Below are positions 1 to 64,000 of a stretch of 64,000 nucleotides of DNA, piece by piece. The stretch is from Planctomycetota bacterium (lineage in GTDB: Bacteria; Planctomycetota; UBA1135; UBA2386), in contig JBKAGP010000001.1 in the NCBI GenBank assembly GCA_046290465.1, positions 4,032,001 through 4,096,000 of the forward strand, read 5' to 3'. Both the position numbers and the translations under genes were made by a program. The notes under the pieces were generated by a model, which saw only the letters and a program-made list of their open reading frames with translations, was not told where the DNA came from and made no database searches. Every line of letters starts with the position of its first letter. The first letter of the stretch is position 1.

Positions 1-610
1 TGAGCTTGCGTGCGACCTCAGTGATCGAGGAAGCATCGCCGTCGAAATTGATCGCGAGGTCGAGTCGTGTGACGTGCCAATGGTGTCCAGCCTGCTCGGC
101 CTCCACGGTCGTGCACGGTAGAAGCAACGAGGTCATCTCTTGAAACACTCTCAGCAGTTCTTCCTCGGAGACGTTGTGCTGCTCGTCGTTGTGAAGTCGA
201 AGAGCCCTGGGCACGCTGACCTCGACCATCACGATGTTCTCTCGCAAGGTCATGCGCATGCCGTCGGAGGATCGGAGAAAGGTCTTGTAAGCAGCGTCGC
301 TGCTCTGCTTCCAGCTCTCTCTCGCGAGCAGGTTGCGTAGGTCGTTGTCGTTGATGACCGCGTTCAACTGTGTCCGAATCGTGTCGACGATGCCGATCGG
401 CGTGAGCGGGATGCGGGTGAGCGGCTCTCCTAGAGGAACGAGGATCTCTGGCGCTTGCGTTGGACGCTGCGGCACTCGCGCGCCACGCTTTCGGGCGTAG
501 CGGGTTTTGCCCCGAGGGGATCCTCGACTGCATTCTGCCCGTCTCCCCTCCGCGAGTCTGCCTTCCTGTCGGTTCCGTAGTTTCGTCGGCTTCTTCTTCT
601 TCGTGGCCAT
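1..610 (-). CDS. Partial (runs off left edge) putative phage/plasmid replication initiator, Rep_trans / inovirus gene II-X-like
   Basis: Not in the ORF track. Hand translation from ATG at 610 is open to base 1: MATKKKKPTK...GIVDTIRTQL...MVEVSVPRALRLHN...HWHVTRLDLAINFDGD. The DT, S-x-P...HN and (V)TRLDLAxNF motifs resemble rolling-circle initiators. Confidence 0.55.
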   Translation of the reverse strand, partial: MATKKKKPTKLRNRQEGRLAEGRRAECSRGSPRGKTRYARKRGARVPQRPTQAPEILVPLGEPLTRIPLTPIGIVDTIRTQLNAVINDNDLRNLLARESWKQSSDAAYKTFLRSSDGMRMTLRENIVMVEVSVPRALRLHNDEQHNVSEEELLRVFQEMTSLLLPCTTVEAEQAGHHWHVTRLDLAINFDGDASSITEVARKL

Positions 611-761
611 TCTTGCTCTCGCCTCGTTGGTTGTGGGCGATGCCGACGGCAGCTAATCTGCGGTTGCTCAACCGTAGTGCCGGACATCGCTCTGGACTGC
701 GACTCCTCGGCTCCGGGCAACACGCTCGGAGCCGAGATCATCACAAAGTGGGGGATTCGCT

Positions 762-1337
762 GTGGATGCTGGTGACTGGGTGACGCTCGGTGTCGCAACG
801 CTTGGCTTCGTCGCCTCGACCGCTCATCTCGTCTGGCGACTCTTTGCGTCTAGGTCTGAGGAGGCTCGGAAGGTCGTCAGAGAATCCATGGCTCCATTCG
901 TGCCAATCCTGGGTGAAGGGATGCACGAGGTGCTCGCGAGTGCCCACATCCTGGCCAAGAAGATCAAGGCCGCGTCGAAGCCTGAGCACTTGCAGAAGTG
1001 GATCGACCGAGGCGCTGCTGCGAAGCAACGGATTGAGGAGTCGCGGCGGAAGGCTCGCTACGTGCTGTGGGGTATCACGGATGCGCTCAAGGTCGTGGCT
1101 CTTGCGCCGGATTACGCGAGGCACGCGCACAACAACCCGAGTTTCCCGATCGACGAGATGCTCGACCGCATGGACTCGCTGCGTGCCAAACTTGACGACG
1201 TCATTCGGGGCTGCTTCTGGGAGGGCCGCCATCCGACACCCGCCGAGATTCAGGGCGTCGAGGCGCAGGCGGTGCGAGCGCGCGAAGTGATGGGCAACGG
1301 CCCACCCGAGTCGCTTTCCGACGAAGCCGGCGGTTGA
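762..1337 (+). CDS. Hypothetical protein with N-terminal TM helix
   Basis: 191-aa ORF, hydrophobic N-terminus (WVTLGVATLGFVASTAHLVW), helical remainder. Confidence 0.6.
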   Translation: MDAGDWVTLGVATLGFVASTAHLVWRLFASRSEEARKVVRESMAPFVPILGEGMHEVLASAHILAKKIKAASKPEHLQKWIDRGAAAKQRIEESRRKARYVLWGITDALKVVALAPDYARHAHNNPSFPIDEMLDRMDSLRAKLDDVIRGCFWEGRHPTPAEIQGVEAQAVRAREVMGNGPPESLSDEAGG

Positions 1338-1485
1338 CAGCGTGTCGATTGGCGCGCATGGATCCGTGGCTCGCTTAGTGGTCGGAGTCGCTCGCCCGCT
1401 CATCTCGTAGCTGTCAACTCGGCTGCTGGGTATCGAGGGCGCTTTGCCGATGTCGCTGTAGCAAGCATCGTTGCATCGCAAACGT

Positions 1486-1515
1486 CTGCGCCTTCGAGTC
1501 CTGCAGGGCCTACCA
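1486..1515 (+). mobile_element. att core 1: tRNA 3'-end fragment (T-loop to CCA)
   Basis: CTGCGCC-TTCGAGT-CCTGCAGGGCCTA-CCA = T-loop, T-stem 3' strand, acceptor 3' strand, discriminator and CCA. No 5' half of a tRNA upstream. Confidence 0.8.
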
Positions 1516-1656
1516 CTCGGATCGCGCGCGGATGGCGCGTAGTTGCCGATTCGCGGGGGGTGCGCTGTTCGGGAAGGGCGAGTGTGCAACAGAGTGTGCA
1601 ATGGCGTCGGTCACAAGCTGGCACGACGTGGCACGGTCTGGCACCACCTGGCACGG
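1516..1656 (+). repeat. Conserved element-end arm downstream of att core 1
   Basis: CTCGGATCG...GATTCGCGGGGG spacer, GAGTGTGCAA x2, GGTCACA, then TGGCAC at 1619/1629/1639/1649. Homologous to 13561-13670 and 21040-21170. Confidence 0.8.
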
Positions 1657-1917
1657 TTGCGGAGAGGGCGCTGCAGGGTGATTCCTGCAGCGTGGGGGCC
1701 GTGGTGCGCCGCCGGTGGGCGTGGCGGCGATGGGCCAGAGGGCGTGGCCCGGAGGGGGCTCGGGCCGCGGTGGCGGCCGCGCGCGGGGCTGACGGGCCGA
1801 ATCTCGCGATCCGGATAGGGTGCCTGGTGGCGCTGGGGTGCCTGGCCGTGGTCCGTGGTGGTAGGCTGCGTGGGCGGGCAGCGGGATTTGGTCCGCTGTC
1901 GCACACGAGTTGGGCAG

Positions 1918-2276
1918 ATGAGAGTCGCGCAAGCAGTCGTGGCAGACACGGGCTTCCTCCGGTCCCCGGAGATTCTCGACTACTTTGGCGAGTCGCCCCG
2001 CAACGTCGTAGTGCTCGCTGAGTACACCTGCATGGAGCGCTACCAGGGAGACGCACTGGTCAACATCGAGCGCTCGACCGAGCTCTTGCGCAAGCATCCG
2101 ACCCAAGTCCTGATCGCGCGGGGTGCGCGACAGGTGGTCGAGATCCAGGATCGTCGGTCTACGCAATTCGTCACCCGCGACCTCATTGAGCCTGGGCAGA
2201 CGACAGGCTTCGCGCAGTTCTGCTCTGACGTAGAGCGTGCCGCGAAGGGAGATCTTGCTACCCTCGCCAATATCCG
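1918..2276 (+). pseudogene. 3'-truncated PIN-like hypothetical protein, fused to IS1380 interior
   Basis: MRVAQAVVADTGFLRS...VVVLAEYTCMERYQGD has a PIN-type first strand plus Asp. The sequence switches to transposase DNA at ~2277. Confidence 0.5.
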
Positions 2277-3864
2277 GGTCGACGTGAGATCCGAGCCGAC
2301 TTCGACGGCGGTGACACCTCCTCGGACGGCGGCGCGTTGCTGCTGCAAGAGACCGAAGAGCGGACCAGAATCATCGAGCAGTTCTCGCACTGTTTCGACG
2401 ACCACCGCGACGAGACGCGCATCGAGCACAGCGTGCGCGACCTGCTCGCCCAACGCGTCTTCGGGATCGCACTCGGGTACGAAGACCTCAACGACCACGA
2501 CGACCTGCGCTTCGACCCGCTGCTCGCGACGGCCGTTGGCAAAGAGGATCCGAAGGGCCTCAAGCGGCTGCGGGAGCGCGATCGCGGTGCCGGCCTGGCG
2601 ACGTCGAGCACGCTGAATCGCGTCGAGCTTGCGCGGCCGGACGACGCAGAGTTCCACCGCTACAAGCGGGTCGTGCTGCGCGAGGAGTTCGTCGACCAAG
2701 TCTTGCTCGACGTGTTCTTTCAGTCGTTCGACGAAGTGCCCGAAGAGGTCGTGCTCGACTTCGACGCGACCGACGACCCGCTACACGGCAAGCAGGAAGG
2801 TCGCTTCTTCCACGGCTACTACGGCCGCTACTGCTACCTGCCGCTCTACGTCTTCTGCGGCGACCACCTGCTCGCGGCGCGGCTTCGATCCTCGGGCATC
2901 GATGGGGCGGCCGGTACGGTCGACGAGCTCGAGCGCATCGTGCCGGCACTGCGCGAGCAGTGGCCCGACGTGAAGATCATCGTGCGAGGCGACTCTGGAT
3001 TCCGTCGCGAGGAGATCATGGCATGGTGCGAGGATCACGCTGTGGACTACGTACTCGGCCTTGCACGCAATTCGCGGCTGGTGAAGCGCATCGCGTGTGC
3101 ATTGAGCCGCGCACAGCAGCGGCACGCGCAAACCGGTCAGCCGGCTCGATACTTCGTAGACTTTCGTTACCGCACGGAGAAGTCGTGGAGCCGTGAGCGT
3201 CGCATGATCGGCAAGGCCGAGCATCTCGACAAGGGGAGCAACCCGCGCTTCGTCGTCACCTCGCTGACGAGAAAGCGGTGCGGTGTGAAGAAGCTCTACG
3301 AAGACCTGTACTGCGCACGTGGGGACATGGAGAATCGGATCAAGGAGCAGCAGCTGTTCTGCTTCGCCGATCGCACCAGCACCGCAACGATGCGCGCCAA
3401 CCAAACGCGGCTCTACTTCTCTTCGATCGCGTACACGTTGTTGGCGGCGCTTCGTCGGATTGGGCTGCGCGGGACCGACCTCGCACGCGCCCAGTGCAAC
3501 ACGATCAGGGCGAAGCTGTTGAAGATCGGCGCGATCGTGCGCGTCACGGTACGAAAGGTCTGGGTCTCGCTGTCACGCGCGTGCCCGTACGCTGGCATCT
3601 TCCGTGATGTCGTCGCGAATCTCCGCGCGCCGCCTGCTCGCCGCGCCTGAGGCTGTCGATTCGCCCGCTGCGCCCGCCTCTTTCTGCGCCACCGGTCTGT
3701 ACGCAGTCGACGGAACACGCCCGTTTCGGCCCTGTTCGCCTTTCAGGCCACACGCTGGCCGCCTTGATGCCGTCGCGTGCGCGTCAACGCCGCCGTCTCG
3801 TCAGCATCTTGCGCCGCTCAAGGCGCCAACTACGCCGAAACCGCGCAGTGGTGAGACATCCGGG
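2277..3864 (+). mobile_element. IS1380-family insertion sequence, 5'-truncated
   Basis: Transposase frame begins abruptly at GRREIRADFDGGDTSSDGG. Right end GGTGAGACATCCGGG followed by CTAG; no matching left IR seen. Confidence 0.8.
2337..3650 (+). CDS. IS1380-family DDE transposase (N-terminal residues missing)
   Basis: GYEDLNDHDDLRFDP, LDFDATDDPLHGKQEG, RGDSGF, YCARGDMENRIKE motifs. Confidence 0.9.
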   Translation: MLLQETEERTRIIEQFSHCFDDHRDETRIEHSVRDLLAQRVFGIALGYEDLNDHDDLRFDPLLATAVGKEDPKGLKRLRERDRGAGLATSSTLNRVELARPDDAEFHRYKRVVLREEFVDQVLLDVFFQSFDEVPEEVVLDFDATDDPLHGKQEGRFFHGYYGRYCYLPLYVFCGDHLLAARLRSSGIDGAAGTVDELERIVPALREQWPDVKIIVRGDSGFRREEIMAWCEDHAVDYVLGLARNSRLVKRIACALSRAQQRHAQTGQPARYFVDFRYRTEKSWSRERRMIGKAEHLDKGSNPRFVVTSLTRKRCGVKKLYEDLYCARGDMENRIKEQQLFCFADRTSTATMRANQTRLYFSSIAYTLLAALRRIGLRGTDLARAQCNTIRAKLLKIGAIVRVTVRKVWVSLSRACPYAGIFRDVVANLRAPPARRA

Positions 3865-4138
3865 CTAGGTGGCCGGCCGCATCACCCGGATCCGGGGCGC
3901 CCTCGCACAGTGGGACGAGATGCGCACGAAGCACCGTCCGCCACCACCGAAGGGCGGGGAAGTCGAATACGTTCGACAGAGGGTCGTCGAAGGGAAGTCG
4001 TAGCACGATCTGGCAACGGCTCTCGGAGGCCAGCTGGATGCAACGCCGAAAACCTCAGAACGGCTGTCCGGTCGAGAAGGTGGCTGGCCATCGGTCGGGT
4101 GCGGCGAGTAGTTCGCCGCCTCAAACCCGAGGTAGACC

Positions 4139-5860
4139 ATGTCCTTTCGCAGCGTTCTCTCCACTCTTCTGATCTCGCCGGCCGTCACCACAGGCCTGCT
4201 TGCTCAAGCTACCCAGTTCGGCAACGGGTGCGCCTCATCCACTTCGTCCACGCCGACGATCTCGCTCCAGGGAGCACCGTTCGCAAACACGCCGCTCGTG
4301 TTCGACGTGTCCGGCCCGCCGAACAAGGTGGCCTATGTGATGCTGTCCTTCCAGAACCAGACCTACGCCAATGTGCCGTTGCCGCTCGACCTCGCGGCCA
4401 TCGGTAACCCCGGTTGCACGCTGCTAGTGCCGCCGGACTATAGTGTTCCGGTCCCGCTCAACGGGCAGGGCACAGCGACGTTGGCCATCCCGGCGTTGCT
4501 GCCGGCAAACACGACGCTCTACGCGCAATCCGCCATCCTGTTCGGTCAGGGCAACGCCTTGCTCGACGGCATCAGCGAAGGCCTGCAGATCGACATGATC
4601 ACGCCGACCAGCGACCCGGTCATCGGCAGCATCAGCCAACTGAGCGGCACCGAAGGCGACCTGCTGACGATCCGCGGGGCCAACTTCGGCAACGGCCCCG
4701 CAGACGATCTTTGCATGGCGGTCATGGACAATACCGACCACATCCAGGCGTTTCTCAAGGTCGAGACGCGCACCGACACGGACATGACCGCGCGCATCAA
4801 GACCGTGCGCCCCGGCGCCGTGCCGGGCAAGCTCGGCTTCATACTCGGTTCCGGCAACAACCAAGCGCTGCCGCCGGTGCCCGGCGCCTCAGCGCCACAG
4901 TCGGTCTGGAGCTGGCGCAACGCCAACGTGCAACCGAACGAGATGGCGATGTCGTCGCAGACGTTCGCGCCAGTGTCGTCGTTCTCGTCGTTCGGCAACC
5001 CGTGCGTGCCGTGTCAGGACGGCTACATCTGGTTCGACGTACAGAACGGCCAGTTCGTGGCCGACCTGCCCGAGCTCTGCGACGGTGCGACGTTCTGCGT
5101 CTACTTCAGCGAATTCTGGTGGATCGACAACGCTGGCGACTATCACCGCATCGAGAGTCAAGTCGAACAGGTGTCGATCTGCGGCATGACGTCAGCCGCG
5201 CGCGCCAACTACCTCGCGTTCATGCTCAGTTTCAACCTCGCCGGTGACGGCCTCAGCGCGTTCGCCCCTGATGCGAGCACGCTGACGATCCAGATCAACG
5301 GCGGCGCCCAGTTCATGGGCGGTTCGCTTGTCATGCAATACAAGTACGACCCGACGCTGCGCGTGACCGCGACCGACGGCACCTGCGACAACTTCGCCGC
5401 GCCCACCGAACCGACGACGATCGGTGCCAACCTCAACGCTTGGTACATCGCCAACACGCCGTCGGCGCCGCTGGCAATCTTTGACACCACCGCGTCGGAC
5501 CGTCACTTCCTGCACACGATCCCGATTCCGACAGGCCCCGGCACGACCACGACCGGCATCAGCCTCGAACTGCATCTTCGCAGCAACAACGCCATGTCGA
5601 CCAACGACAACATCCAGCTGGTGCTCAACGGTGGCGCCTTCGTCTGGAGTCTACGCATCTCCGACTTGCCCGGCACCGGCGGGACCTGGACCTCGGGCCA
5701 GACGGCCACGGTCTGCCTCGACCTCGCCGACTTGCCGCCGAGCAACAGCAGCGTGACGAGCGTCCTCGCCGAGGCCATCCTCGCAGGTGAGGTCGACATC
5801 CGAATCCAGGATGACACGACCGTTGACTGCGCGTCGATCACCGTCCAGCGATGCCAATGA
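4139..5860 (+). CDS. Secreted beta-rich protein with IPT/TIG-like segment
   Basis: Signal peptide ending LLAQ; module LPLDLAAIGNPGCTLLV...LYAQSAIL...SEGL; GDLLTIRGANFG. Confidence 0.75.
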   Translation: MSFRSVLSTLLISPAVTTGLLAQATQFGNGCASSTSSTPTISLQGAPFANTPLVFDVSGPPNKVAYVMLSFQNQTYANVPLPLDLAAIGNPGCTLLVPPDYSVPVPLNGQGTATLAIPALLPANTTLYAQSAILFGQGNALLDGISEGLQIDMITPTSDPVIGSISQLSGTEGDLLTIRGANFGNGPADDLCMAVMDNTDHIQAFLKVETRTDTDMTARIKTVRPGAVPGKLGFILGSGNNQALPPVPGASAPQSVWSWRNANVQPNEMAMSSQTFAPVSSFSSFGNPCVPCQDGYIWFDVQNGQFVADLPELCDGATFCVYFSEFWWIDNAGDYHRIESQVEQVSICGMTSAARANYLAFMLSFNLAGDGLSAFAPDASTLTIQINGGAQFMGGSLVMQYKYDPTLRVTATDGTCDNFAAPTEPTTIGANLNAWYIANTPSAPLAIFDTTASDRHFLHTIPIPTGPGTTTTGISLELHLRSNNAMSTNDNIQLVLNGGAFVWSLRISDLPGTGGTWTSGQTATVCLDLADLPPSNSSVTSVLAEAILAGEVDIRIQDDTTVDCASITVQRCQ

Positions 5861-5950
5861 TCTCATGAAGTGGGATCCTTGCTTAGGATAGCCCCTTCAC
5901 AACGGCGACGACTTCGGTCGTCGCCTCCCGCTACCACCTCGCCAACGGCC

Positions 5951-8608
5951 ATGACCATGCCAAAGCCAGCCGCCCCCGAGCCAGGAGACCGCCTTGCTCG
6001 CGTGATCGAGATCCACCACGAGTTCCTCGCGAGTGGCGGCAAGGACCACGAAGCCGTTCTGCGCCAACACGAAGATCTGCGGGAACTGCTCGAACCACTA
6101 TTGCTCGAATCGTTTTCGGGTGATGAGTCCTCACCGGAGGGCGACGCGAGCGACGTTGGAGGAGGCACACGCACCATCGGCGACTACCGCATCGTCGGCG
6201 AGCTCGGCCGCGGTGGAATGGGCGTGGTCTACGAGGCAGAGCAAACGTCACTCGGTCGTTGCGTCGCTTTGAAGGTCCTGCCACCGAGTTCGCTGCTCGA
6301 CGAAAGGGCCGTGGCGAGGTTTCGCCGCGAAGCACAGATCGCCGCCAACCTCGATCACCCACACATCACGAAGGTGTTCGACAGCGGCGACCACGACGGC
6401 CAGCTGTGGATTGCCATGGAACTCGTCGCCGGCACTCCATTATCGGAGCTGCTGGCCCTGCGCGCCGGCACGCAGGCGAGTGACGTCCGCTTCGCGGTCG
6501 AACTGATCGCACAGGTTGCCGACGCGCTTGAGCACTCCCACGCGGCCGGCATCGTGCATCGCGACGTAAAGCCGGCCAACATTATTGTGCAAGACGGCGG
6601 CAACGCGATGCTGGCCGACTTCGGCGTCGCCCGCAGTGCCGAAGCGATGTCGGTCACGATGACCGGCGACTTCGCCGGCACACCGAACTACGCGTCCCCA
6701 GAACAACTACGCGCGCGCCAAAACAACATCGATCATCGAACCGACATCTTCTCGCTCGGTGCAACGCTGTACGAGTTGCTGACCCTGCAGAAGCCGTTCG
6801 ACGCCGATTCCATAACCGAGCTGCGCTACCGGATCGAACGACGTGACCCGCATGCACCGTCCCGGTTGGTACGGGCCGTCTCGCGCGACCTCGATTCGAT
6901 CGTGCTTCGCGCGTTGGAAAAGGACGCAAGCAAGCGCTACGCCACCGCTGCGGCGTTTGCTGACGATCTGCGGCGCTGGCAGAGTGGTCGTCCTGTGCAT
7001 GCGCGACCCGTCGGAGCTCTGGTTCGAATCGCCCGATGGTGCCGACGCAATCCGCTTCCAGCAGCGTTCCTGCTCTCGATCACCGCGGCGCTGCTCGTCG
7101 TGCTGCAACTGGCGCGGGTCGCCGATAGCCGCTTGGTGCAGTTCCAGAGCGTCAAGCTAGGACGCGACATCGAACTGATCAAACTCGCGATGCGGTCGGC
7201 GCCCGCCGCTGCGCCTGCTACGGCCGCACAACTTCACCAAGTCGCCGGGTCCGCCGAAGACCTGCTCGTGCAGGTGCCCAGGCTGCGCACTATCCTCGCC
7301 GATCTAACCGCCGAAGGAGTCTCGACTTCGCACGTCGAACCGCGCCGGCTCCTCAAAGAACATCCGGCAGCCGCCTACCTCGACCGACTACGCACGGATC
7401 GGGCAGCAACTGCCAGACGATTGGCGCAACGCGTCGCATCCGGTGAGGCGCGGCCCGAGTGGCAAGCGACGGTCGCAGGTCGCCTGGCAAAGGTCGATGC
7501 ACAGATCGAGACGCTCACGGCACTGATCGCGCAACGCCGTCGCTGGGCGTTCGCCGACGACGAAGTCGAGTATCTGCACGACACCATTGAGGACTACGTC
7601 GCCGAATTGCAGTGGCTAGCCGAATACCGGATACCCGAAATCCGCCGACGGGCCGCGTGGGCAGATGAACTCGGCAAGCCGTTGTCGCAGGCCAACCGCG
7701 ACCTCTGGCAGGAAGCCATCGGGGTCGCGGCGTGCGACAAGCCATACGGCAACCTCAAGCTTGCCATACAACCCGGCCTGGTGCCCCTCGGTGCCGACCG
7801 CGACAGCGGCTTGCTTGAGTTCGCGCACCACCGTTCCGGCAGGATTCCGAAGCGCGACGCCGACGGCAAGCTCATGCTCGACGCAGAATCGGCACTGGTC
7901 TTTGTGCTGATTCCCGGCGGCACGCCGATCATCGGCGCCCAGACCACCAACCCATCCGGCGCCAACTTCGACGAATACGCGGCACAAAACGAACTCTCAC
8001 CGAAGAAGGTCCAACTCGACCCGTTCTTGTTGAGCAAGTTTGAGATGACTCACGCCCAGTGGACGCGGCTCGCCACCGGACTCGACGTCTACCACCGCGC
8101 CGCGCACTTCGAAGGACGGGAAGGCTTCGAAGTAAAGCCGATCGCGCGCGTTTCGTGGGTCAACTGCCAACGACTCTGCACAGCGAAGGGTCTACTACTG
8201 CCGACGGAATCGCAGTGGGAATACGCATGTCGCGCCGGCTCCCCGCACATGTTCTGGACGGGCGAAGAAGCACAGAGCCTGGACGGCAAGGAACACGTCG
8301 ACGATCGCAACGCCGGGCGGGTTAGCGCCTACGCGATGGCACCGAATCCGTTCGGGCTACACAACATGGCAGGCAACGTGCAGGAGTGGTGCCGCGATCC
8401 GTTCATCGATCGCGGCTGGCAGTCCGCACCCGGTGACGGCGTCCGCAGCGGCACCCCGGACGGCGATCACCGCGCCATTCGCGGTGGCCTCTACACCTAC
8501 GACGCCTGGAACTCGCGCCCGACCGCACGCAACACCAGCAGCGCCCGAGACGAGAAGGAGATCATCGGCCTCCGGCCGGCGATGCGTCTCGTACCTGCGA
8601 ACGACTGA
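5951..8608 (+). CDS. Ser/Thr protein kinase - TM - FGE-sulfatase (SUMF1-like) fusion
   Basis: LGRGGMGVVY, VALK, HRDVKPAN, DFG, GTPNYASPEQ; TM segment; LPTESQWEYACRAG, NPFGLHNMAGNVQEWC. Start taken at ATG 5951. Confidence 0.9.
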   Translation: MTMPKPAAPEPGDRLARVIEIHHEFLASGGKDHEAVLRQHEDLRELLEPLLLESFSGDESSPEGDASDVGGGTRTIGDYRIVGELGRGGMGVVYEAEQTSLGRCVALKVLPPSSLLDERAVARFRREAQIAANLDHPHITKVFDSGDHDGQLWIAMELVAGTPLSELLALRAGTQASDVRFAVELIAQVADALEHSHAAGIVHRDVKPANIIVQDGGNAMLADFGVARSAEAMSVTMTGDFAGTPNYASPEQLRARQNNIDHRTDIFSLGATLYELLTLQKPFDADSITELRYRIERRDPHAPSRLVRAVSRDLDSIVLRALEKDASKRYATAAAFADDLRRWQSGRPVHARPVGALVRIARWCRRNPLPAAFLLSITAALLVVLQLARVADSRLVQFQSVKLGRDIELIKLAMRSAPAAAPATAAQLHQVAGSAEDLLVQVPRLRTILADLTAEGVSTSHVEPRRLLKEHPAAAYLDRLRTDRAATARRLAQRVASGEARPEWQATVAGRLAKVDAQIETLTALIAQRRRWAFADDEVEYLHDTIEDYVAELQWLAEYRIPEIRRRAAWADELGKPLSQANRDLWQEAIGVAACDKPYGNLKLAIQPGLVPLGADRDSGLLEFAHHRSGRIPKRDADGKLMLDAESALVFVLIPGGTPIIGAQTTNPSGANFDEYAAQNELSPKKVQLDPFLLSKFEMTHAQWTRLATGLDVYHRAAHFEGREGFEVKPIARVSWVNCQRLCTAKGLLLPTESQWEYACRAGSPHMFWTGEEAQSLDGKEHVDDRNAGRVSAYAMAPNPFGLHNMAGNVQEWCRDPFIDRGWQSAPGDGVRSGTPDGDHRAIRGGLYTYDAWNSRPTARNTSSARDEKEIIGLRPAMRLVPAND

Positions 8609-8652
8609 GTCCCTTTCTACATAAGGCACCACGATTGAAGAAGGAGAGTCCG

Positions 8653-10656
8653 ATGCCTGCCACCACCCGCAGAATCCTGACCGCCGTCACTATGACAGCG
8701 TCACTTGCCGCCCAGAACGTCCAGGGCAATTCAAACGCGCACAGCTTCACGACCCACCAAACCGGCACGTTCGGCCTGTTCGCCGCCAACGATCAGGCGG
8801 TCGGAAAGGAGCTGTGGAAGCTCGACCTGCTTTCGAACACTACCAGCATCGTCGCTGACATCCGGCCCGGTGCCGTTGGATCCAACCCGACCGGGATGAC
8901 CTTCCTCGGACCCGACTACGTTTTCGCAGCCGACAACGGCGCGACCGGTGACGAACTCTGGCGCAGCGACGGCACCACCGCGTCGCTCGTGCTCGACATC
9001 AACCCGACCGGCTCCTCCTACCCGCGCGAATTCACCGTCGTTGGCACCCGGGTTTTCTTCGTAGCGAACGACGGCCTCACCGGTGACGAACTCTGGCAGT
9101 ACGACGGGACCACCGCTTCGCTTGTCGCCGACATCAATCCCATCGGTGGGTCCAAGCCGCGTTCGTTGACCGCCTTTCAAGGTGTCCTGTTGTTCTCGGC
9201 CGACGACGGCTTCAGCGGGCCCGAACTCTGGCGAACGGATGGCACGGCGGCTGGCACCGCACTCATCGCAGACATCTCGCCCGGCCCTAAAGGCAGCTTG
9301 CCAGCCGAACTTACACAGGTCTCCGCGACGACGGTCGCCTTCGTGGCGAACGACGGCATCGCCGGCGCCGAGCTGTGGCGCACCGACGGGATCACGGCCG
9401 TGCAACTGGCAGACATCTTCCCCGGCGCCAACGGGTCCGCACCCAGTAACCTGACACGGCACCTGTCAAGGGTCTACTTCGCGGCGACCAGCCCGACCAA
9501 CGGACGCGAATTGTGGGTCACGGACGGCGCAACTACGCAACTGTTCGCCGACATCCAACCCGGGGTCGGAGGCTCCGACCCACGCGAGCTCGTCTCCGAC
9601 GGGTTCCTCGATCTGTGGTTCACCGCCGACGACGGCCCGAACGGCAACGAGATCTGGCGATCAGTAGGCCTGACCGGGCCACCGATTCGCATCACCAACC
9701 TAGTTCCCGGGACGGGCAGCCTTGAGCCGCGCTCCCTCACGCCGACCGGCAACATCGGTGAAATCGCGTTCGTCGACCGCGCCTTCACGCCGAGCTTGTG
9801 GACCGCGAGCGCATTCGGTAGCACGACGACGCTGCAGCGGACCTATCGTAACGGTCCGGTCGGTATGGCGTCCCATCGCAACATCTTCGGCGCCGGCTTG
9901 ATCTTCACCGCGGACGACGGCCTGGGCATGGAACCGTACCGTTTCACGGTAACCGGCCCCCAGATCATCGCTGACATTGCACCGCCTCCGAGCGAAGACC
10001 GGCCGGACATCGATCTGCACGCGGCACCCGACACCTTGTCGATCACGATCTGCATGGAGAACGGTGATCCGGGCGGCGTGGGTGTCATCGCAGTTGCTCC
10101 GAACATCTCGGCCCCGATTTCTCTCCCGGCCGTCATTGCCGGCAACGTCCTGATCCAGCCGCCGGTCTTTACGTCGATCGTCTTGCTGGATGGCACGGGT
10201 GCCGGCTGCTTCACAACCAACATTCCGCTACCGGTCACTACCGCCGAACTGGCGGCGCAGGGTTTCGGCCTCTACCCCTCGACCCCCTCAATCCGTGCAA
10301 CGGATCTCGGCGCCTTCGGCGTAACTAGCTTGAGCTCGGTGCCGATGTTTACCGGGGACACCCGAGTTGTCGGTGTGTTCAACGACAAGGACCACCGCTA
10401 CGAGATCGGCCTGAAGCTTCCGCCACTACCAAGCAGCGGACGTCACCCAACCGGCAAGTTCCGGGTCCGGCACCGCAAGGGCCAAGGCGCGGCGAGCATG
10501 CTGACCGACGTGCCCGGCAACGCGTTTGACTACCAAGGGTATGAGACCGATCTGTTCTTCGAAGGCTCGACCGTGCTTGAGGAGATCGAAGGCATCGAGT
10601 TGTGGTTCATCGACAGCGAGGGCAGCGAGCAGTTCGTCTGGAGGTCGTACTGCTGA
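8653..10656 (+). CDS. Secreted ELWxxDGT-repeat protein
   Basis: AAGGAG RBS, signal peptide, repeated ELWRSDGT/ELWQYDGT/ELWRTDGT units. Confidence 0.9.
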   Translation: MPATTRRILTAVTMTASLAAQNVQGNSNAHSFTTHQTGTFGLFAANDQAVGKELWKLDLLSNTTSIVADIRPGAVGSNPTGMTFLGPDYVFAADNGATGDELWRSDGTTASLVLDINPTGSSYPREFTVVGTRVFFVANDGLTGDELWQYDGTTASLVADINPIGGSKPRSLTAFQGVLLFSADDGFSGPELWRTDGTAAGTALIADISPGPKGSLPAELTQVSATTVAFVANDGIAGAELWRTDGITAVQLADIFPGANGSAPSNLTRHLSRVYFAATSPTNGRELWVTDGATTQLFADIQPGVGGSDPRELVSDGFLDLWFTADDGPNGNEIWRSVGLTGPPIRITNLVPGTGSLEPRSLTPTGNIGEIAFVDRAFTPSLWTASAFGSTTTLQRTYRNGPVGMASHRNIFGAGLIFTADDGLGMEPYRFTVTGPQIIADIAPPPSEDRPDIDLHAAPDTLSITICMENGDPGGVGVIAVAPNISAPISLPAVIAGNVLIQPPVFTSIVLLDGTGAGCFTTNIPLPVTTAELAAQGFGLYPSTPSIRATDLGAFGVTSLSSVPMFTGDTRVVGVFNDKDHRYEIGLKLPPLPSSGRHPTGKFRVRHRKGQGAASMLTDVPGNAFDYQGYETDLFFEGSTVLEEIEGIELWFIDSEGSEQFVWRSYC

Positions 10657-10663
10657 GCCGAGC

Positions 10664-11314
10664 TTAGGCGAGAAACTCATCAACACTGCCGCGCTTCATC
10701 GCCATCAACTTCTTGGAGATCCTGGCGATGGCGCGGTTGCACCGGACACGCGCCGAATCCTCCTTCATGTCGACGGCCGTGCCGATCGTCGCGAAGTCCA
10801 GCTCGTCGTAGATGCGCATGATCACGATGCGCTGATCCGTCGGCGGCAACGTCGCGATCGCCAAGCGAACGGCGGCTTCGCGCTCGTTGCCACGAACCGC
10901 CTCGGTCGGCGTCGTATCGTCGGCGGCGCACATGTGCAGCCTTACCGATGTGCCGCTGGGCAACGGCTTCTCACGGGCAACCTGGCGCCGCATCCGCGCA
11001 AACCAACGATGTTGACCAGCGATAACGCCATCGACGATCTTCACCAACAGGCCACGCAACTGTTCGCGCGTCTCGACCTCGAACGGCGGCGAGTAGCGCA
11101 TGAACTCGACAACGGCATCCTGCAGGACATCGCCGGTATCCGCCTTGCTCCGAACCTGGCGGCCGAGCCGCCCGTGCGCGTAGCGGCGCAGATACTCCAT
11201 GTTGCTATCGAGTATCTGACCGAGCGCGCCATGATCCCGTTCTTGAAACCACCGGCGCAACAGCGCGGGCAGCGCGGCCTTGTCTCGATCGGCGTCTTCA
11301 GGTGATTCGTGCAC
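10664..11314 (-). CDS. ECF sigma-70 factor
   Basis: Region 2 (YLRRYAHGRLGRQVRSKADTGDVLQD) and region 4 (LPPTDQRIVIMRIYDELDFATIG). Confidence 0.9.
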   Translation of the reverse strand: MHESPEDADRDKAALPALLRRWFQERDHGALGQILDSNMEYLRRYAHGRLGRQVRSKADTGDVLQDAVVEFMRYSPPFEVETREQLRGLLVKIVDGVIAGQHRWFARMRRQVAREKPLPSGTSVRLHMCAADDTTPTEAVRGNEREAAVRLAIATLPPTDQRIVIMRIYDELDFATIGTAVDMKEDSARVRCNRAIARISKKLMAMKRGSVDEFLA

Positions 11315-11447
11315 AGCTCACCACCTCGTGATCACTGGACCAAGCGAAGTGGCAAGCCATCATATAGCATCTGCCACGGTTGACATGAGTCGGCGAGTAA
11401 TACCGGCAAACCCTTGAGCCAGCAGCAGGGCGCCCGCCGAGACTCCG

Positions 11448-12772
11448 AGCGCGTCCTGTCCGGAAAGTCGGCCGACGCTGATTCGGCCAGAATCCCGAGC
11501 TCAGATGCCGCCGATGGCCGATTCGCGATCTCTGATTCCGGCCGAGCAGGCGGACTGGTGGCGGGGATCGAGGTCGCCAACCAGTCTGTCGCGAAGCAGT
11601 AGGGCCGTCAGGCCACGCGTCGATAGCTGCGAAGCAGCCCGCCGAGACGCTCGTCGGCGACGACCTCGCCATCTCTCGGCGGTTCACTGTCGCCTGCCGT
11701 GACCAGGCGGTTGTCGAGCCCCTGGTGCGGTCGGTCCTGGTTGTAGTGGTCGACGTAGCTCTGGAGAGCGCGTCGCAGGTGCGCCTCGCCGAGCAGGATC
11801 AGCTTGCTCAGGCACTCGCGCTTGACGCTCTGCACCCATCGCTCGGCGAAGGCGTTCATGTTCGGCGCCTGGACAGCGGTTCGCACAACCTGGACACCGG
11901 CAGCGTCGAGGATGCCGACGAACTGCTTCGTGAACAGCGTGTCGTTGTCGAGGATCAGGTATCGCTGCCCGCGCTGGAAGCCATCGACGTGGTCGGTCAG
12001 GTTGCGCGCGACCTGCGCCATGAAGCCCGCGTTCGGCTTGGTCGTCACGCCGGCGATCTCGACGCGGCGTGTCGCGTGCTGGATGGCAAGCAGCACGTAG
12101 TGGGTGACGAGCCCGCGCCTGGTCCATAAGTCGACCGTGAAGAAGTCCATGCCGCAGATGACGTCAGCGTGCGCCTTCAAGAAGGTCCGCCAACTGGTCG
12201 GCCGATCCGGGCTCGGCTTGATGCTGTTGTCCTTGAGGGTGGCCGCGATGGTGGTTCGGCCGACGCGGTGCCCGACCTTCTTCAGCTCGCCCTGGATACG
12301 CAGGTAGCCCCAGCTCGCGTTCTCGGTGGCCATGCGCACGATCAGCTCGCGGATCGCCTTCATGATGCCTGGTCGGCCAACGCGACCCTTGTGCGGGTAG
12401 GTGTGGTGCGCAGCGATCAGCCGGCGGTGCCATCTCAGGATCGTGTCGGGCGTGACGATCGTCGCGACGCGGTCGAGCATGCGGCGGCCGAGCGGCTTGC
12501 CCTTGGCCGCGAGACGTCGGCGTTGGTCGTCGGTCAGGCGGAGTCGCTTCCTGCCGAGCTGTTCCTTCAGCACGCGGTTCTCTTCGGCCAGGTAGTCGAT
12601 GACCTGCGATTGCTGCCTGTTGACGAAGCCGGCGAACGCGGCGAGTAGGAACCTGAGCGGGAAGGTGGTGCTCATCAGCCTGTATCGGCGCTCGAGTGCG
12701 GGGCTTCGTTCCGAAGCCGGCGCACTGCCATCACCGAGCCCGTCGCATCACGCCTGGACTCCGCATGCCTGT
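11448..12772 (-). mobile_element. rve/DDE insertion sequence, copy 1 (outer left end missing)
   Basis: Homologous to 15920-17252 from AGCGCGT...TCCGGAAA through TGCCTGT. Confidence 0.75.
11608..12675 (-). CDS. Integrase core domain (rve) DDE transposase
   Basis: IVTPDTILRWHRRL, NASWGYLRIQGEL, DFFTV, DND, PNMNAFAERWVQSVKRECL, YNQDRPHQGL. Confidence 0.9.
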   Translation of the reverse strand: MSTTFPLRFLLAAFAGFVNRQQSQVIDYLAEENRVLKEQLGRKRLRLTDDQRRRLAAKGKPLGRRMLDRVATIVTPDTILRWHRRLIAAHHTYPHKGRVGRPGIMKAIRELIVRMATENASWGYLRIQGELKKVGHRVGRTTIAATLKDNSIKPSPDRPTSWRTFLKAHADVICGMDFFTVDLWTRRGLVTHYVLLAIQHATRRVEIAGVTTKPNAGFMAQVARNLTDHVDGFQRGQRYLILDNDTLFTKQFVGILDAAGVQVVRTAVQAPNMNAFAERWVQSVKRECLSKLILLGEAHLRRALQSYVDHYNQDRPHQGLDNRLVTAGDSEPPRDGEVVADERLGGLLRSYRRVA

Positions 12773-12801
12773 CGGCATCAGCCCCCTTTCGATTCGTCAG
12801 C

Positions 12802-13100
12802 TCACTCTCTTCGCTTGCGCCAGTAGCCGGGGCGTCGGTGCAGGTGCGCGACTGCGAGTACGAGGACTCGATCGACGCGAAGGGCGTAGATCAGCGCGAA
12901 TGGGAATCTGCGGAGAAGCAGCGCCGGGTGCCCGTGACGTCCTCGGGCCAGCGATGAGGCGCCTCTTGCAGGACGGCGAACCCTCGCTCCAGCTCGGCGA
13001 CGAAGGCGTCAGCGGCTCGCGGGCTACGTTCTGCATACCACGCGCGCGCCGCGGCCGCCTCCTCGACGGCCTCGGGGTGGAACGACAGTTCGACGCCCAC
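12802..13100 (-). pseudogene. RelE/ParE-family toxin with 1-nt deletion frameshift
   Basis: MGVELSFHPEAVEEAAAARAWY...GTRRC. Restoring one C near 12917 gives LLRRFPFALIYALRVDRVLVLAVAHLHRRPGYWRKRRE*. Confidence 0.8.
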
Positions 13101-13101
13101 G

Positions 13102-13320
13102 CTAGCCCGAGATCCGGCGACGAGCCTCGTCGAGGTCGACGGCGTTCACTCTGCCAGTGTCGAGGTCGGTCAGGCGTCGCTGGATCTCGGCAGACCAGGC
13201 GGCTTCAGCGTCAGCGTCTACCGCGCTCTCGAGGCTGCGCAACAGGCTGCCCGCGAGTGCCGCGCAGGCCTCGGCAGGTAGCGACATGGCGCGACGCAGG
13301 AGGTCCTCGGAGTCGTTCAT
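13102..13320 (-). CDS. Putative addiction-module antitoxin (TIGR02574-like)
   Basis: 72 aa MNDSEDLLRRAMSLPAEACAALAGSLLRSL...AWSAEIQRRL, directly upstream of the toxin. Confidence 0.8.
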   Translation of the reverse strand: MNDSEDLLRRAMSLPAEACAALAGSLLRSLESAVDADAEAAWSAEIQRRLTDLDTGRVNAVDLDEARRRISG

Positions 13321-13392
13321 GCGGATTAGCATACCTTGCTGGGGGCGTTGGTGCTGCGAGCCGGTTGCGGCGGCGGGTGGCGTTTCGGCCGC

Positions 13393-13670
13393 GAGTGTGC
13401 AACGGAGTGTGCAACGACCTTGGTCACAGCCTGGCACAACGTGGCACGATCGCTGGCGCCAGATGGTGCCGCATCGCCCGACACGTGGCACGGTTAGGCA
13501 CATCCTGACACAGCGTGGCACAACGCCGCCCTGCGTCTTCGAGTCCTGCAGGGCCTACCACTCGGATCGTGCGCGGATGGCGCGTAGTTGCCGATTCGCG
13601 GGGGTCGGAGTACTCGGGGAGGGCGAGTGTGCAATGGCCTCGGTCACAACGTGGCACGGCCTGGCACGGA
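13393..13670 (+). mobile_element. att junction 2: arm + tRNA 3' core (13538-13560) + arm
   Basis: GAGTGTGCAAC x2, GGTCACA and phased TGGCAC-like repeats upstream; 23-bp core identical to 1493-1515; same spacer and arm downstream. Confidence 0.85.
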
Positions 13671-13674
13671 TGGG

Positions 13675-13838
13675 GGAGCTCGGGTTGCCGCGCCCGCGCA
13701 CGGGCGGTGGCGTCCGTGCACCGGTTCGACTCGGCGCTACGGCCGAATCTGCACTACCACGTGGTGTGGTTGGACGGGGCGTATCCGTGGCAGCCGCGGC
13801 ATGGCGTTGTCACCTGCCACGAGTGCGAAGGGCTCGAG
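13675..13838 (+). pseudogene. IS91-family (HUH/Y2) transposase fragment
   Basis: ELGLPRPRTG (frameshift) AVASVHRFDSALRPNLHYHVVWLDGAY resembles the IS91-family G-A-V...RFGSALNLNxHFHxLxxDGVY motif. Confidence 0.7.
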
Positions 13839-14149
13839 CAACGGCGGGGGCTACGGCTGCAACCGGCGCCCGTAGGGTCGTCTCGGTCGTCGGCGGCCGC
13901 ATGCTTGTTACAAATGGTGCGCCGCGCCCGCCTGGCGCGTCCGGGAGGTTAGGTCGCTCCGCGGCTGAAGGGTCGCAAGTCGACGTGCTAGGGGAAGGTA
14001 GGCACCGAATGGCCGCCCCGATGAGGAGGCGACCGCCACCTCAATCGACGTTCCCTGGCACGGATTCCATGCTAAGCACTTTCGACTTGGCCCCCTTGGC
14101 AGGTCGTTGGTAGATCGCCTCCCTACACCGCCGAACCGAGGAACGCCTG

Positions 14150-14908
14150 ATGGAACATCCGAACTCGAAGGCAATGGCAAAGCTGCGGCTACTTGCGCCG
14201 TTGCTCCAGAAGCACGCGAAGCGCCTCTGCAAGCTCGTGCGCCCGGACTTCCCACCCGCCCAACGCCCGCAGCCGCAGACGCTCATCCAGGTCGCCGAGG
14301 CCGAGATCGAGTCGTCGAGCACGGAACCCGGGCCGCTTGCGATCATGCACGTGTCGTGGAATGCGATGCGCAGGTACATCCGCGAGCAACAGTTCCAGGC
14401 CATGGAGCGTGATCTCCACTCGTATGCGGTCAGGCTGGCCCACGCAATCGCCGTAGTCGGCACGCCGGCGCGCACCCGCGCCGAAACGGCACTCAACCAG
14501 GCCGGCTACGAGTACATCCGCAACCAGAATGCCCTGCTCGAACGCGTTCCGGCGAAGGCGTGGTGCCAGAGATTGATCGAGTGGCGGTTGAAGGACGGTG
14601 ATCGCGCTGATCGCCGCAACGCCGTGATCGTCGTCGATTCGCCAGCGACGTTGGCCGAGAGCAAGGAGTCCGTCCTCGACACGGTCGCGACCCGTGAGTT
14701 GGCGCAGTTCGTGGCCGCCTCGGTCAAGAAGCTTGGGTCGCCCTACGACTTGATTTTCCAGGCGTTGACGTGCGACGGCCTCAAGCAGGCCGAGGTCGCG
14801 GAGAAACTCGACATGGAGCTGTGGCGTGTGAAGGCATGCAAGGGATTACTCGACACCGCGATCCTGCAAGCTATCGAGAGCTACTCAAAGGGAGGCGAAG
14901 ATGAGTAA
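14150..14908 (+). CDS. Divergent ECF-like sigma factor
   Basis: C-terminal region-4 HTH (DGLKQAEVAEKLDMELWRVK), region-2-like AKAWCQRLIEWRLKDGDR; overlaps a downstream ZAS gene. Confidence 0.6.
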   Translation: MEHPNSKAMAKLRLLAPLLQKHAKRLCKLVRPDFPPAQRPQPQTLIQVAEAEIESSSTEPGPLAIMHVSWNAMRRYIREQQFQAMERDLHSYAVRLAHAIAVVGTPARTRAETALNQAGYEYIRNQNALLERVPAKAWCQRLIEWRLKDGDRADRRNAVIVVDSPATLAESKESVLDTVATRELAQFVAASVKKLGSPYDLIFQALTCDGLKQAEVAEKLDMELWRVKACKGLLDTAILQAIESYSKGGEDE

Positions 14909-15887
14909 CGCGAAGAAGCGAACGACCGTCCCGCTCAAGGCGCTGCCAGCAATTTCGCTGGCAGCCAAGCTGCTGGACGAAGATCGCAGCAAGTGCCCCA
15001 GCATTGATTCGATCGGCATCGTCGCCTACTCGGCCCTCGGAGTGGGCGGTAGCCTGTCGGAAGCTGACCAGCACGTGTTCGCAACCGTCAAAGCACACCT
15101 GTTCGAGTGCGCGCGGTGTGCCGCGGACTACCGATACCTGTTGCGCGATATCTCGCGCGACGAGCGCGACGACAAGCAGAAGAACTGCATCCAGATGAGT
15201 TTTGACCTGTCGGATGCGCTGGTGTCGTCGCAGGAGACGGTCCCGCCACTGCGCAATGCGATCGTCGCGGCCGAGGTGTCAAAGACCATCGGCACCGTCA
15301 AGCACGGCAAGTTGATCTACGCGCCACCGACGCCGGCCGAATTGGTTGAGAACGTCCTAGCCGTCGAGGCGAACAGCATGAGGAAGGCCGACAGCTACCG
15401 CTCCATATCGCGCATAAACTTCCACCGGAGCATCAAGTGCCTCGCGGGCCATCCCGGCGAAGGTCCGTTCTTCGATGCGCTGGTCGGAGCGTTGTCGCGC
15501 GGAGCCAAGGCTCGGCGCATCTTCCCGCTTCCGATAGGACATTCGCAACAGGTGCTGGACGCTCTTGTGGGCAACGGCGACTTGCCGGAGGGCTACGAGT
15601 TCTTGCGTGCCCATCATCGGTTGTCGGAGGAGTTCCCGGGGTACGAGATCCGGTTCCTGACGACGGACGCCGAACAGGTCAACTTCGGTATGTTCGAGGA
15701 TGGTGCGACGGGCACCCGTCGGTGCTTCGAGCCCTACTACGAGGACGGCCGCACTCGCGGATTGACGTGCGTTCTGTCGGCCGACAACTACGTCTCAATG
15801 TGGGACTGCGTCTGGGACGAGGCTATCTCGGCTCATGACGCGCAGTTCGAAGCCGGGATGGCCCCCGACGACACCAGCGCGCCGTAG
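14901..15887 (+). CDS. Putative cytoplasmic anti-sigma factor (ZAS motif) with unknown C-terminal domain
   Basis: HLFECARC = HxxxCxxC; GGAGG RBS; no TM segment. Confidence 0.6.
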   Translation: MSNAKKRTTVPLKALPAISLAAKLLDEDRSKCPSIDSIGIVAYSALGVGGSLSEADQHVFATVKAHLFECARCAADYRYLLRDISRDERDDKQKNCIQMSFDLSDALVSSQETVPPLRNAIVAAEVSKTIGTVKHGKLIYAPPTPAELVENVLAVEANSMRKADSYRSISRINFHRSIKCLAGHPGEGPFFDALVGALSRGAKARRIFPLPIGHSQQVLDALVGNGDLPEGYEFLRAHHRLSEEFPGYEIRFLTTDAEQVNFGMFEDGATGTRRCFEPYYEDGRTRGLTCVLSADNYVSMWDCVWDEAISAHDAQFEAGMAPDDTSAP

Positions 15888-16087
15888 GAACGGGCGCTGG
15901 CGCAGATTGGTGGGCTCGAAGCGCGTGGTATCCGGAAACTTGGCCGACGCTGATTTGGCCAGAAATTCTGGCTCGGATCGCTTCGATGAGCTATTCGCGA
16001 CGGTTGGCTTCGGCCGAGTTGGCAGACTGGTGCTCGTGAACGATGTCGGTAACCAGCCAACCAGCCTGTCACGAAGCAGCAGGGCCG

Positions 16088-17155
16088 TCAGGCCGCGCGT
16101 CGATAGCTGCGAAGCAGCCCGCCGAGACGCTCGTCGGCGACGAGCTCGCCATCTCTCGGCGGTTCGCTGTCGCCTGTCGTGACCAGCCGGTTGCCGAGGC
16201 CCTGATGCGGGCGCTCCGCGTTGTAGTAGTCGACGTAGTTTGACAGGGCCCGCCGGAGGTGTTGCTCTCCGAACAGAATCATCCTGCTGAGGCACTCTCG
16301 CTTGACGCTCTGCACCCACCGCTCGGCAAACGAGTTCATGTTCGGAGCCTGGATGGCGGTGCGCATGACGTTGACGCCGGCCGCGGCGAGGATGCTGTCG
16401 AACTGCCTCGTGAACGACGGCGCGTTGTCGACCACCAGGAACCGCTGCCCATGCAGGAACCCGTCGACCTGATCGGTGAGGTTGCGCGCTACCTGCGCCA
16501 TGAAGCTCGCGTTCGGGTGCGTGGTGACGCCGCTGATCCCGACCCGCCGTGTCGCGTGCTGGATGGCGAGCAGCACGTTGTGCGTGACGAGTCCGCGCTT
16601 GGTTCAAACGTCGACCGTGAAGAAGTCCATGCCGCAGATCGCATCGGCATGCGCCTTCAGGAACGTGCGCCAGCTCGTCGGCCGGTCCGGGCTTGGCTGG
16701 ATGCCGCTGTCTTTGAGCGTGGTCGCGATGGTCGTCTTGCCAACGCGGTGGCCGAGCTTCTTGAGCTCGCCCTGGATGCGCAGGTAGCCCCAGCTCGCGT
16801 TCTCGGTGGACATGCGGACGATCAGCTCGCGGATCGCCTTCATGATGCCGGGGCGGCCAACTCGTCCCTTGTGCGGGTAGGTGTGGTGCGCCGCGATCAG
16901 CCGGCGGTGCCACCTCAGGATCGTGTCGGGGGTGACGATGGTTGCGAAGCTGTTGAGGATGTGGCGGCCCAACGGCTTGCCCTTGGCCGCGAGGCGGCGG
17001 CGCTGGTCGTCGGTCAGGCGGAGTCGCTTCCTGCCGAGCTGTTCCTTCAGCACGTGGTTCTATTCGGCCAGGTAGTCGATGACCTGCGCCTGCTGCCTGT
17101 TGACGAAGCCGGCGAACGCGGCGAGCAGGAACCTGAGCGGGAAGGCGGTGCTCAT
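16088..17155 (-). pseudogene. rve DDE transposase copy 2, two nonsense codons
   Basis: Same 1068-nt length as copy 1; in-frame TAG at 17060-17062 (E in copy 1) and TGA at 16604-16606 (W in copy 1). Confidence 0.9.
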
Positions 17156-17272
17156 CAGCCTGTATCGACGCTCGAGTGCCAGGCGGTCTCCCGAGGCCGG
17201 CGCACCGCCGTCATCGAGCCCGTCGCATCACGTCTGGAATACGACTGCCTGTGTATACGTCCTCGGTGATGA

Positions 17273-17596
17273 CTAATCAGCGCCGGGATCATCGTCGAGT
17301 TCTCGGGAGAGATCGCGAGCGCCGTGGATCAGTCGGGCTACGCGGATGCCGTCCTCCACCGGCTCGTATACGATGATGAATGTGCGGAGCAGGACGAAGT
17401 AACGGAAGGACCGTCCAGGGGGATCGATCTCCGGCTGGCTCGTGCCGAGCTCTGGCGACTCAGCGAGTCGTCTTAGGGCCTGTTCGAATGCGTTTCGTAG
17501 TCGACGCGCTTGCGTGACGCCGAAGCGGCGGACGGTGTAGTCGGTAATCTGTCGGCGGTCGTCTTGGCTTGCGAGCGAGAGCTCGATGTGGCTCAC
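17273..17596 (-). CDS. parE: ParE/RelE-family toxin
   Basis: GTG start overlapping the antitoxin stop; [19 protein letters not shown]...[23 protein letters not shown]. Confidence 0.85.
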
Positions 17597-17886
17597 GGCG
17601 CGTCCTTTTGCTGGGCTTCCAGCTCGGCGATTTCCCGGTCCCAGTCCGCAAAGAAGGTATCTGCGTCGACCGTTTCGCCTCGGTCTAGTTGGTCCGCGCC
17701 TTCCTGCACGAGGGCGCGAACGCGTTCGAGTTCGGCCTGGCGGCGGCGCTGCTGATCTTCCAGAAGTCGCAGGCCCTCCCGGACGACCTCGCTCGCGGAC
17801 TGGTATCGGCCCGAGGCCACGCAGTCGGCTAAGAACTCTGCCTGTCGTGGAGTGAACGAGACGCTGATGTTCTCTCGCTGGGCCAT
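17593..17886 (-). CDS. parD: ParD-like RHH antitoxin (CC2985 family)
   Basis: [36 protein letters not shown]. Confidence 0.85.
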
Positions 17887-18059
17887 GACGGGAGTGTAGG
17901 ACAATGTCGCACACCGTCAAGTCGGTCCGGTGCTGCGTTGTCCGAGAGCTTCATGCCATGCGGCACTCCCACAGCCGATCCGCCTCGACGTCGCGGCTCT
18001 GCTCGATCTTCTCGACGCCGCCGCCGTTGAGAGCCTCGGGGTCGAGGTCGGTGGCCTTC

Positions 18060-18450
18060 CGCGCTCCAGCTTCAACGGTCGCTCACCGGCGGGCCCATAG
18101 ACCTCTAGGATTGTTGCAGGAAGGCCGATACCGCCCTCTTCAATGTAAGCAGCGCGCACGGCTCGACAGCCCAACTCACGCGCCGCATAACTGGGAAGCA
18201 CACCTACGTCTGTCCCCCTAGGAGCATTATTCACAAGCAGCGTCCAACCGCCAACACTCATCCACGCATGTCGACTCAGAACCGCAGCCGGATTTAGCGC
18301 ATCCAAAACGTCAACGAAAGAGCGCCACCTCGCCTCGACGACTCGCCACCCGAGGCCTTCAGCAAGCCACTCGGCAACCGCAGCATGAGCGCATTCAAAG
18401 AAACCGACCTCTTGCGTCAGCTCTCCACCGCTTCCGCTGGGCCAACTCAC
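18060..18450 (-). pseudogene. Truncated hypothetical protein, possibly polymorphic-toxin immunity type
   Basis: Lower-GC DNA; GWTLLVNNAPRGTDVGVLPSYAARELGCRAVRA...ILEVYGP; switches to unrelated sequence at ~18060. Confidence 0.45.
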
Positions 18451-18702
18451 GGAACGATCCTCAGCACAAAAACACCCCTCGGGACATTTGCCAGAATCCT
18501 ATACTCGCGCTCCGCTTCTGACGCGCCGGATATTAGCTTTGATGGACTCTCCGCGTGCTCGCGCCGCCGGAAGTCGACGACGCGGTCGGCCGGACTCCGC
18601 CTGCCAATGCTGGGCTAAATCCGCTACCAATGCACCCAGTCATGGTTGTCACATATGCTCCCGCTTGCACGGCCCGCGAGGAGCTCGGGAGAAGGCGCAA
18701 GA

Positions 18703-19023
18703 TCACTGCTGCCAGAGAACCTCCCGTGTTCCATCAGGCCGCCCCAATTCGGCAACGACTCCACGGTCAGCGCACTTCCGTTTACACACCTGTTGCAAAC
18801 AGTCCAACACTCGGCTGTGGACCTCGTCATTAGGTGGCATCTCAATCTCAAGGACCACTTCATCCGGCCCAGTTTCAATGCCACAGATATCAGCCCCAAG
18901 ATCGAACAGCGCGTCATCGACGTCATGACCGACAGACTCCACTAAAGCGTCGACAACCTCTACGCTGGCACCGTAGCCGGGAAGAGGAAATCTGACAAAC
19001 AGCATGTGCATGGCAACCACCAT
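18703..19023 (-). CDS. Small acidic hypothetical protein
   Basis: ~106-aa ORF in lower-GC DNA (MLFVRFPL...DDALFDLGADICGIETGPDEVVLEIE). Confidence 0.45.
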   Translation of the reverse strand: MVVAMHMLFVRFPLPGYGASVEVVDALVESVGHDVDDALFDLGADICGIETGPDEVVLEIEMPPNDEVHSRVLDCLQQVCKRKCADRGVVAELGRPDGTREVLWQQ

Positions 19024-19359
19024 CGCGCGCCCGCCACGACGTGTCCACGACTCTTGCCAGCAACGGTGTCGAGCGGTTGATCGGGGCGAAGTGACACCAT
19101 GTTGCCCGGATGCCAACCGACGTGAATCGGTCGCTTCGGACTTATCGATGACCAGCTGGCCGCAGCCGGCTTGGGCGGAGTAGGTAGACCGATAGCGCGT
19201 TCCCCGCTGGTACGCGGCCTGCAGCTGTCACGCTGTCGGTGCCCCCGCCACTACCGGGCCCGTCGCATTTCGCCTGGAATGCGATGCTCGGCTGAACCCT
19301 GGTCGGCGAGACTCCCGGCCGCCAAGGCGCAGACGAGCCTCCGGACACCACGCGGTCGC

Positions 19360-20685
19360 TCAGAGGGCCTCGACGCGCGGATTGCTGAGCCAGACCACGG
19401 ATTGGTTGACGGCGACGTAGAGGCGTTGCCGCAGTAGTTGATGCTGGATGTCCGCTTTGACGACCGGCTTGTCGTCGATGTGGACGACGAGCTCCTCGTC
19501 GACGGCAATGGTCACGTCGAACGGCTTGCCGGCTGGCGTGTTGATCTCGGCATCTGCCAGGTCGACCCACTTGCCGCCTCGCCATTCGGAGATCATGCAG
19601 CGGTTCGGCGCGAAGATTACGCCCAGGATCTCTTGTCGCGGTAGCTCGAACAGGAAGCGGAACGACTTTCGGCCCTCGATGTCCGCCACCTCAACGCGTG
19701 CTTTGACCGCGTAGCCGCCTTCCGGGAGTTTGCCGCCAAACTCGATCTGGCCGGGGCTCTTGTCGTTGCCGGCCAGGTAGATGCGGTCGCCCTGCTTGCC
19801 GGCGACGTCGAAGGTCAGCAACCAGTCGGGTTTGCTGGACGCGACCTTGCCGGCCATGGTGGCCTCGGTCTTGCTCCAGTCCTTGCCGAGCAGGCCTTCG
19901 AGCAACGCCTTGCGGTTGTCGGCGATGCCCTCCCTCTTCTTCGGCTTGCGCTGCTTCGTCAGCAGCCTCTTGAGGCTCGATTTCCTGCTGTCGGCCAGCA
20001 TGATCGAGCACCACGAGGCGGCCTCGAGCGCGAAGTCGTATTGGCTCGCATCTACGTATGGACCTGCCGCAAGCACGTGCGGCAAAAGCTGGGTTCATCA
20101 ACCGGTCTCAGTACGCGCCTTGAGGATCAGGCTGCGCTCGTCGAAGAGCGGGTCGACGCCCCAGGCACGCTTGGGATTCTCGAGTTCGTCGAGGACGGCG
20201 AACGAGACGACATCGGCAAGCCACGGGTCACCGCGACCGACGCCATGTTCGAGGGCGACGAGCTTGGCCGCCATGCGGATGACGTCATGGCGCACGGACG
20301 CCGGCGCACCGAGCACCGCAAAGCTCGCGTCGCCAAGCTTCGGCACGGCGACGTAGGCGACGTTGCTCTCGTGGTCGCAGAACGCCTGCACCGGAAACGC
20401 ATACGGGCTGCTCTTCTTCTCGACCGTGCGGTAGGCCGCTGCATCGGCATAGAGCTCGACGCGCGGCCACTTCTTGGGCCGCTTCACCTTCTTGAGCAGG
20501 GCGTTGAGCTTCTCGGTTGCCTGCCAGCAACCGTCGATCACCTGCTCGGCGACCGCGGGCTTCATCTCGCCCGGGTGCAGCGTGAGCTGGATCTGCTTAT
20601 CGCCGCGTATCAGAGGCTGCGCCTGGGCACTCGCCGCAGCGGCGGCGAGGACCGCGCTGATGATGACTCGAGATGATGTTCCCAT
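19360..20685 (-). pseudogene. Secreted protein split by in-frame TGA-TGA
   Basis: ORFs 20098-20685 (signal peptide ending ASAQAQ) and 19360-20085 are in the same frame, separated by two TGA codons at 20095-20100. Confidence 0.6.
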
Positions 20686-20957
20686 GGCAAGACGTTAGCC
20701 CCCTGTGTGTCGAAAGCGAACTTCGCACCGAGGGGCGTGTCACCTTCGCGGTCGGCGGCTCGTTCCACTTCTCGCTTTCGCACCGGCGTGCTGCATAGCG
20801 GCTCCGTTGGCAGAACGGCGAACTGGGATGGCTCCGATCTGACGACCCTCGAAAGCTGCGCAGCAGCCGGTTGGCGGCTCACCGACGATGATAGGCAGCC
20901 AACACTCGCAGCGCGGCACGAGCGTTTGCCGACAACGGGTAGGGCCCTCCTGCTGCC

Positions 20958-21185
20958 GAGTATGCAACGGCCTTGGTCCCAACCTGACTCCGCCCGACAC
21001 AACCCTGCCCTGCGCCTTCGAACCCTGCAGAGCCCACTAGTCGGATCGTGCGCGAACGGCGTGTCGTCGCGGATTCGCGGGAGTTGATCTCGTCGCCAGG
21101 GCGAGTGTGCAATCGCCTCGGTCACAACGTGGCACCGCCTGGCGCAGGTCGGCACGGCCGGGCACAACCGACCTCGGATCGTGCG
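20958..21185 (+). mobile_element. att junction 3 (degenerate): arm + tRNA 3' core (21017-21039) + arm
   Basis: GAGTATGCAAC...GGTCCCA; core TTCGAACCCTGCAGAGCCCACTA (18/23 to cores 1 and 2); TCGGATCGTGCG spacer; GAGTGTGCAA, GGTCACA, GGCAC-like at 21130/40/50/60. Confidence 0.75.
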
Positions 21186-21220
21186 GATCGAGACTCTCTC
21201 GGTCGCTCCCGTCGGCGCCC

Positions 21221-21895
21221 TCACCAGCCAGCAAAGCCCACGGGCACCAGCGGGGGAGCCTCGACGCCCTGCGCCTTCAGCTGCTCTCGGTTCATCCGGA
21301 AGTGCAGCTCCGTCATTGAGTTCACATACTTCCACAGCGGCTCCAGTCCGACAGCCGCGCGCCGCTCGTCGACCTGGCTCGGCGCCTCCAGGGGCTTGGG
21401 CAGGATGCGGCCGGTCTTGCCGTCGTAGTAGACCTGGGTGCCGTAAACCTGCGGGCGGCCGGTGTTGGCGCGGACCCGGTCGGTCAGGTAGGCGAGGTTG
21501 CTCGGGCGCGCGTCGCCACGGGCCACGACGGGCCTCATCGCTTCGACAACGCGATCCTGGAAACCGGGGTCGCGGTCGGCGTGCTGCACCAACAGCCAGA
21601 ACGCCTCGGCCGCCTCAGTGCCGACACGGTCCGCGCCGAGGTAACCGAACTGCTCGAACAACTGCTTGCAGCGTTCGCCGTAGCGGTCCTGCTGCCGGTC
21701 CTTGCGCTCGTAGAACCCGGGATCCTGGATGGCGGGATCACCTTGGATGACCATCTGCTCGAGCTGCTGGTCGCTGGCGCTCATCGCGAGCAACTCGGCG
21801 CGGACCTCGTCGAGGGTTGGAGGGGAGGTGGTCTGGCAGGCTGCGGCGGCCAGCAGCACGGCGCACGCGCTGCGGATCTGGGTCTTGGATCGCAT
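21221..21895 (-). CDS. DUF6624-like lipoprotein
   Basis: Lipobox LLAAAAC; FWLLVQHAD, LAYLTDRV...PQVYGTQ, VDERRAAVGL. Confidence 0.8.
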   Translation of the reverse strand: MRSKTQIRSACAVLLAAAACQTTSPPTLDEVRAELLAMSASDQQLEQMVIQGDPAIQDPGFYERKDRQQDRYGERCKQLFEQFGYLGADRVGTEAAEAFWLLVQHADRDPGFQDRVVEAMRPVVARGDARPSNLAYLTDRVRANTGRPQVYGTQVYYDGKTGRILPKPLEAPSQVDERRAAVGLEPLWKYVNSMTELHFRMNREQLKAQGVEAPPLVPVGFAGW

Positions 21896-22091
21896 GGGCG
21901 CGGGGACGAGTCTGCCTTGGGGTTACTCCGCGATCACCGCGGACCGCGAGGCTGGCTCGTGGCGCCAACTCGGGCGAGACGACGCCGGCGTGGCAGGCTG
22001 CGCGTCTCGAGGCGAGAGAGCGGCAGCCAACCCAGCGAACGGTCGCCGGCAGCGCGCACCCTACGGCACGCGCTCCCGATCCGGCGGCGCT

Positions 22092-22538
22092 TCAGTCGAT
22101 GTTCAAGGCGACGATCTTGCTGAACTCCCAATCGCCCATCGCGTACTCCGGCACGATCGACACGTACGCATAGAAGTGCTCGCGAGGGTCCAGGAACGAC
22201 TCGTCGAGTTCGGGGAAGTTCCATTCGCGCTCGAGTTCGAGCACGACTTCGTTCTTGCCGTCGGGGCGCACCCACTTCGAGGCGACGTGGCCGACGCGGT
22301 CGTCCCACGGGCCGTTCTTCTGGCGCAGCGGGCGGCCGTCCGGCTTGCACTGGAACTGGTCACGCTGGTTGTTGCCGTCGGCCTCGTAGAGGTAGGCACG
22401 GACGCGGTAGCGGCCGTTCTCGCTGACCTCGCGGTCGCTGAACATGCAGCTGAGCTTGACGACGGCGCGCTCGTTGCTCGGGTTGGCGGCGGACTTGCCG
22501 ACCGTGAGTCGGATCTTGTTTCGGGGGATATCGGCCAT
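22092..22538 (-). CDS. Hypothetical beta-rich protein
   Basis: 148-aa ORF from ATG 22538 with strong GC3 bias. Confidence 0.7.
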   Translation of the reverse strand: MADIPRNKIRLTVGKSAANPSNERAVVKLSCMFSDREVSENGRYRVRAYLYEADGNNQRDQFQCKPDGRPLRQKNGPWDDRVGHVASKWVRPDGKNEVVLELEREWNFPELDESFLDPREHFYAYVSIVPEYAMGDWEFSKIVALNID

Positions 22539-22662
22539 GAGTCGATTCCTCGTCGTTGGCGGTTGGGGAAGCCGGCGGCCAACTGCGGCCGCCGTCACCC
22601 TGTTCACGCGAACGGCGCGGGGAATTGACACGCCTTCTCCGAGGTCGCGCACGGCGCGCCGC

Positions 22663-24342
22663 CTACGCAAAGTCGTCGAGCGGCATCAGCCCGGCGCGCG
22701 GCGCCTTCAGCTCGTCGCCGAGCGCCGACAGCACCAGGCGGCCGTATTCCAGCCGCAGTCGCTCGATCCGACTGGTCGCCTGGCGATGCTTGCCGCGTGC
22801 CAGCAACGATGCAAACTGCTTGGGTGAGATGCCGGCGAGCCCGCGCCAGCGGCGCAAGAAGTCCCGGCGCTGCTTGCGCGAATACGTGCGCTCGGGCCGC
22901 ACCGGCAGGGTCGTGAATCCGTATTCGTCGATCGCGTCGTCGTCGAACGGGTTGTTCGCGGCTCGATAGGAGCAGACGCGGTAGCGCTTCTTCCGGTAGA
23001 CGTTGAGGGCCATCTCGCACATCGCGCACCACGTCATCGCCATGTCGAACCAGAACGCCCGTCCGCCCGCATGTTCGTAGCTGTGGGCCGGATCGCACAG
23101 CAGCAGCGCCAGCTCGGGGAAGCAGAGCAGGTTGGCGCCGTTGGGCGCACCAAAGCAATGGAACGCCGTGCCCTTGCCGATCGCGAAGCGAAGGTAGGAG
23201 CGATGCAGCGCGCCCCTGCCGATCCGCCGGCCGTCGGTCAGCCAATCGTGCATCTCCTCGGCCACGCGCGCCTCGGAGCGATACAGCTCGTCGCGTTCTG
23301 GATCGAGCGGATTGGCGACTTCGAGCGAGCGGCCGGGGTCTTCGAGGTAGGCGATGGCGCGATCCCAGAAGCGCTCGACCAGCGTGCGCCAGACGCGGTT
23401 GCAGTCGCGCATCATCGAAGGGGGCGCCAGCAAGGAGCCGCGTTCGATGCGCAGCAGCTCGCGGTGCAGGCGCTGGTGCTTGTGCGGCGAACCGGTCGTG
23501 TCGTCGGCCCAGTGTTCGCGCAGGGCGATGACGTCCTCGATCGCCATCGTGCCGTAGTGGTCGAGCAGCGCCTCGTAGGCCTCGCGGGCCTCGGCCGGCG
23601 CTCCCAGGTGCTCCGGCCCCACGTGGTAGCGGGGCATGCGTACATAGGGTTCGGTCGGAGGAACGACGAACTCCCGCTCGTCGCGATCGAGCAACCACGT
23701 GGCGCTGCCGAGGTGCGGCGGATCGCCGCTGAACTCGACCCCGAACGTCACGTCGACGGTGCCGTCGAAGCCTTCGAGCACGAAGACGTTGCCGACGCGC
23801 CGCGATGCGCGCGGCACCCGGGCGATGTTGGTTCGCGAAGGGCTGAAGTGCACGGCCAACGCGACGACCTTGGTGGGCTGCTGCTGCTGTAGCGCAGCCA
23901 GGTCCGCCGCGTCCATGCGCGGCACCCTCCACCTGCACTCGCACAGACACCGAACCGACAGCCACAGCTCGCAGCCGTCGCCGGTCCCCTCGGCTGCCCA
24001 CGAGAAGCCCTCCGGTTGCCAGTTGTTGGCGTTGCCCGACGAGGGCTCGGGGTCACGCGCGAGGTGGATGTCGACGCCACCCGTCGTCACGACCGAATCG
24101 TCGATCGTGACCCCCGCGTCCTTGCCGGCGTCCGACTCGGTGTAGGCCAGCACCGCAGCGTCGAGCAGTTCGCGGAAGCGATCGGGGTGCTTGCGATTGC
24201 GCGGGTCACACAGATCCTCGACGTCGATGTCCGAGGACGACAGGTAGCTGGCGTTGATCCAGTCCGCCAACTCCTGCAGCGTCGCCAGCTCGGTGCTGCC
24301 GTCGCATTGGCCGCGGGTGAGTACTTCTACGATGAGCGTCAT
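22663..24342 (-). CDS. Hypothetical protein, 559 aa
   Basis: Long ORF with strong GC3 bias, starts 18 nt after the kinase stop. Confidence 0.75.
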   Translation of the reverse strand: MTLIVEVLTRGQCDGSTELATLQELADWINASYLSSSDIDVEDLCDPRNRKHPDRFRELLDAAVLAYTESDAGKDAGVTIDDSVVTTGGVDIHLARDPEPSSGNANNWQPEGFSWAAEGTGDGCELWLSVRCLCECRWRVPRMDAADLAALQQQQPTKVVALAVHFSPSRTNIARVPRASRRVGNVFVLEGFDGTVDVTFGVEFSGDPPHLGSATWLLDRDEREFVVPPTEPYVRMPRYHVGPEHLGAPAEAREAYEALLDHYGTMAIEDVIALREHWADDTTGSPHKHQRLHRELLRIERGSLLAPPSMMRDCNRVWRTLVERFWDRAIAYLEDPGRSLEVANPLDPERDELYRSEARVAEEMHDWLTDGRRIGRGALHRSYLRFAIGKGTAFHCFGAPNGANLLCFPELALLLCDPAHSYEHAGGRAFWFDMAMTWCAMCEMALNVYRKKRYRVCSYRAANNPFDDDAIDEYGFTTLPVRPERTYSRKQRRDFLRRWRGLAGISPKQFASLLARGKHRQATSRIERLRLEYGRLVLSALGDELKAPRAGLMPLDDFA

Positions 24343-24360
24343 GGTGTCTCGACTCGGGGT

Positions 24361-26907
24361 CTAGGGCAGCGCGCTGCGGGCGCAGCGGAAGCCGATCTTG
24401 TGCGACTTCATCGCGTGGCCGACGCCGCCCTTGTAGTAGGTGTGCAACTGGGCTTCCGACGCGCGCGCGGTCCAACAGCCGCCGCAGACGAGTCGGGTGA
24501 ACGGCAGGCGCAGCAACTGGCCGTCGTGCCGTTCGACGGTCGGGGTCTCGGTCGCCTCGGCGACGTTGCCGAACAGGTGGAACAGGCGCGCGGGCTGCGT
24601 CGAAGCCAGCTCGGGCGCGCTGCGCACGGGAAGCGTGTAGCGCAGATAGTCCGCCAGCGACGCCTTCAGCGTATTGGGCATCGGGTCCGACGGAGCCGTA
24701 TCACCCCACGGATACGGACGCAGTTCGTTGCCGTTGCGGGCGACCCACAGCCACTCTCCTGCCGTCGGCAGCCGCTTGCCGCGCCACTCCGCATAGGCGC
24801 GCATCGTCTCCCACGACAGGTCGGATACCGGCAGGTCGTCCCTGCCTTCTGGCAACGTGGTCCAATAGCCCGGCAGTTCGGCGCGCGGGTGGACGCGCAG
24901 GTAGGCGCGGTAGTCGCCGTTGGAGACCTCGGCTTCGTCGATCCAGAACGGCGCCACGCTCCAACCTTCGCGCAGATCGCTCGTGTCGGCGGTCGGGTCG
25001 CGGTCGAACCGACCGCCCTGCACGAGCACCATGCCGTCGCGCGAGCCCGGGTCCTGCGACAACGTCAGGTCGATCCCGATCGCAGCGCCGCGACGCAGAC
25101 GCCGCGTCAGTTCGTGCACGTTGCCCGCGCGGTCGCGGATGCGAAACCGGAAGAAGCCGCGGGGCAGGCGCGCGGACGTGATCGGCAGCGCCCCTAGCGG
25201 CTGCTCCTCGTCCGGCTCTCCGGACCGCGCGGCGAGCCGCACGGCCGTCACCTCGCCGGCGACGGCGCTGCCATCGTGCGCACGCACAGCGATCGAGACG
25301 TCGCACAACATCGTCAACAGGCTGGTGTCGACGGACGCGGGAAACAGCGCGGCCTGGCGCACCAGCAGCGTCATCGCTTCGGCCATGCGGTCGAGCTCGA
25401 CCTCGGCGTCGGCCGACTGGCTCCTGGTGTAGTGCTGCCATCTGGTCGCAACGCTGGCGTCCAGGCTGGCCTCGTAGGCTCGCAGGCTGGTCGCCACAGC
25501 CACCCGATCGGCGCGCCCGCGGGGGCCGAGATCCGGCTCGTCCTCGGCCTTCGCCAGCAGCGCACGCAGCGAACGGACGTCGTCGATCGACGCCTGCTGC
25601 AGCCGCGCGATGCTTGCCGCCGGCGGCGCATCGCCGGTATCGCCGAGCACCAGCGTCACGTGGTCGTGCAGGTCCTGCTCGAACTGCTGCAGGCGCGCAC
25701 GTTCGGTGGCATGCCGAGCCCAACCGATCCCGACCGCGGTCCCGACCAGCAACAGCAGCGCTCCGATCCACACGACGCGGTAGCGCTGCGCGAGCCGGCC
25801 GAGACGTTCTTGCAGCCCCGGCGGGCTGGCTTGCACGGCCTCGTGTCGCAGGAAGCGCCGCAGGTCCGCGGCGAACTCGGCGGCATCGGCGTAGCGGCCG
25901 GACGGCGCGCGGTGCATCGCCTTGTGGCAGACGATCGCGAGCTCGCGCGGGATCCGGCGATTGTGGCGACGCAGCGGCTGCGGCTCGCCGCGGCGGATGT
26001 GGGCGAGCAGTTCGATCGACGTCGTGCCGCCGAACGGCCGCTGCGACGACAGCATCTCGTAGAGCACCACACCTGCGGAGTAGACGTCGGTGCGATGGTC
26101 GACGGGGCGTTCGACGAGCCTGGCCTGCTCGGGGCTCATGTACGGCAGCGACCCCATCACCTGGCCTTCCTGCGTCAACGTGCCGAAGGTCACGTCGCGG
26201 GCGATCCCGAAGTCGACGAGGCGCGCCGTTCCTTCGTCGGTCACCAGGATGTTGCTCGGTTTGACGTCGCGGTGCACGACCCCGTGGGTGTGCGCGTGCG
26301 CGAGTGCCTCGGCGACCTCGGCGACGATGCGCACGACAGCGCCGATGTGCTCGGGGTCGTCGGGCGGCGGCAGGATCGCGACGCGGCTGCCGGGCCGACG
26401 ATCGCGGTGGGCGCACAGCTCGCGCTCCAGATCGTGACCGCGCACCAACTCCATCGCAAACCAGTGGGTGCTGCCCTTGCGACCTTCCGCGAGCACCGGA
26501 ACGATGCCGCCGTGGGTCAGGCGGGCGGCGGCGCGCGCCTCGCGATGGAACCGTTCGAGCTGGGTCCGGGTGGTCGTCACGCCCTCGACGAGCACCTTGA
26601 CCGCGACCTCACGTTGCAGCGATGGCTGGAACGCCCGGTAGACGATGCCCATGCTGCCGCGACCGAGCTCCTCGCGAAGTTCGAACTCGCCCAACTGCAG
26701 GCCGGGCCGGGCCTGTGGTTCGAGGTCGGGAGGCTCGAGAAAGCCGTCGTCGGCGTCGCGGTCCTGCGCGAGCAGCTGCTCGACGGCGCGTCGCAGCGAC
26801 GCATGTTCGCCGCATTCGCGATCGAGGAAGGCCTCGCGCTCGTGCTCCGGGAGCTCGACCGCGCGCTCGAACACCGTGCGCACCCGCTGCCACTCGGGGT
26901 CAGTCAT
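24361..26907 (-). CDS. Ser/Thr protein kinase - TM - FGE-sulfatase fusion
   Basis: MTDPEWQRVRTVFERA; LGRGSMGIVY, HRDVKPSN, DFG, YMSPEQ; KRLPTAGEW, LFGNVAE, IGFRCARS. Confidence 0.9.
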   Translation of the reverse strand: MTDPEWQRVRTVFERAVELPEHEREAFLDRECGEHASLRRAVEQLLAQDRDADDGFLEPPDLEPQARPGLQLGEFELREELGRGSMGIVYRAFQPSLQREVAVKVLVEGVTTTRTQLERFHREARAAARLTHGGIVPVLAEGRKGSTHWFAMELVRGHDLERELCAHRDRRPGSRVAILPPPDDPEHIGAVVRIVAEVAEALAHAHTHGVVHRDVKPSNILVTDEGTARLVDFGIARDVTFGTLTQEGQVMGSLPYMSPEQARLVERPVDHRTDVYSAGVVLYEMLSSQRPFGGTTSIELLAHIRRGEPQPLRRHNRRIPRELAIVCHKAMHRAPSGRYADAAEFAADLRRFLRHEAVQASPPGLQERLGRLAQRYRVVWIGALLLLVGTAVGIGWARHATERARLQQFEQDLHDHVTLVLGDTGDAPPAASIARLQQASIDDVRSLRALLAKAEDEPDLGPRGRADRVAVATSLRAYEASLDASVATRWQHYTRSQSADAEVELDRMAEAMTLLVRQAALFPASVDTSLLTMLCDVSIAVRAHDGSAVAGEVTAVRLAARSGEPDEEQPLGALPITSARLPRGFFRFRIRDRAGNVHELTRRLRRGAAIGIDLTLSQDPGSRDGMVLVQGGRFDRDPTADTSDLREGWSVAPFWIDEAEVSNGDYRAYLRVHPRAELPGYWTTLPEGRDDLPVSDLSWETMRAYAEWRGKRLPTAGEWLWVARNGNELRPYPWGDTAPSDPMPNTLKASLADYLRYTLPVRSAPELASTQPARLFHLFGNVAEATETPTVERHDGQLLRLPFTRLVCGGCWTARASEAQLHTYYKGGVGHAMKSHKIGFRCARSALP

Positions 26908-27517
26908 GGCCGAGTTCTGCGTCCCCCTCGACGTGCAGCCGCAAGAACGCGCGCGCCGACCGCAACCGGCGGTAGGCCTGGTGGACCGGGATCTGCAGCT
27001 GGTCGGCGCACTCCTCGACCGAGGCGCCTCCGAGGAATCGCTGCTCGACGAGCGTCGCCGCCACCGCGTCGCGCTCGGCAAGGCGTTGCAGCCCTTCGTG
27101 CAGCGCGAGCACGTCGATCGAGGCCTGTTCGTAGTGGCGAAGCACCGCATCGAGCGGGCCCGGCGGCGTGCGCTTGTGTGCCGCCTTGCGGCGCGCGTGA
27201 TCGACGAGCACCTGCCGCATGGCCTGGGCGCAGACCGCGATCAGGTGCCCACGACTGCGAAACACCGTGCCGGCACCGGAGAGGCGCAGGTATGCCTCGT
27301 GCACCAGGGCAGTCGGCTGCAGCGTGTGGCGGTCGCTCTGTTGGCGCATGTTGCGCTTCGCGATCGCCTTCAGCTCGGCATAGACGAACTGGTAGACCTC
27401 GTCGCGAGCCCGTTCGTCGCCGTCCTGCATGCGCGCGAACAGACCGGCGAACCGGTTGCCGTCGGTCGGATCGGGTGCGTCGGCGCCAGCGTCATGCGGT
27501 CGATCGGGAGCAGGCAT
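26900..27517 (-). CDS. ECF sigma factor, kinase-associated (TIGR02999-like)
   Basis: VYAELKAIA...HTLQPTALVHEAYLRL...AMRQVLVDHARRK; overlaps the kinase start; start position approximate. Confidence 0.9.
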   Translation of the reverse strand: MPAPDRPHDAGADAPDPTDGNRFAGLFARMQDGDERARDEVYQFVYAELKAIAKRNMRQQSDRHTLQPTALVHEAYLRLSGAGTVFRSRGHLIAVCAQAMRQVLVDHARRKAAHKRTPPGPLDAVLRHYEQASIDVLALHEGLQRLAERDAVAATLVEQRFLGGASVEECADQLQIPVHQAYRRLRSARAFLRLHVEGDAELGHD

Positions 27518-27822
27518 GGGGGTTGGATGCGGTGTCCGACATGCCGGACCGTGGGTCGGGGACGGTTGCATGACGGAGGACACGTCAACGGGGCGCGGAT
27601 TTGACGAGGAATTCCGGTCGGGCCGGCCGGAGATCGTGGCCCGTTGGTGCGCACGCTCCGGCAACTCTCCCGAATCAGCCTGCACCATACGGTATGGCAT
27701 ACAGGTGTCCACCTGCCGAGGCGCGGGCGTCGCGGGGGAAGGCCGGCGCGCCCGTTCGCGTCGACCTTGGCGGGTGTCCCGTGACGTGCAGGGGCAGCGG
27801 TGGCAAGCGGCTTCGCCCTGAG

Positions 27823-27876
27823 CATTCGGGCGATCGGGGCCATTCGGACGATCCGGGCCATAGGGGCGATCCGGGT
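27823..27876 (+). repeat. 3 x 18-bp imperfect tandem repeat in divergent intergenic region
   Basis: CATTCGGGCGATCGGGGC / CATTCGGACGATCCGGGC / CATAGGGGCGATCCGGGT. Confidence 0.8.
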
Positions 27877-28000
27877 CGAGTCGAAATGGCGCAACATGAA
27901 CCCGGTTCGGTATGCGGTGTTTGGTGTGGGGGAATGGGAACATCGGTGTGCGAGTTCGCTCTGTTGGTGACGTGTTGGCTGCGGCCGGCTATTCGGGCAC

Positions 28001-29815
28001 ATGCTCATCCGCTCTCAAGTCGCGCTCGGCGCGCTCGTCGGGCTGCAGGCAACCTGCCTCTGCCAGTCCCCCAACCTGCACATGACGCCGGCACCGTCGA
28101 TCAGCCAGGTGTCGGCCAACATCGTGTTCTCGCTGAGCAACGCGCCACCGAACGGCCCGTTCACGATCTTCGTCGACCTCGACAGCGGACCGGTCGACCT
28201 GCTCGGCGAACGGTTCTACCTCGGCTTCACCAACTCGTTCGTCGCAGCCCAGTGGGGCCAGACCAATGCCCAGGGCACGGCGTTCCGGTCGTCGTTCGTG
28301 CCGCTGTTCCCGGGTGCGTCCGGACTGGTCATCCACGGCCAGGGCGTGGTGCTCGATCCGGCTGCGCCCAACGGCCTGTTCCGCGTCTCCAACGCCGCCA
28401 GCAGCTGCCTGACGACGACCGGCACGGGACTGATCGTGCAGACGTTCGACGGCTCGGTGATCGGCAGCCTGACCGGCAACTACAGCACCGACGTGCCCGG
28501 CCAGGTGCGCGGCGCGCCGGTGACGACCCGCACGGTCCGGACCGTGCTGCCGGGCACGATCCCGTTCAACCAGGGCATCACGTCGCCGCTCGACCCCGAA
28601 GGCTGCCGCGAGCAGGTCGTCTACCGCGCCAGCGACCTCGGCGCGACCGGCGAGCCGGAGCGCATCCTGGCGATGCGCTGGCGCGCGCAGACCGCGGTGC
28701 AGCCCGAGCTCTACCAGAGCTTCACGATCCGGATGGCCCACACGAGCATCACGCCGGACTACACGGTCGACCCGTTCACCGCGCTGCCGACGCAGCCCAA
28801 CAGCGGTCTGGCCGCGGCGTTCGCCGACAACGAGCAGCTCAGCGACCCGTCGGCGGTGGTCTACTCGGGCAACTACGCGATCGATCCGGCGCACGTGCTG
28901 CCGGGCAACTACATGCCGTATCCGATGGCCGCCACGTTCGACTACGACGGCGTGTCGAGCCTGCTGATCGACTTCCGCGCCGGACCGACCGGCAACGCGC
29001 AGGGTCTCAACGGCATGGCGGTCAACCTCGCGCTCGCGAGCTCGTCGCTGCCGGGCGCCCGCTGCGTCGCGGCCGGCACGCCGACCAACCCGATCAACCC
29101 CAACACGGTCGCCGACGGCCTTCCGGACAACGCGATCCCGGACTTCGAGTTCGTGTTCGCGCGGACCACGTCGACGGCACAATCGGCGTGGATCGTGTCC
29201 AACACGAGCAACCTCGACTACGGCACGCCGGTCGTGGCCAAGACCGAACCGCTCGGCACCTCGATCCAGATCGAGTACCGCGGCGGCGACCAGAACGGCA
29301 ACAACCCGACCGCGTGGTCGAGTTCGCCGGACGTCGCCGACGGCCGGCCGGCGCTGCAGTACCGGATCACGTTCGTGTCCAACCACCTGACCGGCGAACG
29401 GCCGCTGATCGACACGCTCGCCATCCCGGTGTTCTCGACCGGCCAGCGTTCCCGACCGGCCGGAGTTCGAGACCCGGCCAGCGTTGGTGCGCCGGCGCTC
29501 CAGACCGGCCGATGCTCCAGGACCGGCCGGCGCCCTAGGACCGGCCGGCGTCCTTGCCCTGGCCGCGCCGCCACCCGTCGACCGCCACGAAGCGATCCTC
29601 CTCAGCGATCCACGCGGTCAGCCGGCCGCCGTAGACGCAGCCGGTGTCGAGACCGATGCACTGCGGGCGCACCACCAGCCCGCGGCGCGCCCAGTGGCCG
29701 AACACCACCCGCTTGCTGCCGCCGTAGAAGTCGTCCCACGGCCGATACGGCGGCCCCGGCGGCGGCCAGTCCTTGGGTGGCTGCGCGCCGTGCTCGTCGC
29801 AGTAGCGCACGTTGA
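28001..29815 (+). CDS. Secreted hypothetical protein; native end probably ~29437
   Basis: Signal peptide and protein-like sequence to ...LIDTLAIPVF, then a low-complexity tail overlapping the convergent gene. Confidence 0.7.
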   Translation: MLIRSQVALGALVGLQATCLCQSPNLHMTPAPSISQVSANIVFSLSNAPPNGPFTIFVDLDSGPVDLLGERFYLGFTNSFVAAQWGQTNAQGTAFRSSFVPLFPGASGLVIHGQGVVLDPAAPNGLFRVSNAASSCLTTTGTGLIVQTFDGSVIGSLTGNYSTDVPGQVRGAPVTTRTVRTVLPGTIPFNQGITSPLDPEGCREQVVYRASDLGATGEPERILAMRWRAQTAVQPELYQSFTIRMAHTSITPDYTVDPFTALPTQPNSGLAAAFADNEQLSDPSAVVYSGNYAIDPAHVLPGNYMPYPMAATFDYDGVSSLLIDFRAGPTGNAQGLNGMAVNLALASSSLPGARCVAAGTPTNPINPNTVADGLPDNAIPDFEFVFARTTSTAQSAWIVSNTSNLDYGTPVVAKTEPLGTSIQIEYRGGDQNGNNPTAWSSSPDVADGRPALQYRITFVSNHLTGERPLIDTLAIPVFSTGQRSRPAGVRDPASVGAPALQTGRCSRTGRRPRTGRRPCPGRAATRRPPRSDPPQRSTRSAGRRRRSRCRDRCTAGAPPARGAPSGRTPPACCRRRSRPTADTAAPAAASPWVAARRARRSSAR

Positions 29816-30179
29816 CGGCGTAGTGCACGTCGTCCGGATCGAGCGCGGCGAGCCGCTGCTCGTCCCACGCCGGATGCAGTCCCGCATGAACGGCGATCAG
29901 GTCGTCGTAGATGCGCACGATCGGCTGCGCGCGCAGCCACGCGAGGTGCCGCCCCTTGGCCTTGCCCTTGGCGAGCCAGTGCAGGTCGTGGTTGCCGAGC
30001 ACCGGGTGCGCATCGAGCTGCATCAACAGATCGAGCACGCCGTCCGAGTCCGGCCCCTTGTTGACGAGGTCTCCGACCGGCACCAGCCGATCGCGACCGA
30101 GCACGAACCCGACCGCGTCGAGCAGCTGCTGCAGCGGGCCGAGGCAGCCCTGGATGTCACCGACGAAGATCCTTCGCAT
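29535..30179 (-). CDS. Metallophosphoesterase (ApaH/PrpE-like)
   Basis: GDIQG, GDLVNKGP, GNHD, VHAG, FGHW, GLDTGCVYGG. Confidence 0.9.
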   Translation of the reverse strand: MRRIFVGDIQGCLGPLQQLLDAVGFVLGRDRLVPVGDLVNKGPDSDGVLDLLMQLDAHPVLGNHDLHWLAKGKAKGRHLAWLRAQPIVRIYDDLIAVHAGLHPAWDEQRLAALDPDDVHYAVNVRYCDEHGAQPPKDWPPPGPPYRPWDDFYGGSKRVVFGHWARRGLVVRPQCIGLDTGCVYGGRLTAWIAEEDRFVAVDGWRRGQGKDAGRS

Positions 30180-30250
30180 GTTGCGCGTTCGCAGGGCATT
30201 GTTCCGCCTGACGTCCGGGGCACAACGCTCGTCCCGGCGCAGTTGCGTTC

Positions 30251-31807
30251 ATGACCCGCCTCGTCCGCGCCGCCACCTCGATCTCCGCGATCACGCTGCT
30301 GTCGCGCATCCTCGGTCTGGTCCGCGACCGACTGATGGCGCAGACGCTCGGCGCGGGCTGGGTGCAGGGCACGTTCTTGCTGGCGTGGACGTTGCCCAAC
30401 CTGATGCGGCGGCTGCTCGGCGAAGGCGCGCTGTCGGCCTCACTGGTGCCACACTACGCCCGGCTGCGCAAGCAGGACGAACCAGCGGCGAAGCGGTTGC
30501 TCGAGGACGTCGCCGGCACGGTCGTGACGATCCTGACGCCGGTCTGCCTGCTGGTCGCGATGGCCAGCCTGGTGGTGCCGTCGTCGTGGCTGCCGGTCCC
30601 GGATGAAGGCGGACCCGAGGCGATCCGGCTGCTGCTGGCGCTCAACGCGATCCTGTTCGTCTACGCGCTGCCGATCTGCCTGGCGGCGGTCGCGACCGGC
30701 GCACTCAACACGATCGGGGTGTTCGCCCTGCCGGCGTCGATCCCGGTCGCACTCAACATCATCTGGATCGCCGCGCTGGTCGCGGCCCGGCCGCTCGGCT
30801 TCGAGGTCGACACCGAGGTCGCGACGTTCGCGGCGTGGAGCCTGATGGTCGGCGGCTTCGTGCAGCTGATGATGGTGCTGCTGCCGCTGTGGAAGCGGCG
30901 CGAGTTCGGGCGGCCGCGACTCGGCCTGCCCAAGCGCGGCACGGCGGCGTTCGCGGTGTTCGCGGCGATGGGACCAACCGTGCTCGGCATGTCGCTCAAC
31001 CAGATCAGCAGCCTGATCGACCAGCTGCTGGCCTACTACCTGATCTCGCCCGGCGCCAACGTCTACGTCTACCTCGCCAACCGCCTGCTGCTGTTTCCGC
31101 ACGCGCTGACCGCGATGGCGGTCGCGGTGGCGGTGTTCCCCAAGCTCGCCAGCGAAGCCGACGACGCCGGCCGCGCCAGGATGCGGCGCACGCTCGACCT
31201 CGCCGCCGCGGCCACCATCCTGGTCACGCTGCCCGCAGCGATGGGCCTGATCCTGCTCGCCGAGGACGTCGTCGAGGTGCTGTTCGTCGGTGGTCGGTTC
31301 GTCGCCGAGGACGTGCCGCCGACGGTGTTGACGACGTCGTGCCTGGTCGCCGGGCTGCCGTTCCTCGGGCTGGCGCAGCTGTATGCGCGGGCCTTCTACG
31401 CGGTCGGCGACACGTCGACGCCGGCGCGCACCGCGGCGCAGCTGGTGGTCGCCAACGTGATGATCAGCGTGACGCTGCTGCTGACCACCGAACTCGGCAC
31501 CGCCGCGCTGACGCTGGCCAGCAGCATCACGTCGTTCGGCAACGCGGCGATCCTGTCGCGCCGGTTCCGCCGCCACGCGCCGCCCGAACACAACCTCGGC
31601 ATGGCCTGGCTGCGCTCGCTGCTGGCGACCGGCGCGATGTGCGCGGTGGTGCCGTTCTGCCGGCTGGTCGACGACGACGCCCCGCTGCTCCAACGGGCGA
31701 CCGGCAACCTGGCGCTGCCGATCGGCGCCGGCATGCTCGCCTACATCGCCGCGCACCTGCTGATGCGCTCGCCGGAGCTGCGGGCGCTGCGCAAGAAGCG
31801 GAGCTAG
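30251..31807 (+). CDS. murJ: Lipid II flippase MurJ/MviN
   Basis: TLLSRILGLVRD, LPNLMRRLLGEGAL, RAFYAVGDTSTP; multi-TM. Confidence 0.92.
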   Translation: MTRLVRAATSISAITLLSRILGLVRDRLMAQTLGAGWVQGTFLLAWTLPNLMRRLLGEGALSASLVPHYARLRKQDEPAAKRLLEDVAGTVVTILTPVCLLVAMASLVVPSSWLPVPDEGGPEAIRLLLALNAILFVYALPICLAAVATGALNTIGVFALPASIPVALNIIWIAALVAARPLGFEVDTEVATFAAWSLMVGGFVQLMMVLLPLWKRREFGRPRLGLPKRGTAAFAVFAAMGPTVLGMSLNQISSLIDQLLAYYLISPGANVYVYLANRLLLFPHALTAMAVAVAVFPKLASEADDAGRARMRRTLDLAAAATILVTLPAAMGLILLAEDVVEVLFVGGRFVAEDVPPTVLTTSCLVAGLPFLGLAQLYARAFYAVGDTSTPARTAAQLVVANVMISVTLLLTTELGTAALTLASSITSFGNAAILSRRFRRHAPPEHNLGMAWLRSLLATGAMCAVVPFCRLVDDDAPLLQRATGNLALPIGAGMLAYIAAHLLMRSPELRALRKKRS

Positions 31808-31879
31808 CCGGGTTCGGGCTGGTGAACCGGCCAGGGGCCGCGGCTAGACTGCGCCGGGCCGCCCGCCCGACCGCCGCCC

Positions 31880-32866
31880 GTGCCTTTGCCCTCCTCAGAC
31901 CCGCCGTCGCCGCCCCAGGACGACTCCGCGCGCACGAAATACAGCGTCGTCATCCCGGTGTTCAACAGCGAGGCGATCGTCGGCGACACCATCGACCGCA
32001 CCTGCGCGTTCTTCGACGCGCAGGGTCTCGACCTCGAGCTGATCCTCGTCAACGACGGCAGCCGCGATCGCAGCTGGCAGGTGATCGCCGAGAAGGCGCG
32101 CCAGGACCGGCGCATCGTCGCGATCGACCTGCTGCGCAACAGTGGCCAGCACACCGCCAACTACTGCGGCTTCCAGCACGCGACCGGCGACTTCGTGGTC
32201 ACGATGGACGACGACCTGCAGAACCCACCCGAGGAGATCGCGCACCTGATCGGCAAGGCCGCCGAAGGGCACGACCTGGTGATGGGCCGCTTCCGCCAGA
32301 AGCGCCATTCGCTGTTCCGCCGCTGGGGCAGCGACCTGATCCTGACGATCAACCGCCGCATCTTCCACCAGCCAAGGGACCTGGTGGCGAGCAACTTCCG
32401 CCTGATCCGGCGCGACGTGGTCGACCGCATCTGCGGCTACCGGACGGCCTTTCCGTACATCACCGGCCTGGCGCTGATGTTCGCGCACAGCCCGGCCAAC
32501 GTCGACGTCGAGCACCACCCCCGCGCGGTCGGCCAGAGCAACTACAGCCTGCTGCGCATCGTCACGCTGGTGATGCGCATCCTGTTCAGCTACTCGTCGT
32601 TCCCGCTGCGCTTCGTCGCCACCACCGGCGTCGTCGTCGCCGCCGGCAGCTTTGCGCTCGGTTCGTTCTACATCGTCAAGAGCCTGTTCGGTAACGTCGC
32701 GGTCGCCGGTTGGACGACGCTCGTGGTGTTGCTGTCGTTCTTCAACGGCGTGACGCTGATGATCCTCGGCATGCTCGGCGAATACGTGATCCGCCTGCTC
32801 CAACAAACCTCGACCGACCGCGGCTACCACGTCCGCCAGATCGTGACGCGTGACAGCGACTCCTGA
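31880..32866 (+). CDS. GT2 glycosyltransferase (GtrB/ArnC-like)
   Basis: SVVIPVFN, VNDGSRD, TMDDDLQNPPE, two C-terminal TMs. Confidence 0.9.
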   Translation: MPLPSSDPPSPPQDDSARTKYSVVIPVFNSEAIVGDTIDRTCAFFDAQGLDLELILVNDGSRDRSWQVIAEKARQDRRIVAIDLLRNSGQHTANYCGFQHATGDFVVTMDDDLQNPPEEIAHLIGKAAEGHDLVMGRFRQKRHSLFRRWGSDLILTINRRIFHQPRDLVASNFRLIRRDVVDRICGYRTAFPYITGLALMFAHSPANVDVEHHPRAVGQSNYSLLRIVTLVMRILFSYSSFPLRFVATTGVVVAAGSFALGSFYIVKSLFGNVAVAGWTTLVVLLSFFNGVTLMILGMLGEYVIRLLQQTSTDRGYHVRQIVTRDSDS

Positions 32867-33641
32867 GCACTTCTTCGTCGTCGGCGCGCAGCGATCGGGC
32901 ACGACCTATCTCCACCGCGCACTCGAGGCGCACCCGGAGATCGAGATGGCGAGCCCGGCGCGGCCGGAGCCCAAGTACTTCCTCGCGCGCGACCATCGCG
33001 AAGGCGACCGCGCGGACTACGAACGGCGGTTCTTCGACGCAGCGTGCCGCGCCAGGGTGCGCGGCGAGAAGTCGACCAGCTACCTCGGATCGGAGCTGGC
33101 TGCGCGGCGCATCCACGCGGCCTACCCCGACGCCCGCATCGTGATGGTGCTGCGCGAGCCGGTCGCGCGCGCGCTGTCCAACCACCGCTTCAGCACCGAG
33201 CACGGCTTCGAAACGCTGCCGGCCTGGGAGGCGTTCGAGCGCGAGGAGGAGCGGCGCGACGCCTACGACGCGTCGGCGGTGTCGGCGTCGCCGTTCGCCT
33301 ACCTGCAGCGCAGTCGCTACATCGACTCGGTGCAGGTCTACGAACGGATCTTCGGCCGGGCGCGGCTGTGCATCCTGCTCTACGAACAGCTGATCGCCAG
33401 CATCGCACCGCTGCAGCGCCTCTACGGCTTCCTCGGCGTCGACCCGACGTTCGCAGCGCCGCGCCGCGGCGAGATCGTCAACGCGACGCCCGAACCGACC
33501 AGCTGGCTGACCGACGAGCAGCGTCGCCTGCTGCAACGACGATTCCGCGTGCCCAACGAGCAGTTGGCGAGCCGCTACGGCCTCGACCTGTCGTGTTGGG
33601 AGACGTCGCGCGACGTCGCCCGACACGCGGACGCCACGTGA
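32850..33641 (+). CDS. Sulfotransferase
   Basis: VVGAQRSGTT (5'-PSB), GEKST, LREPVARALS (3'-PB). Confidence 0.9.
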   Translation: MTATPEHFFVVGAQRSGTTYLHRALEAHPEIEMASPARPEPKYFLARDHREGDRADYERRFFDAACRARVRGEKSTSYLGSELAARRIHAAYPDARIVMVLREPVARALSNHRFSTEHGFETLPAWEAFEREEERRDAYDASAVSASPFAYLQRSRYIDSVQVYERIFGRARLCILLYEQLIASIAPLQRLYGFLGVDPTFAAPRRGEIVNATPEPTSWLTDEQRRLLQRRFRVPNEQLASRYGLDLSCWETSRDVARHADAT

Positions 33642-35194
33642 TGCGCACGGCGGTTGCGATCAGCGTGCTCGCGTTCGCGCTGCTGGCGGCGGGCATGTTC
33701 GTGACGCAGGCATCCAACTGGCACGTCATCGGCGGCTCCGACAACGCGTTCCTGGCCGAGTGCCTCGACAACATCGCCGAACGCGGCCTGCCCTACACGT
33801 CGGTCAACCGGGCGTCGCACCGCTACATCACGTTGCTGCACGACTTCGCCGAGGTCGACGACTTCTCGGAGGCGGTGGCGCCGGCGCCGCCGCACGAGAT
33901 CAACCAGTTCCATCGTCACAGCTACGTGGCGCTGTACCTGCTGGCGCCGTTCACGAAGTGGTTCGATCCGGCGATGGTGCTGACCGCGGCGAAGACGCTG
34001 TCGCTGACCGCGCTGGTCGCGCTCGGCTTCGTGCTGTTGCTGCGCCGCTCCGGCAGGCCGTGGCATGCCCTGGCGTTCGCCGCGCTGGTCGTCGCGCACC
34101 CGTTCTTCATGCACTGCCTGAGCTGGCAGGTCTACGTCGACTTCCTGTTCCTGCCGGCCGGCTTCCTGCTGTGCATCGGCCTGCGAACTCGGCCCGGCTC
34201 CTGGTCGACGCTGCTGCTGGCCCTGCTGTGCTGCCTGGTCTGCGAGAAGTTCATCTTCGTCACCGCGCTGCTGACCGGCACGTTCGCACTGCTGTTCCAC
34301 CGCGGCAGGACCCGCAGGTCGATGGTGTATGCGGCCGGCGGCCTGCTCGTGCTGTTCCTGGTCGTGTCGCGAACGGCGCGGTGGATCGAGCCGGACTACT
34401 CGGTGCGGCCACACTACCAGTATGGAACCTGGCTCGAGATCCTGCTGAGCGCCGGCTCGCTGCGCAACTCGGCCACGCTGCTGTTCGTCAGCTTCGCCGT
34501 CTACGTGCCGCTGCTGCTGCGTGACCGGCGACTGATCGCGCTGCTGCTGGTCGCGCTGCTGCCCAACCTGCTCGGCTCGGTCGGCGGTGCCGAGAAGATC
34601 GGCTGGCCGACGCACTACCACATCACCTACTTCCCGGTGCTCGCCTTTGCGCTCTACGAGGCGCTGGCGCTGCGCGCGCGCGACGGCGGCGCCCGCTCGC
34701 CGGCCGGCATGCTCGCCTTCGGGTCGGGGCTGCTGCTGGCCACCTGCCATCCGCTGGTCGTCGACGTGCGCAACGTGCCCGACGGATGGCAGACCTCGAC
34801 CAGCTCGCAGTGGTTCGTGCTGCAGTGCGCCGAGGTCCAGCAGCGGCACGCGGCGTCCGAGCCGACGCTCGCGCACCTGCGCGCGCTCGCCGAGAAGGTC
34901 CCGGCAGGCTCCAGGCTGTCGGTATCGGCCAACCTCGCGACCACGCTCTATCCGGGCCGCTCGCTCGACTTCTTCCCGATCGGCATCGAGCAGGCCGACC
35001 TGCTGGTGCTGTACGCGACCGACTACCGACGCGACGAGCGAGGCGTGAGCCTGGTGCTGCCGCCGTTCTCGACGGACGAACAGGCGAACCGACGCTTCGC
35101 ACGGTTCGTGCAGGAGCGCAGTTCCGAGCGCTTCGACCTCGACCGGCCCGAGGCCTTCGGACCGTGGCTGCTGTTCTCGCGCCGCACCGACTGA
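33641..35194 (+). CDS. Polytopic membrane protein, GT-C/DUF2079-like
   Basis: ATG 33641 coupled to the upstream stop; many TM helices. Confidence 0.7.
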   Translation: MRTAVAISVLAFALLAAGMFVTQASNWHVIGGSDNAFLAECLDNIAERGLPYTSVNRASHRYITLLHDFAEVDDFSEAVAPAPPHEINQFHRHSYVALYLLAPFTKWFDPAMVLTAAKTLSLTALVALGFVLLLRRSGRPWHALAFAALVVAHPFFMHCLSWQVYVDFLFLPAGFLLCIGLRTRPGSWSTLLLALLCCLVCEKFIFVTALLTGTFALLFHRGRTRRSMVYAAGGLLVLFLVVSRTARWIEPDYSVRPHYQYGTWLEILLSAGSLRNSATLLFVSFAVYVPLLLRDRRLIALLLVALLPNLLGSVGGAEKIGWPTHYHITYFPVLAFALYEALALRARDGGARSPAGMLAFGSGLLLATCHPLVVDVRNVPDGWQTSTSSQWFVLQCAEVQQRHAASEPTLAHLRALAEKVPAGSRLSVSANLATTLYPGRSLDFFPIGIEQADLLVLYATDYRRDERGVSLVLPPFSTDEQANRRFARFVQERSSERFDLDRPEAFGPWLLFSRRTD

Positions 35195-35198
35195 CGCG

Positions 35199-35765
35199 CT
35201 ACTCGATGCGCTCGAACTCGAGGTAGGTCCGCAGCCCCTGCATCACCCGCAGGCCGCCGTGGATCGGCTCGATGCGCCGCACCTCCTGCTTGCCGTCGGC
35301 CGCGAAGTGCAGGTCGCCCTCGCTGTCGGTGAACCAGTCGAGCCGCGCCGTGGTGCGCATGCCGTCCCGCACCTCGCGCCATTCGCGCACCGCCGAGTGC
35401 ACCAGCGGGTGCTGCTCCTCCGGCCCCGACGATGCCAGGTTCAAGAACAGGTGGCGGCCGGTCAGCGCCAGGTAGCCCTTGCTCGGCTTGGCGTCGGGGA
35501 TGCCGTTGATGACGCGCCGCGTCAGCTTGTAGACGCCCTCGTACGGGTGGCGCTTCGGCTTGCCGGGGATTGGCTTCTGGCTGGCCTCGGTGCGGGACGG
35601 TTGCTGCCCGGCTGGCTTCGCGGCCGGCTGTGGCTCCTGCTGGGGGTCCTGCTGGGGGTCCTGCTGCGGAGCCGGCTGGGGGGCCGGCTTCGGGTCCTGC
35701 AACGACACGCCGGCGGTCAGGCAGAGCAACAACAGGGTCGACGTCGTTCGCATGGTGATCCTCAT
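35199..35765 (-). CDS. Secreted hypothetical protein with PQQD repeats
   Basis: Signal peptide, Pro/Gln linker, compact C-terminal domain; ATGA overlap with upstream gene. Confidence 0.7.
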   Translation of the reverse strand: MRITMRTTSTLLLLCLTAGVSLQDPKPAPQPAPQQDPQQDPQQEPQPAAKPAGQQPSRTEASQKPIPGKPKRHPYEGVYKLTRRVINGIPDAKPSKGYLALTGRHLFLNLASSGPEEQHPLVHSAVREWREVRDGMRTTARLDWFTDSEGDLHFAADGKQEVRRIEPIHGGLRVMQGLRTYLEFERIE

Positions 35766-36979
35766 CGTTCGAGCACGATCTCGACGCGTTCGTAGGTGCG
35801 CCCGGCCTCGAGGTCGAGCGTGCGCGCCGACAGCCACGGCTTGGCGCGGCGTCGTTTGGGCTGCCACTGCGCGACCAGGCGATCCTGGCCGGGCAGCACG
35901 TTCTGCAGTTCGAAGGCGCCGTCGTCGTCGGTGCGCACGGCGCGCTGCCGGCCGAACCACACCAGCGCACGGGGCATCGGCTCGAGGTTCTCGCCGAGCA
36001 CGCGGCCGCGCACGATCGCCCCGCGCACCACGCGCACCTCGATCTCACCGTCGCGTTCGGTGCGCACGTCGGTCTGTGCCGCGAGCGGCGGCAGGCCGTA
36101 GACCACGATGCGGGCCTCGACGTCCGGCGGGATGTGGTCGAACACGAACGTGCCGTCGTCGGCTGGCCGCGCCTCGACGCCCGGCAGGCCGCGCGCGAGC
36201 AGCAGCAGGTCGGCAGGCTTCAGGTCGACGCCTTGCTCGACGACCACCCGGCCGCGCCGCGGCGGCACCCGCGTCATCGTCAGGATCGCACGTTCGCCAG
36301 CGTGCTCGGACAGCGCCTCGATGCGCTGGTGCACCAGCTCGAAGCCCGGAGCGCGCAACCGCAGGCCGAGCGCATCGAGCTCGCCGTCGAATCCGGACAC
36401 GGTGAAGTGGCCCTGCTCGTCGGTGCGCGTGCGCGCGAGATCGACGCCGTGTTCGCCACCGCCCATCACGACCACCTCGGCGTCGGCGATCGGCAGGTAG
36501 CCGTCGCACCGCCAACCCATGCACCAGTACTGCAGCGGCTCGCCGACGCGCCCGCTGAGCGTCGTCGGGGCGCGCAGCTCGATCGTCGGCGGCTGCTTGC
36601 CGAGCTCCACGTAGGCAAACCCCGCGCCGACGCCTTCGCCCTGGTAGCGCAGCACGCTGCGCTCGGGCACCAGGTCGCTGCCGACCGTCAGCGCGTCGCC
36701 GCCGGTGAGCGTGGTGGTGCCGAGCGGCGGCGGCGGCGACGGCGCGGCGAACGCCATCTGCTCCGGGAAGAACGTCAGCTCCAGCTCGGGCATCGCGGCG
36801 ACGTGCGCGAAGCCGATGGTGACGTGCCGTTCGGCGTAGTAGCGCATCCCGTACCACGCGCCGGCGCAAGCGGCGGCGAGCGCCAGCACGATTGCGAACG
36901 GCCGCCACCGGCGCGGCGGCGGGGTCCTTCGTCGAGGTCGAGGGGTTGCCACGGCACAGACGATACCGTTCGCTGCCAT
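35762..36979 (-). CDS. Membrane-anchored carboxypeptidase-regulatory-like domain protein
   Basis: N-terminal TM; repeated TDEQGHF / DDGTF / TDDDGAF units. Confidence 0.75.
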   Translation of the reverse strand: MAANGIVCAVATPRPRRRTPPPRRWRPFAIVLALAAACAGAWYGMRYYAERHVTIGFAHVAAMPELELTFFPEQMAFAAPSPPPPLGTTTLTGGDALTVGSDLVPERSVLRYQGEGVGAGFAYVELGKQPPTIELRAPTTLSGRVGEPLQYWCMGWRCDGYLPIADAEVVVMGGGEHGVDLARTRTDEQGHFTVSGFDGELDALGLRLRAPGFELVHQRIEALSEHAGERAILTMTRVPPRRGRVVVEQGVDLKPADLLLLARGLPGVEARPADDGTFVFDHIPPDVEARIVVYGLPPLAAQTDVRTERDGEIEVRVVRGAIVRGRVLGENLEPMPRALVWFGRQRAVRTDDDGAFELQNVLPGQDRLVAQWQPKRRRAKPWLSARTLDLEAGRTYERVEIVLER

Positions 36980-36981
36980 CC

Positions 36982-37479
36982 ATGTGGATCTACCTGCTCC
37001 GCCACGGCATCGCCGAAGACCACCGGCCGGATCGACCGGACGAGGACCGCGAGCTCACCGACGAGGGCAGAAAGCGCCTGCAGCGTGCCGGTGGGACCTG
37101 GAAGCAGCTCGTGCACACGCCGGACGTCGTGATGACGAGCCCGCTGAAGCGCGCGCGCCAGACCGCGGACGTGTTCGCCGACGCGATCGGGTTCGACGGC
37201 GACCTGCACGTCGACGCCGGTCTGGTGCCGAGCGCGATGACGACCCAGGCGATGACCCTGCTCGAGGGCGAGATGCTGGCGCAGACCGACAGCGTGGTCG
37301 TGATCGGCCATGAGCCCCACCTCGGCTACCTGCTCGGCATGCTGCTGACCGGCAACCCGGGCCTGTCGATCCCGCTCAAGAAGGGCATGATCGTCGGCGT
37401 GCAGACCGAGACGCCGACCAGCCTGATCGCGAGCCTGCGCTTCGCGATCGGCCAGAAGGCCGCCGCGAAGCTCGGCTAG
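36982..37479 (+). CDS. sixA: Phosphohistidine phosphatase SixA
   Basis: YLLRHG, RELTDEG, SPLKRARQTA, GHEP. Confidence 0.88.
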   Translation: MWIYLLRHGIAEDHRPDRPDEDRELTDEGRKRLQRAGGTWKQLVHTPDVVMTSPLKRARQTADVFADAIGFDGDLHVDAGLVPSAMTTQAMTLLEGEMLAQTDSVVVIGHEPHLGYLLGMLLTGNPGLSIPLKKGMIVGVQTETPTSLIASLRFAIGQKAAAKLG

Positions 37480-37645
37480 TGGGCAAAGCCCCGTCCGCAC
37501 GCGCACACGCCGCTTCCGCGATCACGGTCAGCAGCGCGTCCACTACATGGACGCGCTCCTAGCGGGCAAAGCCCCGCCCGCACGCATACACGCCGCTTCC
37601 GCGATCAGGGTTGGCAGCGCGTCCACTTCATGGACGCGCTCCTAG
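37476..37645. repeat. Two tandem 83-bp units with REP-like hairpins
   Basis: CTAG at 37476/37559/37642; each unit ends AGCGCGTCCA-N5-TGGACGCGCT-CCTAG. Confidence 0.85.
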
Positions 37646-37674
37646 AGGACTGGTAGCGATCGACGCGCGCGGGA

Positions 37675-40638
37675 TCACCGGCGCACGGGCAGCAGCTTGA
37701 GGCCTTCGATCGGAACCGTGCCGACGTCGACGAAGCCGCAGTCGAACGTGCCGCGCTCGCGACCTTCGTAGCCGATCATCAGCTCGGCGCGGAAGCGGCC
37801 TGCGGTCAGGTCGTCGGTCGAGAAGCTGCCGTCGTCGCCGATGCCATCGCCCCCGGCGCGCCGCTCCTTGCTCGGGTCGGCGGGGTCGATGCGATAGAAG
37901 GTCAGGTAGCGCCAGCGGCCCTTGTCCTCGATCGCCGACAGGTCGACGGTGCCGCGCACCATCAGCTTGGCCTTGAGCTGGATGCGCAGGCCGGTCGCCG
38001 GCGCCGACGAACGCACCTCGAGGTTGTCGACGCGCGCCTCGTAGCGGCCGTCGTCGGTGCCGCCCTCGGCGCGGATCGTCCAGATGCCCTCGGCGACGTC
38101 CTCGAACCGGAACGTGCCGTCGTCGTTGGTCGAGCCGAACTTGCGCGCCCGGCCGTCGCGGCCGTTCTCGCCGAGGTTGGCCTCCGCGCGCAGGAAGATC
38201 TTGCCGGCGGGGCTGCCGTCCGGCAGGTAGACGGTGCCGCTGATCGTCGACGTGTAGATGTCGACGGTCAGTTCGCGCGGCTCTCCCTCCGCGAGTTCGA
38301 CGTTCTCCGAGTAGAGGCTCTGGCCCGGCCCGACGAACAGGCCGCCCTCGCCGCCGATCACCGACACCGTGCCGCGACCGGCCGAGACGATGCCGAGATC
38401 GAAGCGGCCGCGGTCGTCGACCTCGCCGGCGAAGCGGTTGCCGTTGATGCGCGCGACGACCGTGTAGCCGCTGGCGACGCGACCGTTGACGGTCACCGAT
38501 CCGGTCAGGTTGGCGGTCGGACCTTCGAGCGGCTTGTCGCCGACCTCGAGGCGGACCTCGGCGGTCGCGCCCGAGACGACCTCGACGCGCTCGTCCGGCA
38601 CGTTGGAGTCGATGTACATCGCCTGCGCGATCTCGAAGATCGCACCGGGCGAACGCAGCGTGTCGAGCGACTTGACCGCGCCGACCCAGTACTCACCGGG
38701 CTGCAGGTTGCGCACCTCGAACGTGCCGTCGAGGCCGGCCGTGATCATCTGCGGCACGCCTTCGAGCGGTCCGCGCGGGCCGCCGCTGCGGCGCCGCATC
38801 AGCGCGACAGTGAACTTGCCGGGCAGCGGCGCCTTGCCGTTCTCGCTGAGCACGCCGCGCAGCGTGCCGGGCTCGACCAGCGTCAGCACGACTTCCTGGT
38901 CCCGCTCGACCTCTCCGTGCACGACACCCCAGCGCGGGTGCTCGGCGCTGACGCGCAGGCTCGAGGCCTGCACCTGGTCGATCTGCTTGACGCCATTCTC
39001 GTCGGTGCGGCCGCAGTTGACCGGCATCTCGACGACCCGGTCCCCGCGCGCCTCGGCGAAGATCGCGACGTTCTTGATCGGCAGCTGGTCCTGGTTGACG
39101 ACGCGAACGGTGAAGCGGTCGGGCGCCTTCAGCTTGACGACGACCGACGCGTCCTTCTCGCTGAGGTCGAACACCGCCGAACCGTTGGCCTGGCCTTCGA
39201 CCATCGCCAACACCGTGTAGGTGCCCTTGTGCAGGTCGGTGATCTGCCACTGGCCGTCGTCGATGCGCTTCATGCGACCGTCGAGCTGGACCGGCGGGGC
39301 GAACCCGAGCAGGTATCGCTCGGCCGCGCCGTCGCCCTTGCGTCCGCGCAGCAGGCGGAACTCGGCCTGCTCGGCGGGCGAACCGTCGGCCGTCTCGACC
39401 GTGACGGTCGCCGAGTACATCGCCGGCAGCGTGACGATCACGTCGTTGTTGATCGACTGCGGCTCGGCCACGACCCAGGCGTGCTTCGGCGAACGGCGCG
39501 CGGCGACGGTCACCTTGCCGGGAGAGAACCCGGTGCCGTCGATCTCGCCGTCGGCATTGGTCTCGCCGAGCATCTGCGCGAGGTCCAACGGCGCGAACGG
39601 CAGCGTCGAGCCGGCCGCGACCTCGGCGCCCGCGATCGGGTCGCCCTTCTCGTCGAGCACCTTGGCGTAGAGCTCCTCGCCGAGCCGCATGCCGATGCGC
39701 CCGACGTTCTTCTCCTGGCCGGCGCGCACCAGCACGCTGTCCTTGACGTGCGACAGGTAGCTCTTGGCGGTGACCGCAAGCATGTTGCTGCCGGGCATCA
39801 CGCCGACCAGCCGGAAGCTGCCGTCGGCGGCCGAGCGCGTCGTCGGGATCGGGAACTCGTCGAAGATGCGCTTCACCCACGGCGGCATCGGCAGCACGTG
39901 CACCGGCGCGCGCGGTTCGCGGATCAGGATCGCGCCCTCGGGGTCGAAGCGCTCGGCCGGGAAGAACCGCGCCAGCGCGCCAGGGATGTCGGCCGCGCGC
40001 ACCAGCGCTCCCGGCATCGGGTTGCCGTCGGCGTCGAGCACGATGCCGGTGATGACACCGGCGTCGTTGAGCACGACGTCGCCGAGGTCGACGATCTCGC
40101 CGGGCGACGGCGTCTTGGTCAGCACCATGTGCGTCGGCGCGTCGGTGCCGATGCCGGCGAACATCAGGTAGACGCCGCGCGGCCACACGCCGGTGATCTC
40201 GAAGCGGCCGTCGTCGCCGGTCTGCGCCTCGCCGGCGACCAGCTGCGGTTCGAACTCGGGGGCGTCTCCGAACAGATCGCCCTGGATCTGCAGCACCGAG
40301 TCCATCGCGCCGCGATAGATGCGCACGCCAGTGGCCGGCACCGGCGCCTTCTTGTGGTCGACGACGCGGCCGCGGAAGCCACACAGGCCGGCGCGGATGT
40401 CCGGATCGTCGAGCAGCGGGTTACCGCGCGTCGTCACCGCCTCGCGCACGATCGTGTCGCCGGCCGGGTCGACCTCGGCCTTGGCGGCCAGTTGCTCGGC
40501 GTCGACCGGGCCTTCGATCTCGGGCTGGGTGCCGGGCCCCGGCGGCGGGGGTGCGGCCGAGCCGCCGAGCAGCCACCAGAGGCCGCCGGCGATTGCGGCG
40601 AGGAGGAGGATCAGGGCAAAGACGAGCGAACGCTGCAT
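37675..40638 (-). CDS. Large membrane-anchored carboxypeptidase-regulatory-like repeat protein
   Basis: N-terminal TM; repeated GxVxDxxGxPxxGAxV...TxxDGxF units. Confidence 0.85.
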   Translation of the reverse strand: MQRSLVFALILLLAAIAGGLWWLLGGSAAPPPPGPGTQPEIEGPVDAEQLAAKAEVDPAGDTIVREAVTTRGNPLLDDPDIRAGLCGFRGRVVDHKKAPVPATGVRIYRGAMDSVLQIQGDLFGDAPEFEPQLVAGEAQTGDDGRFEITGVWPRGVYLMFAGIGTDAPTHMVLTKTPSPGEIVDLGDVVLNDAGVITGIVLDADGNPMPGALVRAADIPGALARFFPAERFDPEGAILIREPRAPVHVLPMPPWVKRIFDEFPIPTTRSAADGSFRLVGVMPGSNMLAVTAKSYLSHVKDSVLVRAGQEKNVGRIGMRLGEELYAKVLDEKGDPIAGAEVAAGSTLPFAPLDLAQMLGETNADGEIDGTGFSPGKVTVAARRSPKHAWVVAEPQSINNDVIVTLPAMYSATVTVETADGSPAEQAEFRLLRGRKGDGAAERYLLGFAPPVQLDGRMKRIDDGQWQITDLHKGTYTVLAMVEGQANGSAVFDLSEKDASVVVKLKAPDRFTVRVVNQDQLPIKNVAIFAEARGDRVVEMPVNCGRTDENGVKQIDQVQASSLRVSAEHPRWGVVHGEVERDQEVVLTLVEPGTLRGVLSENGKAPLPGKFTVALMRRRSGGPRGPLEGVPQMITAGLDGTFEVRNLQPGEYWVGAVKSLDTLRSPGAIFEIAQAMYIDSNVPDERVEVVSGATAEVRLEVGDKPLEGPTANLTGSVTVNGRVASGYTVVARINGNRFAGEVDDRGRFDLGIVSAGRGTVSVIGGEGGLFVGPGQSLYSENVELAEGEPRELTVDIYTSTISGTVYLPDGSPAGKIFLRAEANLGENGRDGRARKFGSTNDDGTFRFEDVAEGIWTIRAEGGTDDGRYEARVDNLEVRSSAPATGLRIQLKAKLMVRGTVDLSAIEDKGRWRYLTFYRIDPADPSKERRAGGDGIGDDGSFSTDDLTAGRFRAELMIGYEGRERGTFDCGFVDVGTVPIEGLKLLPVRR

Positions 40639-40725
40639 GGCAACTCCGAGGGGGACCTGGCTGCTGTGGCCGAACCGTTCCCGATCCTGCCGCAATTCGT
40701 GGCCCGGTGGGCAGAACGGCGCCGA

Positions 40726-41271
40726 TCAGCCGGGACGGCGAGCCCGCCACATCGCGATGCTGGCCAGCACGATCGCGTGGTCGATCTCGCCGCGCCGGAC
40801 CAGGTCGTCGAGTTCGGCTTCGGGCACCTTGACGACCTCGAGATCCTCACCGAGATCCTGCTGCAGTTCGCCGACGTGGGTGCAGCCGCTGGCCAGGAAC
40901 ACGTGGCAGCGGTTGCTCATCATCGCGGGGTTGGGGTTGTTGTCGCCGAGCGCGATCCACTCGGCAGCCTCGTGGCCGGTCTCCTCGCGCAGCTCGCGCA
41001 CGGCGGCCTGCAGCGGGTCGGTCTCGTGCGGGTCGATCAGGCCGCCGGGCAGTTCGAGGGAGACGCGTTCGCTGCCGTGGCGCCACTGCCGCACGAAGAT
41101 CAGTTCGCCGGCGGCGGTGACCGGCACGATGTTGACCCAGTCGGGCGTGTCGATCAGGAAGAACGGGATCTCGACGCCCGTGCGCGGCGAGCGCTGCCGC
41201 GAGCGGCGCACGGTGAACACGAGGTGGCGCGCGAGGATCTCGTCGCCGAGCTTCTCCCAGGGTCTGGTCAT
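40726..41271 (-). CDS. NUDIX hydrolase (ADP-ribose pyrophosphatase-like)
   Basis: ELPGGLID...AAVRELREETG Nudix box. Confidence 0.9.
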   Translation of the reverse strand: MTRPWEKLGDEILARHLVFTVRRSRQRSPRTGVEIPFFLIDTPDWVNIVPVTAAGELIFVRQWRHGSERVSLELPGGLIDPHETDPLQAAVRELREETGHEAAEWIALGDNNPNPAMMSNRCHVFLASGCTHVGELQQDLGEDLEVVKVPEAELDDLVRRGEIDHAIVLASIAMWRARRPG

Positions 41272-42926
41272 CGTCCGAGTTCGAGTCCCTTGACCCGCTG
41301 GCCGGCGACCGCGGTCACCGACAGCGAACGGTCGGACTGGTCGTTGAGGGTGAGCGTGCCGGCTCCGAAGTTGGTCGTCTCGAGCACGAACGCGCCCGCC
41401 GAGTCGGTGGTCGTCACGTCGGTCAGCTCGAGCGTGCCGCCTTCGAGCACGCGGCGGCCCGGCATGCCGGTCGCGGTCGACTGGTTCGCGGGCCGCCAGC
41501 GCACGGATGCGTTGGCGAGCGGAAAGCCGTTGGCCCCGAAGGCCACGCCTTCGATCGTCGCGGTCAGACCGTGCTCGACGCGCACTTCGGTGAGCGCCGG
41601 CAGCAGGTCGTAGTTGGCGAACGCCGCACCCGGATCGACCAGCTCGGCGTAGGTGACGTGCCGCGGCGCCTGCACGATCAGGCGCGCCGCGATGCTGCCG
41701 GCCGCCTGCAGCTCGAAGGTCCCGTCGGCGGCCGTTCGCGCGGTGATCGCGCCACCGCCGGCGACCTGCCAGATCAGCGTCGCGCCGGCGATCGGCTGCA
41801 GGCCCGGCCGCGATCTCACGCAACCGCGCAGCGGGGTGCGCTGCAGCGGCTCGAGCCGGATCCGCTGGTCGTCGGACGGGACCGCGACACGCTCGACGGC
41901 GACCGGCTTGTGCACGGCATGGCGGACCAGCAGCGTGCGCGGGCCGCGCGGCAGCGGACCGATCGTGAACACGCCGTCGTCCCCGGTTGTCGCCTCGAGG
42001 CCGAGCGGATCGCCGCCCTGGATCGTGACGTTGGCAGCCGCGAGCGGCGCGCTGGCGGTGTCCATCACCACGCCGCTGACGAAGGCGCCGGCGACCATGC
42101 GCACGACCTGCACCGGCGGCTCCGGCCCGAGGCGGACGTCGACGTCCATGGTCGCGACCAGACCGGTCGTGGTCGCCGCCTCGAGCCGGTAGGCGCCCGA
42201 CGCGACGAAGCGAACCGCCAGCGCTGCGTCGGTCGCGTGGTAGACGTGGCGGTCCTCTGCGCCTGCGTGCACGTGCTGGTCGCGGCTGACTTCCTTCGCG
42301 GCCATCATCAGGTGCTCGGACCAGGCGCGCAGCTCGATCTGGTCGAGCGTCGAGACCCGCACGTTGTCGACCAGCTGCGCGTCCGGCGCCGGGCGCAACC
42401 GCACCGACACGTCGGCCACCGGGTCGCCGGCGGCATCGACGAACGCGAAGCGACGCACCGTGGACCAGGCGTCGGTGAGCATGCGCACGACCAGCGGATT
42501 CTGTTCGTCGCTGCCGAGCCGCGCCGGCGCCAGCCGCATCAGGTAGCCATCGCGGACCACGGCCAGCTGCGCCGCCTCTCCGAGCGGCACGAGCGCGATG
42601 CCCTGCTCGTCGGTGAACGCGAGGTCGGCGCCGGTCAGCAGCCGCCGCACGATCGCGCCTGGGACCGGACGTTCGCTGCGGTGGTCGATCACCCGGAGGC
42701 AGACGGTCGGCCGATCGGCCAGCTCGCCGGGATCGATCTCGACGGCATCACGGTTGGTCGCGACGACGCCCTCGGGCAACTCGCCGACGGCTTCCCGTTG
42801 GCCGTCGCCTGCCGACGAGACGTCGCCACCGCCCGGCGGCAGCGACGTTTCGGAACCCGACTGCATCAGCCAGTAGCCGGCGCCTGCCAGCACGAGCAAC
42901 GTCAACAGCAACAGCGCGGCACGCAT
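41268..42926 (-). CDS. Membrane-anchored carboxypeptidase-regulatory-like repeat protein
   Basis: N-terminal TM; TDEQG, TGDDGVF, TAADGTF, TDSAGAF units. Confidence 0.8.
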   Translation of the reverse strand: MRAALLLLTLLVLAGAGYWLMQSGSETSLPPGGGDVSSAGDGQREAVGELPEGVVATNRDAVEIDPGELADRPTVCLRVIDHRSERPVPGAIVRRLLTGADLAFTDEQGIALVPLGEAAQLAVVRDGYLMRLAPARLGSDEQNPLVVRMLTDAWSTVRRFAFVDAAGDPVADVSVRLRPAPDAQLVDNVRVSTLDQIELRAWSEHLMMAAKEVSRDQHVHAGAEDRHVYHATDAALAVRFVASGAYRLEAATTTGLVATMDVDVRLGPEPPVQVVRMVAGAFVSGVVMDTASAPLAAANVTIQGGDPLGLEATTGDDGVFTIGPLPRGPRTLLVRHAVHKPVAVERVAVPSDDQRIRLEPLQRTPLRGCVRSRPGLQPIAGATLIWQVAGGGAITARTAADGTFELQAAGSIAARLIVQAPRHVTYAELVDPGAAFANYDLLPALTEVRVEHGLTATIEGVAFGANGFPLANASVRWRPANQSTATGMPGRRVLEGGTLELTDVTTTDSAGAFVLETTNFGAGTLTLNDQSDRSLSVTAVAGQRVKGLELGR

Positions 42927-42967
42927 CACAGGCGCGCGAGCATACCGCGGCCTATGATCCTCGACGC

Positions 42968-44590
42968 ATGTCCTCGACGAACGCACGGATGCACCCGCTG
43001 CTCGCCGCCCTGCTGTGGATCCCCTGGGGCATCCTGCTCGCGCTGGCGCTGTGCGCCGTCGTGTGGTTCGTGTATGCGGTCAGCCAGCGCCTCTTGTATC
43101 CGCACGAGCTCGAGTGGATGGAGGGCGCGCTCGCCGACCACGCCTCGCGGGTCGCCGACGGCCTGCCGCTCTACTGCGAGCCGACCGCGGAGCACGTGCC
43201 GTTCCTCTACTCGCCGCTGCTGTTCTGGCTCGGCGCGCTCGGCATGAAGCTGGGCATCGACGGCATCGTCGCGCTGCGGCTGGTCGCCGTCGGGTTCTCG
43301 GTCAGCAGCGCGATGCTGATCGGCCACTGGGTGCGCGTCGAGTCCAGGCAGCTGGTGCCCGGCTTGGTCGCGACCGGCATGTTCCTCGCGGGCTACGGCT
43401 GGCTGGCGTGGTGGTTCGACCTGGCGCGCAACGACTCGCTGTTCGTGTTCTTGTCGCTGTCGACCGCCTACCAGCTGCGCCACGGCGGCGAACGGCGCTG
43501 GCTGTGGGCCGGCCTGCTGGCCGCGGTCGCGCTGCTCGCCAAGCAGTCCGCGCTGATGTGGCTGCCGGCCGTCGGCGTCGGCTGCCTGTGCTGGAACTGG
43601 CGCGTCGCGGTGAAGTTCGGCGTGACCAGCGCGGTCGCGATGGCCGCGTCGGTCGGTGCGCTGCACCTGGTGTCCGACGGCTGGTCGACGTTCTACCTGT
43701 TCGAGATGCCGAGCCACCACGGCATCGTCGGTGACCGCAAGCTCGGCTTCTGGACCGAGGACCTGGTGCCGATCGTGCCGCTGCTGGTTCTCTCCCTGCT
43801 GGGCTTCGTCGGCTACGTGCGCTTCCGACCGCGGGAGGCGCTGTTCTTCGCGTCGGTCGGTGCCGGCAGCCTCGTGACCTCGTATCTGTCGCGCATGCAC
43901 GTCGGCGGCTTCGACAACGTGATGATGTACGTGTTTGCCGGCGCCTGCCTGCTGGGCGCCTCGGCGAACGGCGGGCTCGCCCGCCACCGCGTCGACGTGC
44001 TCTGGCTGCGCGTGCTCGCGCCGCTGCTGCTGCTCGGCCAGTTTGGCTGGCTCGGCTACGAGGCATGGCATCGCGGCACGTCGACGCTGCTGCCGTCCGA
44101 CGCGCATCGCAAGGCGCACGACGAGCTGCGCACGCTGGTCGAACGGCAGGACGGTCCGGTGTGGATCCCGGCCCACGGCCACATCGCCTACCGCGCGGGC
44201 AAGGGCACCGGCGCGCACGGCCAGGCGATCTTCGACGTCATGCAGCTGCTGCCGAAGTTGCCCAACGGCATGTTCGACCTGGCCGCGCTGACCGACGACG
44301 CCAAGCTCGCGCACCTGCCCGAACGCGGCCGGCTCGCGCTGCACGCCGTCATGACCAACACGACCGAGGCCTTGGCCGAGCGCCACTTCGCCGCGCTGGT
44401 GATCGACGAGATCGGCGCCGGCGTCTTTCCGGTGCTGTTCGCCGCCGGCCTGGTCGGCCCCGACGGCCGCTTCGGAACCGCCGACGACCCCTACGTCCGC
44501 CGCCCCGGCCCCGCCATCGCGAACCCCACCGCGATCAAGCCCCTGCTCGGCTTCGACGTGCACACCCCCTACCTGATGCAGCGAAAGTAG
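42968..44590 (+). CDS. ArnT/GT-C-like membrane glycosyltransferase
   Basis: YPHELEWMEG, YSPLLFW, LARNDSL, LAKQS; multi-TM. Confidence 0.75.
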   Translation: MSSTNARMHPLLAALLWIPWGILLALALCAVVWFVYAVSQRLLYPHELEWMEGALADHASRVADGLPLYCEPTAEHVPFLYSPLLFWLGALGMKLGIDGIVALRLVAVGFSVSSAMLIGHWVRVESRQLVPGLVATGMFLAGYGWLAWWFDLARNDSLFVFLSLSTAYQLRHGGERRWLWAGLLAAVALLAKQSALMWLPAVGVGCLCWNWRVAVKFGVTSAVAMAASVGALHLVSDGWSTFYLFEMPSHHGIVGDRKLGFWTEDLVPIVPLLVLSLLGFVGYVRFRPREALFFASVGAGSLVTSYLSRMHVGGFDNVMMYVFAGACLLGASANGGLARHRVDVLWLRVLAPLLLLGQFGWLGYEAWHRGTSTLLPSDAHRKAHDELRTLVERQDGPVWIPAHGHIAYRAGKGTGAHGQAIFDVMQLLPKLPNGMFDLAALTDDAKLAHLPERGRLALHAVMTNTTEALAERHFAALVIDEIGAGVFPVLFAAGLVGPDGRFGTADDPYVRRPGPAIANPTAIKPLLGFDVHTPYLMQRK

Positions 44591-44676
44591 CGGTACGGTT
44601 CGCGGTTCATCCTCCAACGTTCGCGGGCGCGAGCGCCCGCGAACGTTGGAGGATGAACCGCGATCGTACCGCTACT
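44584..44676. repeat. Long palindrome (REPIN-like), GTAG...CTAC
   Basis: Perfect 31-bp arms 44600-44630 and 44633-44663 with GA loop, extended by GTAGCGGTACG / CGTACCGCTAC. Confidence 0.9.
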
Positions 44677-44712
44677 TCGCGCATCCGGGGTGGGGCCGGC
44701 GAAGGGCTGCGG

Positions 44713-46293
44713 GTGGGTGCGTTCGTCGAGGCGTTGCGGCAGGTTGCGGGCGAGGAGGCCGGCGAACGGCGCTGGGTGTTCGTTCCGTATGACCAACTGC
44801 ACGATGCGATCGGGCCGCTGGCGCAGGAGCCGGCCGACGAACTCGGGATCGTGATGATCGAGAGCCGCGCCAAGGCCGGCCGCCGCCCCTACCACAAGCA
44901 GAAGCTCGCGCTCGTGCTCGCCAACATGCGGCACTTCGCGCTCGAGCAGGCCGAGCGCGGCGTCGCGGTGCGCTACGTCGATGCCGGCGACGACGACTAC
45001 GCCACGACGCTGGGCGGACTGCACGGCGAGCTCGGCACGATCGGGGTGATGCGGCCGGCGGAGCTGGAGCTGCGGCAGGAGCTGCAGCCGCTGTTCGCCA
45101 ACGGCGAGCTGGAGGAGCTGCCGCACGAAGGCTGGCTGACGACCGGGGACGACTTCGGCGCGATCAAGGGACCGCCGTGGCGCATGGACGCCTTCTACCG
45201 GCAGGTCCGCAAGCGCACCGGCATCCTGATGGAGGACGGCAAGCCGGTCGGCGGCAAGTTCAGCTTCGACGCCGACAACCGCGAACGGTGGGACGGTGAG
45301 CCGGCGGCGCCGCCGCTGCCGACGTTCGAGGTCGACGACGTCACCCGCGAGGTCTGCCAACTGGTGGAGCGCACGTTCGGCGACCACCCCGGGGAGCTGC
45401 GGCCCGAGCACCTGCCGGCGACCCGCGACGACGCCGAACGCATGTGGGCGTGGGCGCTCGACGAGTGCATGGTGCACTTCGGGCCCTACGAGGACGCGAT
45501 GTCGACGAAGTCGACCAACCTGTTCCACACGCGCGTCTCGCCGCTGCTCAGCCTGCACCGCCTGCTGCCGCAGCGCGTCGTCGACGACGTCGTCGCCGCC
45601 GACCTGCCGCTCAACAGCAAGGAGGGCTTCGTGCGCCAGGTGCTCGGCTGGCGCGAGTTCGTGCGGCACGTGCACGAGACGACCGACGGCTTCCGGGACC
45701 TGGACGACAACGTGCTGCAGGGTGACGTCGACCTGCCGCCGGTGTTCTGGGGCGGCAAGCCGTCGGGGCTGCACTGCCTCGACCGCGTCGTCGACGACGT
45801 CTGGCGCGAGGCCTACAGCCACCACATCACGCGGCTGATGATCCTCGGCAACCTCGCGACGCTGATCGGCGTGTCGCCGCGGCAGCTCAGCGACTGGTTC
45901 TGGGTCGCCTATGCCGACGCCTACGACTGGGTCGTCGAACCCAACGTGCTCGCGATGGCGACCTACGGCGTCGGCGAGCTGATGACGACCAAGCCCTACG
46001 TCGCCGGCAGCGCCTACATCGCCAAGATGAGCGACTACTGCAAGTCGTGCGCGTTCCACCCGAAGAAGACGTGCCCGATCACGCGGCTCTACTGGGCGTT
46101 CTTGTCACGCAACGCCGAACGGCTGGACGGCAACCAGCGTATCGCGATGCCGCTGCGCAGCCTCGAAAAGCGCAAGGCCGACGAGGTGAAGCTCGACGCG
46201 GCGACGGCGACGTGGGTGCGTTCGCGATTGGCGAAGGGTGACGAACTGCGCGTGGACGACGCGCCGGCGAATGCCGACGCGCGGCGCGGGTAG
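44713..46293 (+). CDS. Cryptochrome/photolyase family protein (FeS-BCP/PhrB-like)
   Basis: PYDQL, YHKQKL...MRHFA, GGKFSFDADNR, EGFVRQVLGWRE, HHITRLM, DAYDWV, TKPY, MSDYCKSC...CP; start approximate. Confidence 0.9.
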   Translation: MGAFVEALRQVAGEEAGERRWVFVPYDQLHDAIGPLAQEPADELGIVMIESRAKAGRRPYHKQKLALVLANMRHFALEQAERGVAVRYVDAGDDDYATTLGGLHGELGTIGVMRPAELELRQELQPLFANGELEELPHEGWLTTGDDFGAIKGPPWRMDAFYRQVRKRTGILMEDGKPVGGKFSFDADNRERWDGEPAAPPLPTFEVDDVTREVCQLVERTFGDHPGELRPEHLPATRDDAERMWAWALDECMVHFGPYEDAMSTKSTNLFHTRVSPLLSLHRLLPQRVVDDVVAADLPLNSKEGFVRQVLGWREFVRHVHETTDGFRDLDDNVLQGDVDLPPVFWGGKPSGLHCLDRVVDDVWREAYSHHITRLMILGNLATLIGVSPRQLSDWFWVAYADAYDWVVEPNVLAMATYGVGELMTTKPYVAGSAYIAKMSDYCKSCAFHPKKTCPITRLYWAFLSRNAERLDGNQRIAMPLRSLEKRKADEVKLDAATATWVRSRLAKGDELRVDDAPANADARRG

Positions 46294-46438
46294 ATTCGGC
46301 GGCCCCCGCGGACGCGGGGCGCGCCATGCTCCGCACGACCACCCTCCCGTGCTGCTCGCTGCGGCCGCCGCCGCACGGGTGCCGTCACACGCCTACGACC
46401 CGTTGACGAGCAGCAACGGGGATCCGCGCGGGTCGAAA

Positions 46439-46473
46439 GTTGGAGGATGAACCGCGTACCGTACGGCTACTTT
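46439..46473 (-). repeat. Single copy of the REP-like arm from 44584
   Basis: Reverse complement AAAGTAGCCGTACGGTACGCGGTTCATCCTCCAAC vs AAAGTAGCGGTACGGTTCGCGGTTCATCCTCCAAC (2 mismatches). Confidence 0.85.
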
Positions 46474-46910
46474 CAGAGGTTGGCGAGGGCGGTCTGGACG
46501 GTCTTGCCGTCGGCGAGGCCCTTGTAGCGGGACATCCACTCCTTCATGAAGCGGCCCTTGTCCTTGGGGCCCTCGAAGCCGATCTCGGCGGCGATCTCGC
46601 GGACCTTGGCGTCGACCTCGTCGGGCGTCATCTGCTTGGGCAGGTAGCCCTGGATCATCTCGATCTCCTTCTGCTCGTTGGCCGCGATCTCGTCGCGGCC
46701 GGCGGCGGTGGCCTGATCGATGGTGTCGTTGCGCGTCTTGACGGCCTTCTGCAGCACCGCGAGCTCGGCCTCGTCCGAGAGCTCGCCCTCGGCTTCGACC
46801 TTCTTCTTGATGTCGCTGATGATCATGCGCAGCACGGTGAGCTTGTCCTTCTCACCGGCCTTCATCGCCGTCTTGACGTCGGCGGTGAGCTTGTCGAGGT
46901 AGCTGCCCAT
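46473..46910 (-). CDS. GatB/YqeY domain protein
   Basis: DVKTAMKAGEK...LRMI...EIEMIQGYLPKQM...GLADGKTV. Confidence 0.9.
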   Translation of the reverse strand: MGSYLDKLTADVKTAMKAGEKDKLTVLRMIISDIKKKVEAEGELSDEAELAVLQKAVKTRNDTIDQATAAGRDEIAANEQKEIEMIQGYLPKQMTPDEVDAKVREIAAEIGFEGPKDKGRFMKEWMSRYKGLADGKTVQTALANL

Positions 46911-49462
46911 CAGTCCTTCTTCTCCCCGTTGTCCCGGTCGTCGGTGGTGCTGTCTTCAGTGGTGCTGTCGTCGGAGCCCTTGTCGTCGGAACCGGCCGGC
47001 GCGTCGCCGCCTGCCACCGGCTCTTCCTGCGGGATGCGCGCGACGCTGACCAGCTTGTCGCCCTCGCGCAGCGAGATGCAGCGCACGCCCTGGGTGTTGC
47101 GGCCGATGACGCTGATGTCGCCGGCCTCGGTGCGAACGATCTGGCCGTCCTTGGTGATCATCATCACCTCGTCCTCGTCGGTGACGCCGAGCAGGTTGAC
47201 GACCTTGCCGTTCCGCTCGGTGGCGCGGATGTCGATGATGCCCTTGCCGCCACGCGTCTGCGAACGGTACTCCTCGACCTTGGTGCGCTTGCCGTAGCCG
47301 TTCTCGCAGATGGTCATCAGCGTGCCGCTGCCGTCGGTGACGACCATGTCGCAGACCGCGTCGCCCTCGTCGAGCTTGATGCCGCGCACACCGACGGCGC
47401 TGCGACCCATGGCGCGCGCGCCGTCCTCGTCGAAGCGGATCGACATGCCGTTCTTGGTGCCCAGCACGATGTGATCACCCTTGCGGCAGATGTTGACGCC
47501 GACCAGCGAGTCGCCGTCGTCGAGGCCGAGCGCGATGATGCCGCCGGCGCGCGGACGGCTGTAGGCACTGAGCGCGGTCTTCTTGATCAGGCCCTTGCGG
47601 CTGGCGCTGATCAGGAAGCGCTCGTCGTCGAACTTGTCGACGCGCAGGATGCCGGTGATCTTCTCACCTTCCTGCGTCTCGACGACGTTGATCAACGCGC
47701 GGCCCTTGGCGGTCCGGCCGTAGCTCGGCAGCTCGTAGACCTTCTTCCAGTAGACGCGGCCGCGGTCGGTGAAGAACAGCAGGTAGTCGTGCGTCGACGC
47801 GACGAACAGGTTCCACAGGAAGTCGCCCTCCTTGAAGTCCGCGCCGCTGACGCCCTTGCCGCCGCGACCCTGCGTCCGGTACTGATCGAGCGCGGTGCGC
47901 TTGATGTAGCCCTGGTGCGTGCAGGTCACGACCATCATCTCCTCGGGGATGAGGTCCTCGGCGATGAAGTTGCCGACCTCCTCGTCGCTGATAACGGTGC
48001 GGCGCTCGTCGCCGTACTGCTCGACCATCTCCTTGAGGTCCTGGCGCATCAGCCCGAACAGCACTTCGCGGTCGTTGAGGATCGTCTTGTAGTAGGCGAT
48101 CTTCTCCATGACCTCGGCGTGCTCGGCCTCCAGCTTCTCGATCTCGAGGCCGGTGAGCTGCGACAGGCGCATGCTCAGGATGGCGCGCGACTGGATGTCG
48201 CTGAGCTCGAAGCGCGCGATCAGGCGCTGCCGCGCCTCGTCGGTGTTGGCCGACGACTTGATGATCTCGATGACCTCGTCGATGTTCGCGACGGCCAGTC
48301 GCAGGCCTTCGAGGATGTGCAGCCGTTCTTCGGCCTTGCGCAGCAGGTAGCGGGTGCGGCGCCGGATCACGTCGATGCGGTGATCGCGGTGGCACTCGAG
48401 CATCTGCTTGAAGCCGAGCGTGCGCGGGCGGCCGTCGACGATCGCCAGGTTGATGATCGAGAACGTGCTCTGCAGCGGCGACATCTTGAACAGCTTGTTC
48501 AAGGTCACCATCTCGTCCTCGACCGCCTTCTTCAGCTCGACGACGAGGCGCAGGCCGACGCGGTCGTTGGACTCGTCGTTGACGTCGCTGATCGTGTCGA
48601 TCTGCTGCGTCTTCACGAGGTGCTGGATGCGCTCCAGGATCGTGGTCGTCTTGATCTGGTACGGGACCTCGGTGAAGACCAGCTGCTTGCGGCCCTTCTT
48701 CTCCTCGAGGTGGTACTTGGCGCGGCAGGTGACCGAGCCGCGGCCGCTCGCGTACGCGTTGCGGATGCCGCTGCGGCCCATGATCGTGCCGCCGGTCGGG
48801 AAGTCGGGCCCCTTCACGATCTCGAGCAGTTCGTCGAGCGTGATGTCCGGCTTGCTGTAGAGCTTGTCGAGCGCGGTCGCGACCTCACGCAGGTTGTGCG
48901 GCGCGAGGCTGGCGGCCATGCCGACGGCGATGCCGGTCGAGCCGTTGCAGATCAGGTTGGGGAAGCGGGCCGGCAGCACGACCGGCTGCATGCGCGTGCC
49001 GTCGTAGTTCTCGACGAGGTCGACGGTCTCCTTGTCGAGGTCCTCCAGCATGTGCGTCGCCGGGTAGCCGAGACGCGCCTCCGTGTATCGCATCGCCGCC
49101 GGCGGACTGCCGTCGATCGCGCCGAAGTTGCCCTGGCTGTCGACCATCGGGTAGCGCGTCGTGAACGGCTGCGCCATGCCGACCAGCGTCGGGTAGACCA
49201 CCGATTCGCCGTGCGGGTGGTAGTTGCCGGACGTGTCGCCGCAGATCTTGGCGCACTTGCGGTGCTTGCTCCGCGGGCCGAGATTGAGGTCGTTCATCGC
49301 GACCAGCACGCGCCGCTGACTCGGCTTGAGACCGTCCCGCGCATCCGGCAGAGCGCGCGAGAGGATGACGCTCATCGAGTAGTTGAGGTAGCTCTCGCGC
49401 ATCTCCCGCTCGAGCAGGAGGTCGGTGATGCGGCCGCCGTCGGGCGGGGTCGTGTCGGTCAT
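46910..49462 (-). CDS. gyrA: DNA gyrase subunit A
   Basis: RALPDARDGLKP, YHPHG, AAMRYTE, GyrA-box QGRGGKG. Confidence 0.97.
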   Translation of the reverse strand: MTDTTPPDGGRITDLLLEREMRESYLNYSMSVILSRALPDARDGLKPSQRRVLVAMNDLNLGPRSKHRKCAKICGDTSGNYHPHGESVVYPTLVGMAQPFTTRYPMVDSQGNFGAIDGSPPAAMRYTEARLGYPATHMLEDLDKETVDLVENYDGTRMQPVVLPARFPNLICNGSTGIAVGMAASLAPHNLREVATALDKLYSKPDITLDELLEIVKGPDFPTGGTIMGRSGIRNAYASGRGSVTCRAKYHLEEKKGRKQLVFTEVPYQIKTTTILERIQHLVKTQQIDTISDVNDESNDRVGLRLVVELKKAVEDEMVTLNKLFKMSPLQSTFSIINLAIVDGRPRTLGFKQMLECHRDHRIDVIRRRTRYLLRKAEERLHILEGLRLAVANIDEVIEIIKSSANTDEARQRLIARFELSDIQSRAILSMRLSQLTGLEIEKLEAEHAEVMEKIAYYKTILNDREVLFGLMRQDLKEMVEQYGDERRTVISDEEVGNFIAEDLIPEEMMVVTCTHQGYIKRTALDQYRTQGRGGKGVSGADFKEGDFLWNLFVASTHDYLLFFTDRGRVYWKKVYELPSYGRTAKGRALINVVETQEGEKITGILRVDKFDDERFLISASRKGLIKKTALSAYSRPRAGGIIALGLDDGDSLVGVNICRKGDHIVLGTKNGMSIRFDEDGARAMGRSAVGVRGIKLDEGDAVCDMVVTDGSGTLMTICENGYGKRTKVEEYRSQTRGGKGIIDIRATERNGKVVNLLGVTDEDEVMMITKDGQIVRTEAGDISVIGRNTQGVRCISLREGDKLVSVARIPQEEPVAGGDAPAGSDDKGSDDSTTEDSTTDDRDNGEKKD

Positions 49463-49612
49463 GTTCGGGCGGGGTCCTGGCTGGGATCGGCTGCGGAAAG
49501 GACCCATTGTTCCGCCCGCTGGCTACCGCTTCAACATTGCTGCCGTTCCTGTACGATGCTCGCGCCCCCACCGTCGGGGGGAGCCTAGAAACCGCCTACC
49601 GGAGCCCCACTT

Positions 49613-50446
49613 TTGTTCGACAAGAGCGTCATCATCCTGGTCGTTTCCCGCGAGATCCTGGAGGGGTCCGTGGTGGACCGCAACGCGGCCTTCATCGCCA
49701 ACCGGATCGACGACATCGGCTACCGCGTACGCACCATCCAGGTCTGTGACCGGGTCGAGGCCGAGATGGTCGCGACCATGACCTGGGCGCTGGGCCAGAA
49801 GCCGACGTTCGTGCTGGTCACGGGCGGCATGGGCCCCAACTGGGACGACAACACCCGCGCCTGCCTGGCCAAGGCCGCCGGCCTCGAGCTGATCGAGAAC
49901 GAGCAGGCCAAGGCATACGTGCAGAACGCCTACCGCCGGCTGTTCGCCAAGCAGGTCGTCGGCAACCCGGACCTGACCGAGGCGCGCCAGGGCATGGCGA
50001 TGCTGCCCAAGGGCGCCAAGTGCTACGAGAACACGGTCGGCAGCGCGCCGGCGGTGCAGCTCGACGTCGACAAGACCACGGTGTTCCTGCTGCCGGGCGT
50101 GCCGGCCGAGATGCAGCGCTTCTTCACCGCGCACGTGATGCCGGTGATGGCGGCCGCCGGCCCCGACACCGTGCGCGGCGAACGCGCCGTCGACTACCAC
50201 GGCCACGACGAGTCGTCGATCAGCCGGGTGCTCGCGGACGTCAGCAAGATGCACCCGGAGATCAGCATCCGCACGCGCGTGCAGGGCACCGAGATGGCCC
50301 GCACGATCCGGATCGTGCTGGTCGCCGAGCAGGACGACGCCGTGCAGCTCAACGAGCTGCTCGAGAAGGCCGAACAGGACCTGCGCGACCGCCTCGGGCT
50401 GGAGTTCGACACGCCGCCGACCGACGCGTCGCGCCTTGGCGACTAG
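49613..50446 (+). CDS. CinA N-terminal-like molybdopterin-binding domain protein
   Basis: EILEGSVVDRN, TGGMGPNWDDNT, LPGVPAEM. Confidence 0.8.
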   Translation: MFDKSVIILVVSREILEGSVVDRNAAFIANRIDDIGYRVRTIQVCDRVEAEMVATMTWALGQKPTFVLVTGGMGPNWDDNTRACLAKAAGLELIENEQAKAYVQNAYRRLFAKQVVGNPDLTEARQGMAMLPKGAKCYENTVGSAPAVQLDVDKTTVFLLPGVPAEMQRFFTAHVMPVMAAAGPDTVRGERAVDYHGHDESSISRVLADVSKMHPEISIRTRVQGTEMARTIRIVLVAEQDDAVQLNELLEKAEQDLRDRLGLEFDTPPTDASRLGD

Positions 50447-51488
50447 CGGCTTCGCACCGCGCCTGCTGGGCTGGTTCGACCGCGCCCGGCGGGACCTGCC
50501 GTGGCGCCGCACGCGGGACCCGTGGGCGATCTGGGTCAGCGAGATCATGCTGCAGCAGACGCGCGTCGAGGCGGTGCGCGCGCCGTTCGAGCGGTTCCTG
50601 GCGCGCTACCCGACGCCCGCCGCGTTCGCCGCGGCCAGCGACGACGAGGTCATGGTCGCGTGGCGCGGCCTGGGCTACTACCGGCGGGCGCGGCTGCTGC
50701 GCGACGGTGCCCGCAGGGTCGCCGAGGTGCACGACGGGGTCGTTCCGGACACGGTCGACGAGCTGCGCGAGCTGCCCGGGATCGGGCCCTACACGCTCGG
50801 GGCGGTGGCCTCGATCGCGTTCGGGCACGGCCAGCCGGCCGTCGACGGCAACGTCGAACGGGTGGTGTCGCGGCACCGCGGTCTCGCCGAGCCGATCGGG
50901 ACCACCAGGGCCCGCAAGGCGATCGGCGCGCAGGTGCTGGCCTGGATGGACCGGGCACGCGCCGGCGACTTCAACCAGGCGATGATGGAGCTCGGCGCGA
51001 CGGTCTGCACGCCGACCTCCCCCGCCTGCGACGGCTGCCCGGTCGGCAGCGACTGCATCGCGATGCGTGACGGGCGGACCGCCGAGCTGCCGGTCAAGAA
51101 GGCGCCGCGAAAGGCCGTCGACGTGATCGCCCGCGCCGTCGTGATCGCACGCGGCGGCGAGGTGCTGGGCTACCGGGTCCCGGACGACCAGCCCAATGCG
51201 GGGCAGGTCGACCTGCCCGGCCCAGGTGTGCTGTGTGACTGCGACCCGGAGGACCTGGCGGCCGCCGTGCGCGAGCGGTTCGGCGCCGAGATCCGGGTCC
51301 GAGAGCCGCTCGCGGCCGTTCGGCATGCGATCACCCACCACCGCATCAGCCTGCACGCGCACGCGGCGGAACTCCGGAAACGGGGACGGCTACGGTGGTT
51401 TGCGCGGGACGCGCAGACGCCGTGGACGACCCCGGCGCGCAAGGTGTTCGCCAAGACCTTCCTGGACTCGGGCGCCCCGGAGGCGTGA
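50436..51488 (+). CDS. mutY: A/G-specific adenine glycosylase
   Basis: RDLPWR, WVSEIMLQQT, GLGYYRRAR, LPGIGPYT, VDGNV, C-x6-C-x2-C-x5-C. Confidence 0.95.
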   Translation: MATSGFAPRLLGWFDRARRDLPWRRTRDPWAIWVSEIMLQQTRVEAVRAPFERFLARYPTPAAFAAASDDEVMVAWRGLGYYRRARLLRDGARRVAEVHDGVVPDTVDELRELPGIGPYTLGAVASIAFGHGQPAVDGNVERVVSRHRGLAEPIGTTRARKAIGAQVLAWMDRARAGDFNQAMMELGATVCTPTSPACDGCPVGSDCIAMRDGRTAELPVKKAPRKAVDVIARAVVIARGGEVLGYRVPDDQPNAGQVDLPGPGVLCDCDPEDLAAAVRERFGAEIRVREPLAAVRHAITHHRISLHAHAAELRKRGRLRWFARDAQTPWTTPARKVFAKTFLDSGAPEA

Positions 51489-51564
51489 ACCCGCGCCGCG
51501 ACCTCGCTATCGTGGTTGCCCCTCGATTGCAGCAACAACCCACTCCGACGCAGAGGAACGAACT

Positions 51565-52338
51565 ATGGGCCTGATGGATGGAAAGAACGTCGTGATCTTC
51601 GGCGTCGCGAACAAGCGCTCGATCGCCTGGGGCATCGCCCAGGCCCTGGTGCGCGAGGGCGCGAACCTGGCACTCGGCTACCAGAACGAACGCATGGGCG
51701 ACGCCGTCAAGAAGCTGGCGGGCGACCTCGAGCGTCCACCGCTCCTGCTGCCGTGCGACGTCACCGTCGACGGCGACATCGACCGCTTCTTCGAGGCGCT
51801 CGGCAAGGAGTGGGACGGCATCGACGGGATGGTGCACTCGATCGCGTTCGCCAAGCGCGAAGAGCTGGGCGGCAACTTCCGTGACACCTCGTGGGACGGC
51901 TACGCGCTCGCGCAACAGGTCAGCGCGTGGTCGCTGATCGGCCTCACCAAGGGTGCGCTGCCGATGATGGAAGGCCGCAACGCCAGCGTCGTCTGCTTGA
52001 GCTACTACGGCGCCGAGAAGGTCGTCACCAACTACAACGTCATGGGCGTCGCCAAGGCCGCGCTCGAGTCGTCGACCCGCTACCTGGCCAACGACGTCGG
52101 CCCGCACGGCGTGCGCGTCAACGCGATCTCGGCCGGCCCGATCAAGACCGTCTCGGCGATGGGCGTCGGCGACTTCGGCTCGCTACTCGACTCGATGGCG
52201 CAGAAGGCGCCGCTCCGCCGCAACGTCGACCAGGCCGACGTCGGCAACACCGCCGCGTTCTTGCTGTCCCCGCTCAGCAACGGCGTCACCGGCCAGGTGA
52301 TCTACGTCGACGCCGGCTACAGCATCCTCGGCATCTGA
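51565..52338 (+). CDS. fabI: Enoyl-ACP reductase
   Basis: GVANKRSIAWGIA, HSIAFA, YNVMGVAKAALE, NAISAGPIKT. Confidence 0.95.
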   Translation: MGLMDGKNVVIFGVANKRSIAWGIAQALVREGANLALGYQNERMGDAVKKLAGDLERPPLLLPCDVTVDGDIDRFFEALGKEWDGIDGMVHSIAFAKREELGGNFRDTSWDGYALAQQVSAWSLIGLTKGALPMMEGRNASVVCLSYYGAEKVVTNYNVMGVAKAALESSTRYLANDVGPHGVRVNAISAGPIKTVSAMGVGDFGSLLDSMAQKAPLRRNVDQADVGNTAAFLLSPLSNGVTGQVIYVDAGYSILGI

Positions 52339-52345
52339 CCCCGGC

Positions 52346-52404
52346 CCGTAGGTTTGGGGCCCGTAAGTTCGGGGTCCGTAAGTTCGGGGTCCGTAGGTTC
52401 GGTT
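52346..52404 (+). repeat. 4 x 15-bp tandem repeat after fabI stop
   Basis: CCGTA(A/G)GTT(C/T)GGGG(T/C) units. Confidence 0.85.
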
Positions 52405-52652
52405 CCGCGACGAGACCTCACGGACCGACCGCCCCGGCGCCGTCGGAACGCGCCCGCGTTCGCGGTGCGAACGTCTGGCGCCGCGACGAGACCCGACGGA
52501 CCAAACGCCGCGGCGCCGGTGAGACGCGCCGGCGTGGGTGCGAAAGCCTGGTTCCGCGGCCGACCCCTACGAATCACGCACCCCGGCGCCAGTGACCGCG
52601 CCCGCGTTGGTGGTCCGTGGGTTTGGCTCCCGGAACCGAACGTGCGGACCGG

Positions 52653-53813
52653 TCAGGGGGTGGTTTGGGTGAGCCAGCGTTGGATGCGTTGGCGTTCGTC
52701 GCGGGAGAGGTCGCCGCGGGTGGCGTCGGCGTCGAGGAGGCGCTGCAGCAGGCGGCGCGCCTGCTCGGACTCGCCCTTCTCGGCGGCCAGGGTGGCGAGG
52801 TTGAGCAGGCTGCCGGTATGGCTCGGCTCGCGCTCGAGCGCCGCCAGGTAGGACGCCTCGGCCAGCTCCGGCTGCCCCAACCCGGTCGCGACGATGCCCA
52901 GGCGGAAACGCGCCTCGGCGCTGTCGGGGAACCGGTCGGCGACCGAGCGCAGGTGGTCCAGCGCCTGCTGCTCGAGCCCTGCAACCTCCCGATCGCGCGC
53001 GGCCCCGTCCTTGCTCGGCTTGAGGCGTGCCAACTCGGCGGCTCGCAGCGTCGCGGTGGCGATCGCGAGCGCCGCGTCCTCGTCACCGGGCGCCAGCTCG
53101 ACGCAGCGCGCGAACGCCTGCGCCGCCTGCTGGGCGTCCGTCTGTGCCTGCTGGTAGGGCACCGGCACGCCCTGCGGCGTGCGCGCGATCGACAGCAGCG
53201 ACGCGCCGAGCCGGAACTGCGCGGTCGCATCGTCCGGCCGCAGGGAGACATAGGCACGCAGGTGAGGCAGCGCGGCGCGCTCTTCGCCCAGTTCGTAGCG
53301 GTAGGTGCCGGCGATTCCGAGCAGCGCGGCCTTCTCGGCGGCCGGCGCCTCCCGGCAGCGCTCCAGCGCGTCTTCGGCGGCCTTGGCCGCAGCGCTCATG
53401 TGTCCGGATTCGGCCAGGAACACGGCGTGCATCCAGCCGACGAACGCGTCGGCGGGCGCCAGCTGCCGGGCGAGCGCCAGCTGCGCCTCGCCGCGCCGCA
53501 TCCCGAACCACTCGATCGGGTCCTGCTGCGCCGCCTCCTGCAGGCGGACCATGCCCAGCACGGCTCTGGCCCGAGCCGAGCGCGGGTTGGTGGCCAACAC
53601 CCGCGCGGCGATCGCCTCGGCCTCGCCGTAGCGACGACGAACCACGGCGTCGATCGCGGCCTGCTCGAATTCCTGACACTGCTCGCGCACATCGTCGGCG
53701 AGTTCCACGATCGCCAACGAGTCGATCGAGACCTTCTCCGGGTCGGGCGCGACGCCGGCACAACCCGACAGCAGCAGCAACACGGACGGACCGATCCGAC
53801 ACCACAGACGCAT
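52653..53813 (-). CDS. TPR lipoprotein
   Basis: Lipobox LLSGC; Ala-rich TPR helices. Confidence 0.8.
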   Translation of the reverse strand: MRLWCRIGPSVLLLLSGCAGVAPDPEKVSIDSLAIVELADDVREQCQEFEQAAIDAVVRRRYGEAEAIAARVLATNPRSARARAVLGMVRLQEAAQQDPIEWFGMRRGEAQLALARQLAPADAFVGWMHAVFLAESGHMSAAAKAAEDALERCREAPAAEKAALLGIAGTYRYELGEERAALPHLRAYVSLRPDDATAQFRLGASLLSIARTPQGVPVPYQQAQTDAQQAAQAFARCVELAPGDEDAALAIATATLRAAELARLKPSKDGAARDREVAGLEQQALDHLRSVADRFPDSAEARFRLGIVATGLGQPELAEASYLAALEREPSHTGSLLNLATLAAEKGESEQARRLLQRLLDADATRGDLSRDERQRIQRWLTQTTP

Positions 53814-53863
53814 GCGCCCATCATCGTCTGGCCTGCCCCGAACGGAAAGCTACGCTTCGTCTC

Positions 53864-54783
53864 ATGGTGCGCATTGCCGCCGACATCACCTGGCTGGTCG
53901 GACGAACCCCTCTGGTAGATCTCTCCCGGCTCTCGCCGCCGGGCACCCGCGTCGTGGGCAAGCTCGACGCCTGGAACCCCTCGGGCAGCAACAAGGACCG
54001 CGCCGCGCTGGGGATGATCGAGCACGCCCGCCGCAGCGGCTTCCTCGTCGACGGCGGCACGATCGTCGAGTGCAGCAGCGGCGACCTCGGCTTGGCGATC
54101 GCGACCATCGGCCGGCGTCTCGGCTACCGGGTCATCCTGACGATGCCGCAGAGCGTCGCCCCCGCGCGCCGCAACCTGCTGACCGCCGTCGGCGCCGAGG
54201 TCGAGGTCACGCCCGAGGCCGACGGCATGCGCGGCGCGATGAACCGCGCCGAGCAGCTCGCCCGCAGCGTCGACGGCGCCGTCTGCCTGCAGGCGTTCAC
54301 CAATCGGTCCAACGCGAGGGTGCACGCCGAGACGACGGCACGCGAGATCTGGGAGGACACCGACGGGCAGGTCGACACCGTCGTCGTGCCCGTCGGCACC
54401 GGCGGCACGGCGGCCGGCTGCGCCGAGTTCTTCCGCGACCGCGGCGTCCGGGTCATCGGCGTGCAACCGGCCACCAGCGCCGTGCTGACCGGTGGTTCGC
54501 CGGGCGTTCACAACATCCCGGGCCTCGGTGCCGGCTTCATCCCCGACATCCTCTCGCCGGATGCGCTCGACGAGATCCTCGACGTGCGCGACGAGGATGC
54601 GCGCGCGGCGACCCAACGGCTGATGCGCGAGGAGTCGCTGCTGCTGGGACCGGCCAGCGGCGCCGTGCTGCACGCGGCGCTCGAGCTGGCGGCCCGCAGC
54701 GAACTCGCCGGCAAGATGGTGGTCGCCGTCCTCCCGGACGCGGCCGAACGCAACATCGAACATTGGATGCCCGACAGCCCGTC

Positions 54784-54787
<4 letters not shown>
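53864..54787 (+). CDS. Cysteine synthase-like PLP enzyme (divergent)
   Basis: GRTPLV, NPSGSNKDR, VGTGGT, HNIPGLGAGFIP, GPASGA. Confidence 0.88.
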
Positions 54788-55791
<1,004 letters not shown>

Positions 55792-55889
55792 CACGTTTCA
55801 AACGAACCGATTTATTTACGAGAACGCTGACACCTTCGGGGGTCCTGCGGTCTCGAGGGCCGGCGCGCCACAAAAAACTGCACGCGCTT

Positions 55890-55916
55890 GGAAAGTTCCG
55901 GCCCCTCGTTCGTCTA
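55890..55916 (+). promoter_or_regulatory. Candidate ECF-type promoter
   Basis: GGAAA-N16-CGTCTA just upstream of a structured, terminated segment. Confidence 0.4.
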
Positions 55917-55921
55917 CTAGA

Positions 55922-56051
55922 GAAGCATGGGACGAGTGGTCCCGACCGCCCGGCGCTGTTACCGCAGCGCTGATTCGAGAGGGCAAACTTGAGCGGTCGG
56001 GACCTTCGTGGCCGACGATTCTGGGAGAGAATCGTCGGCCACTCTTTTTTT
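55922..56051 (+). ncRNA. Candidate small structured RNA
   Basis: 12-bp stem 55938-55949 / 55993-56004 enclosing two short hairpins, followed directly by an intrinsic terminator. Confidence 0.45.
56008..56051 (+). terminator. Intrinsic terminator
   Basis: GTGGCCGACGATTCT-GGGAG-AGAATCGTCGGCCAC perfect 15-bp stem plus TCTTTTTTT. Confidence 0.88.
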
Positions 56052-56156
56052 CAACCCCCCCCGGGCCTTCATCCCAGCGGCGATTTACCCCAGCCGCAAA
56101 CACCTGCCAACTCTCGCACTTGGCCTCCGTCCATGGCTGGCGCATCATGCGGCGAG

Positions 56157-56480
56157 ATGAACACGGATCAGGAGTTCCTTCAGGTTGCCGAGAAGCTGAT
56201 GCAGGACCTGCTCGGCAAGTTCGACACGTTCGACCCGGACGAGCTCGAGGCCGACGCGGCCGCCGGGGTCATCAAGATGACGTTCGCGAGCGGTGGAGCG
56301 TGTGTGCTCAACCGCCAGACCGCCGCACACCAGATCTGGCTCGCCGAAGGCGCCACTGCCTGGCACTTCGAGCTGGACGCCGATTCGGGCCAGTGGATGG
56401 ACACCAAGGGCCGCGGGGCGCTGACGGCCGTGCTGTCAGAGGTCCTGACGAAGCGGCTCGGGCGGCCGGTCCAGATCTGA
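56157..56480 (+). CDS. cyaY: Frataxin-like iron donor CyaY
   Basis: MNTDQEF...GVIKMTF...VLNRQTAAHQIWLA...HF. Confidence 0.88.
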   Translation: MNTDQEFLQVAEKLMQDLLGKFDTFDPDELEADAAAGVIKMTFASGGACVLNRQTAAHQIWLAEGATAWHFELDADSGQWMDTKGRGALTAVLSEVLTKRLGRPVQI

Positions 56481-56542
56481 GCGGCCGCTCCTCGGCCAGG
56501 ATCCGGCCACGCTCCGGCAGGGCTGCCTCAGGCGGGGCAGCC

Positions 56543-57796
56543 TCAGGCGGACCGCACGCCCGACGAGCGCGGGAACCGCATCCGGAACGTGGTGCCACGA
56601 CCGGCCTCGCTGTCGACCTGGATGATGCCGTTGCTGCCGCGCACGTAGCGTGCGACGGCGGTCAGGCCCAGACCGGTGCCCTGGCCGACCGGCTTGGTCG
56701 TGAAGTATGGATCGAAGATCCGCTCCTGCACTTCTCTCGGCATGCCCGGTCCGGTGTCGGAGACCTCGATCCAGACCTGGTGGCGGTCGCTGCCACACCG
56801 CAACGTGATCGCCCCCTCGCCGTCGATCGCCTGCTTGGCGTTGATGACCAGGTTCCAGAGGGCGTGCACCAGACCGTTGGGATTGACCTGGACGAGCGGC
56901 GCTTCCGACGGCGCCTCACAGGTCGCCTGGATGCCGCTCGGCAGCACCCGCTGCGCCTGCACGTGGAACTGCCGCAGGATCTCGGACAGGTCGCACGCCG
57001 TGTTGGTGCCTTCGTCCGGGTGCGCCATCCGCATCAGCTGATCGAGCAGCGGCTGCGTCTGCTGCAGGGTCTCCTCGATCATCGTCAGGCGACGCCGACG
57101 CTCGTCATCGTCCGACATGTTGCCGAGCGTGACGTGCCCGAGCAGCACCTGGAACGTGTTGCGCAGCTGGTGGCACACGAGGCCGGCGAGGTCCCCCACC
57201 GTCTCGACGCGCAGCGCGTGGCGCAGCAGCTTCTCGCGGTGTCGCAGCGCGCGGCTCGACTCGAAGTTCTTGCGGCGCTGTGACTCGGCGGTCATCAGCG
57301 CCATGAACACCAGCCGGTTGAGGATCGCCCCGGCCAGCGCCGACGCCAGCGACACCGCGGTCAGGCTGATCGCATGCACCCAGGCATCCGGCAGCGTCTC
57401 GGGCCGGACCGACGAACCCGGCGCGAACCACGTCGCCAGCAACATGGCGGTCACCGCGACCATCGTCATGCTCAGGCCCGCGATCACGCCAAGGCACGTC
57501 GTCGCCAACAGCGACAGCACCGGGTGCAGGTACCACGCCGGGCTGAACACGCCGCGCGGCCAGTTGGCCAGGATCGTCAGCGTGAACATCGCCAGGAACA
57601 GCAGCGTCGCCGCGTACTGCATGCGATGACGCCGCCAACCGAGCCACGCCAGGAAGAACACCGGCGCCGACGCCAGCGCCGGCAAGGCTCCGCTCCACGG
57701 CAGGTCGGTCGTCCACAGGCCGCCGTCGACGAACAGGCAGCCGACCCCGAAACCGGTCGCCGCAATCGCCATCGCTAGCGACGCCCAGCGGATCAC
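56543..57796 (-). CDS. Membrane sensor histidine kinase (start uncertain)
   Basis: Several TMs; H-box LAGLVCHQLRN, NLVINAKQA, DTGPGM, IFDPYFTTKPVGQGTGLGL. Confidence 0.88.
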   Translation of the reverse strand: MIRWASLAMAIAATGFGVGCLFVDGGLWTTDLPWSGALPALASAPVFFLAWLGWRRHRMQYAATLLFLAMFTLTILANWPRGVFSPAWYLHPVLSLLATTCLGVIAGLSMTMVAVTAMLLATWFAPGSSVRPETLPDAWVHAISLTAVSLASALAGAILNRLVFMALMTAESQRRKNFESSRALRHREKLLRHALRVETVGDLAGLVCHQLRNTFQVLLGHVTLGNMSDDDERRRRLTMIEETLQQTQPLLDQLMRMAHPDEGTNTACDLSEILRQFHVQAQRVLPSGIQATCEAPSEAPLVQVNPNGLVHALWNLVINAKQAIDGEGAITLRCGSDRHQVWIEVSDTGPGMPREVQERIFDPYFTTKPVGQGTGLGLTAVARYVRGSNGIIQVDSEAGRGTTFRMRFPRSSGVRSA

Positions 57797-57930
57797 CAGC
57801 GACAGGCTGGAGACGACCGGGAGTCGGGTGCTCGTGAGGAACCCGAACAGGGTTTCCTCTGACAGTTGGACCTGGACGCGCAAGGCGTCGGCATTGTAGA
57901 TGGGCGCATGGCCCCGCCGCCACTCTTCTG

Positions 57931-58572
57931 CTACGGCCGCAGCTCGGGCTCGGGCGCCTCGCAGACGACCTCGACGGGCGTGCCGGTGATCGGATGTGCG
58001 AGCTTGAGGCTCCATGAGTGCAGCATGACCCTGGGGTAACGCTCACCGGGACGCGCGCGGTAGCCGTACTTCCTGTCCCCGGCGACGGGGCAGCCAAGTG
58101 CGGCGAGGTGGACGCGGATCTGGTTGCGTCGCCCCGTCTCCAAGCGACAACGAACCAGGCTGCCGCGTCCCCGACGCGCCACGGTCGCATAGTGGGTGAC
58201 GGCACGTCGGCCGCCCCGACGAACGACCCGCACGATTCCGTCCGGTCCTTCTTCCAGGTGGCTCTCGATGCAGCCAGACTCCGGTGAGGGCACAGCCGTC
58301 GTCAGGGCCAAGTAGTCCCGTTCGGCTGCGTGGTCACGGAACGTCCGGTCGAGCCCTCGCTGTGCGTGCTCGTCGAACGCGAACGCCAGGCACCCGGTGG
58401 TGTATTCGTCGAGCCGGTGCACGGCGATCACCCGTTGCCCGAGCTGCTTCGTAAGCATGTCCACCAGGCAGGGTTCGGTACGGCCCGCGGCGGGCACGAC
58501 GAGCACCCCGGCGGGCTTGTGCACGATCAGCAGGTGATCGTCACGGTGCAGAACGGCGACCTCTCTCGGCAT
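57931..58572 (-). CDS. RluA-family pseudouridine synthase
   Basis: HKPAG, VHRLDEYTTG, LETGRRNQIRVHL, GDRKYG, LHS. Confidence 0.92.
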   Translation of the reverse strand: MPREVAVLHRDDHLLIVHKPAGVLVVPAAGRTEPCLVDMLTKQLGQRVIAVHRLDEYTTGCLAFAFDEHAQRGLDRTFRDHAAERDYLALTTAVPSPESGCIESHLEEGPDGIVRVVRRGGRRAVTHYATVARRGRGSLVRCRLETGRRNQIRVHLAALGCPVAGDRKYGYRARPGERYPRVMLHSWSLKLAHPITGTPVEVVCEAPEPELRP

Positions 58573-58594
58573 CGCAGCCGACGATCGGTGCCGC

Positions 58595-59869
58595 CTAGTG
58601 CAGGCGCAAGTGGTACTGCTGGATCTTGCGGTAGAGGGTCGCGCGCCCGATGCCGAGCAGCTGCGCAGCGCGGCGCACGTTGCCCTTGGTGGCCTGCAGC
58701 GCGCGGCCGAGCAGGAACTTCTCTTCGTCCTCGAACGGACGGATGCAGTCCTCGGTCAGCTCGACCTCATCGGCCTTGGCGTTGCCGGTCGCCGAAGCGG
58801 CCGGCGCGGCGGTCGGCGCCGCACCGCTGCTGGCGGGAGCCATGAGCTGGTCGCGGTCGATCGGCGCACCACCGGCGAGCATCTGCCCGCGGCGGATGGT
58901 CGCTTCGAGCTGCGCGACGTTGCCAGGCCACTGCATGCTTTCGAGCAGCATGCGGGCGGCCGGCGTGAAGCCCTGGTGGTTGCGACCCGACGCCGGAACG
59001 CCCGAGTCGAGGATCGCGTCGGCCAGCGTCTGGATGTCGTCGACCCGTTCGTGCAGCCCCGGCACCATGATCGGGAACGCGTGCAGCCGGTAGAACAGGT
59101 CCTCGCGGAACGCACCGCGCGCGACCAGCTCCGGGATGTGGGCCGACGTCGTCGTGATCAGTCGCACCAGCGACGGCGCGCGCGACGTCGAGCGCTCCTT
59201 GAGGTGCTTGACCAGCGCAGCCTGCGCGTTGGCGGGCAGCTGGTCGACGGCCTCGAGCACGAAGGTCGTCTGCGGGTTGCCGGCGATCGTCTTGGTGAGC
59301 TCGTCGGCGGACAGCGTCGCGCAGTCCTTGACGACGATCGTCTGGTCGGCACGGCGGCTCTTGAGGTGGATGGCCCGCGCGGCCAGCGACTTGCCCGAAC
59401 CGACCGGGCCTTCGATCAGCACGGTCGCGTCGCAATCGGCAGCGCGCGAGACGGCGCTCTGCAGGCGACGCATGACCGGCGTGCTGCCGACGAGCGCGGA
59501 ACCGCTGCGGATGCCCTCGACGAGGGCCTCGAGTTCGGCGACGCGCGCGCTCTTCTGCGCCAGCTCCACCGCGACGGCGGCGAGACCGGCGATCGTGTCC
59601 TGACCCAGGTCGGCGTCGTCGTCGACGCGCAGCACCGGCACGGTCACGCCGGCAGGGACGTCCGCAGCCATCGCCTCGTGACAGAAGATCACGTCGACGG
59701 GCTGTTCGACCGAGCCTTCGACCAGCGCGTTCCAGCTGGTGTACGGCACGGCCTCGTGGCCGGCCTGCTCGACGGCGGTCGTCAGTTCGTCGCTGCCTTG
59801 CGGCGAAACCAACCCGATACGCGCGGTCGCGCGCACCGAGTTCTCATTCCCGATCAGTGCGATGGTCAT
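58595..59869 (-). CDS. Degenerate sigma54-interaction / Fis-HTH regulator
   Basis: GPVGSGKS, FREDLFYRL, WPGNV, GNVRRAAQLLGIGRATLYRK; no GAFTGA. Confidence 0.88.
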   Translation of the reverse strand: MTIALIGNENSVRATARIGLVSPQGSDELTTAVEQAGHEAVPYTSWNALVEGSVEQPVDVIFCHEAMAADVPAGVTVPVLRVDDDADLGQDTIAGLAAVAVELAQKSARVAELEALVEGIRSGSALVGSTPVMRRLQSAVSRAADCDATVLIEGPVGSGKSLAARAIHLKSRRADQTIVVKDCATLSADELTKTIAGNPQTTFVLEAVDQLPANAQAALVKHLKERSTSRAPSLVRLITTTSAHIPELVARGAFREDLFYRLHAFPIMVPGLHERVDDIQTLADAILDSGVPASGRNHQGFTPAARMLLESMQWPGNVAQLEATIRRGQMLAGGAPIDRDQLMAPASSGAAPTAAPAASATGNAKADEVELTEDCIRPFEDEEKFLLGRALQATKGNVRRAAQLLGIGRATLYRKIQQYHLRLH

Positions 59870-59995
59870 GCCTTGTCCCAGCCAGGGATCGGCATTCGGA
59901 AGCCTGCCGGTAAAGGCGGCTTGCGCATCGCGCTGGGGGATTCCCCGATGCGCCCATCTGCGCAAGGCGGGGAAAGGCCCGACGCCGCGGGCAGA

Positions 59996-60415
59996 TCAGC
60001 CGTCGATCAGGCGGCGCGACAGCTCGTCGAAATCGATGGTCTCGAGCTCGTCCTGGGTGATCGGCTTCATGCCGCGGAACTTGCGGTACTCCTCGATCGA
60101 GGTCAGCTCGACGTAGTCGCGGGCGGTCATCAGCTTGCCGTCCGCGTCGCGACGCTGCGTCTGCTTGTTGTTCTGCGTCTTGTCGAGCGTCTGCTTGGCA
60201 CGGTGGCAGATCGAGAGCGTGTTCTCGAGGTTGCCGCGGATCTTGGTGAGCCGGTCCTCGTTGGCGCCAGGAGTGTCCATGCTCTTGGTGATCTTGGCGA
60301 TCGCGACCTCGAGCACGGCGATCAGACAGTTCAGCTTCGTCGTCAGGCGGGTGCGGTACTCGGCAGAGCCGAGGGCCTCGGGAAGCTTGGGAGTGTTGTT
60401 CTGTTCGGCGTCCAT
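59996..60415 (-). CDS. Hypothetical helical protein
   Basis: 139-aa ORF, AGAGAGG RBS, strong GC3 bias. Confidence 0.8.
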   Translation of the reverse strand: MDAEQNNTPKLPEALGSAEYRTRLTTKLNCLIAVLEVAIAKITKSMDTPGANEDRLTKIRGNLENTLSICHRAKQTLDKTQNNKQTQRRDADGKLMTARDYVELTSIEEYRKFRGMKPITQDELETIDFDELSRRLIDG

Positions 60416-60443
60416 TCAGTGAACCTCTCTTTGTGTCGAGGGG

Positions 60444-60460
60444 AGCACCGCGTGTGCCAA
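60444..60460 (-). promoter_or_regulatory. Putative sigma54 (-24/-12) promoter
   Basis: Minus strand TTGGCACACGCGGTGCT, GG-N10-GC spacing, ~30 nt upstream of ATG 60415. Confidence 0.6.
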
Positions 60461-60689
60461 CTCCTGTCGAGAACGTGAACACGCCGTGACACGGGGAGAG
60501 GTCACGGACAGGCAGCCCGCCGGTGCGGCGTGGCGTCGCAGATTCGCGACGGTCCCGGTCGCATCCGCCGGACGGCGACGCATGGATGCGACGATCTGGG
60601 AGCGGTTGGCGGCAAGCCGTGCGGCCAGAGAGGTCGGAGCACAGCCCGGTAGCGCGGCGGTGCGATGCGCGGAGGTGCGGCGCCCGGAA

Positions 60690-60809
60690 CCCAGTTGCCC
60701 GATGCCCAGTTGCACGGAGCCCAGTTGCACGGAGCCCAGTTGGCCGATGCCCAGTTGCCCGGAATCCAGCAGCCAGGAGCCCAGCAGCCAGAAACTCAGT
60801 TGCTCAGCG
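60690..60809. repeat. 7-8 x 15-bp tandem repeat running from a stop codon
   Basis: CCCAGTTGC(A/C)CG(G/A).. units with period 15; last unit contains the stop at 60796-60798. Confidence 0.9.
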
Positions 60810-61893
60810 CCTGGCGGTAGATCGTGCGCGCAACGTCGTCGAGGCGCGTCAACGAGCCGCGTCCGGCGACGTGGAAGCTGACACCGTTGTCCCAGAACAC
60901 CAGCGCGCTGACCGCCGGATCGCGGAAGCGGCCGATGGTGTTGGCCGCGGTGCCGGGCAAGCCCTGGAACGGGTTCACCACGTTGACCGTCTGCACGACC
61001 ATGAACTGGTCGATGCCATCGGTGTAGCTCATCACCAGCTTGGCCCGGGCGTTGATCGGGTCCTGGTGGACCTCGACCGACTCGAGCCCGTAGTCGCCGA
61101 CCACGCTCAGGATGTCCGGATCGATCAGGCCGGTCGGGCTGCCGAGGAACGTCTGCGCCGACGCGAAGTCCGGCATCGGCGTGATGACCTGGCTCGGCGC
61201 CATCGCGGTCATGTTCTGCACGCCCGACGTGAATTGCACGGCCTCGATCTCGGCGAAGATCTTGAGCTGGTTGTCGAACTCGGCGACGAACAGCGGGACG
61301 TTGGTCAAGCCGTCGATGTCGACGACCCAGATGGCCTTGTCGACCGTGTTGGGGAACACGACCATCCGCCGCGCGATGCGGCCGGCGCGCACGACCTGGC
61401 CGAAGTCGTGCAGCGTGTAGTTGTTGCCGGCGCGCAGCAGGTCGCGCACCTGGAACGAACCGTGGCGGAAGAACAGCGAGCCGAAGCGCGCGTAGGTCTG
61501 CTGCCACTCGAGGCTGAGCTGCGAGCCCGCGGGCTCACCCTCGACGCCGAGGAAGGTGATCGAGAACTGCGGCTTGTGCGTGCCGTTCGCGACGACCTGG
61601 AGCTGCTCCCGGACGGTGACGACATTGCCGCCGTCGGTGCGGAAGCGGCGGAACTGCTCGACCGTGTAGTCCTCCTGGAGCACGGCCTGGCCGATCGACT
61701 GCAGCGTCGGGATCGAGGATCCGCCCGACTTGGTCTTGCTCAGCGTCGAATTCTGCGACGTCGAGCCAGGCCCCTGCCTCTGGCCCTGCCCCCGCAGACC
61801 GTCCGCGCCCGCCGTGATCACGGCGACCGTCAGCAGCATACAAGTCAGCCAATGGGCGACTTGCGCTCGGAACGTCTGGGGGGAGGGCGACAC
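60796..61893 (-). CDS. MucB/RseB-like exported regulator
   Basis: Signal-like N-terminus; third gene after ECF and anti-sigma; MSYTDGIDQFMV and VVAGR-like motifs. Confidence 0.65.
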   Translation of the reverse strand: MSPSPQTFRAQVAHWLTCMLLTVAVITAGADGLRGQGQRQGPGSTSQNSTLSKTKSGGSSIPTLQSIGQAVLQEDYTVEQFRRFRTDGGNVVTVREQLQVVANGTHKPQFSITFLGVEGEPAGSQLSLEWQQTYARFGSLFFRHGSFQVRDLLRAGNNYTLHDFGQVVRAGRIARRMVVFPNTVDKAIWVVDIDGLTNVPLFVAEFDNQLKIFAEIEAVQFTSGVQNMTAMAPSQVITPMPDFASAQTFLGSPTGLIDPDILSVVGDYGLESVEVHQDPINARAKLVMSYTDGIDQFMVVQTVNVVNPFQGLPGTAANTIGRFRDPAVSALVFWDNGVSFHVAGRGSLTRLDDVARTIYRQALSN

Positions 61894-61959
61894 GAGAGAG
61901 ACGGGCGAACTGTAAACGAGACGAAAACGAGGTGGGGTTGCCTTTGGCAGTTGCCGGGA

Positions 61960-62553
61960 TCAATTCCGTCCACCGCGTCGTGCATGAACGAACGGGATGT
62001 CGGGAGCTTCTCCCAGCTCCATAAAGACGATCGGAGCTTCCTCTTTGGTTCCCTCGGAAACCGTAATCATTCCCAGCACAGCAGCTGCGGCGGCGCCGGC
62101 CAGCAACAGGGGCCACCGACGAGGCTTCTGGCTGCGTGCAACGCTACCCGCGGAGACCTCGTCCAGGATCGTGCGGCGCACGTCCGACCAGGCCTCTGCC
62201 GACGGCGATTCGGGACGCCGGACGAGCTCGCGTGCGAGCTCGGAGTCGATCAGCGAGTCCTCCCACTGCGGCGCGTCGACCTGCTGGGGCGCCGGAGCGG
62301 CGTCGAGCCACTCGGCGACCGGCCCCTGCTCGGCCATCTCGACCGCGCGTTCGTAGACGCCTTCGAGCATGGCCTTACTGGCGAGCTCGGCAGGCACCGG
62401 AGGGCGGGCAGCGACGAAGGCGCCGAGCGCGGCCGGCGCCGCCAGCCGCGCAGAGCAGAACGAACACGACGCGACGTGCCCGGCGGCCTCGGTCGAATCG
62501 GGGTCGCGCAGCACCGCGCGACAGGTCTCATGGATTTGGGGACGAAGGCTCAT
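61960..62553 (-). CDS. Membrane anti-sigma factor (ZAS)
   Basis: HVASCSFC = HxxxCxxC; single TM; overlaps the ECF stop. Confidence 0.8.
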   Translation of the reverse strand: MSLRPQIHETCRAVLRDPDSTEAAGHVASCSFCSARLAAPAALGAFVAARPPVPAELASKAMLEGVYERAVEMAEQGPVAEWLDAAPAPQQVDAPQWEDSLIDSELARELVRRPESPSAEAWSDVRRTILDEVSAGSVARSQKPRRWPLLLAGAAAAAVLGMITVSEGTKEEAPIVFMELGEAPDIPFVHARRGGRN

Positions 62554-63221
62554 CCGACTCCTCCTACGGGATCCTGATCGTCAGGATCGCCCGGTGCGTC
62601 CCCCGTGGCATCCTGTGCATCGAGCTTGCGGCTGACGTCCAGGTGCGGGAAACGGGTGCGAACGGTGTGTTCGAGAGCGAGGTGGGCACGCGCGAGGCGT
62701 GACTTGACCGTTCCCATCGACACGTCGAGGGTTGCGGCCAGATCCTCGTACGACATCTCCTCGAGATAGCGCAGCGCCAGGATGGCGCGCAGCTTCGGGC
62801 TGAGCTTCGAGATCGCGAGCTGGACCTGGTCGCCCACCTCGTGCACGGCGGCCACGTCACGCGGCCCGAGCGACTCGTCGACCATGTCGACCCGGTTCTC
62901 CTGGTCGGAGAGCAAGGTCGGGGCACGCCCCACCTTGTTGCGCCGGCGGTGGTCGATGCTGCAGTTGGCGACGATGCGGAACAGCCACGTGCTGAACAGC
63001 GAGTTGCCCTTGAAGCTGCCGAGCTTGCGGAACAGCAGCGCGAAGCTCTCCTGCACGATGTCGAGCGCATCCGACTGGTTGCCGGAGATCCGGAATGCGA
63101 TCGCGTAGACGCGCTCCCGGTAGCGGTTGAACAGGACCTCGAACGCCTGGTGGAAGCCCTCGCTGTCGGGGTTCCGACAGGCAGCTACCAGCTCGGCATC
63201 GGGGTCGCGCAAGAGTTCCAC
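62550..63221 (-). CDS. ECF sigma factor (RpoE/SigW-like)
   Basis: DALDIVQESF, FSTWLFRI, MSYEDLAATLDVSMGTVKSRLARA. Confidence 0.93.
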   Translation of the reverse strand: MELLRDPDAELVAACRNPDSEGFHQAFEVLFNRYRERVYAIAFRISGNQSDALDIVQESFALLFRKLGSFKGNSLFSTWLFRIVANCSIDHRRRNKVGRAPTLLSDQENRVDMVDESLGPRDVAAVHEVGDQVQLAISKLSPKLRAILALRYLEEMSYEDLAATLDVSMGTVKSRLARAHLALEHTVRTRFPHLDVSRKLDAQDATGDAPGDPDDQDPVGGVG

Positions 63222-63345
63222 GAGTCTTCGACGTGCCGAGCCCGGCCGGGGGTTCCGTCGAAATCGGGTCAGACGTCACAAACGCCTGATCGAGGCCGGG
63301 TTAGCGAGGGGGTCGCGCCGACCGGCGCCGACCGTTCGAAGGTAG

Positions 63346-64000
63346 CTAGTTGCCGCCGATGAGCTCGGTGCCACCGGGAATCGTGATCGTCCAACCGACC
63401 GACTGGCTGCAGCTGCTGTCGCACTCGAGGTCGTTGGCGTCCTCGCAGTCGGCCGCGGTCACGATGTAGGTCGTGCCGGCGGGGCCGACGGTGTCCTCTT
63501 CCAGCGTCAGCACACAGACACGGTTGGACTCGATGCTCATCGAGCTGGAGGTCGACGGGATCGGGCTCAGCGTCTGGATGACGTAGCGGCCATCGCCGAA
63601 CGGGATCAACGTGGCCAGGCCCGCGGGGCCGGGGATCAGCTTCTGGCCGTTGGACAGCTGCTGCCCTTCGACGGTGGTCTCGGCCCAAATCGTGCACGGC
63701 GAGACCGACTGCAGGATCGACTCGTCGACCAACGGGATCGACAGCTGCACCCAGATGCCGTCCTCGGGGGTCACGCGCTCGCGGTAGACCACGCCGGAGG
63801 CTGCAAAGATGTTGAGCGGGAAGCGCACACCCGGCCATTCGGGGCGCTCCAGCCAGGTCTCGAACGAGTGGATCGAGTTGATCCCAGGGTTGGTCGCGCC
63901 GCCCGCCGGCATCACGCGGTGGAAGACGTGCATCCACGTCAGCGGGTCGCCCGAGCCCGGCGTCGGTCCGGTGATCACCAGACGCATCTGCTGGTCGGCG
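63346..64000 (-). CDS. Hypothetical protein, 5'-partial
   Basis: Frame stays open to the window edge; Cys-containing C-terminus. Confidence 0.7.
   Translation of the reverse strand, partial: ADQQMRLVITGPTPGSGDPLTWMHVFHRVMPAGGATNPGINSIHSFETWLERPEWPGVRFPLNIFAASGVVYRERVTPEDGIWVQLSIPLVDESILQSVSPCTIWAETTVEGQQLSNGQKLIPGPAGLATLIPFGDGRYVIQTLSPIPSTSSSMSIESNRVCVLTLEEDTVGPAGTTYIVTAADCEDANDLECDSSCSQSVGWTITIPGGTELIGGN

Follow-up and report, generated by a model that had tools for sequence, protein, structure and literature searches.

The window, a stretch of 64,000 nucleotides of planctomycete DNA, captures the tRNA-distal portion of an array at least 92 kb long. The array begins 70 kb upstream at a tRNA(CAT) gene, probably Ile2 (genome 3961777-3961853), which supplies the 3' end that is repeated as the attachment core. 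Such a tRNA to the left of the window had been predicted by an earlier note on this DNA; ARAGORN finds no tRNA in the window alone. In total, five cores delimit four bounded units (U1-U4) in the array, and two further exact cores lie leftward of the window over the 70 kb.

Three cores are located in the window, all on the plus strand. The 23-bp tRNA 3' end is identical at 1493..1515 (core 3, attL of U3) and 13538..13560 (core 4, the intact attR of U3 and attL of U4), and 18 of 23 positions match at 21017..21039 (core 5). Each core has the symmetric form CTGC-nnn-[7 bp]-CCT-GCAG, followed by a common spacer and arm that make up a 104-nt family with identities of 100, 90, and 68%. These observations of the earlier note were reproduced. 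The 7-bp T-loop overlap is TTCGAGT in core 3 and is altered to TTCGAAC in core 5. Crossover within this T-loop, also proposed earlier, finds support in G181, a relative in which an insertion at a secondary site duplicates only TTCGAGTCCTGC.

U1-type arms consist of paired GAGTGTGCAA and 10-bp repeats. The 6.59-Mb genome contains 11 copies of GAGTGTGCAA, on one strand only and always within the island rather than scattered, against 0.65 copies expected under a fifth-order Markov model. The core and arm repeats are real attachment sites, far beyond chance. As in lambda-type systems, a symmetric core with a 7-bp overlap is flanked left and right by direct-repeat arm sites. The cores at 13538 and 21017 have arm repeats to their left and right, and 13393-13670 is therefore a complete attP-type junction. 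The core at 1493 has no GAGTGTGCAA-type arm on its left side, being the right end of another, integrase-bearing element (U2). Identity to the tRNA-proximal arm drops with distance from the tRNA (97, 84, and 73%), in keeping with the earlier claim that the most distal site is the most decayed. Hybrid and core-less arm junctions are also present in the arrays, indicating that decay is continuing.

Repeats of this kind could arise by chance or from an assembly artefact, as the source is a metagenome-derived genome and repeats break short-read contigs at junctions. However, the junctions are mutually different and each unit is unique. In a run from another study, U3 and U4 are covered by 45 pieces, 40 of them at least 99% alike, and the same architecture is found in many other assemblies. 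The probability of an artefact is negligible. In the likely source run, the depth of long contigs is 160-164 over U2 and U3 versus 140-143 over U4 and beyond, and short U3 contigs have depths of 127-151. Contigs from three runs, a form of data in which rare variants are lost, list no junction linking 13537 to 1516 and none that bypasses a unit. A U3 circle would be distinguishable from the U3/U4 junction in the chromosome by positions 10 and 45-59 beyond the core.

Positions 1..1492 are the right end of U2. This 21.7-kb element belongs to a second family with its own integrases, IntC and IntD, encoded upstream of the window. U2 has the same tRNA core and no GAGTGTGCAA arms. Genome G052 has the same arrangement, with an IntC that is 55% identical.

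U3 spans ~12 kb between cores (1516-13537). Its left arm (P', 1516..1690, plus strand) contains a ~64-bp spacer, an arm pair at 1580 and 1592, TGGCAC repeats with a 10-bp period (1619-1655), and a core-like palindrome (1671-1690). Over 142 bp, including the core, it is 97% identical to the arm behind the tRNA. The palindrome was considered as a cargo-capture site and rejected because patchy similarity runs on past it. An IS1380-family transposase (2337..3650, plus strand) apparently interrupts an ORF starting near 1918. The cargo (4139..11314) is composed of a 573-aa ORF of no known family, a Ser/Thr kinase with an FGE-sulfatase domain, an ELWxxDGT-repeat protein, and an ECF sigma factor on the minus strand. 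An IS481-like (rve) element and its upstream toxin-antitoxin (TA) pair, Unstab_antitox and a ParE-like fragment, occupy 11443..13320 on the minus strand. The right arm (P, 13393..13537, plus strand) has an arm pair at 13393 and 13405 and 10-bp repeats, and is identical to the P arm of U1 at 133 of 145 aligned bases. The ends of U3 are intact, with both cores exact and all four arm 10-mers kept. Its arms are 97% and 92% identical to those of U1, a related autonomous element in tandem with it at one target tRNA, and the two share no backbone DNA. Such similar ends without any backbone DNA are cleaner than random deletion predicts.

U4 spans ~7.5 kb (13561-21016), and its ends are damaged. One of two arm 10-mers is gone on each side, and two of seven overlap bases are changed in the right core. 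The left arm (P', 13561..13670, plus strand) has a single arm 10-mer (13625) and no core-like palindrome. The right arm (P, 20958..21016, plus strand) is shortened and degenerate, with one mismatched 10-mer and the middle part missing. Its cargo (14150..20685) includes a 252-aa weakly ECF-like ORF and orphans of 328, 241, and 195 aa. U4 also contains an IS481-like copy with two internal stops (15915-17252), a ParD/ParE pair (17273-17904), and an IS-end remnant (19121-19284).

The two units had been described as sharing only an rve IS/TA block. The IS is indeed their only common DNA (84.6% over 1333 bp), but the TA modules are different and do not align at the DNA level. Confinement of the IS481-like element to these arrays was considered and rejected, since it forms clusters at further loci as well. 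A TA+IS block resembling that of U3 occurs outside the arrays in G037:C2.

Beyond core 5, a fifth and older unit is represented by its left arm (P', 21040..21170, plus strand); its right end was not found on either strand of genome 3.85-4.10 Mb. The host-like accessory genes at 21221..29530 (DUF6624, kinase, and ECF sigma) are probably ameliorated remains of older cargo. A putative inversion breakpoint near 29566 would end this stretch.

Six-frame whole-genome searches with PF00589, PF00239, and PF07508 found nothing within 1516-21016, so U3 and U4 are without a detectable tyrosine or serine integrase, as first noted. The matching tyrosine integrase that had been predicted is IntA, encoded 3.8 kb inside the first unit. 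U1 is a 50-kb autonomous element with this lambda-type integrase, an Xis-like gene, a Prim-Pol, and a second recombinase. The IntA catalytic set R238, K267, H343, R346, H369, and Y379 is invariant in eight aligned proteins. The N-terminal domain is predicted to be of the arm-binding type, and IntA may bind the arms. Atlas features place the N-terminus at 0.95 to PF02920 and PF12167 clusters, which for a part of a protein counts as a lead, and the structure model has a beta-beta-alpha N-terminus. The best fold match is full-length lambda Int (E 1.4e-8), with a TM of only 0.28. A PDB sequence search with IntA returned nothing at E<=0.001. The Xis-like gene has weak matches (phrog_66, E 8e-4; HTH_17, E 0.007) and a conserved position. 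The replication module is a Prim-Pol (PF09250) with PriCT_2. Across the family, the backbone is composed of IntA, the Xis-like gene, a SpoVG-like gene, primase, the XerC-like IntB, DUF5681, and a ParB-methylase.

Int, Xis-like, and primase genes are also found in phage satellites, and stacked prophage or satellite remains at the tRNA would explain them. The neighborhood of DUF5681 beside the ParB-methylase presumably resembles that of small terminase genes. For the DUF5681 protein, two of nine structural look-alike rows are mainly viral (TM 0.40-0.49, below the bar of the tool). On the other hand, no capsid, terminase, or tail family was detected in 29 proteins scanned with PHROGs, where packaging matches (terS, capsid) were absent, or in 93 island proteins scanned with Pfam. 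A viral collection lists no locus for IntA, and its two matches to the arm pair are not in arm context. A phage origin of this kind is very unlikely.

Integrons are made up of serial units with unrelated cargo and carry TA modules in the array. The earlier note had called this array an integron-like stockpile, and shared ends, unrelated cargo, and TA modules are indeed features of the units here. A true integron or close analogue would have a fixed integrase platform, attI, and attC-bounded cassettes, mostly of one gene each and in a common orientation. No island recombinase approaches the cut-off of the integron integrase model TIGR02249 (265 bits): IntB scores 77.5, IntD 64.8, and IntA 25.9, and IntC has no match. 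IntA is not IntI, and instead of a fixed platform it rides within an att-bounded mobile unit in 15/30 units of the census given below. The junctions are of the attP type, in which direct-repeat arms accompany a tRNA core, and the units are large (2.3-12 kb) and multi-gene, with genes on both strands. In G001, some intervals between arms contain a single gene, in either orientation and without cores. An integron is thus highly improbable, and the label does not hold.

In this Planctomycetota family, 34/91 genomes contain the arm pair, which is located at five tRNA types. Fourteen genomes, including G000, encode an IntA that shares at least 58% identity with the query, and in all 14 it lies inside an array with these arms. 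A census of 30 bounded units was drawn from 12 genomes and locus L117, with 9/30 from G037. IntA is full or frameshifted in 15 units, truncated in three, and absent from 12, and integrase-less units are recurrent, relatives included. One intermediate, a 3.7-kb metagenome unit (L238), has only IntA residues 263-401 left, abutting the gene normally beside the right arm. Arrays of at least three bounded units are found in G000, G052, G037 (twice), and G181. Four of the 12 integrase-less units are directly at the tRNA, the newest position, an observation against decay. So is an integrase-less unit at a non-tRNA secondary site, on a contig differing from that of the helpers.

Arms cluster by host genome and not by autonomy. 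Identity within genomes is 0.92 (P') and 0.88 (P), versus 0.64 and 0.68 when different genomes are compared. Integrase-less pairs from different genomes (0.60, 0.63) resemble each other no more than mixed pairs do (0.64, 0.66), and well-supported branches of the arm tree require at least four changes of the "no integrase" label. Gene conversion could also give within-genome arm similarity. The same integrase-less unit was not found in two genomes. The U3 cargo as a unit, and one U4 gene, were not found in 90 other family genomes, a set with one genome per species in which sharing among strains would not show. Neither U3 nor U4 as a unit was found in other genomes or 119 metagenome loci, where the only matches are to the IS and to 252 bp of parD.

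The explanation in which we have good, if not full, confidence is tandem accretion, with units decaying repeatedly and locally into cis-mobilizable elements (CIMEs). It draws on the observed anatomy, helper genes, family distribution, and intermediates. Integrative elements would enter the tRNA gene at its 7-bp T-loop by means of a lambda-type attP, each newcomer taking the tRNA-side site. Older units would thereby be displaced outward, an order of insertion that we infer, and junctions of family members would be full attP sites. Resident copies would then shed their backbone by internal deletion, IS activity, and cargo replacement. The outcome would be integrase-less units bounded by attL and attR, of which U3 and U4 would be two. 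This reading is supported by the truncated-integrase intermediates and by the grouping of arms by genome. Judging from its attachment sites, U3 could be excised today by IntA and Xis from U1 in the same array, whereas U4 is probably fixed; a route between cells is likewise presumed. Works by Pavlovic (2004) and Bellanger (2011) reportedly treat CIMEs and accretion of ICESt1/ICESt3-related elements.

CIMEs and tandem accretion are defined in PMC5704250. By that description, U3 has no integrase or transfer genes, keeps attL and attR, and is in tandem with autonomous U1, while attL and attR of U4 are partly kept, with arms and right core damaged. The ICESt1/ICESt3 helper is conjugative in that account; here, unlike in ICEs and IMEs, Pfam detects no relaxase or type IV secretion genes among 93 island proteins, and VirB4 (PF03135) was not found in the G000 genome (94% complete).

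Dehalococcoides ssrA islands, as described in PMC3146451, are in tandem within a 100-kb stretch behind a single RNA gene, whose 3' repeat bounds them, and are inserted in the T-loop. There, 16/31 islands have a reverse-strand integration module beside attL, accompanied by genes for ParB and a methylase, and 15/31 have none and are read by the authors as possible cis-mobilizable elements. The proportions here are similar (15/30 units with IntA, 12/30 without). In that source, the islands use a serine recombinase and tmRNA, whereas these elements have a lambda-type tyrosine integrase, long two-sided arms, a primase, and five tRNA targets.

Prochlorococcus tycheposons, according to bioRxiv 10.1101/2020.12.28.424599, possess a tRNA-targeting tyrosine integrase, an excisionase, a primase/helicase module, and cargo, without capsid or conjugation genes, and their islands grow outward from the tRNA while elements degenerate. 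Compared by gene content, U1 is similar in its tRNA-targeting tyrosine integrase, excisionase-like gene, and primase module. It differs in phylum, in helper size (6-50 kb), and in having a second tyrosine recombinase where the tycheposon legend has a small serine recombinase.

Islander, as described in PMC4383910, gives an attP of ~250 bp holding a tRNA fragment and T-stem-region crossover in 1836/3919 islands; it demands an integrase per island and counts only four tandems of at least three. The present arrays agree with lambda-type Int/att and Islander arrays in an attP holding a tRNA fragment, and differ in having integrase-less units, with arrays of at least three bounded units in the genomes named above. 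Integrase-less units are skipped by design in integrase-requiring island finders (Islander, TIGER).

The concept is not new, because tandem accretion with integrase-less members has been printed for Streptococcus, Dehalococcoides, and Prochlorococcus. No description of this element family in planctomycetes was found in a mainly open-access literature. Added here is an element family whose arm motif is in about one-third of the genomes of one Planctomycetota family. Its core, overlap, arm, and accessory repeats are readable from sequence, its arrays are long, and it re-targets among five tRNAs with arms unchanged. The U3 and U1 pair is a direct test case for mobilization in trans. For bacteria in which genetic tools are scarce, IntA and its attP together are a candidate tool for integration.

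The earlier note had instead proposed a family of non-autonomous cassettes. In a maintained system of this kind, att-only units would load cargo (ECF sigma/kinase modules and secreted proteins), be stabilized by TA pairs beside the right arm, and be moved in trans by a helper IntA. IntA is missing from 12/30 units, and 11/11 automatically listed integrase-less units have no trace of 12 recombinase and backbone proteins, which counts against decay. The U3 arms are fully intact, and in U3, G002, G054, and G011 a TA pair lies directly next to the right arm. Arms in G001, G002, and G013 are spaced 1.3-5 kb apart and enclose one gene or operon, often ECF fusions. G181 has an integrase-less 11-kb unit at the secondary site, and the best match of its left 507 bp (96.5%) is a unit where no IntA was found. 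Seven arm-bearing genomes, all incomplete assemblies, have no IntA match at E<=1e-60 (G001, G002, G009, G041, G042, G047, and G054). Against this, arms cluster by host genome, where integrase-less units group with autonomous elements, the U3 cargo unit and the U4 gene were not found in the 90 other genomes, and truncated-integrase intermediates are known. Furthermore, many closely spaced arms are core-less and look like deletion hybrids, and the U4 sites are damaged. Loading in trans is possible, and the same anatomy is explained by integration and subsequent decay; the cassette proposal is rather unlikely, and as a family of its own it was not upheld.

Beyond accretion and decay, a more speculative and doubtful suggestion is that the att arms are a maintained gene-shuffling platform in this planctomycete family, built from phage-type attP junctions and integron-like in function. 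ECF sigma/kinase and secreted-protein genes would possibly be loaded by the IS481-like element, in one orientation near the right arm. TA pairs would hold the units, and a resident helper integrase could be re-aimed at five tRNAs and secondary T-loop-like sites. If true, this would go some way toward explaining why these bacteria have such large ECF/kinase repertoires.

The array extends beyond the window (G000:C1 4032001-4096000), which holds its distal part. Its 23-bp core acts as an att site and corresponds to the 3' end of a tRNA(CAT) gene at genome 3961777-3961853, the kind of gene that the earlier note had predicted; besides this tRNA end, a further exact copy lies at genome 4011787. The three cores described for the window are borne out, as those at 1493 and 13538 are identical and that at 21017 matches at 18/23 positions. 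All three are symmetric (CTGC-nnn-[7 bp]-CCT-GCAG) and are followed by a common spacer and arm. Five cores bound four units, counted outward from the tRNA as U1 (49,956 bp), U2 (21,706 bp), U3 (12,045 bp) and U4 (7,479 bp), followed by a left arm without a partner. The array is real, and the site logic of the earlier note was right. The genome has three CAT tRNAs, one with the initiator features of a C1-A72 mismatch and a GGG/CCC stem. The target has C4-G69 and C5-G68, which we take to be TilS determinants, and no tRNA-Ile(TAT) was called in the genome; on these grounds it is probably tRNA-Ile2.

U1 is composed of IntA, a Xis-like gene, a SpoVG-like gene, Prim-Pol, the XerC-like IntB, DUF5681, a ParB-methylase, and cargo. 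IntA is a 405-aa protein encoded 3.8 kb from the tRNA. Its six catalytic residues are invariant among eight aligned proteins, and residues 1-80 resemble Tn916-type and Arm-DNA-bind domains. A model of moderate quality (pLDDT 74.7, pTM 0.52) has a beta-beta-alpha N-terminus, and its top fold match is full-length lambda Int. IntA thus fits a lambda-family arm-site reading, with arm binding predicted from sequence and model. IntB (290 aa; L003:359-1228, genome 3972356-3973228) has no arm domain and is kept by the larger autonomous units at 49-71%. Pieces of the U1 backbone (IntB region, ParB-methylase) also occur near a serine integrase at the initiator tRNA-Met (genome 1617677-1619256), which suggests that modules are common to two element types in this genome, the U1 type and the serine-integrase type. 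The right end of U1 is duplicated at 88.5% (genome 4006675-4007183 and 4011222-4011741), leaving an orphan right arm without a core. A 3.8-kb RHS-gene segment of U1 (genome 3974520-3978323) has an inverted copy, 99.7% identical, ~40 kb upstream (3932153-3935952).

The arms are missing from U2, which encodes a different pair of tyrosine recombinases; an IntC element that is 55% identical occupies the same context in a related genome (G052). The site is therefore common to two element families. U2 also carries defense-type genes, namely Schlafen AlbA_2, a KAP NTPase, a STAND-like NTPase, and DUF4062 (L001, genome 4014399-4027376).

U3 and U4 have neither a tyrosine nor a serine integrase, as the earlier note had held. 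Six-frame searches of the whole genome gave 14 tyrosine recombinase matches, and no tyrosine recombinase, resolvase, or serine integrase was found within 1516-21016. The cargo said to be shared by the two units, an rve IS/TA block, is reduced to an IS481-like element (84.6% over 1333 bp), with nothing else in common. In this genome, the element is confined to the island (window 11443-12772 and 15915-17252). Within arrays, 23/26 of its alignments are antiparallel to the array. Outside arrays, copies cluster in a single orientation with cargo in between (G054:C11 300810-347435, G054:C14 661040-691813, G037:C2 1131190-1149564, and G041:C2 221641-226893). Several copies seem to be missing the left inverted repeat. 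The element may be a second system for stacking or capturing genes.

The right arm (P) consists of a pair of 10-mers 12 bp apart, then TGGCAC repeats with a 10-bp period, then the core. The left arm (P') runs from the core through a ~64-bp spacer to the same 10-mer pair, further repeats, and often a core-like palindrome. With lambda-family systems as the model, the 10-mer pairs are read as putative integrase arm sites and the TGGCAC repeats as putative excisionase sites. The 10-mer GAGTGTGCAA has 11 copies in the genome against 0.65 expected, every one on the + strand of this island. At a non-tRNA site in G181, an 11-kb unit is flanked by a duplication limited to TTCGAGTCCTGC, which places crossover within the T-loop. 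U3 has two exact cores and keeps all four 10-mers; its ends match those of U1 at 97% over 142 bp (core included) and at 133/145 positions. U4 keeps one 10-mer on each side, with a shortened P arm and two overlap changes in the right core. The left-arm palindrome is seen at window 1671-1690. In 27/56 left ends, versus 6 in a control interval, its right half (CCTGCAG/A) occurs 170-330 bp past the core. Candidate roles are an extra integrase site, an IntB site, or a terminator. Another array (G037:C1 516259) starts from a non-tRNA site with a left flank similar to the tRNA T-stem.

In one Planctomycetota family, about a third of the genomes have the arm motif of this element family. The junction sequence has matches in 52/101 related genomes, many via the tRNA core alone. 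The arm pair is present, with at most one mismatch, in 34/91 genomes of the family (reversed control, 1 match). An exact arm-pair scan of a species-genome collection returned 115 stretches; of 80 listed, most are labelled Planctomycetota. Among 119 metagenome stretches listed, at least 49 have the arm context, nearly all next to a tRNA 3' end. At E<=1e-60, IntA is found in 15/63 of the family's other genomes, two at only ~40% identity (IntC-like), and in 0/137 genomes belonging to the order's other families. The arms are the same at all five targets, namely tRNA(CAT), Val(TAC), Val(CAC), Arg(TCG), and Arg(CCT).

Thirty bounded units (core and left arm to right arm and core) were drawn by hand from 12 genomes and one further locus (L117), nine of them from G037. 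The count leaves out units truncated at contig ends and two IntC-type units, takes in one G042 unit whose arm is degenerate, and treats three 268-275-bp G037 intervals, due to the internal palindrome, as parts of their units. Fifteen units have a full or frameshifted IntA (5.9-50 kb), 3 a truncated IntA, and 12 none (2.3-12 kb). Judged by gene starts only, the cargo of one autonomous unit (G037:C6 4066173-4074882) appears to include a type I-E-like cas operon.

Arm similarity is higher within genomes (P' 0.92, P 0.88; 50 pairs) than across them (0.64 and 0.68; 385 pairs). Across genomes, integrase-less arms resemble one another (0.60, 0.63) no more than they resemble autonomous arms (0.64, 0.66). 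In a joined-ends tree, well-supported branches place the integrase-less units of G000 (the genome of the window), G052, and G181 with autonomous elements of the same genome, and the integrase-less label must change 7 times, with at least 4 changes forced. Intermediates are observed. In three units, intA is reduced to its 3' half beside the left arm, and in a metagenome locus (L238), IntA 263-401 lies directly beside the gene usually found next to the right arm. In G001, G002, and G013, hybrid arms without a core resemble products of deletion between direct repeats. A maintained cassette platform is improbable. Against pure decay of autonomous elements stand the lack of a backbone trace in all 11 integrase-less units checked, the position of 4/12 such units directly at the tRNA, TA pairs that often adjoin the right arm, the integrase-less unit at the secondary site in G181, and seven arm-bearing genomes (incomplete assemblies) without an IntA match. 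The decay and cassette readings overlap because a cis-mobilizable element (CIME) that keeps its ends intact is open to movement in trans; the difference is whether such movement is the rule. The integron framing of the earlier note was overstated, and the integron reading is contradicted by the IntI test of the island recombinases. No copy of the U3 cargo as a unit was found in the 90 other genomes searched (one per species), where one U4 gene has no match at all. G018 has a kinase-ECF order similar to the U3 cargo and no arm pair.

CIMEs are described as having lost integration and transfer genes while keeping attL and attR, and as arising by integration, decay, and accretion (PMC5704250). 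U3 and U4 are of the same type. Dehalococcoides has tandem ssrA islands inserted in the T-loop, with an integration module in 16/31 and none in 15/31 (PMC3146451). Tycheposons, which the family of U3 and U4 resembles, carry an integrase, an excisionase, a primase, and cargo, and their islands are built outward from tRNAs (bioRxiv 10.1101/2020.12.28.424599). Islander reports 3919 islands, with 125 tandems of at least 2 and 4 of at least 3; as described, both Islander and TIGER require an integrase in every island (PMC4383910, PMC12424338). No planctomycete description of these elements was found in the literature searched, mainly open texts. U3 and U4 are CIME-type units of an apparently undescribed tycheposon-like integrative family in one Planctomycetota family.

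Arm identity has a polarity with distance from the tRNA (97/84/73%). In the proposed mechanism, circular IntA elements would insert at the T-loop adjoining the tRNA, newcomers would displace older units outward, and backbones would then be lost. U3 may still be a substrate for IntA and Xis supplied by the helper genes of U1; U4 and the fifth unit, the left arm alone, would be fixed. No relaxase or secretion gene was found among 93 island proteins, no VirB4 in the genome, and no virion gene among 29 proteins scanned. In assembled contigs from a sequencing run of another study, U3 and U4 are nearly unchanged.

Compared with five genomes of the same genus, an inversion (window ~29566; genome 3960733) covers the entire array together with the tRNA and the gene upstream of it. 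In those five, the tRNA-upstream gene adjoins a phosphoesterase-murJ block, and in three, the tRNA leads into a block found here at genome 3906542. The intervening 54 kb (genome 3906.7-3960.7 kb) has many accessory genes and may be an older, ameliorated island end. One 83-bp tandem repeat occurs at both window 37467-37632 and genome 3960560-3960740, beside the inversion breakpoint upstream of the tRNA. Near gyrA, ~1.8 kb is bracketed by a perfect 31-bp hairpin and a 41-bp inverted repeat (93%) at window 44583-44663 and 46434-46474.
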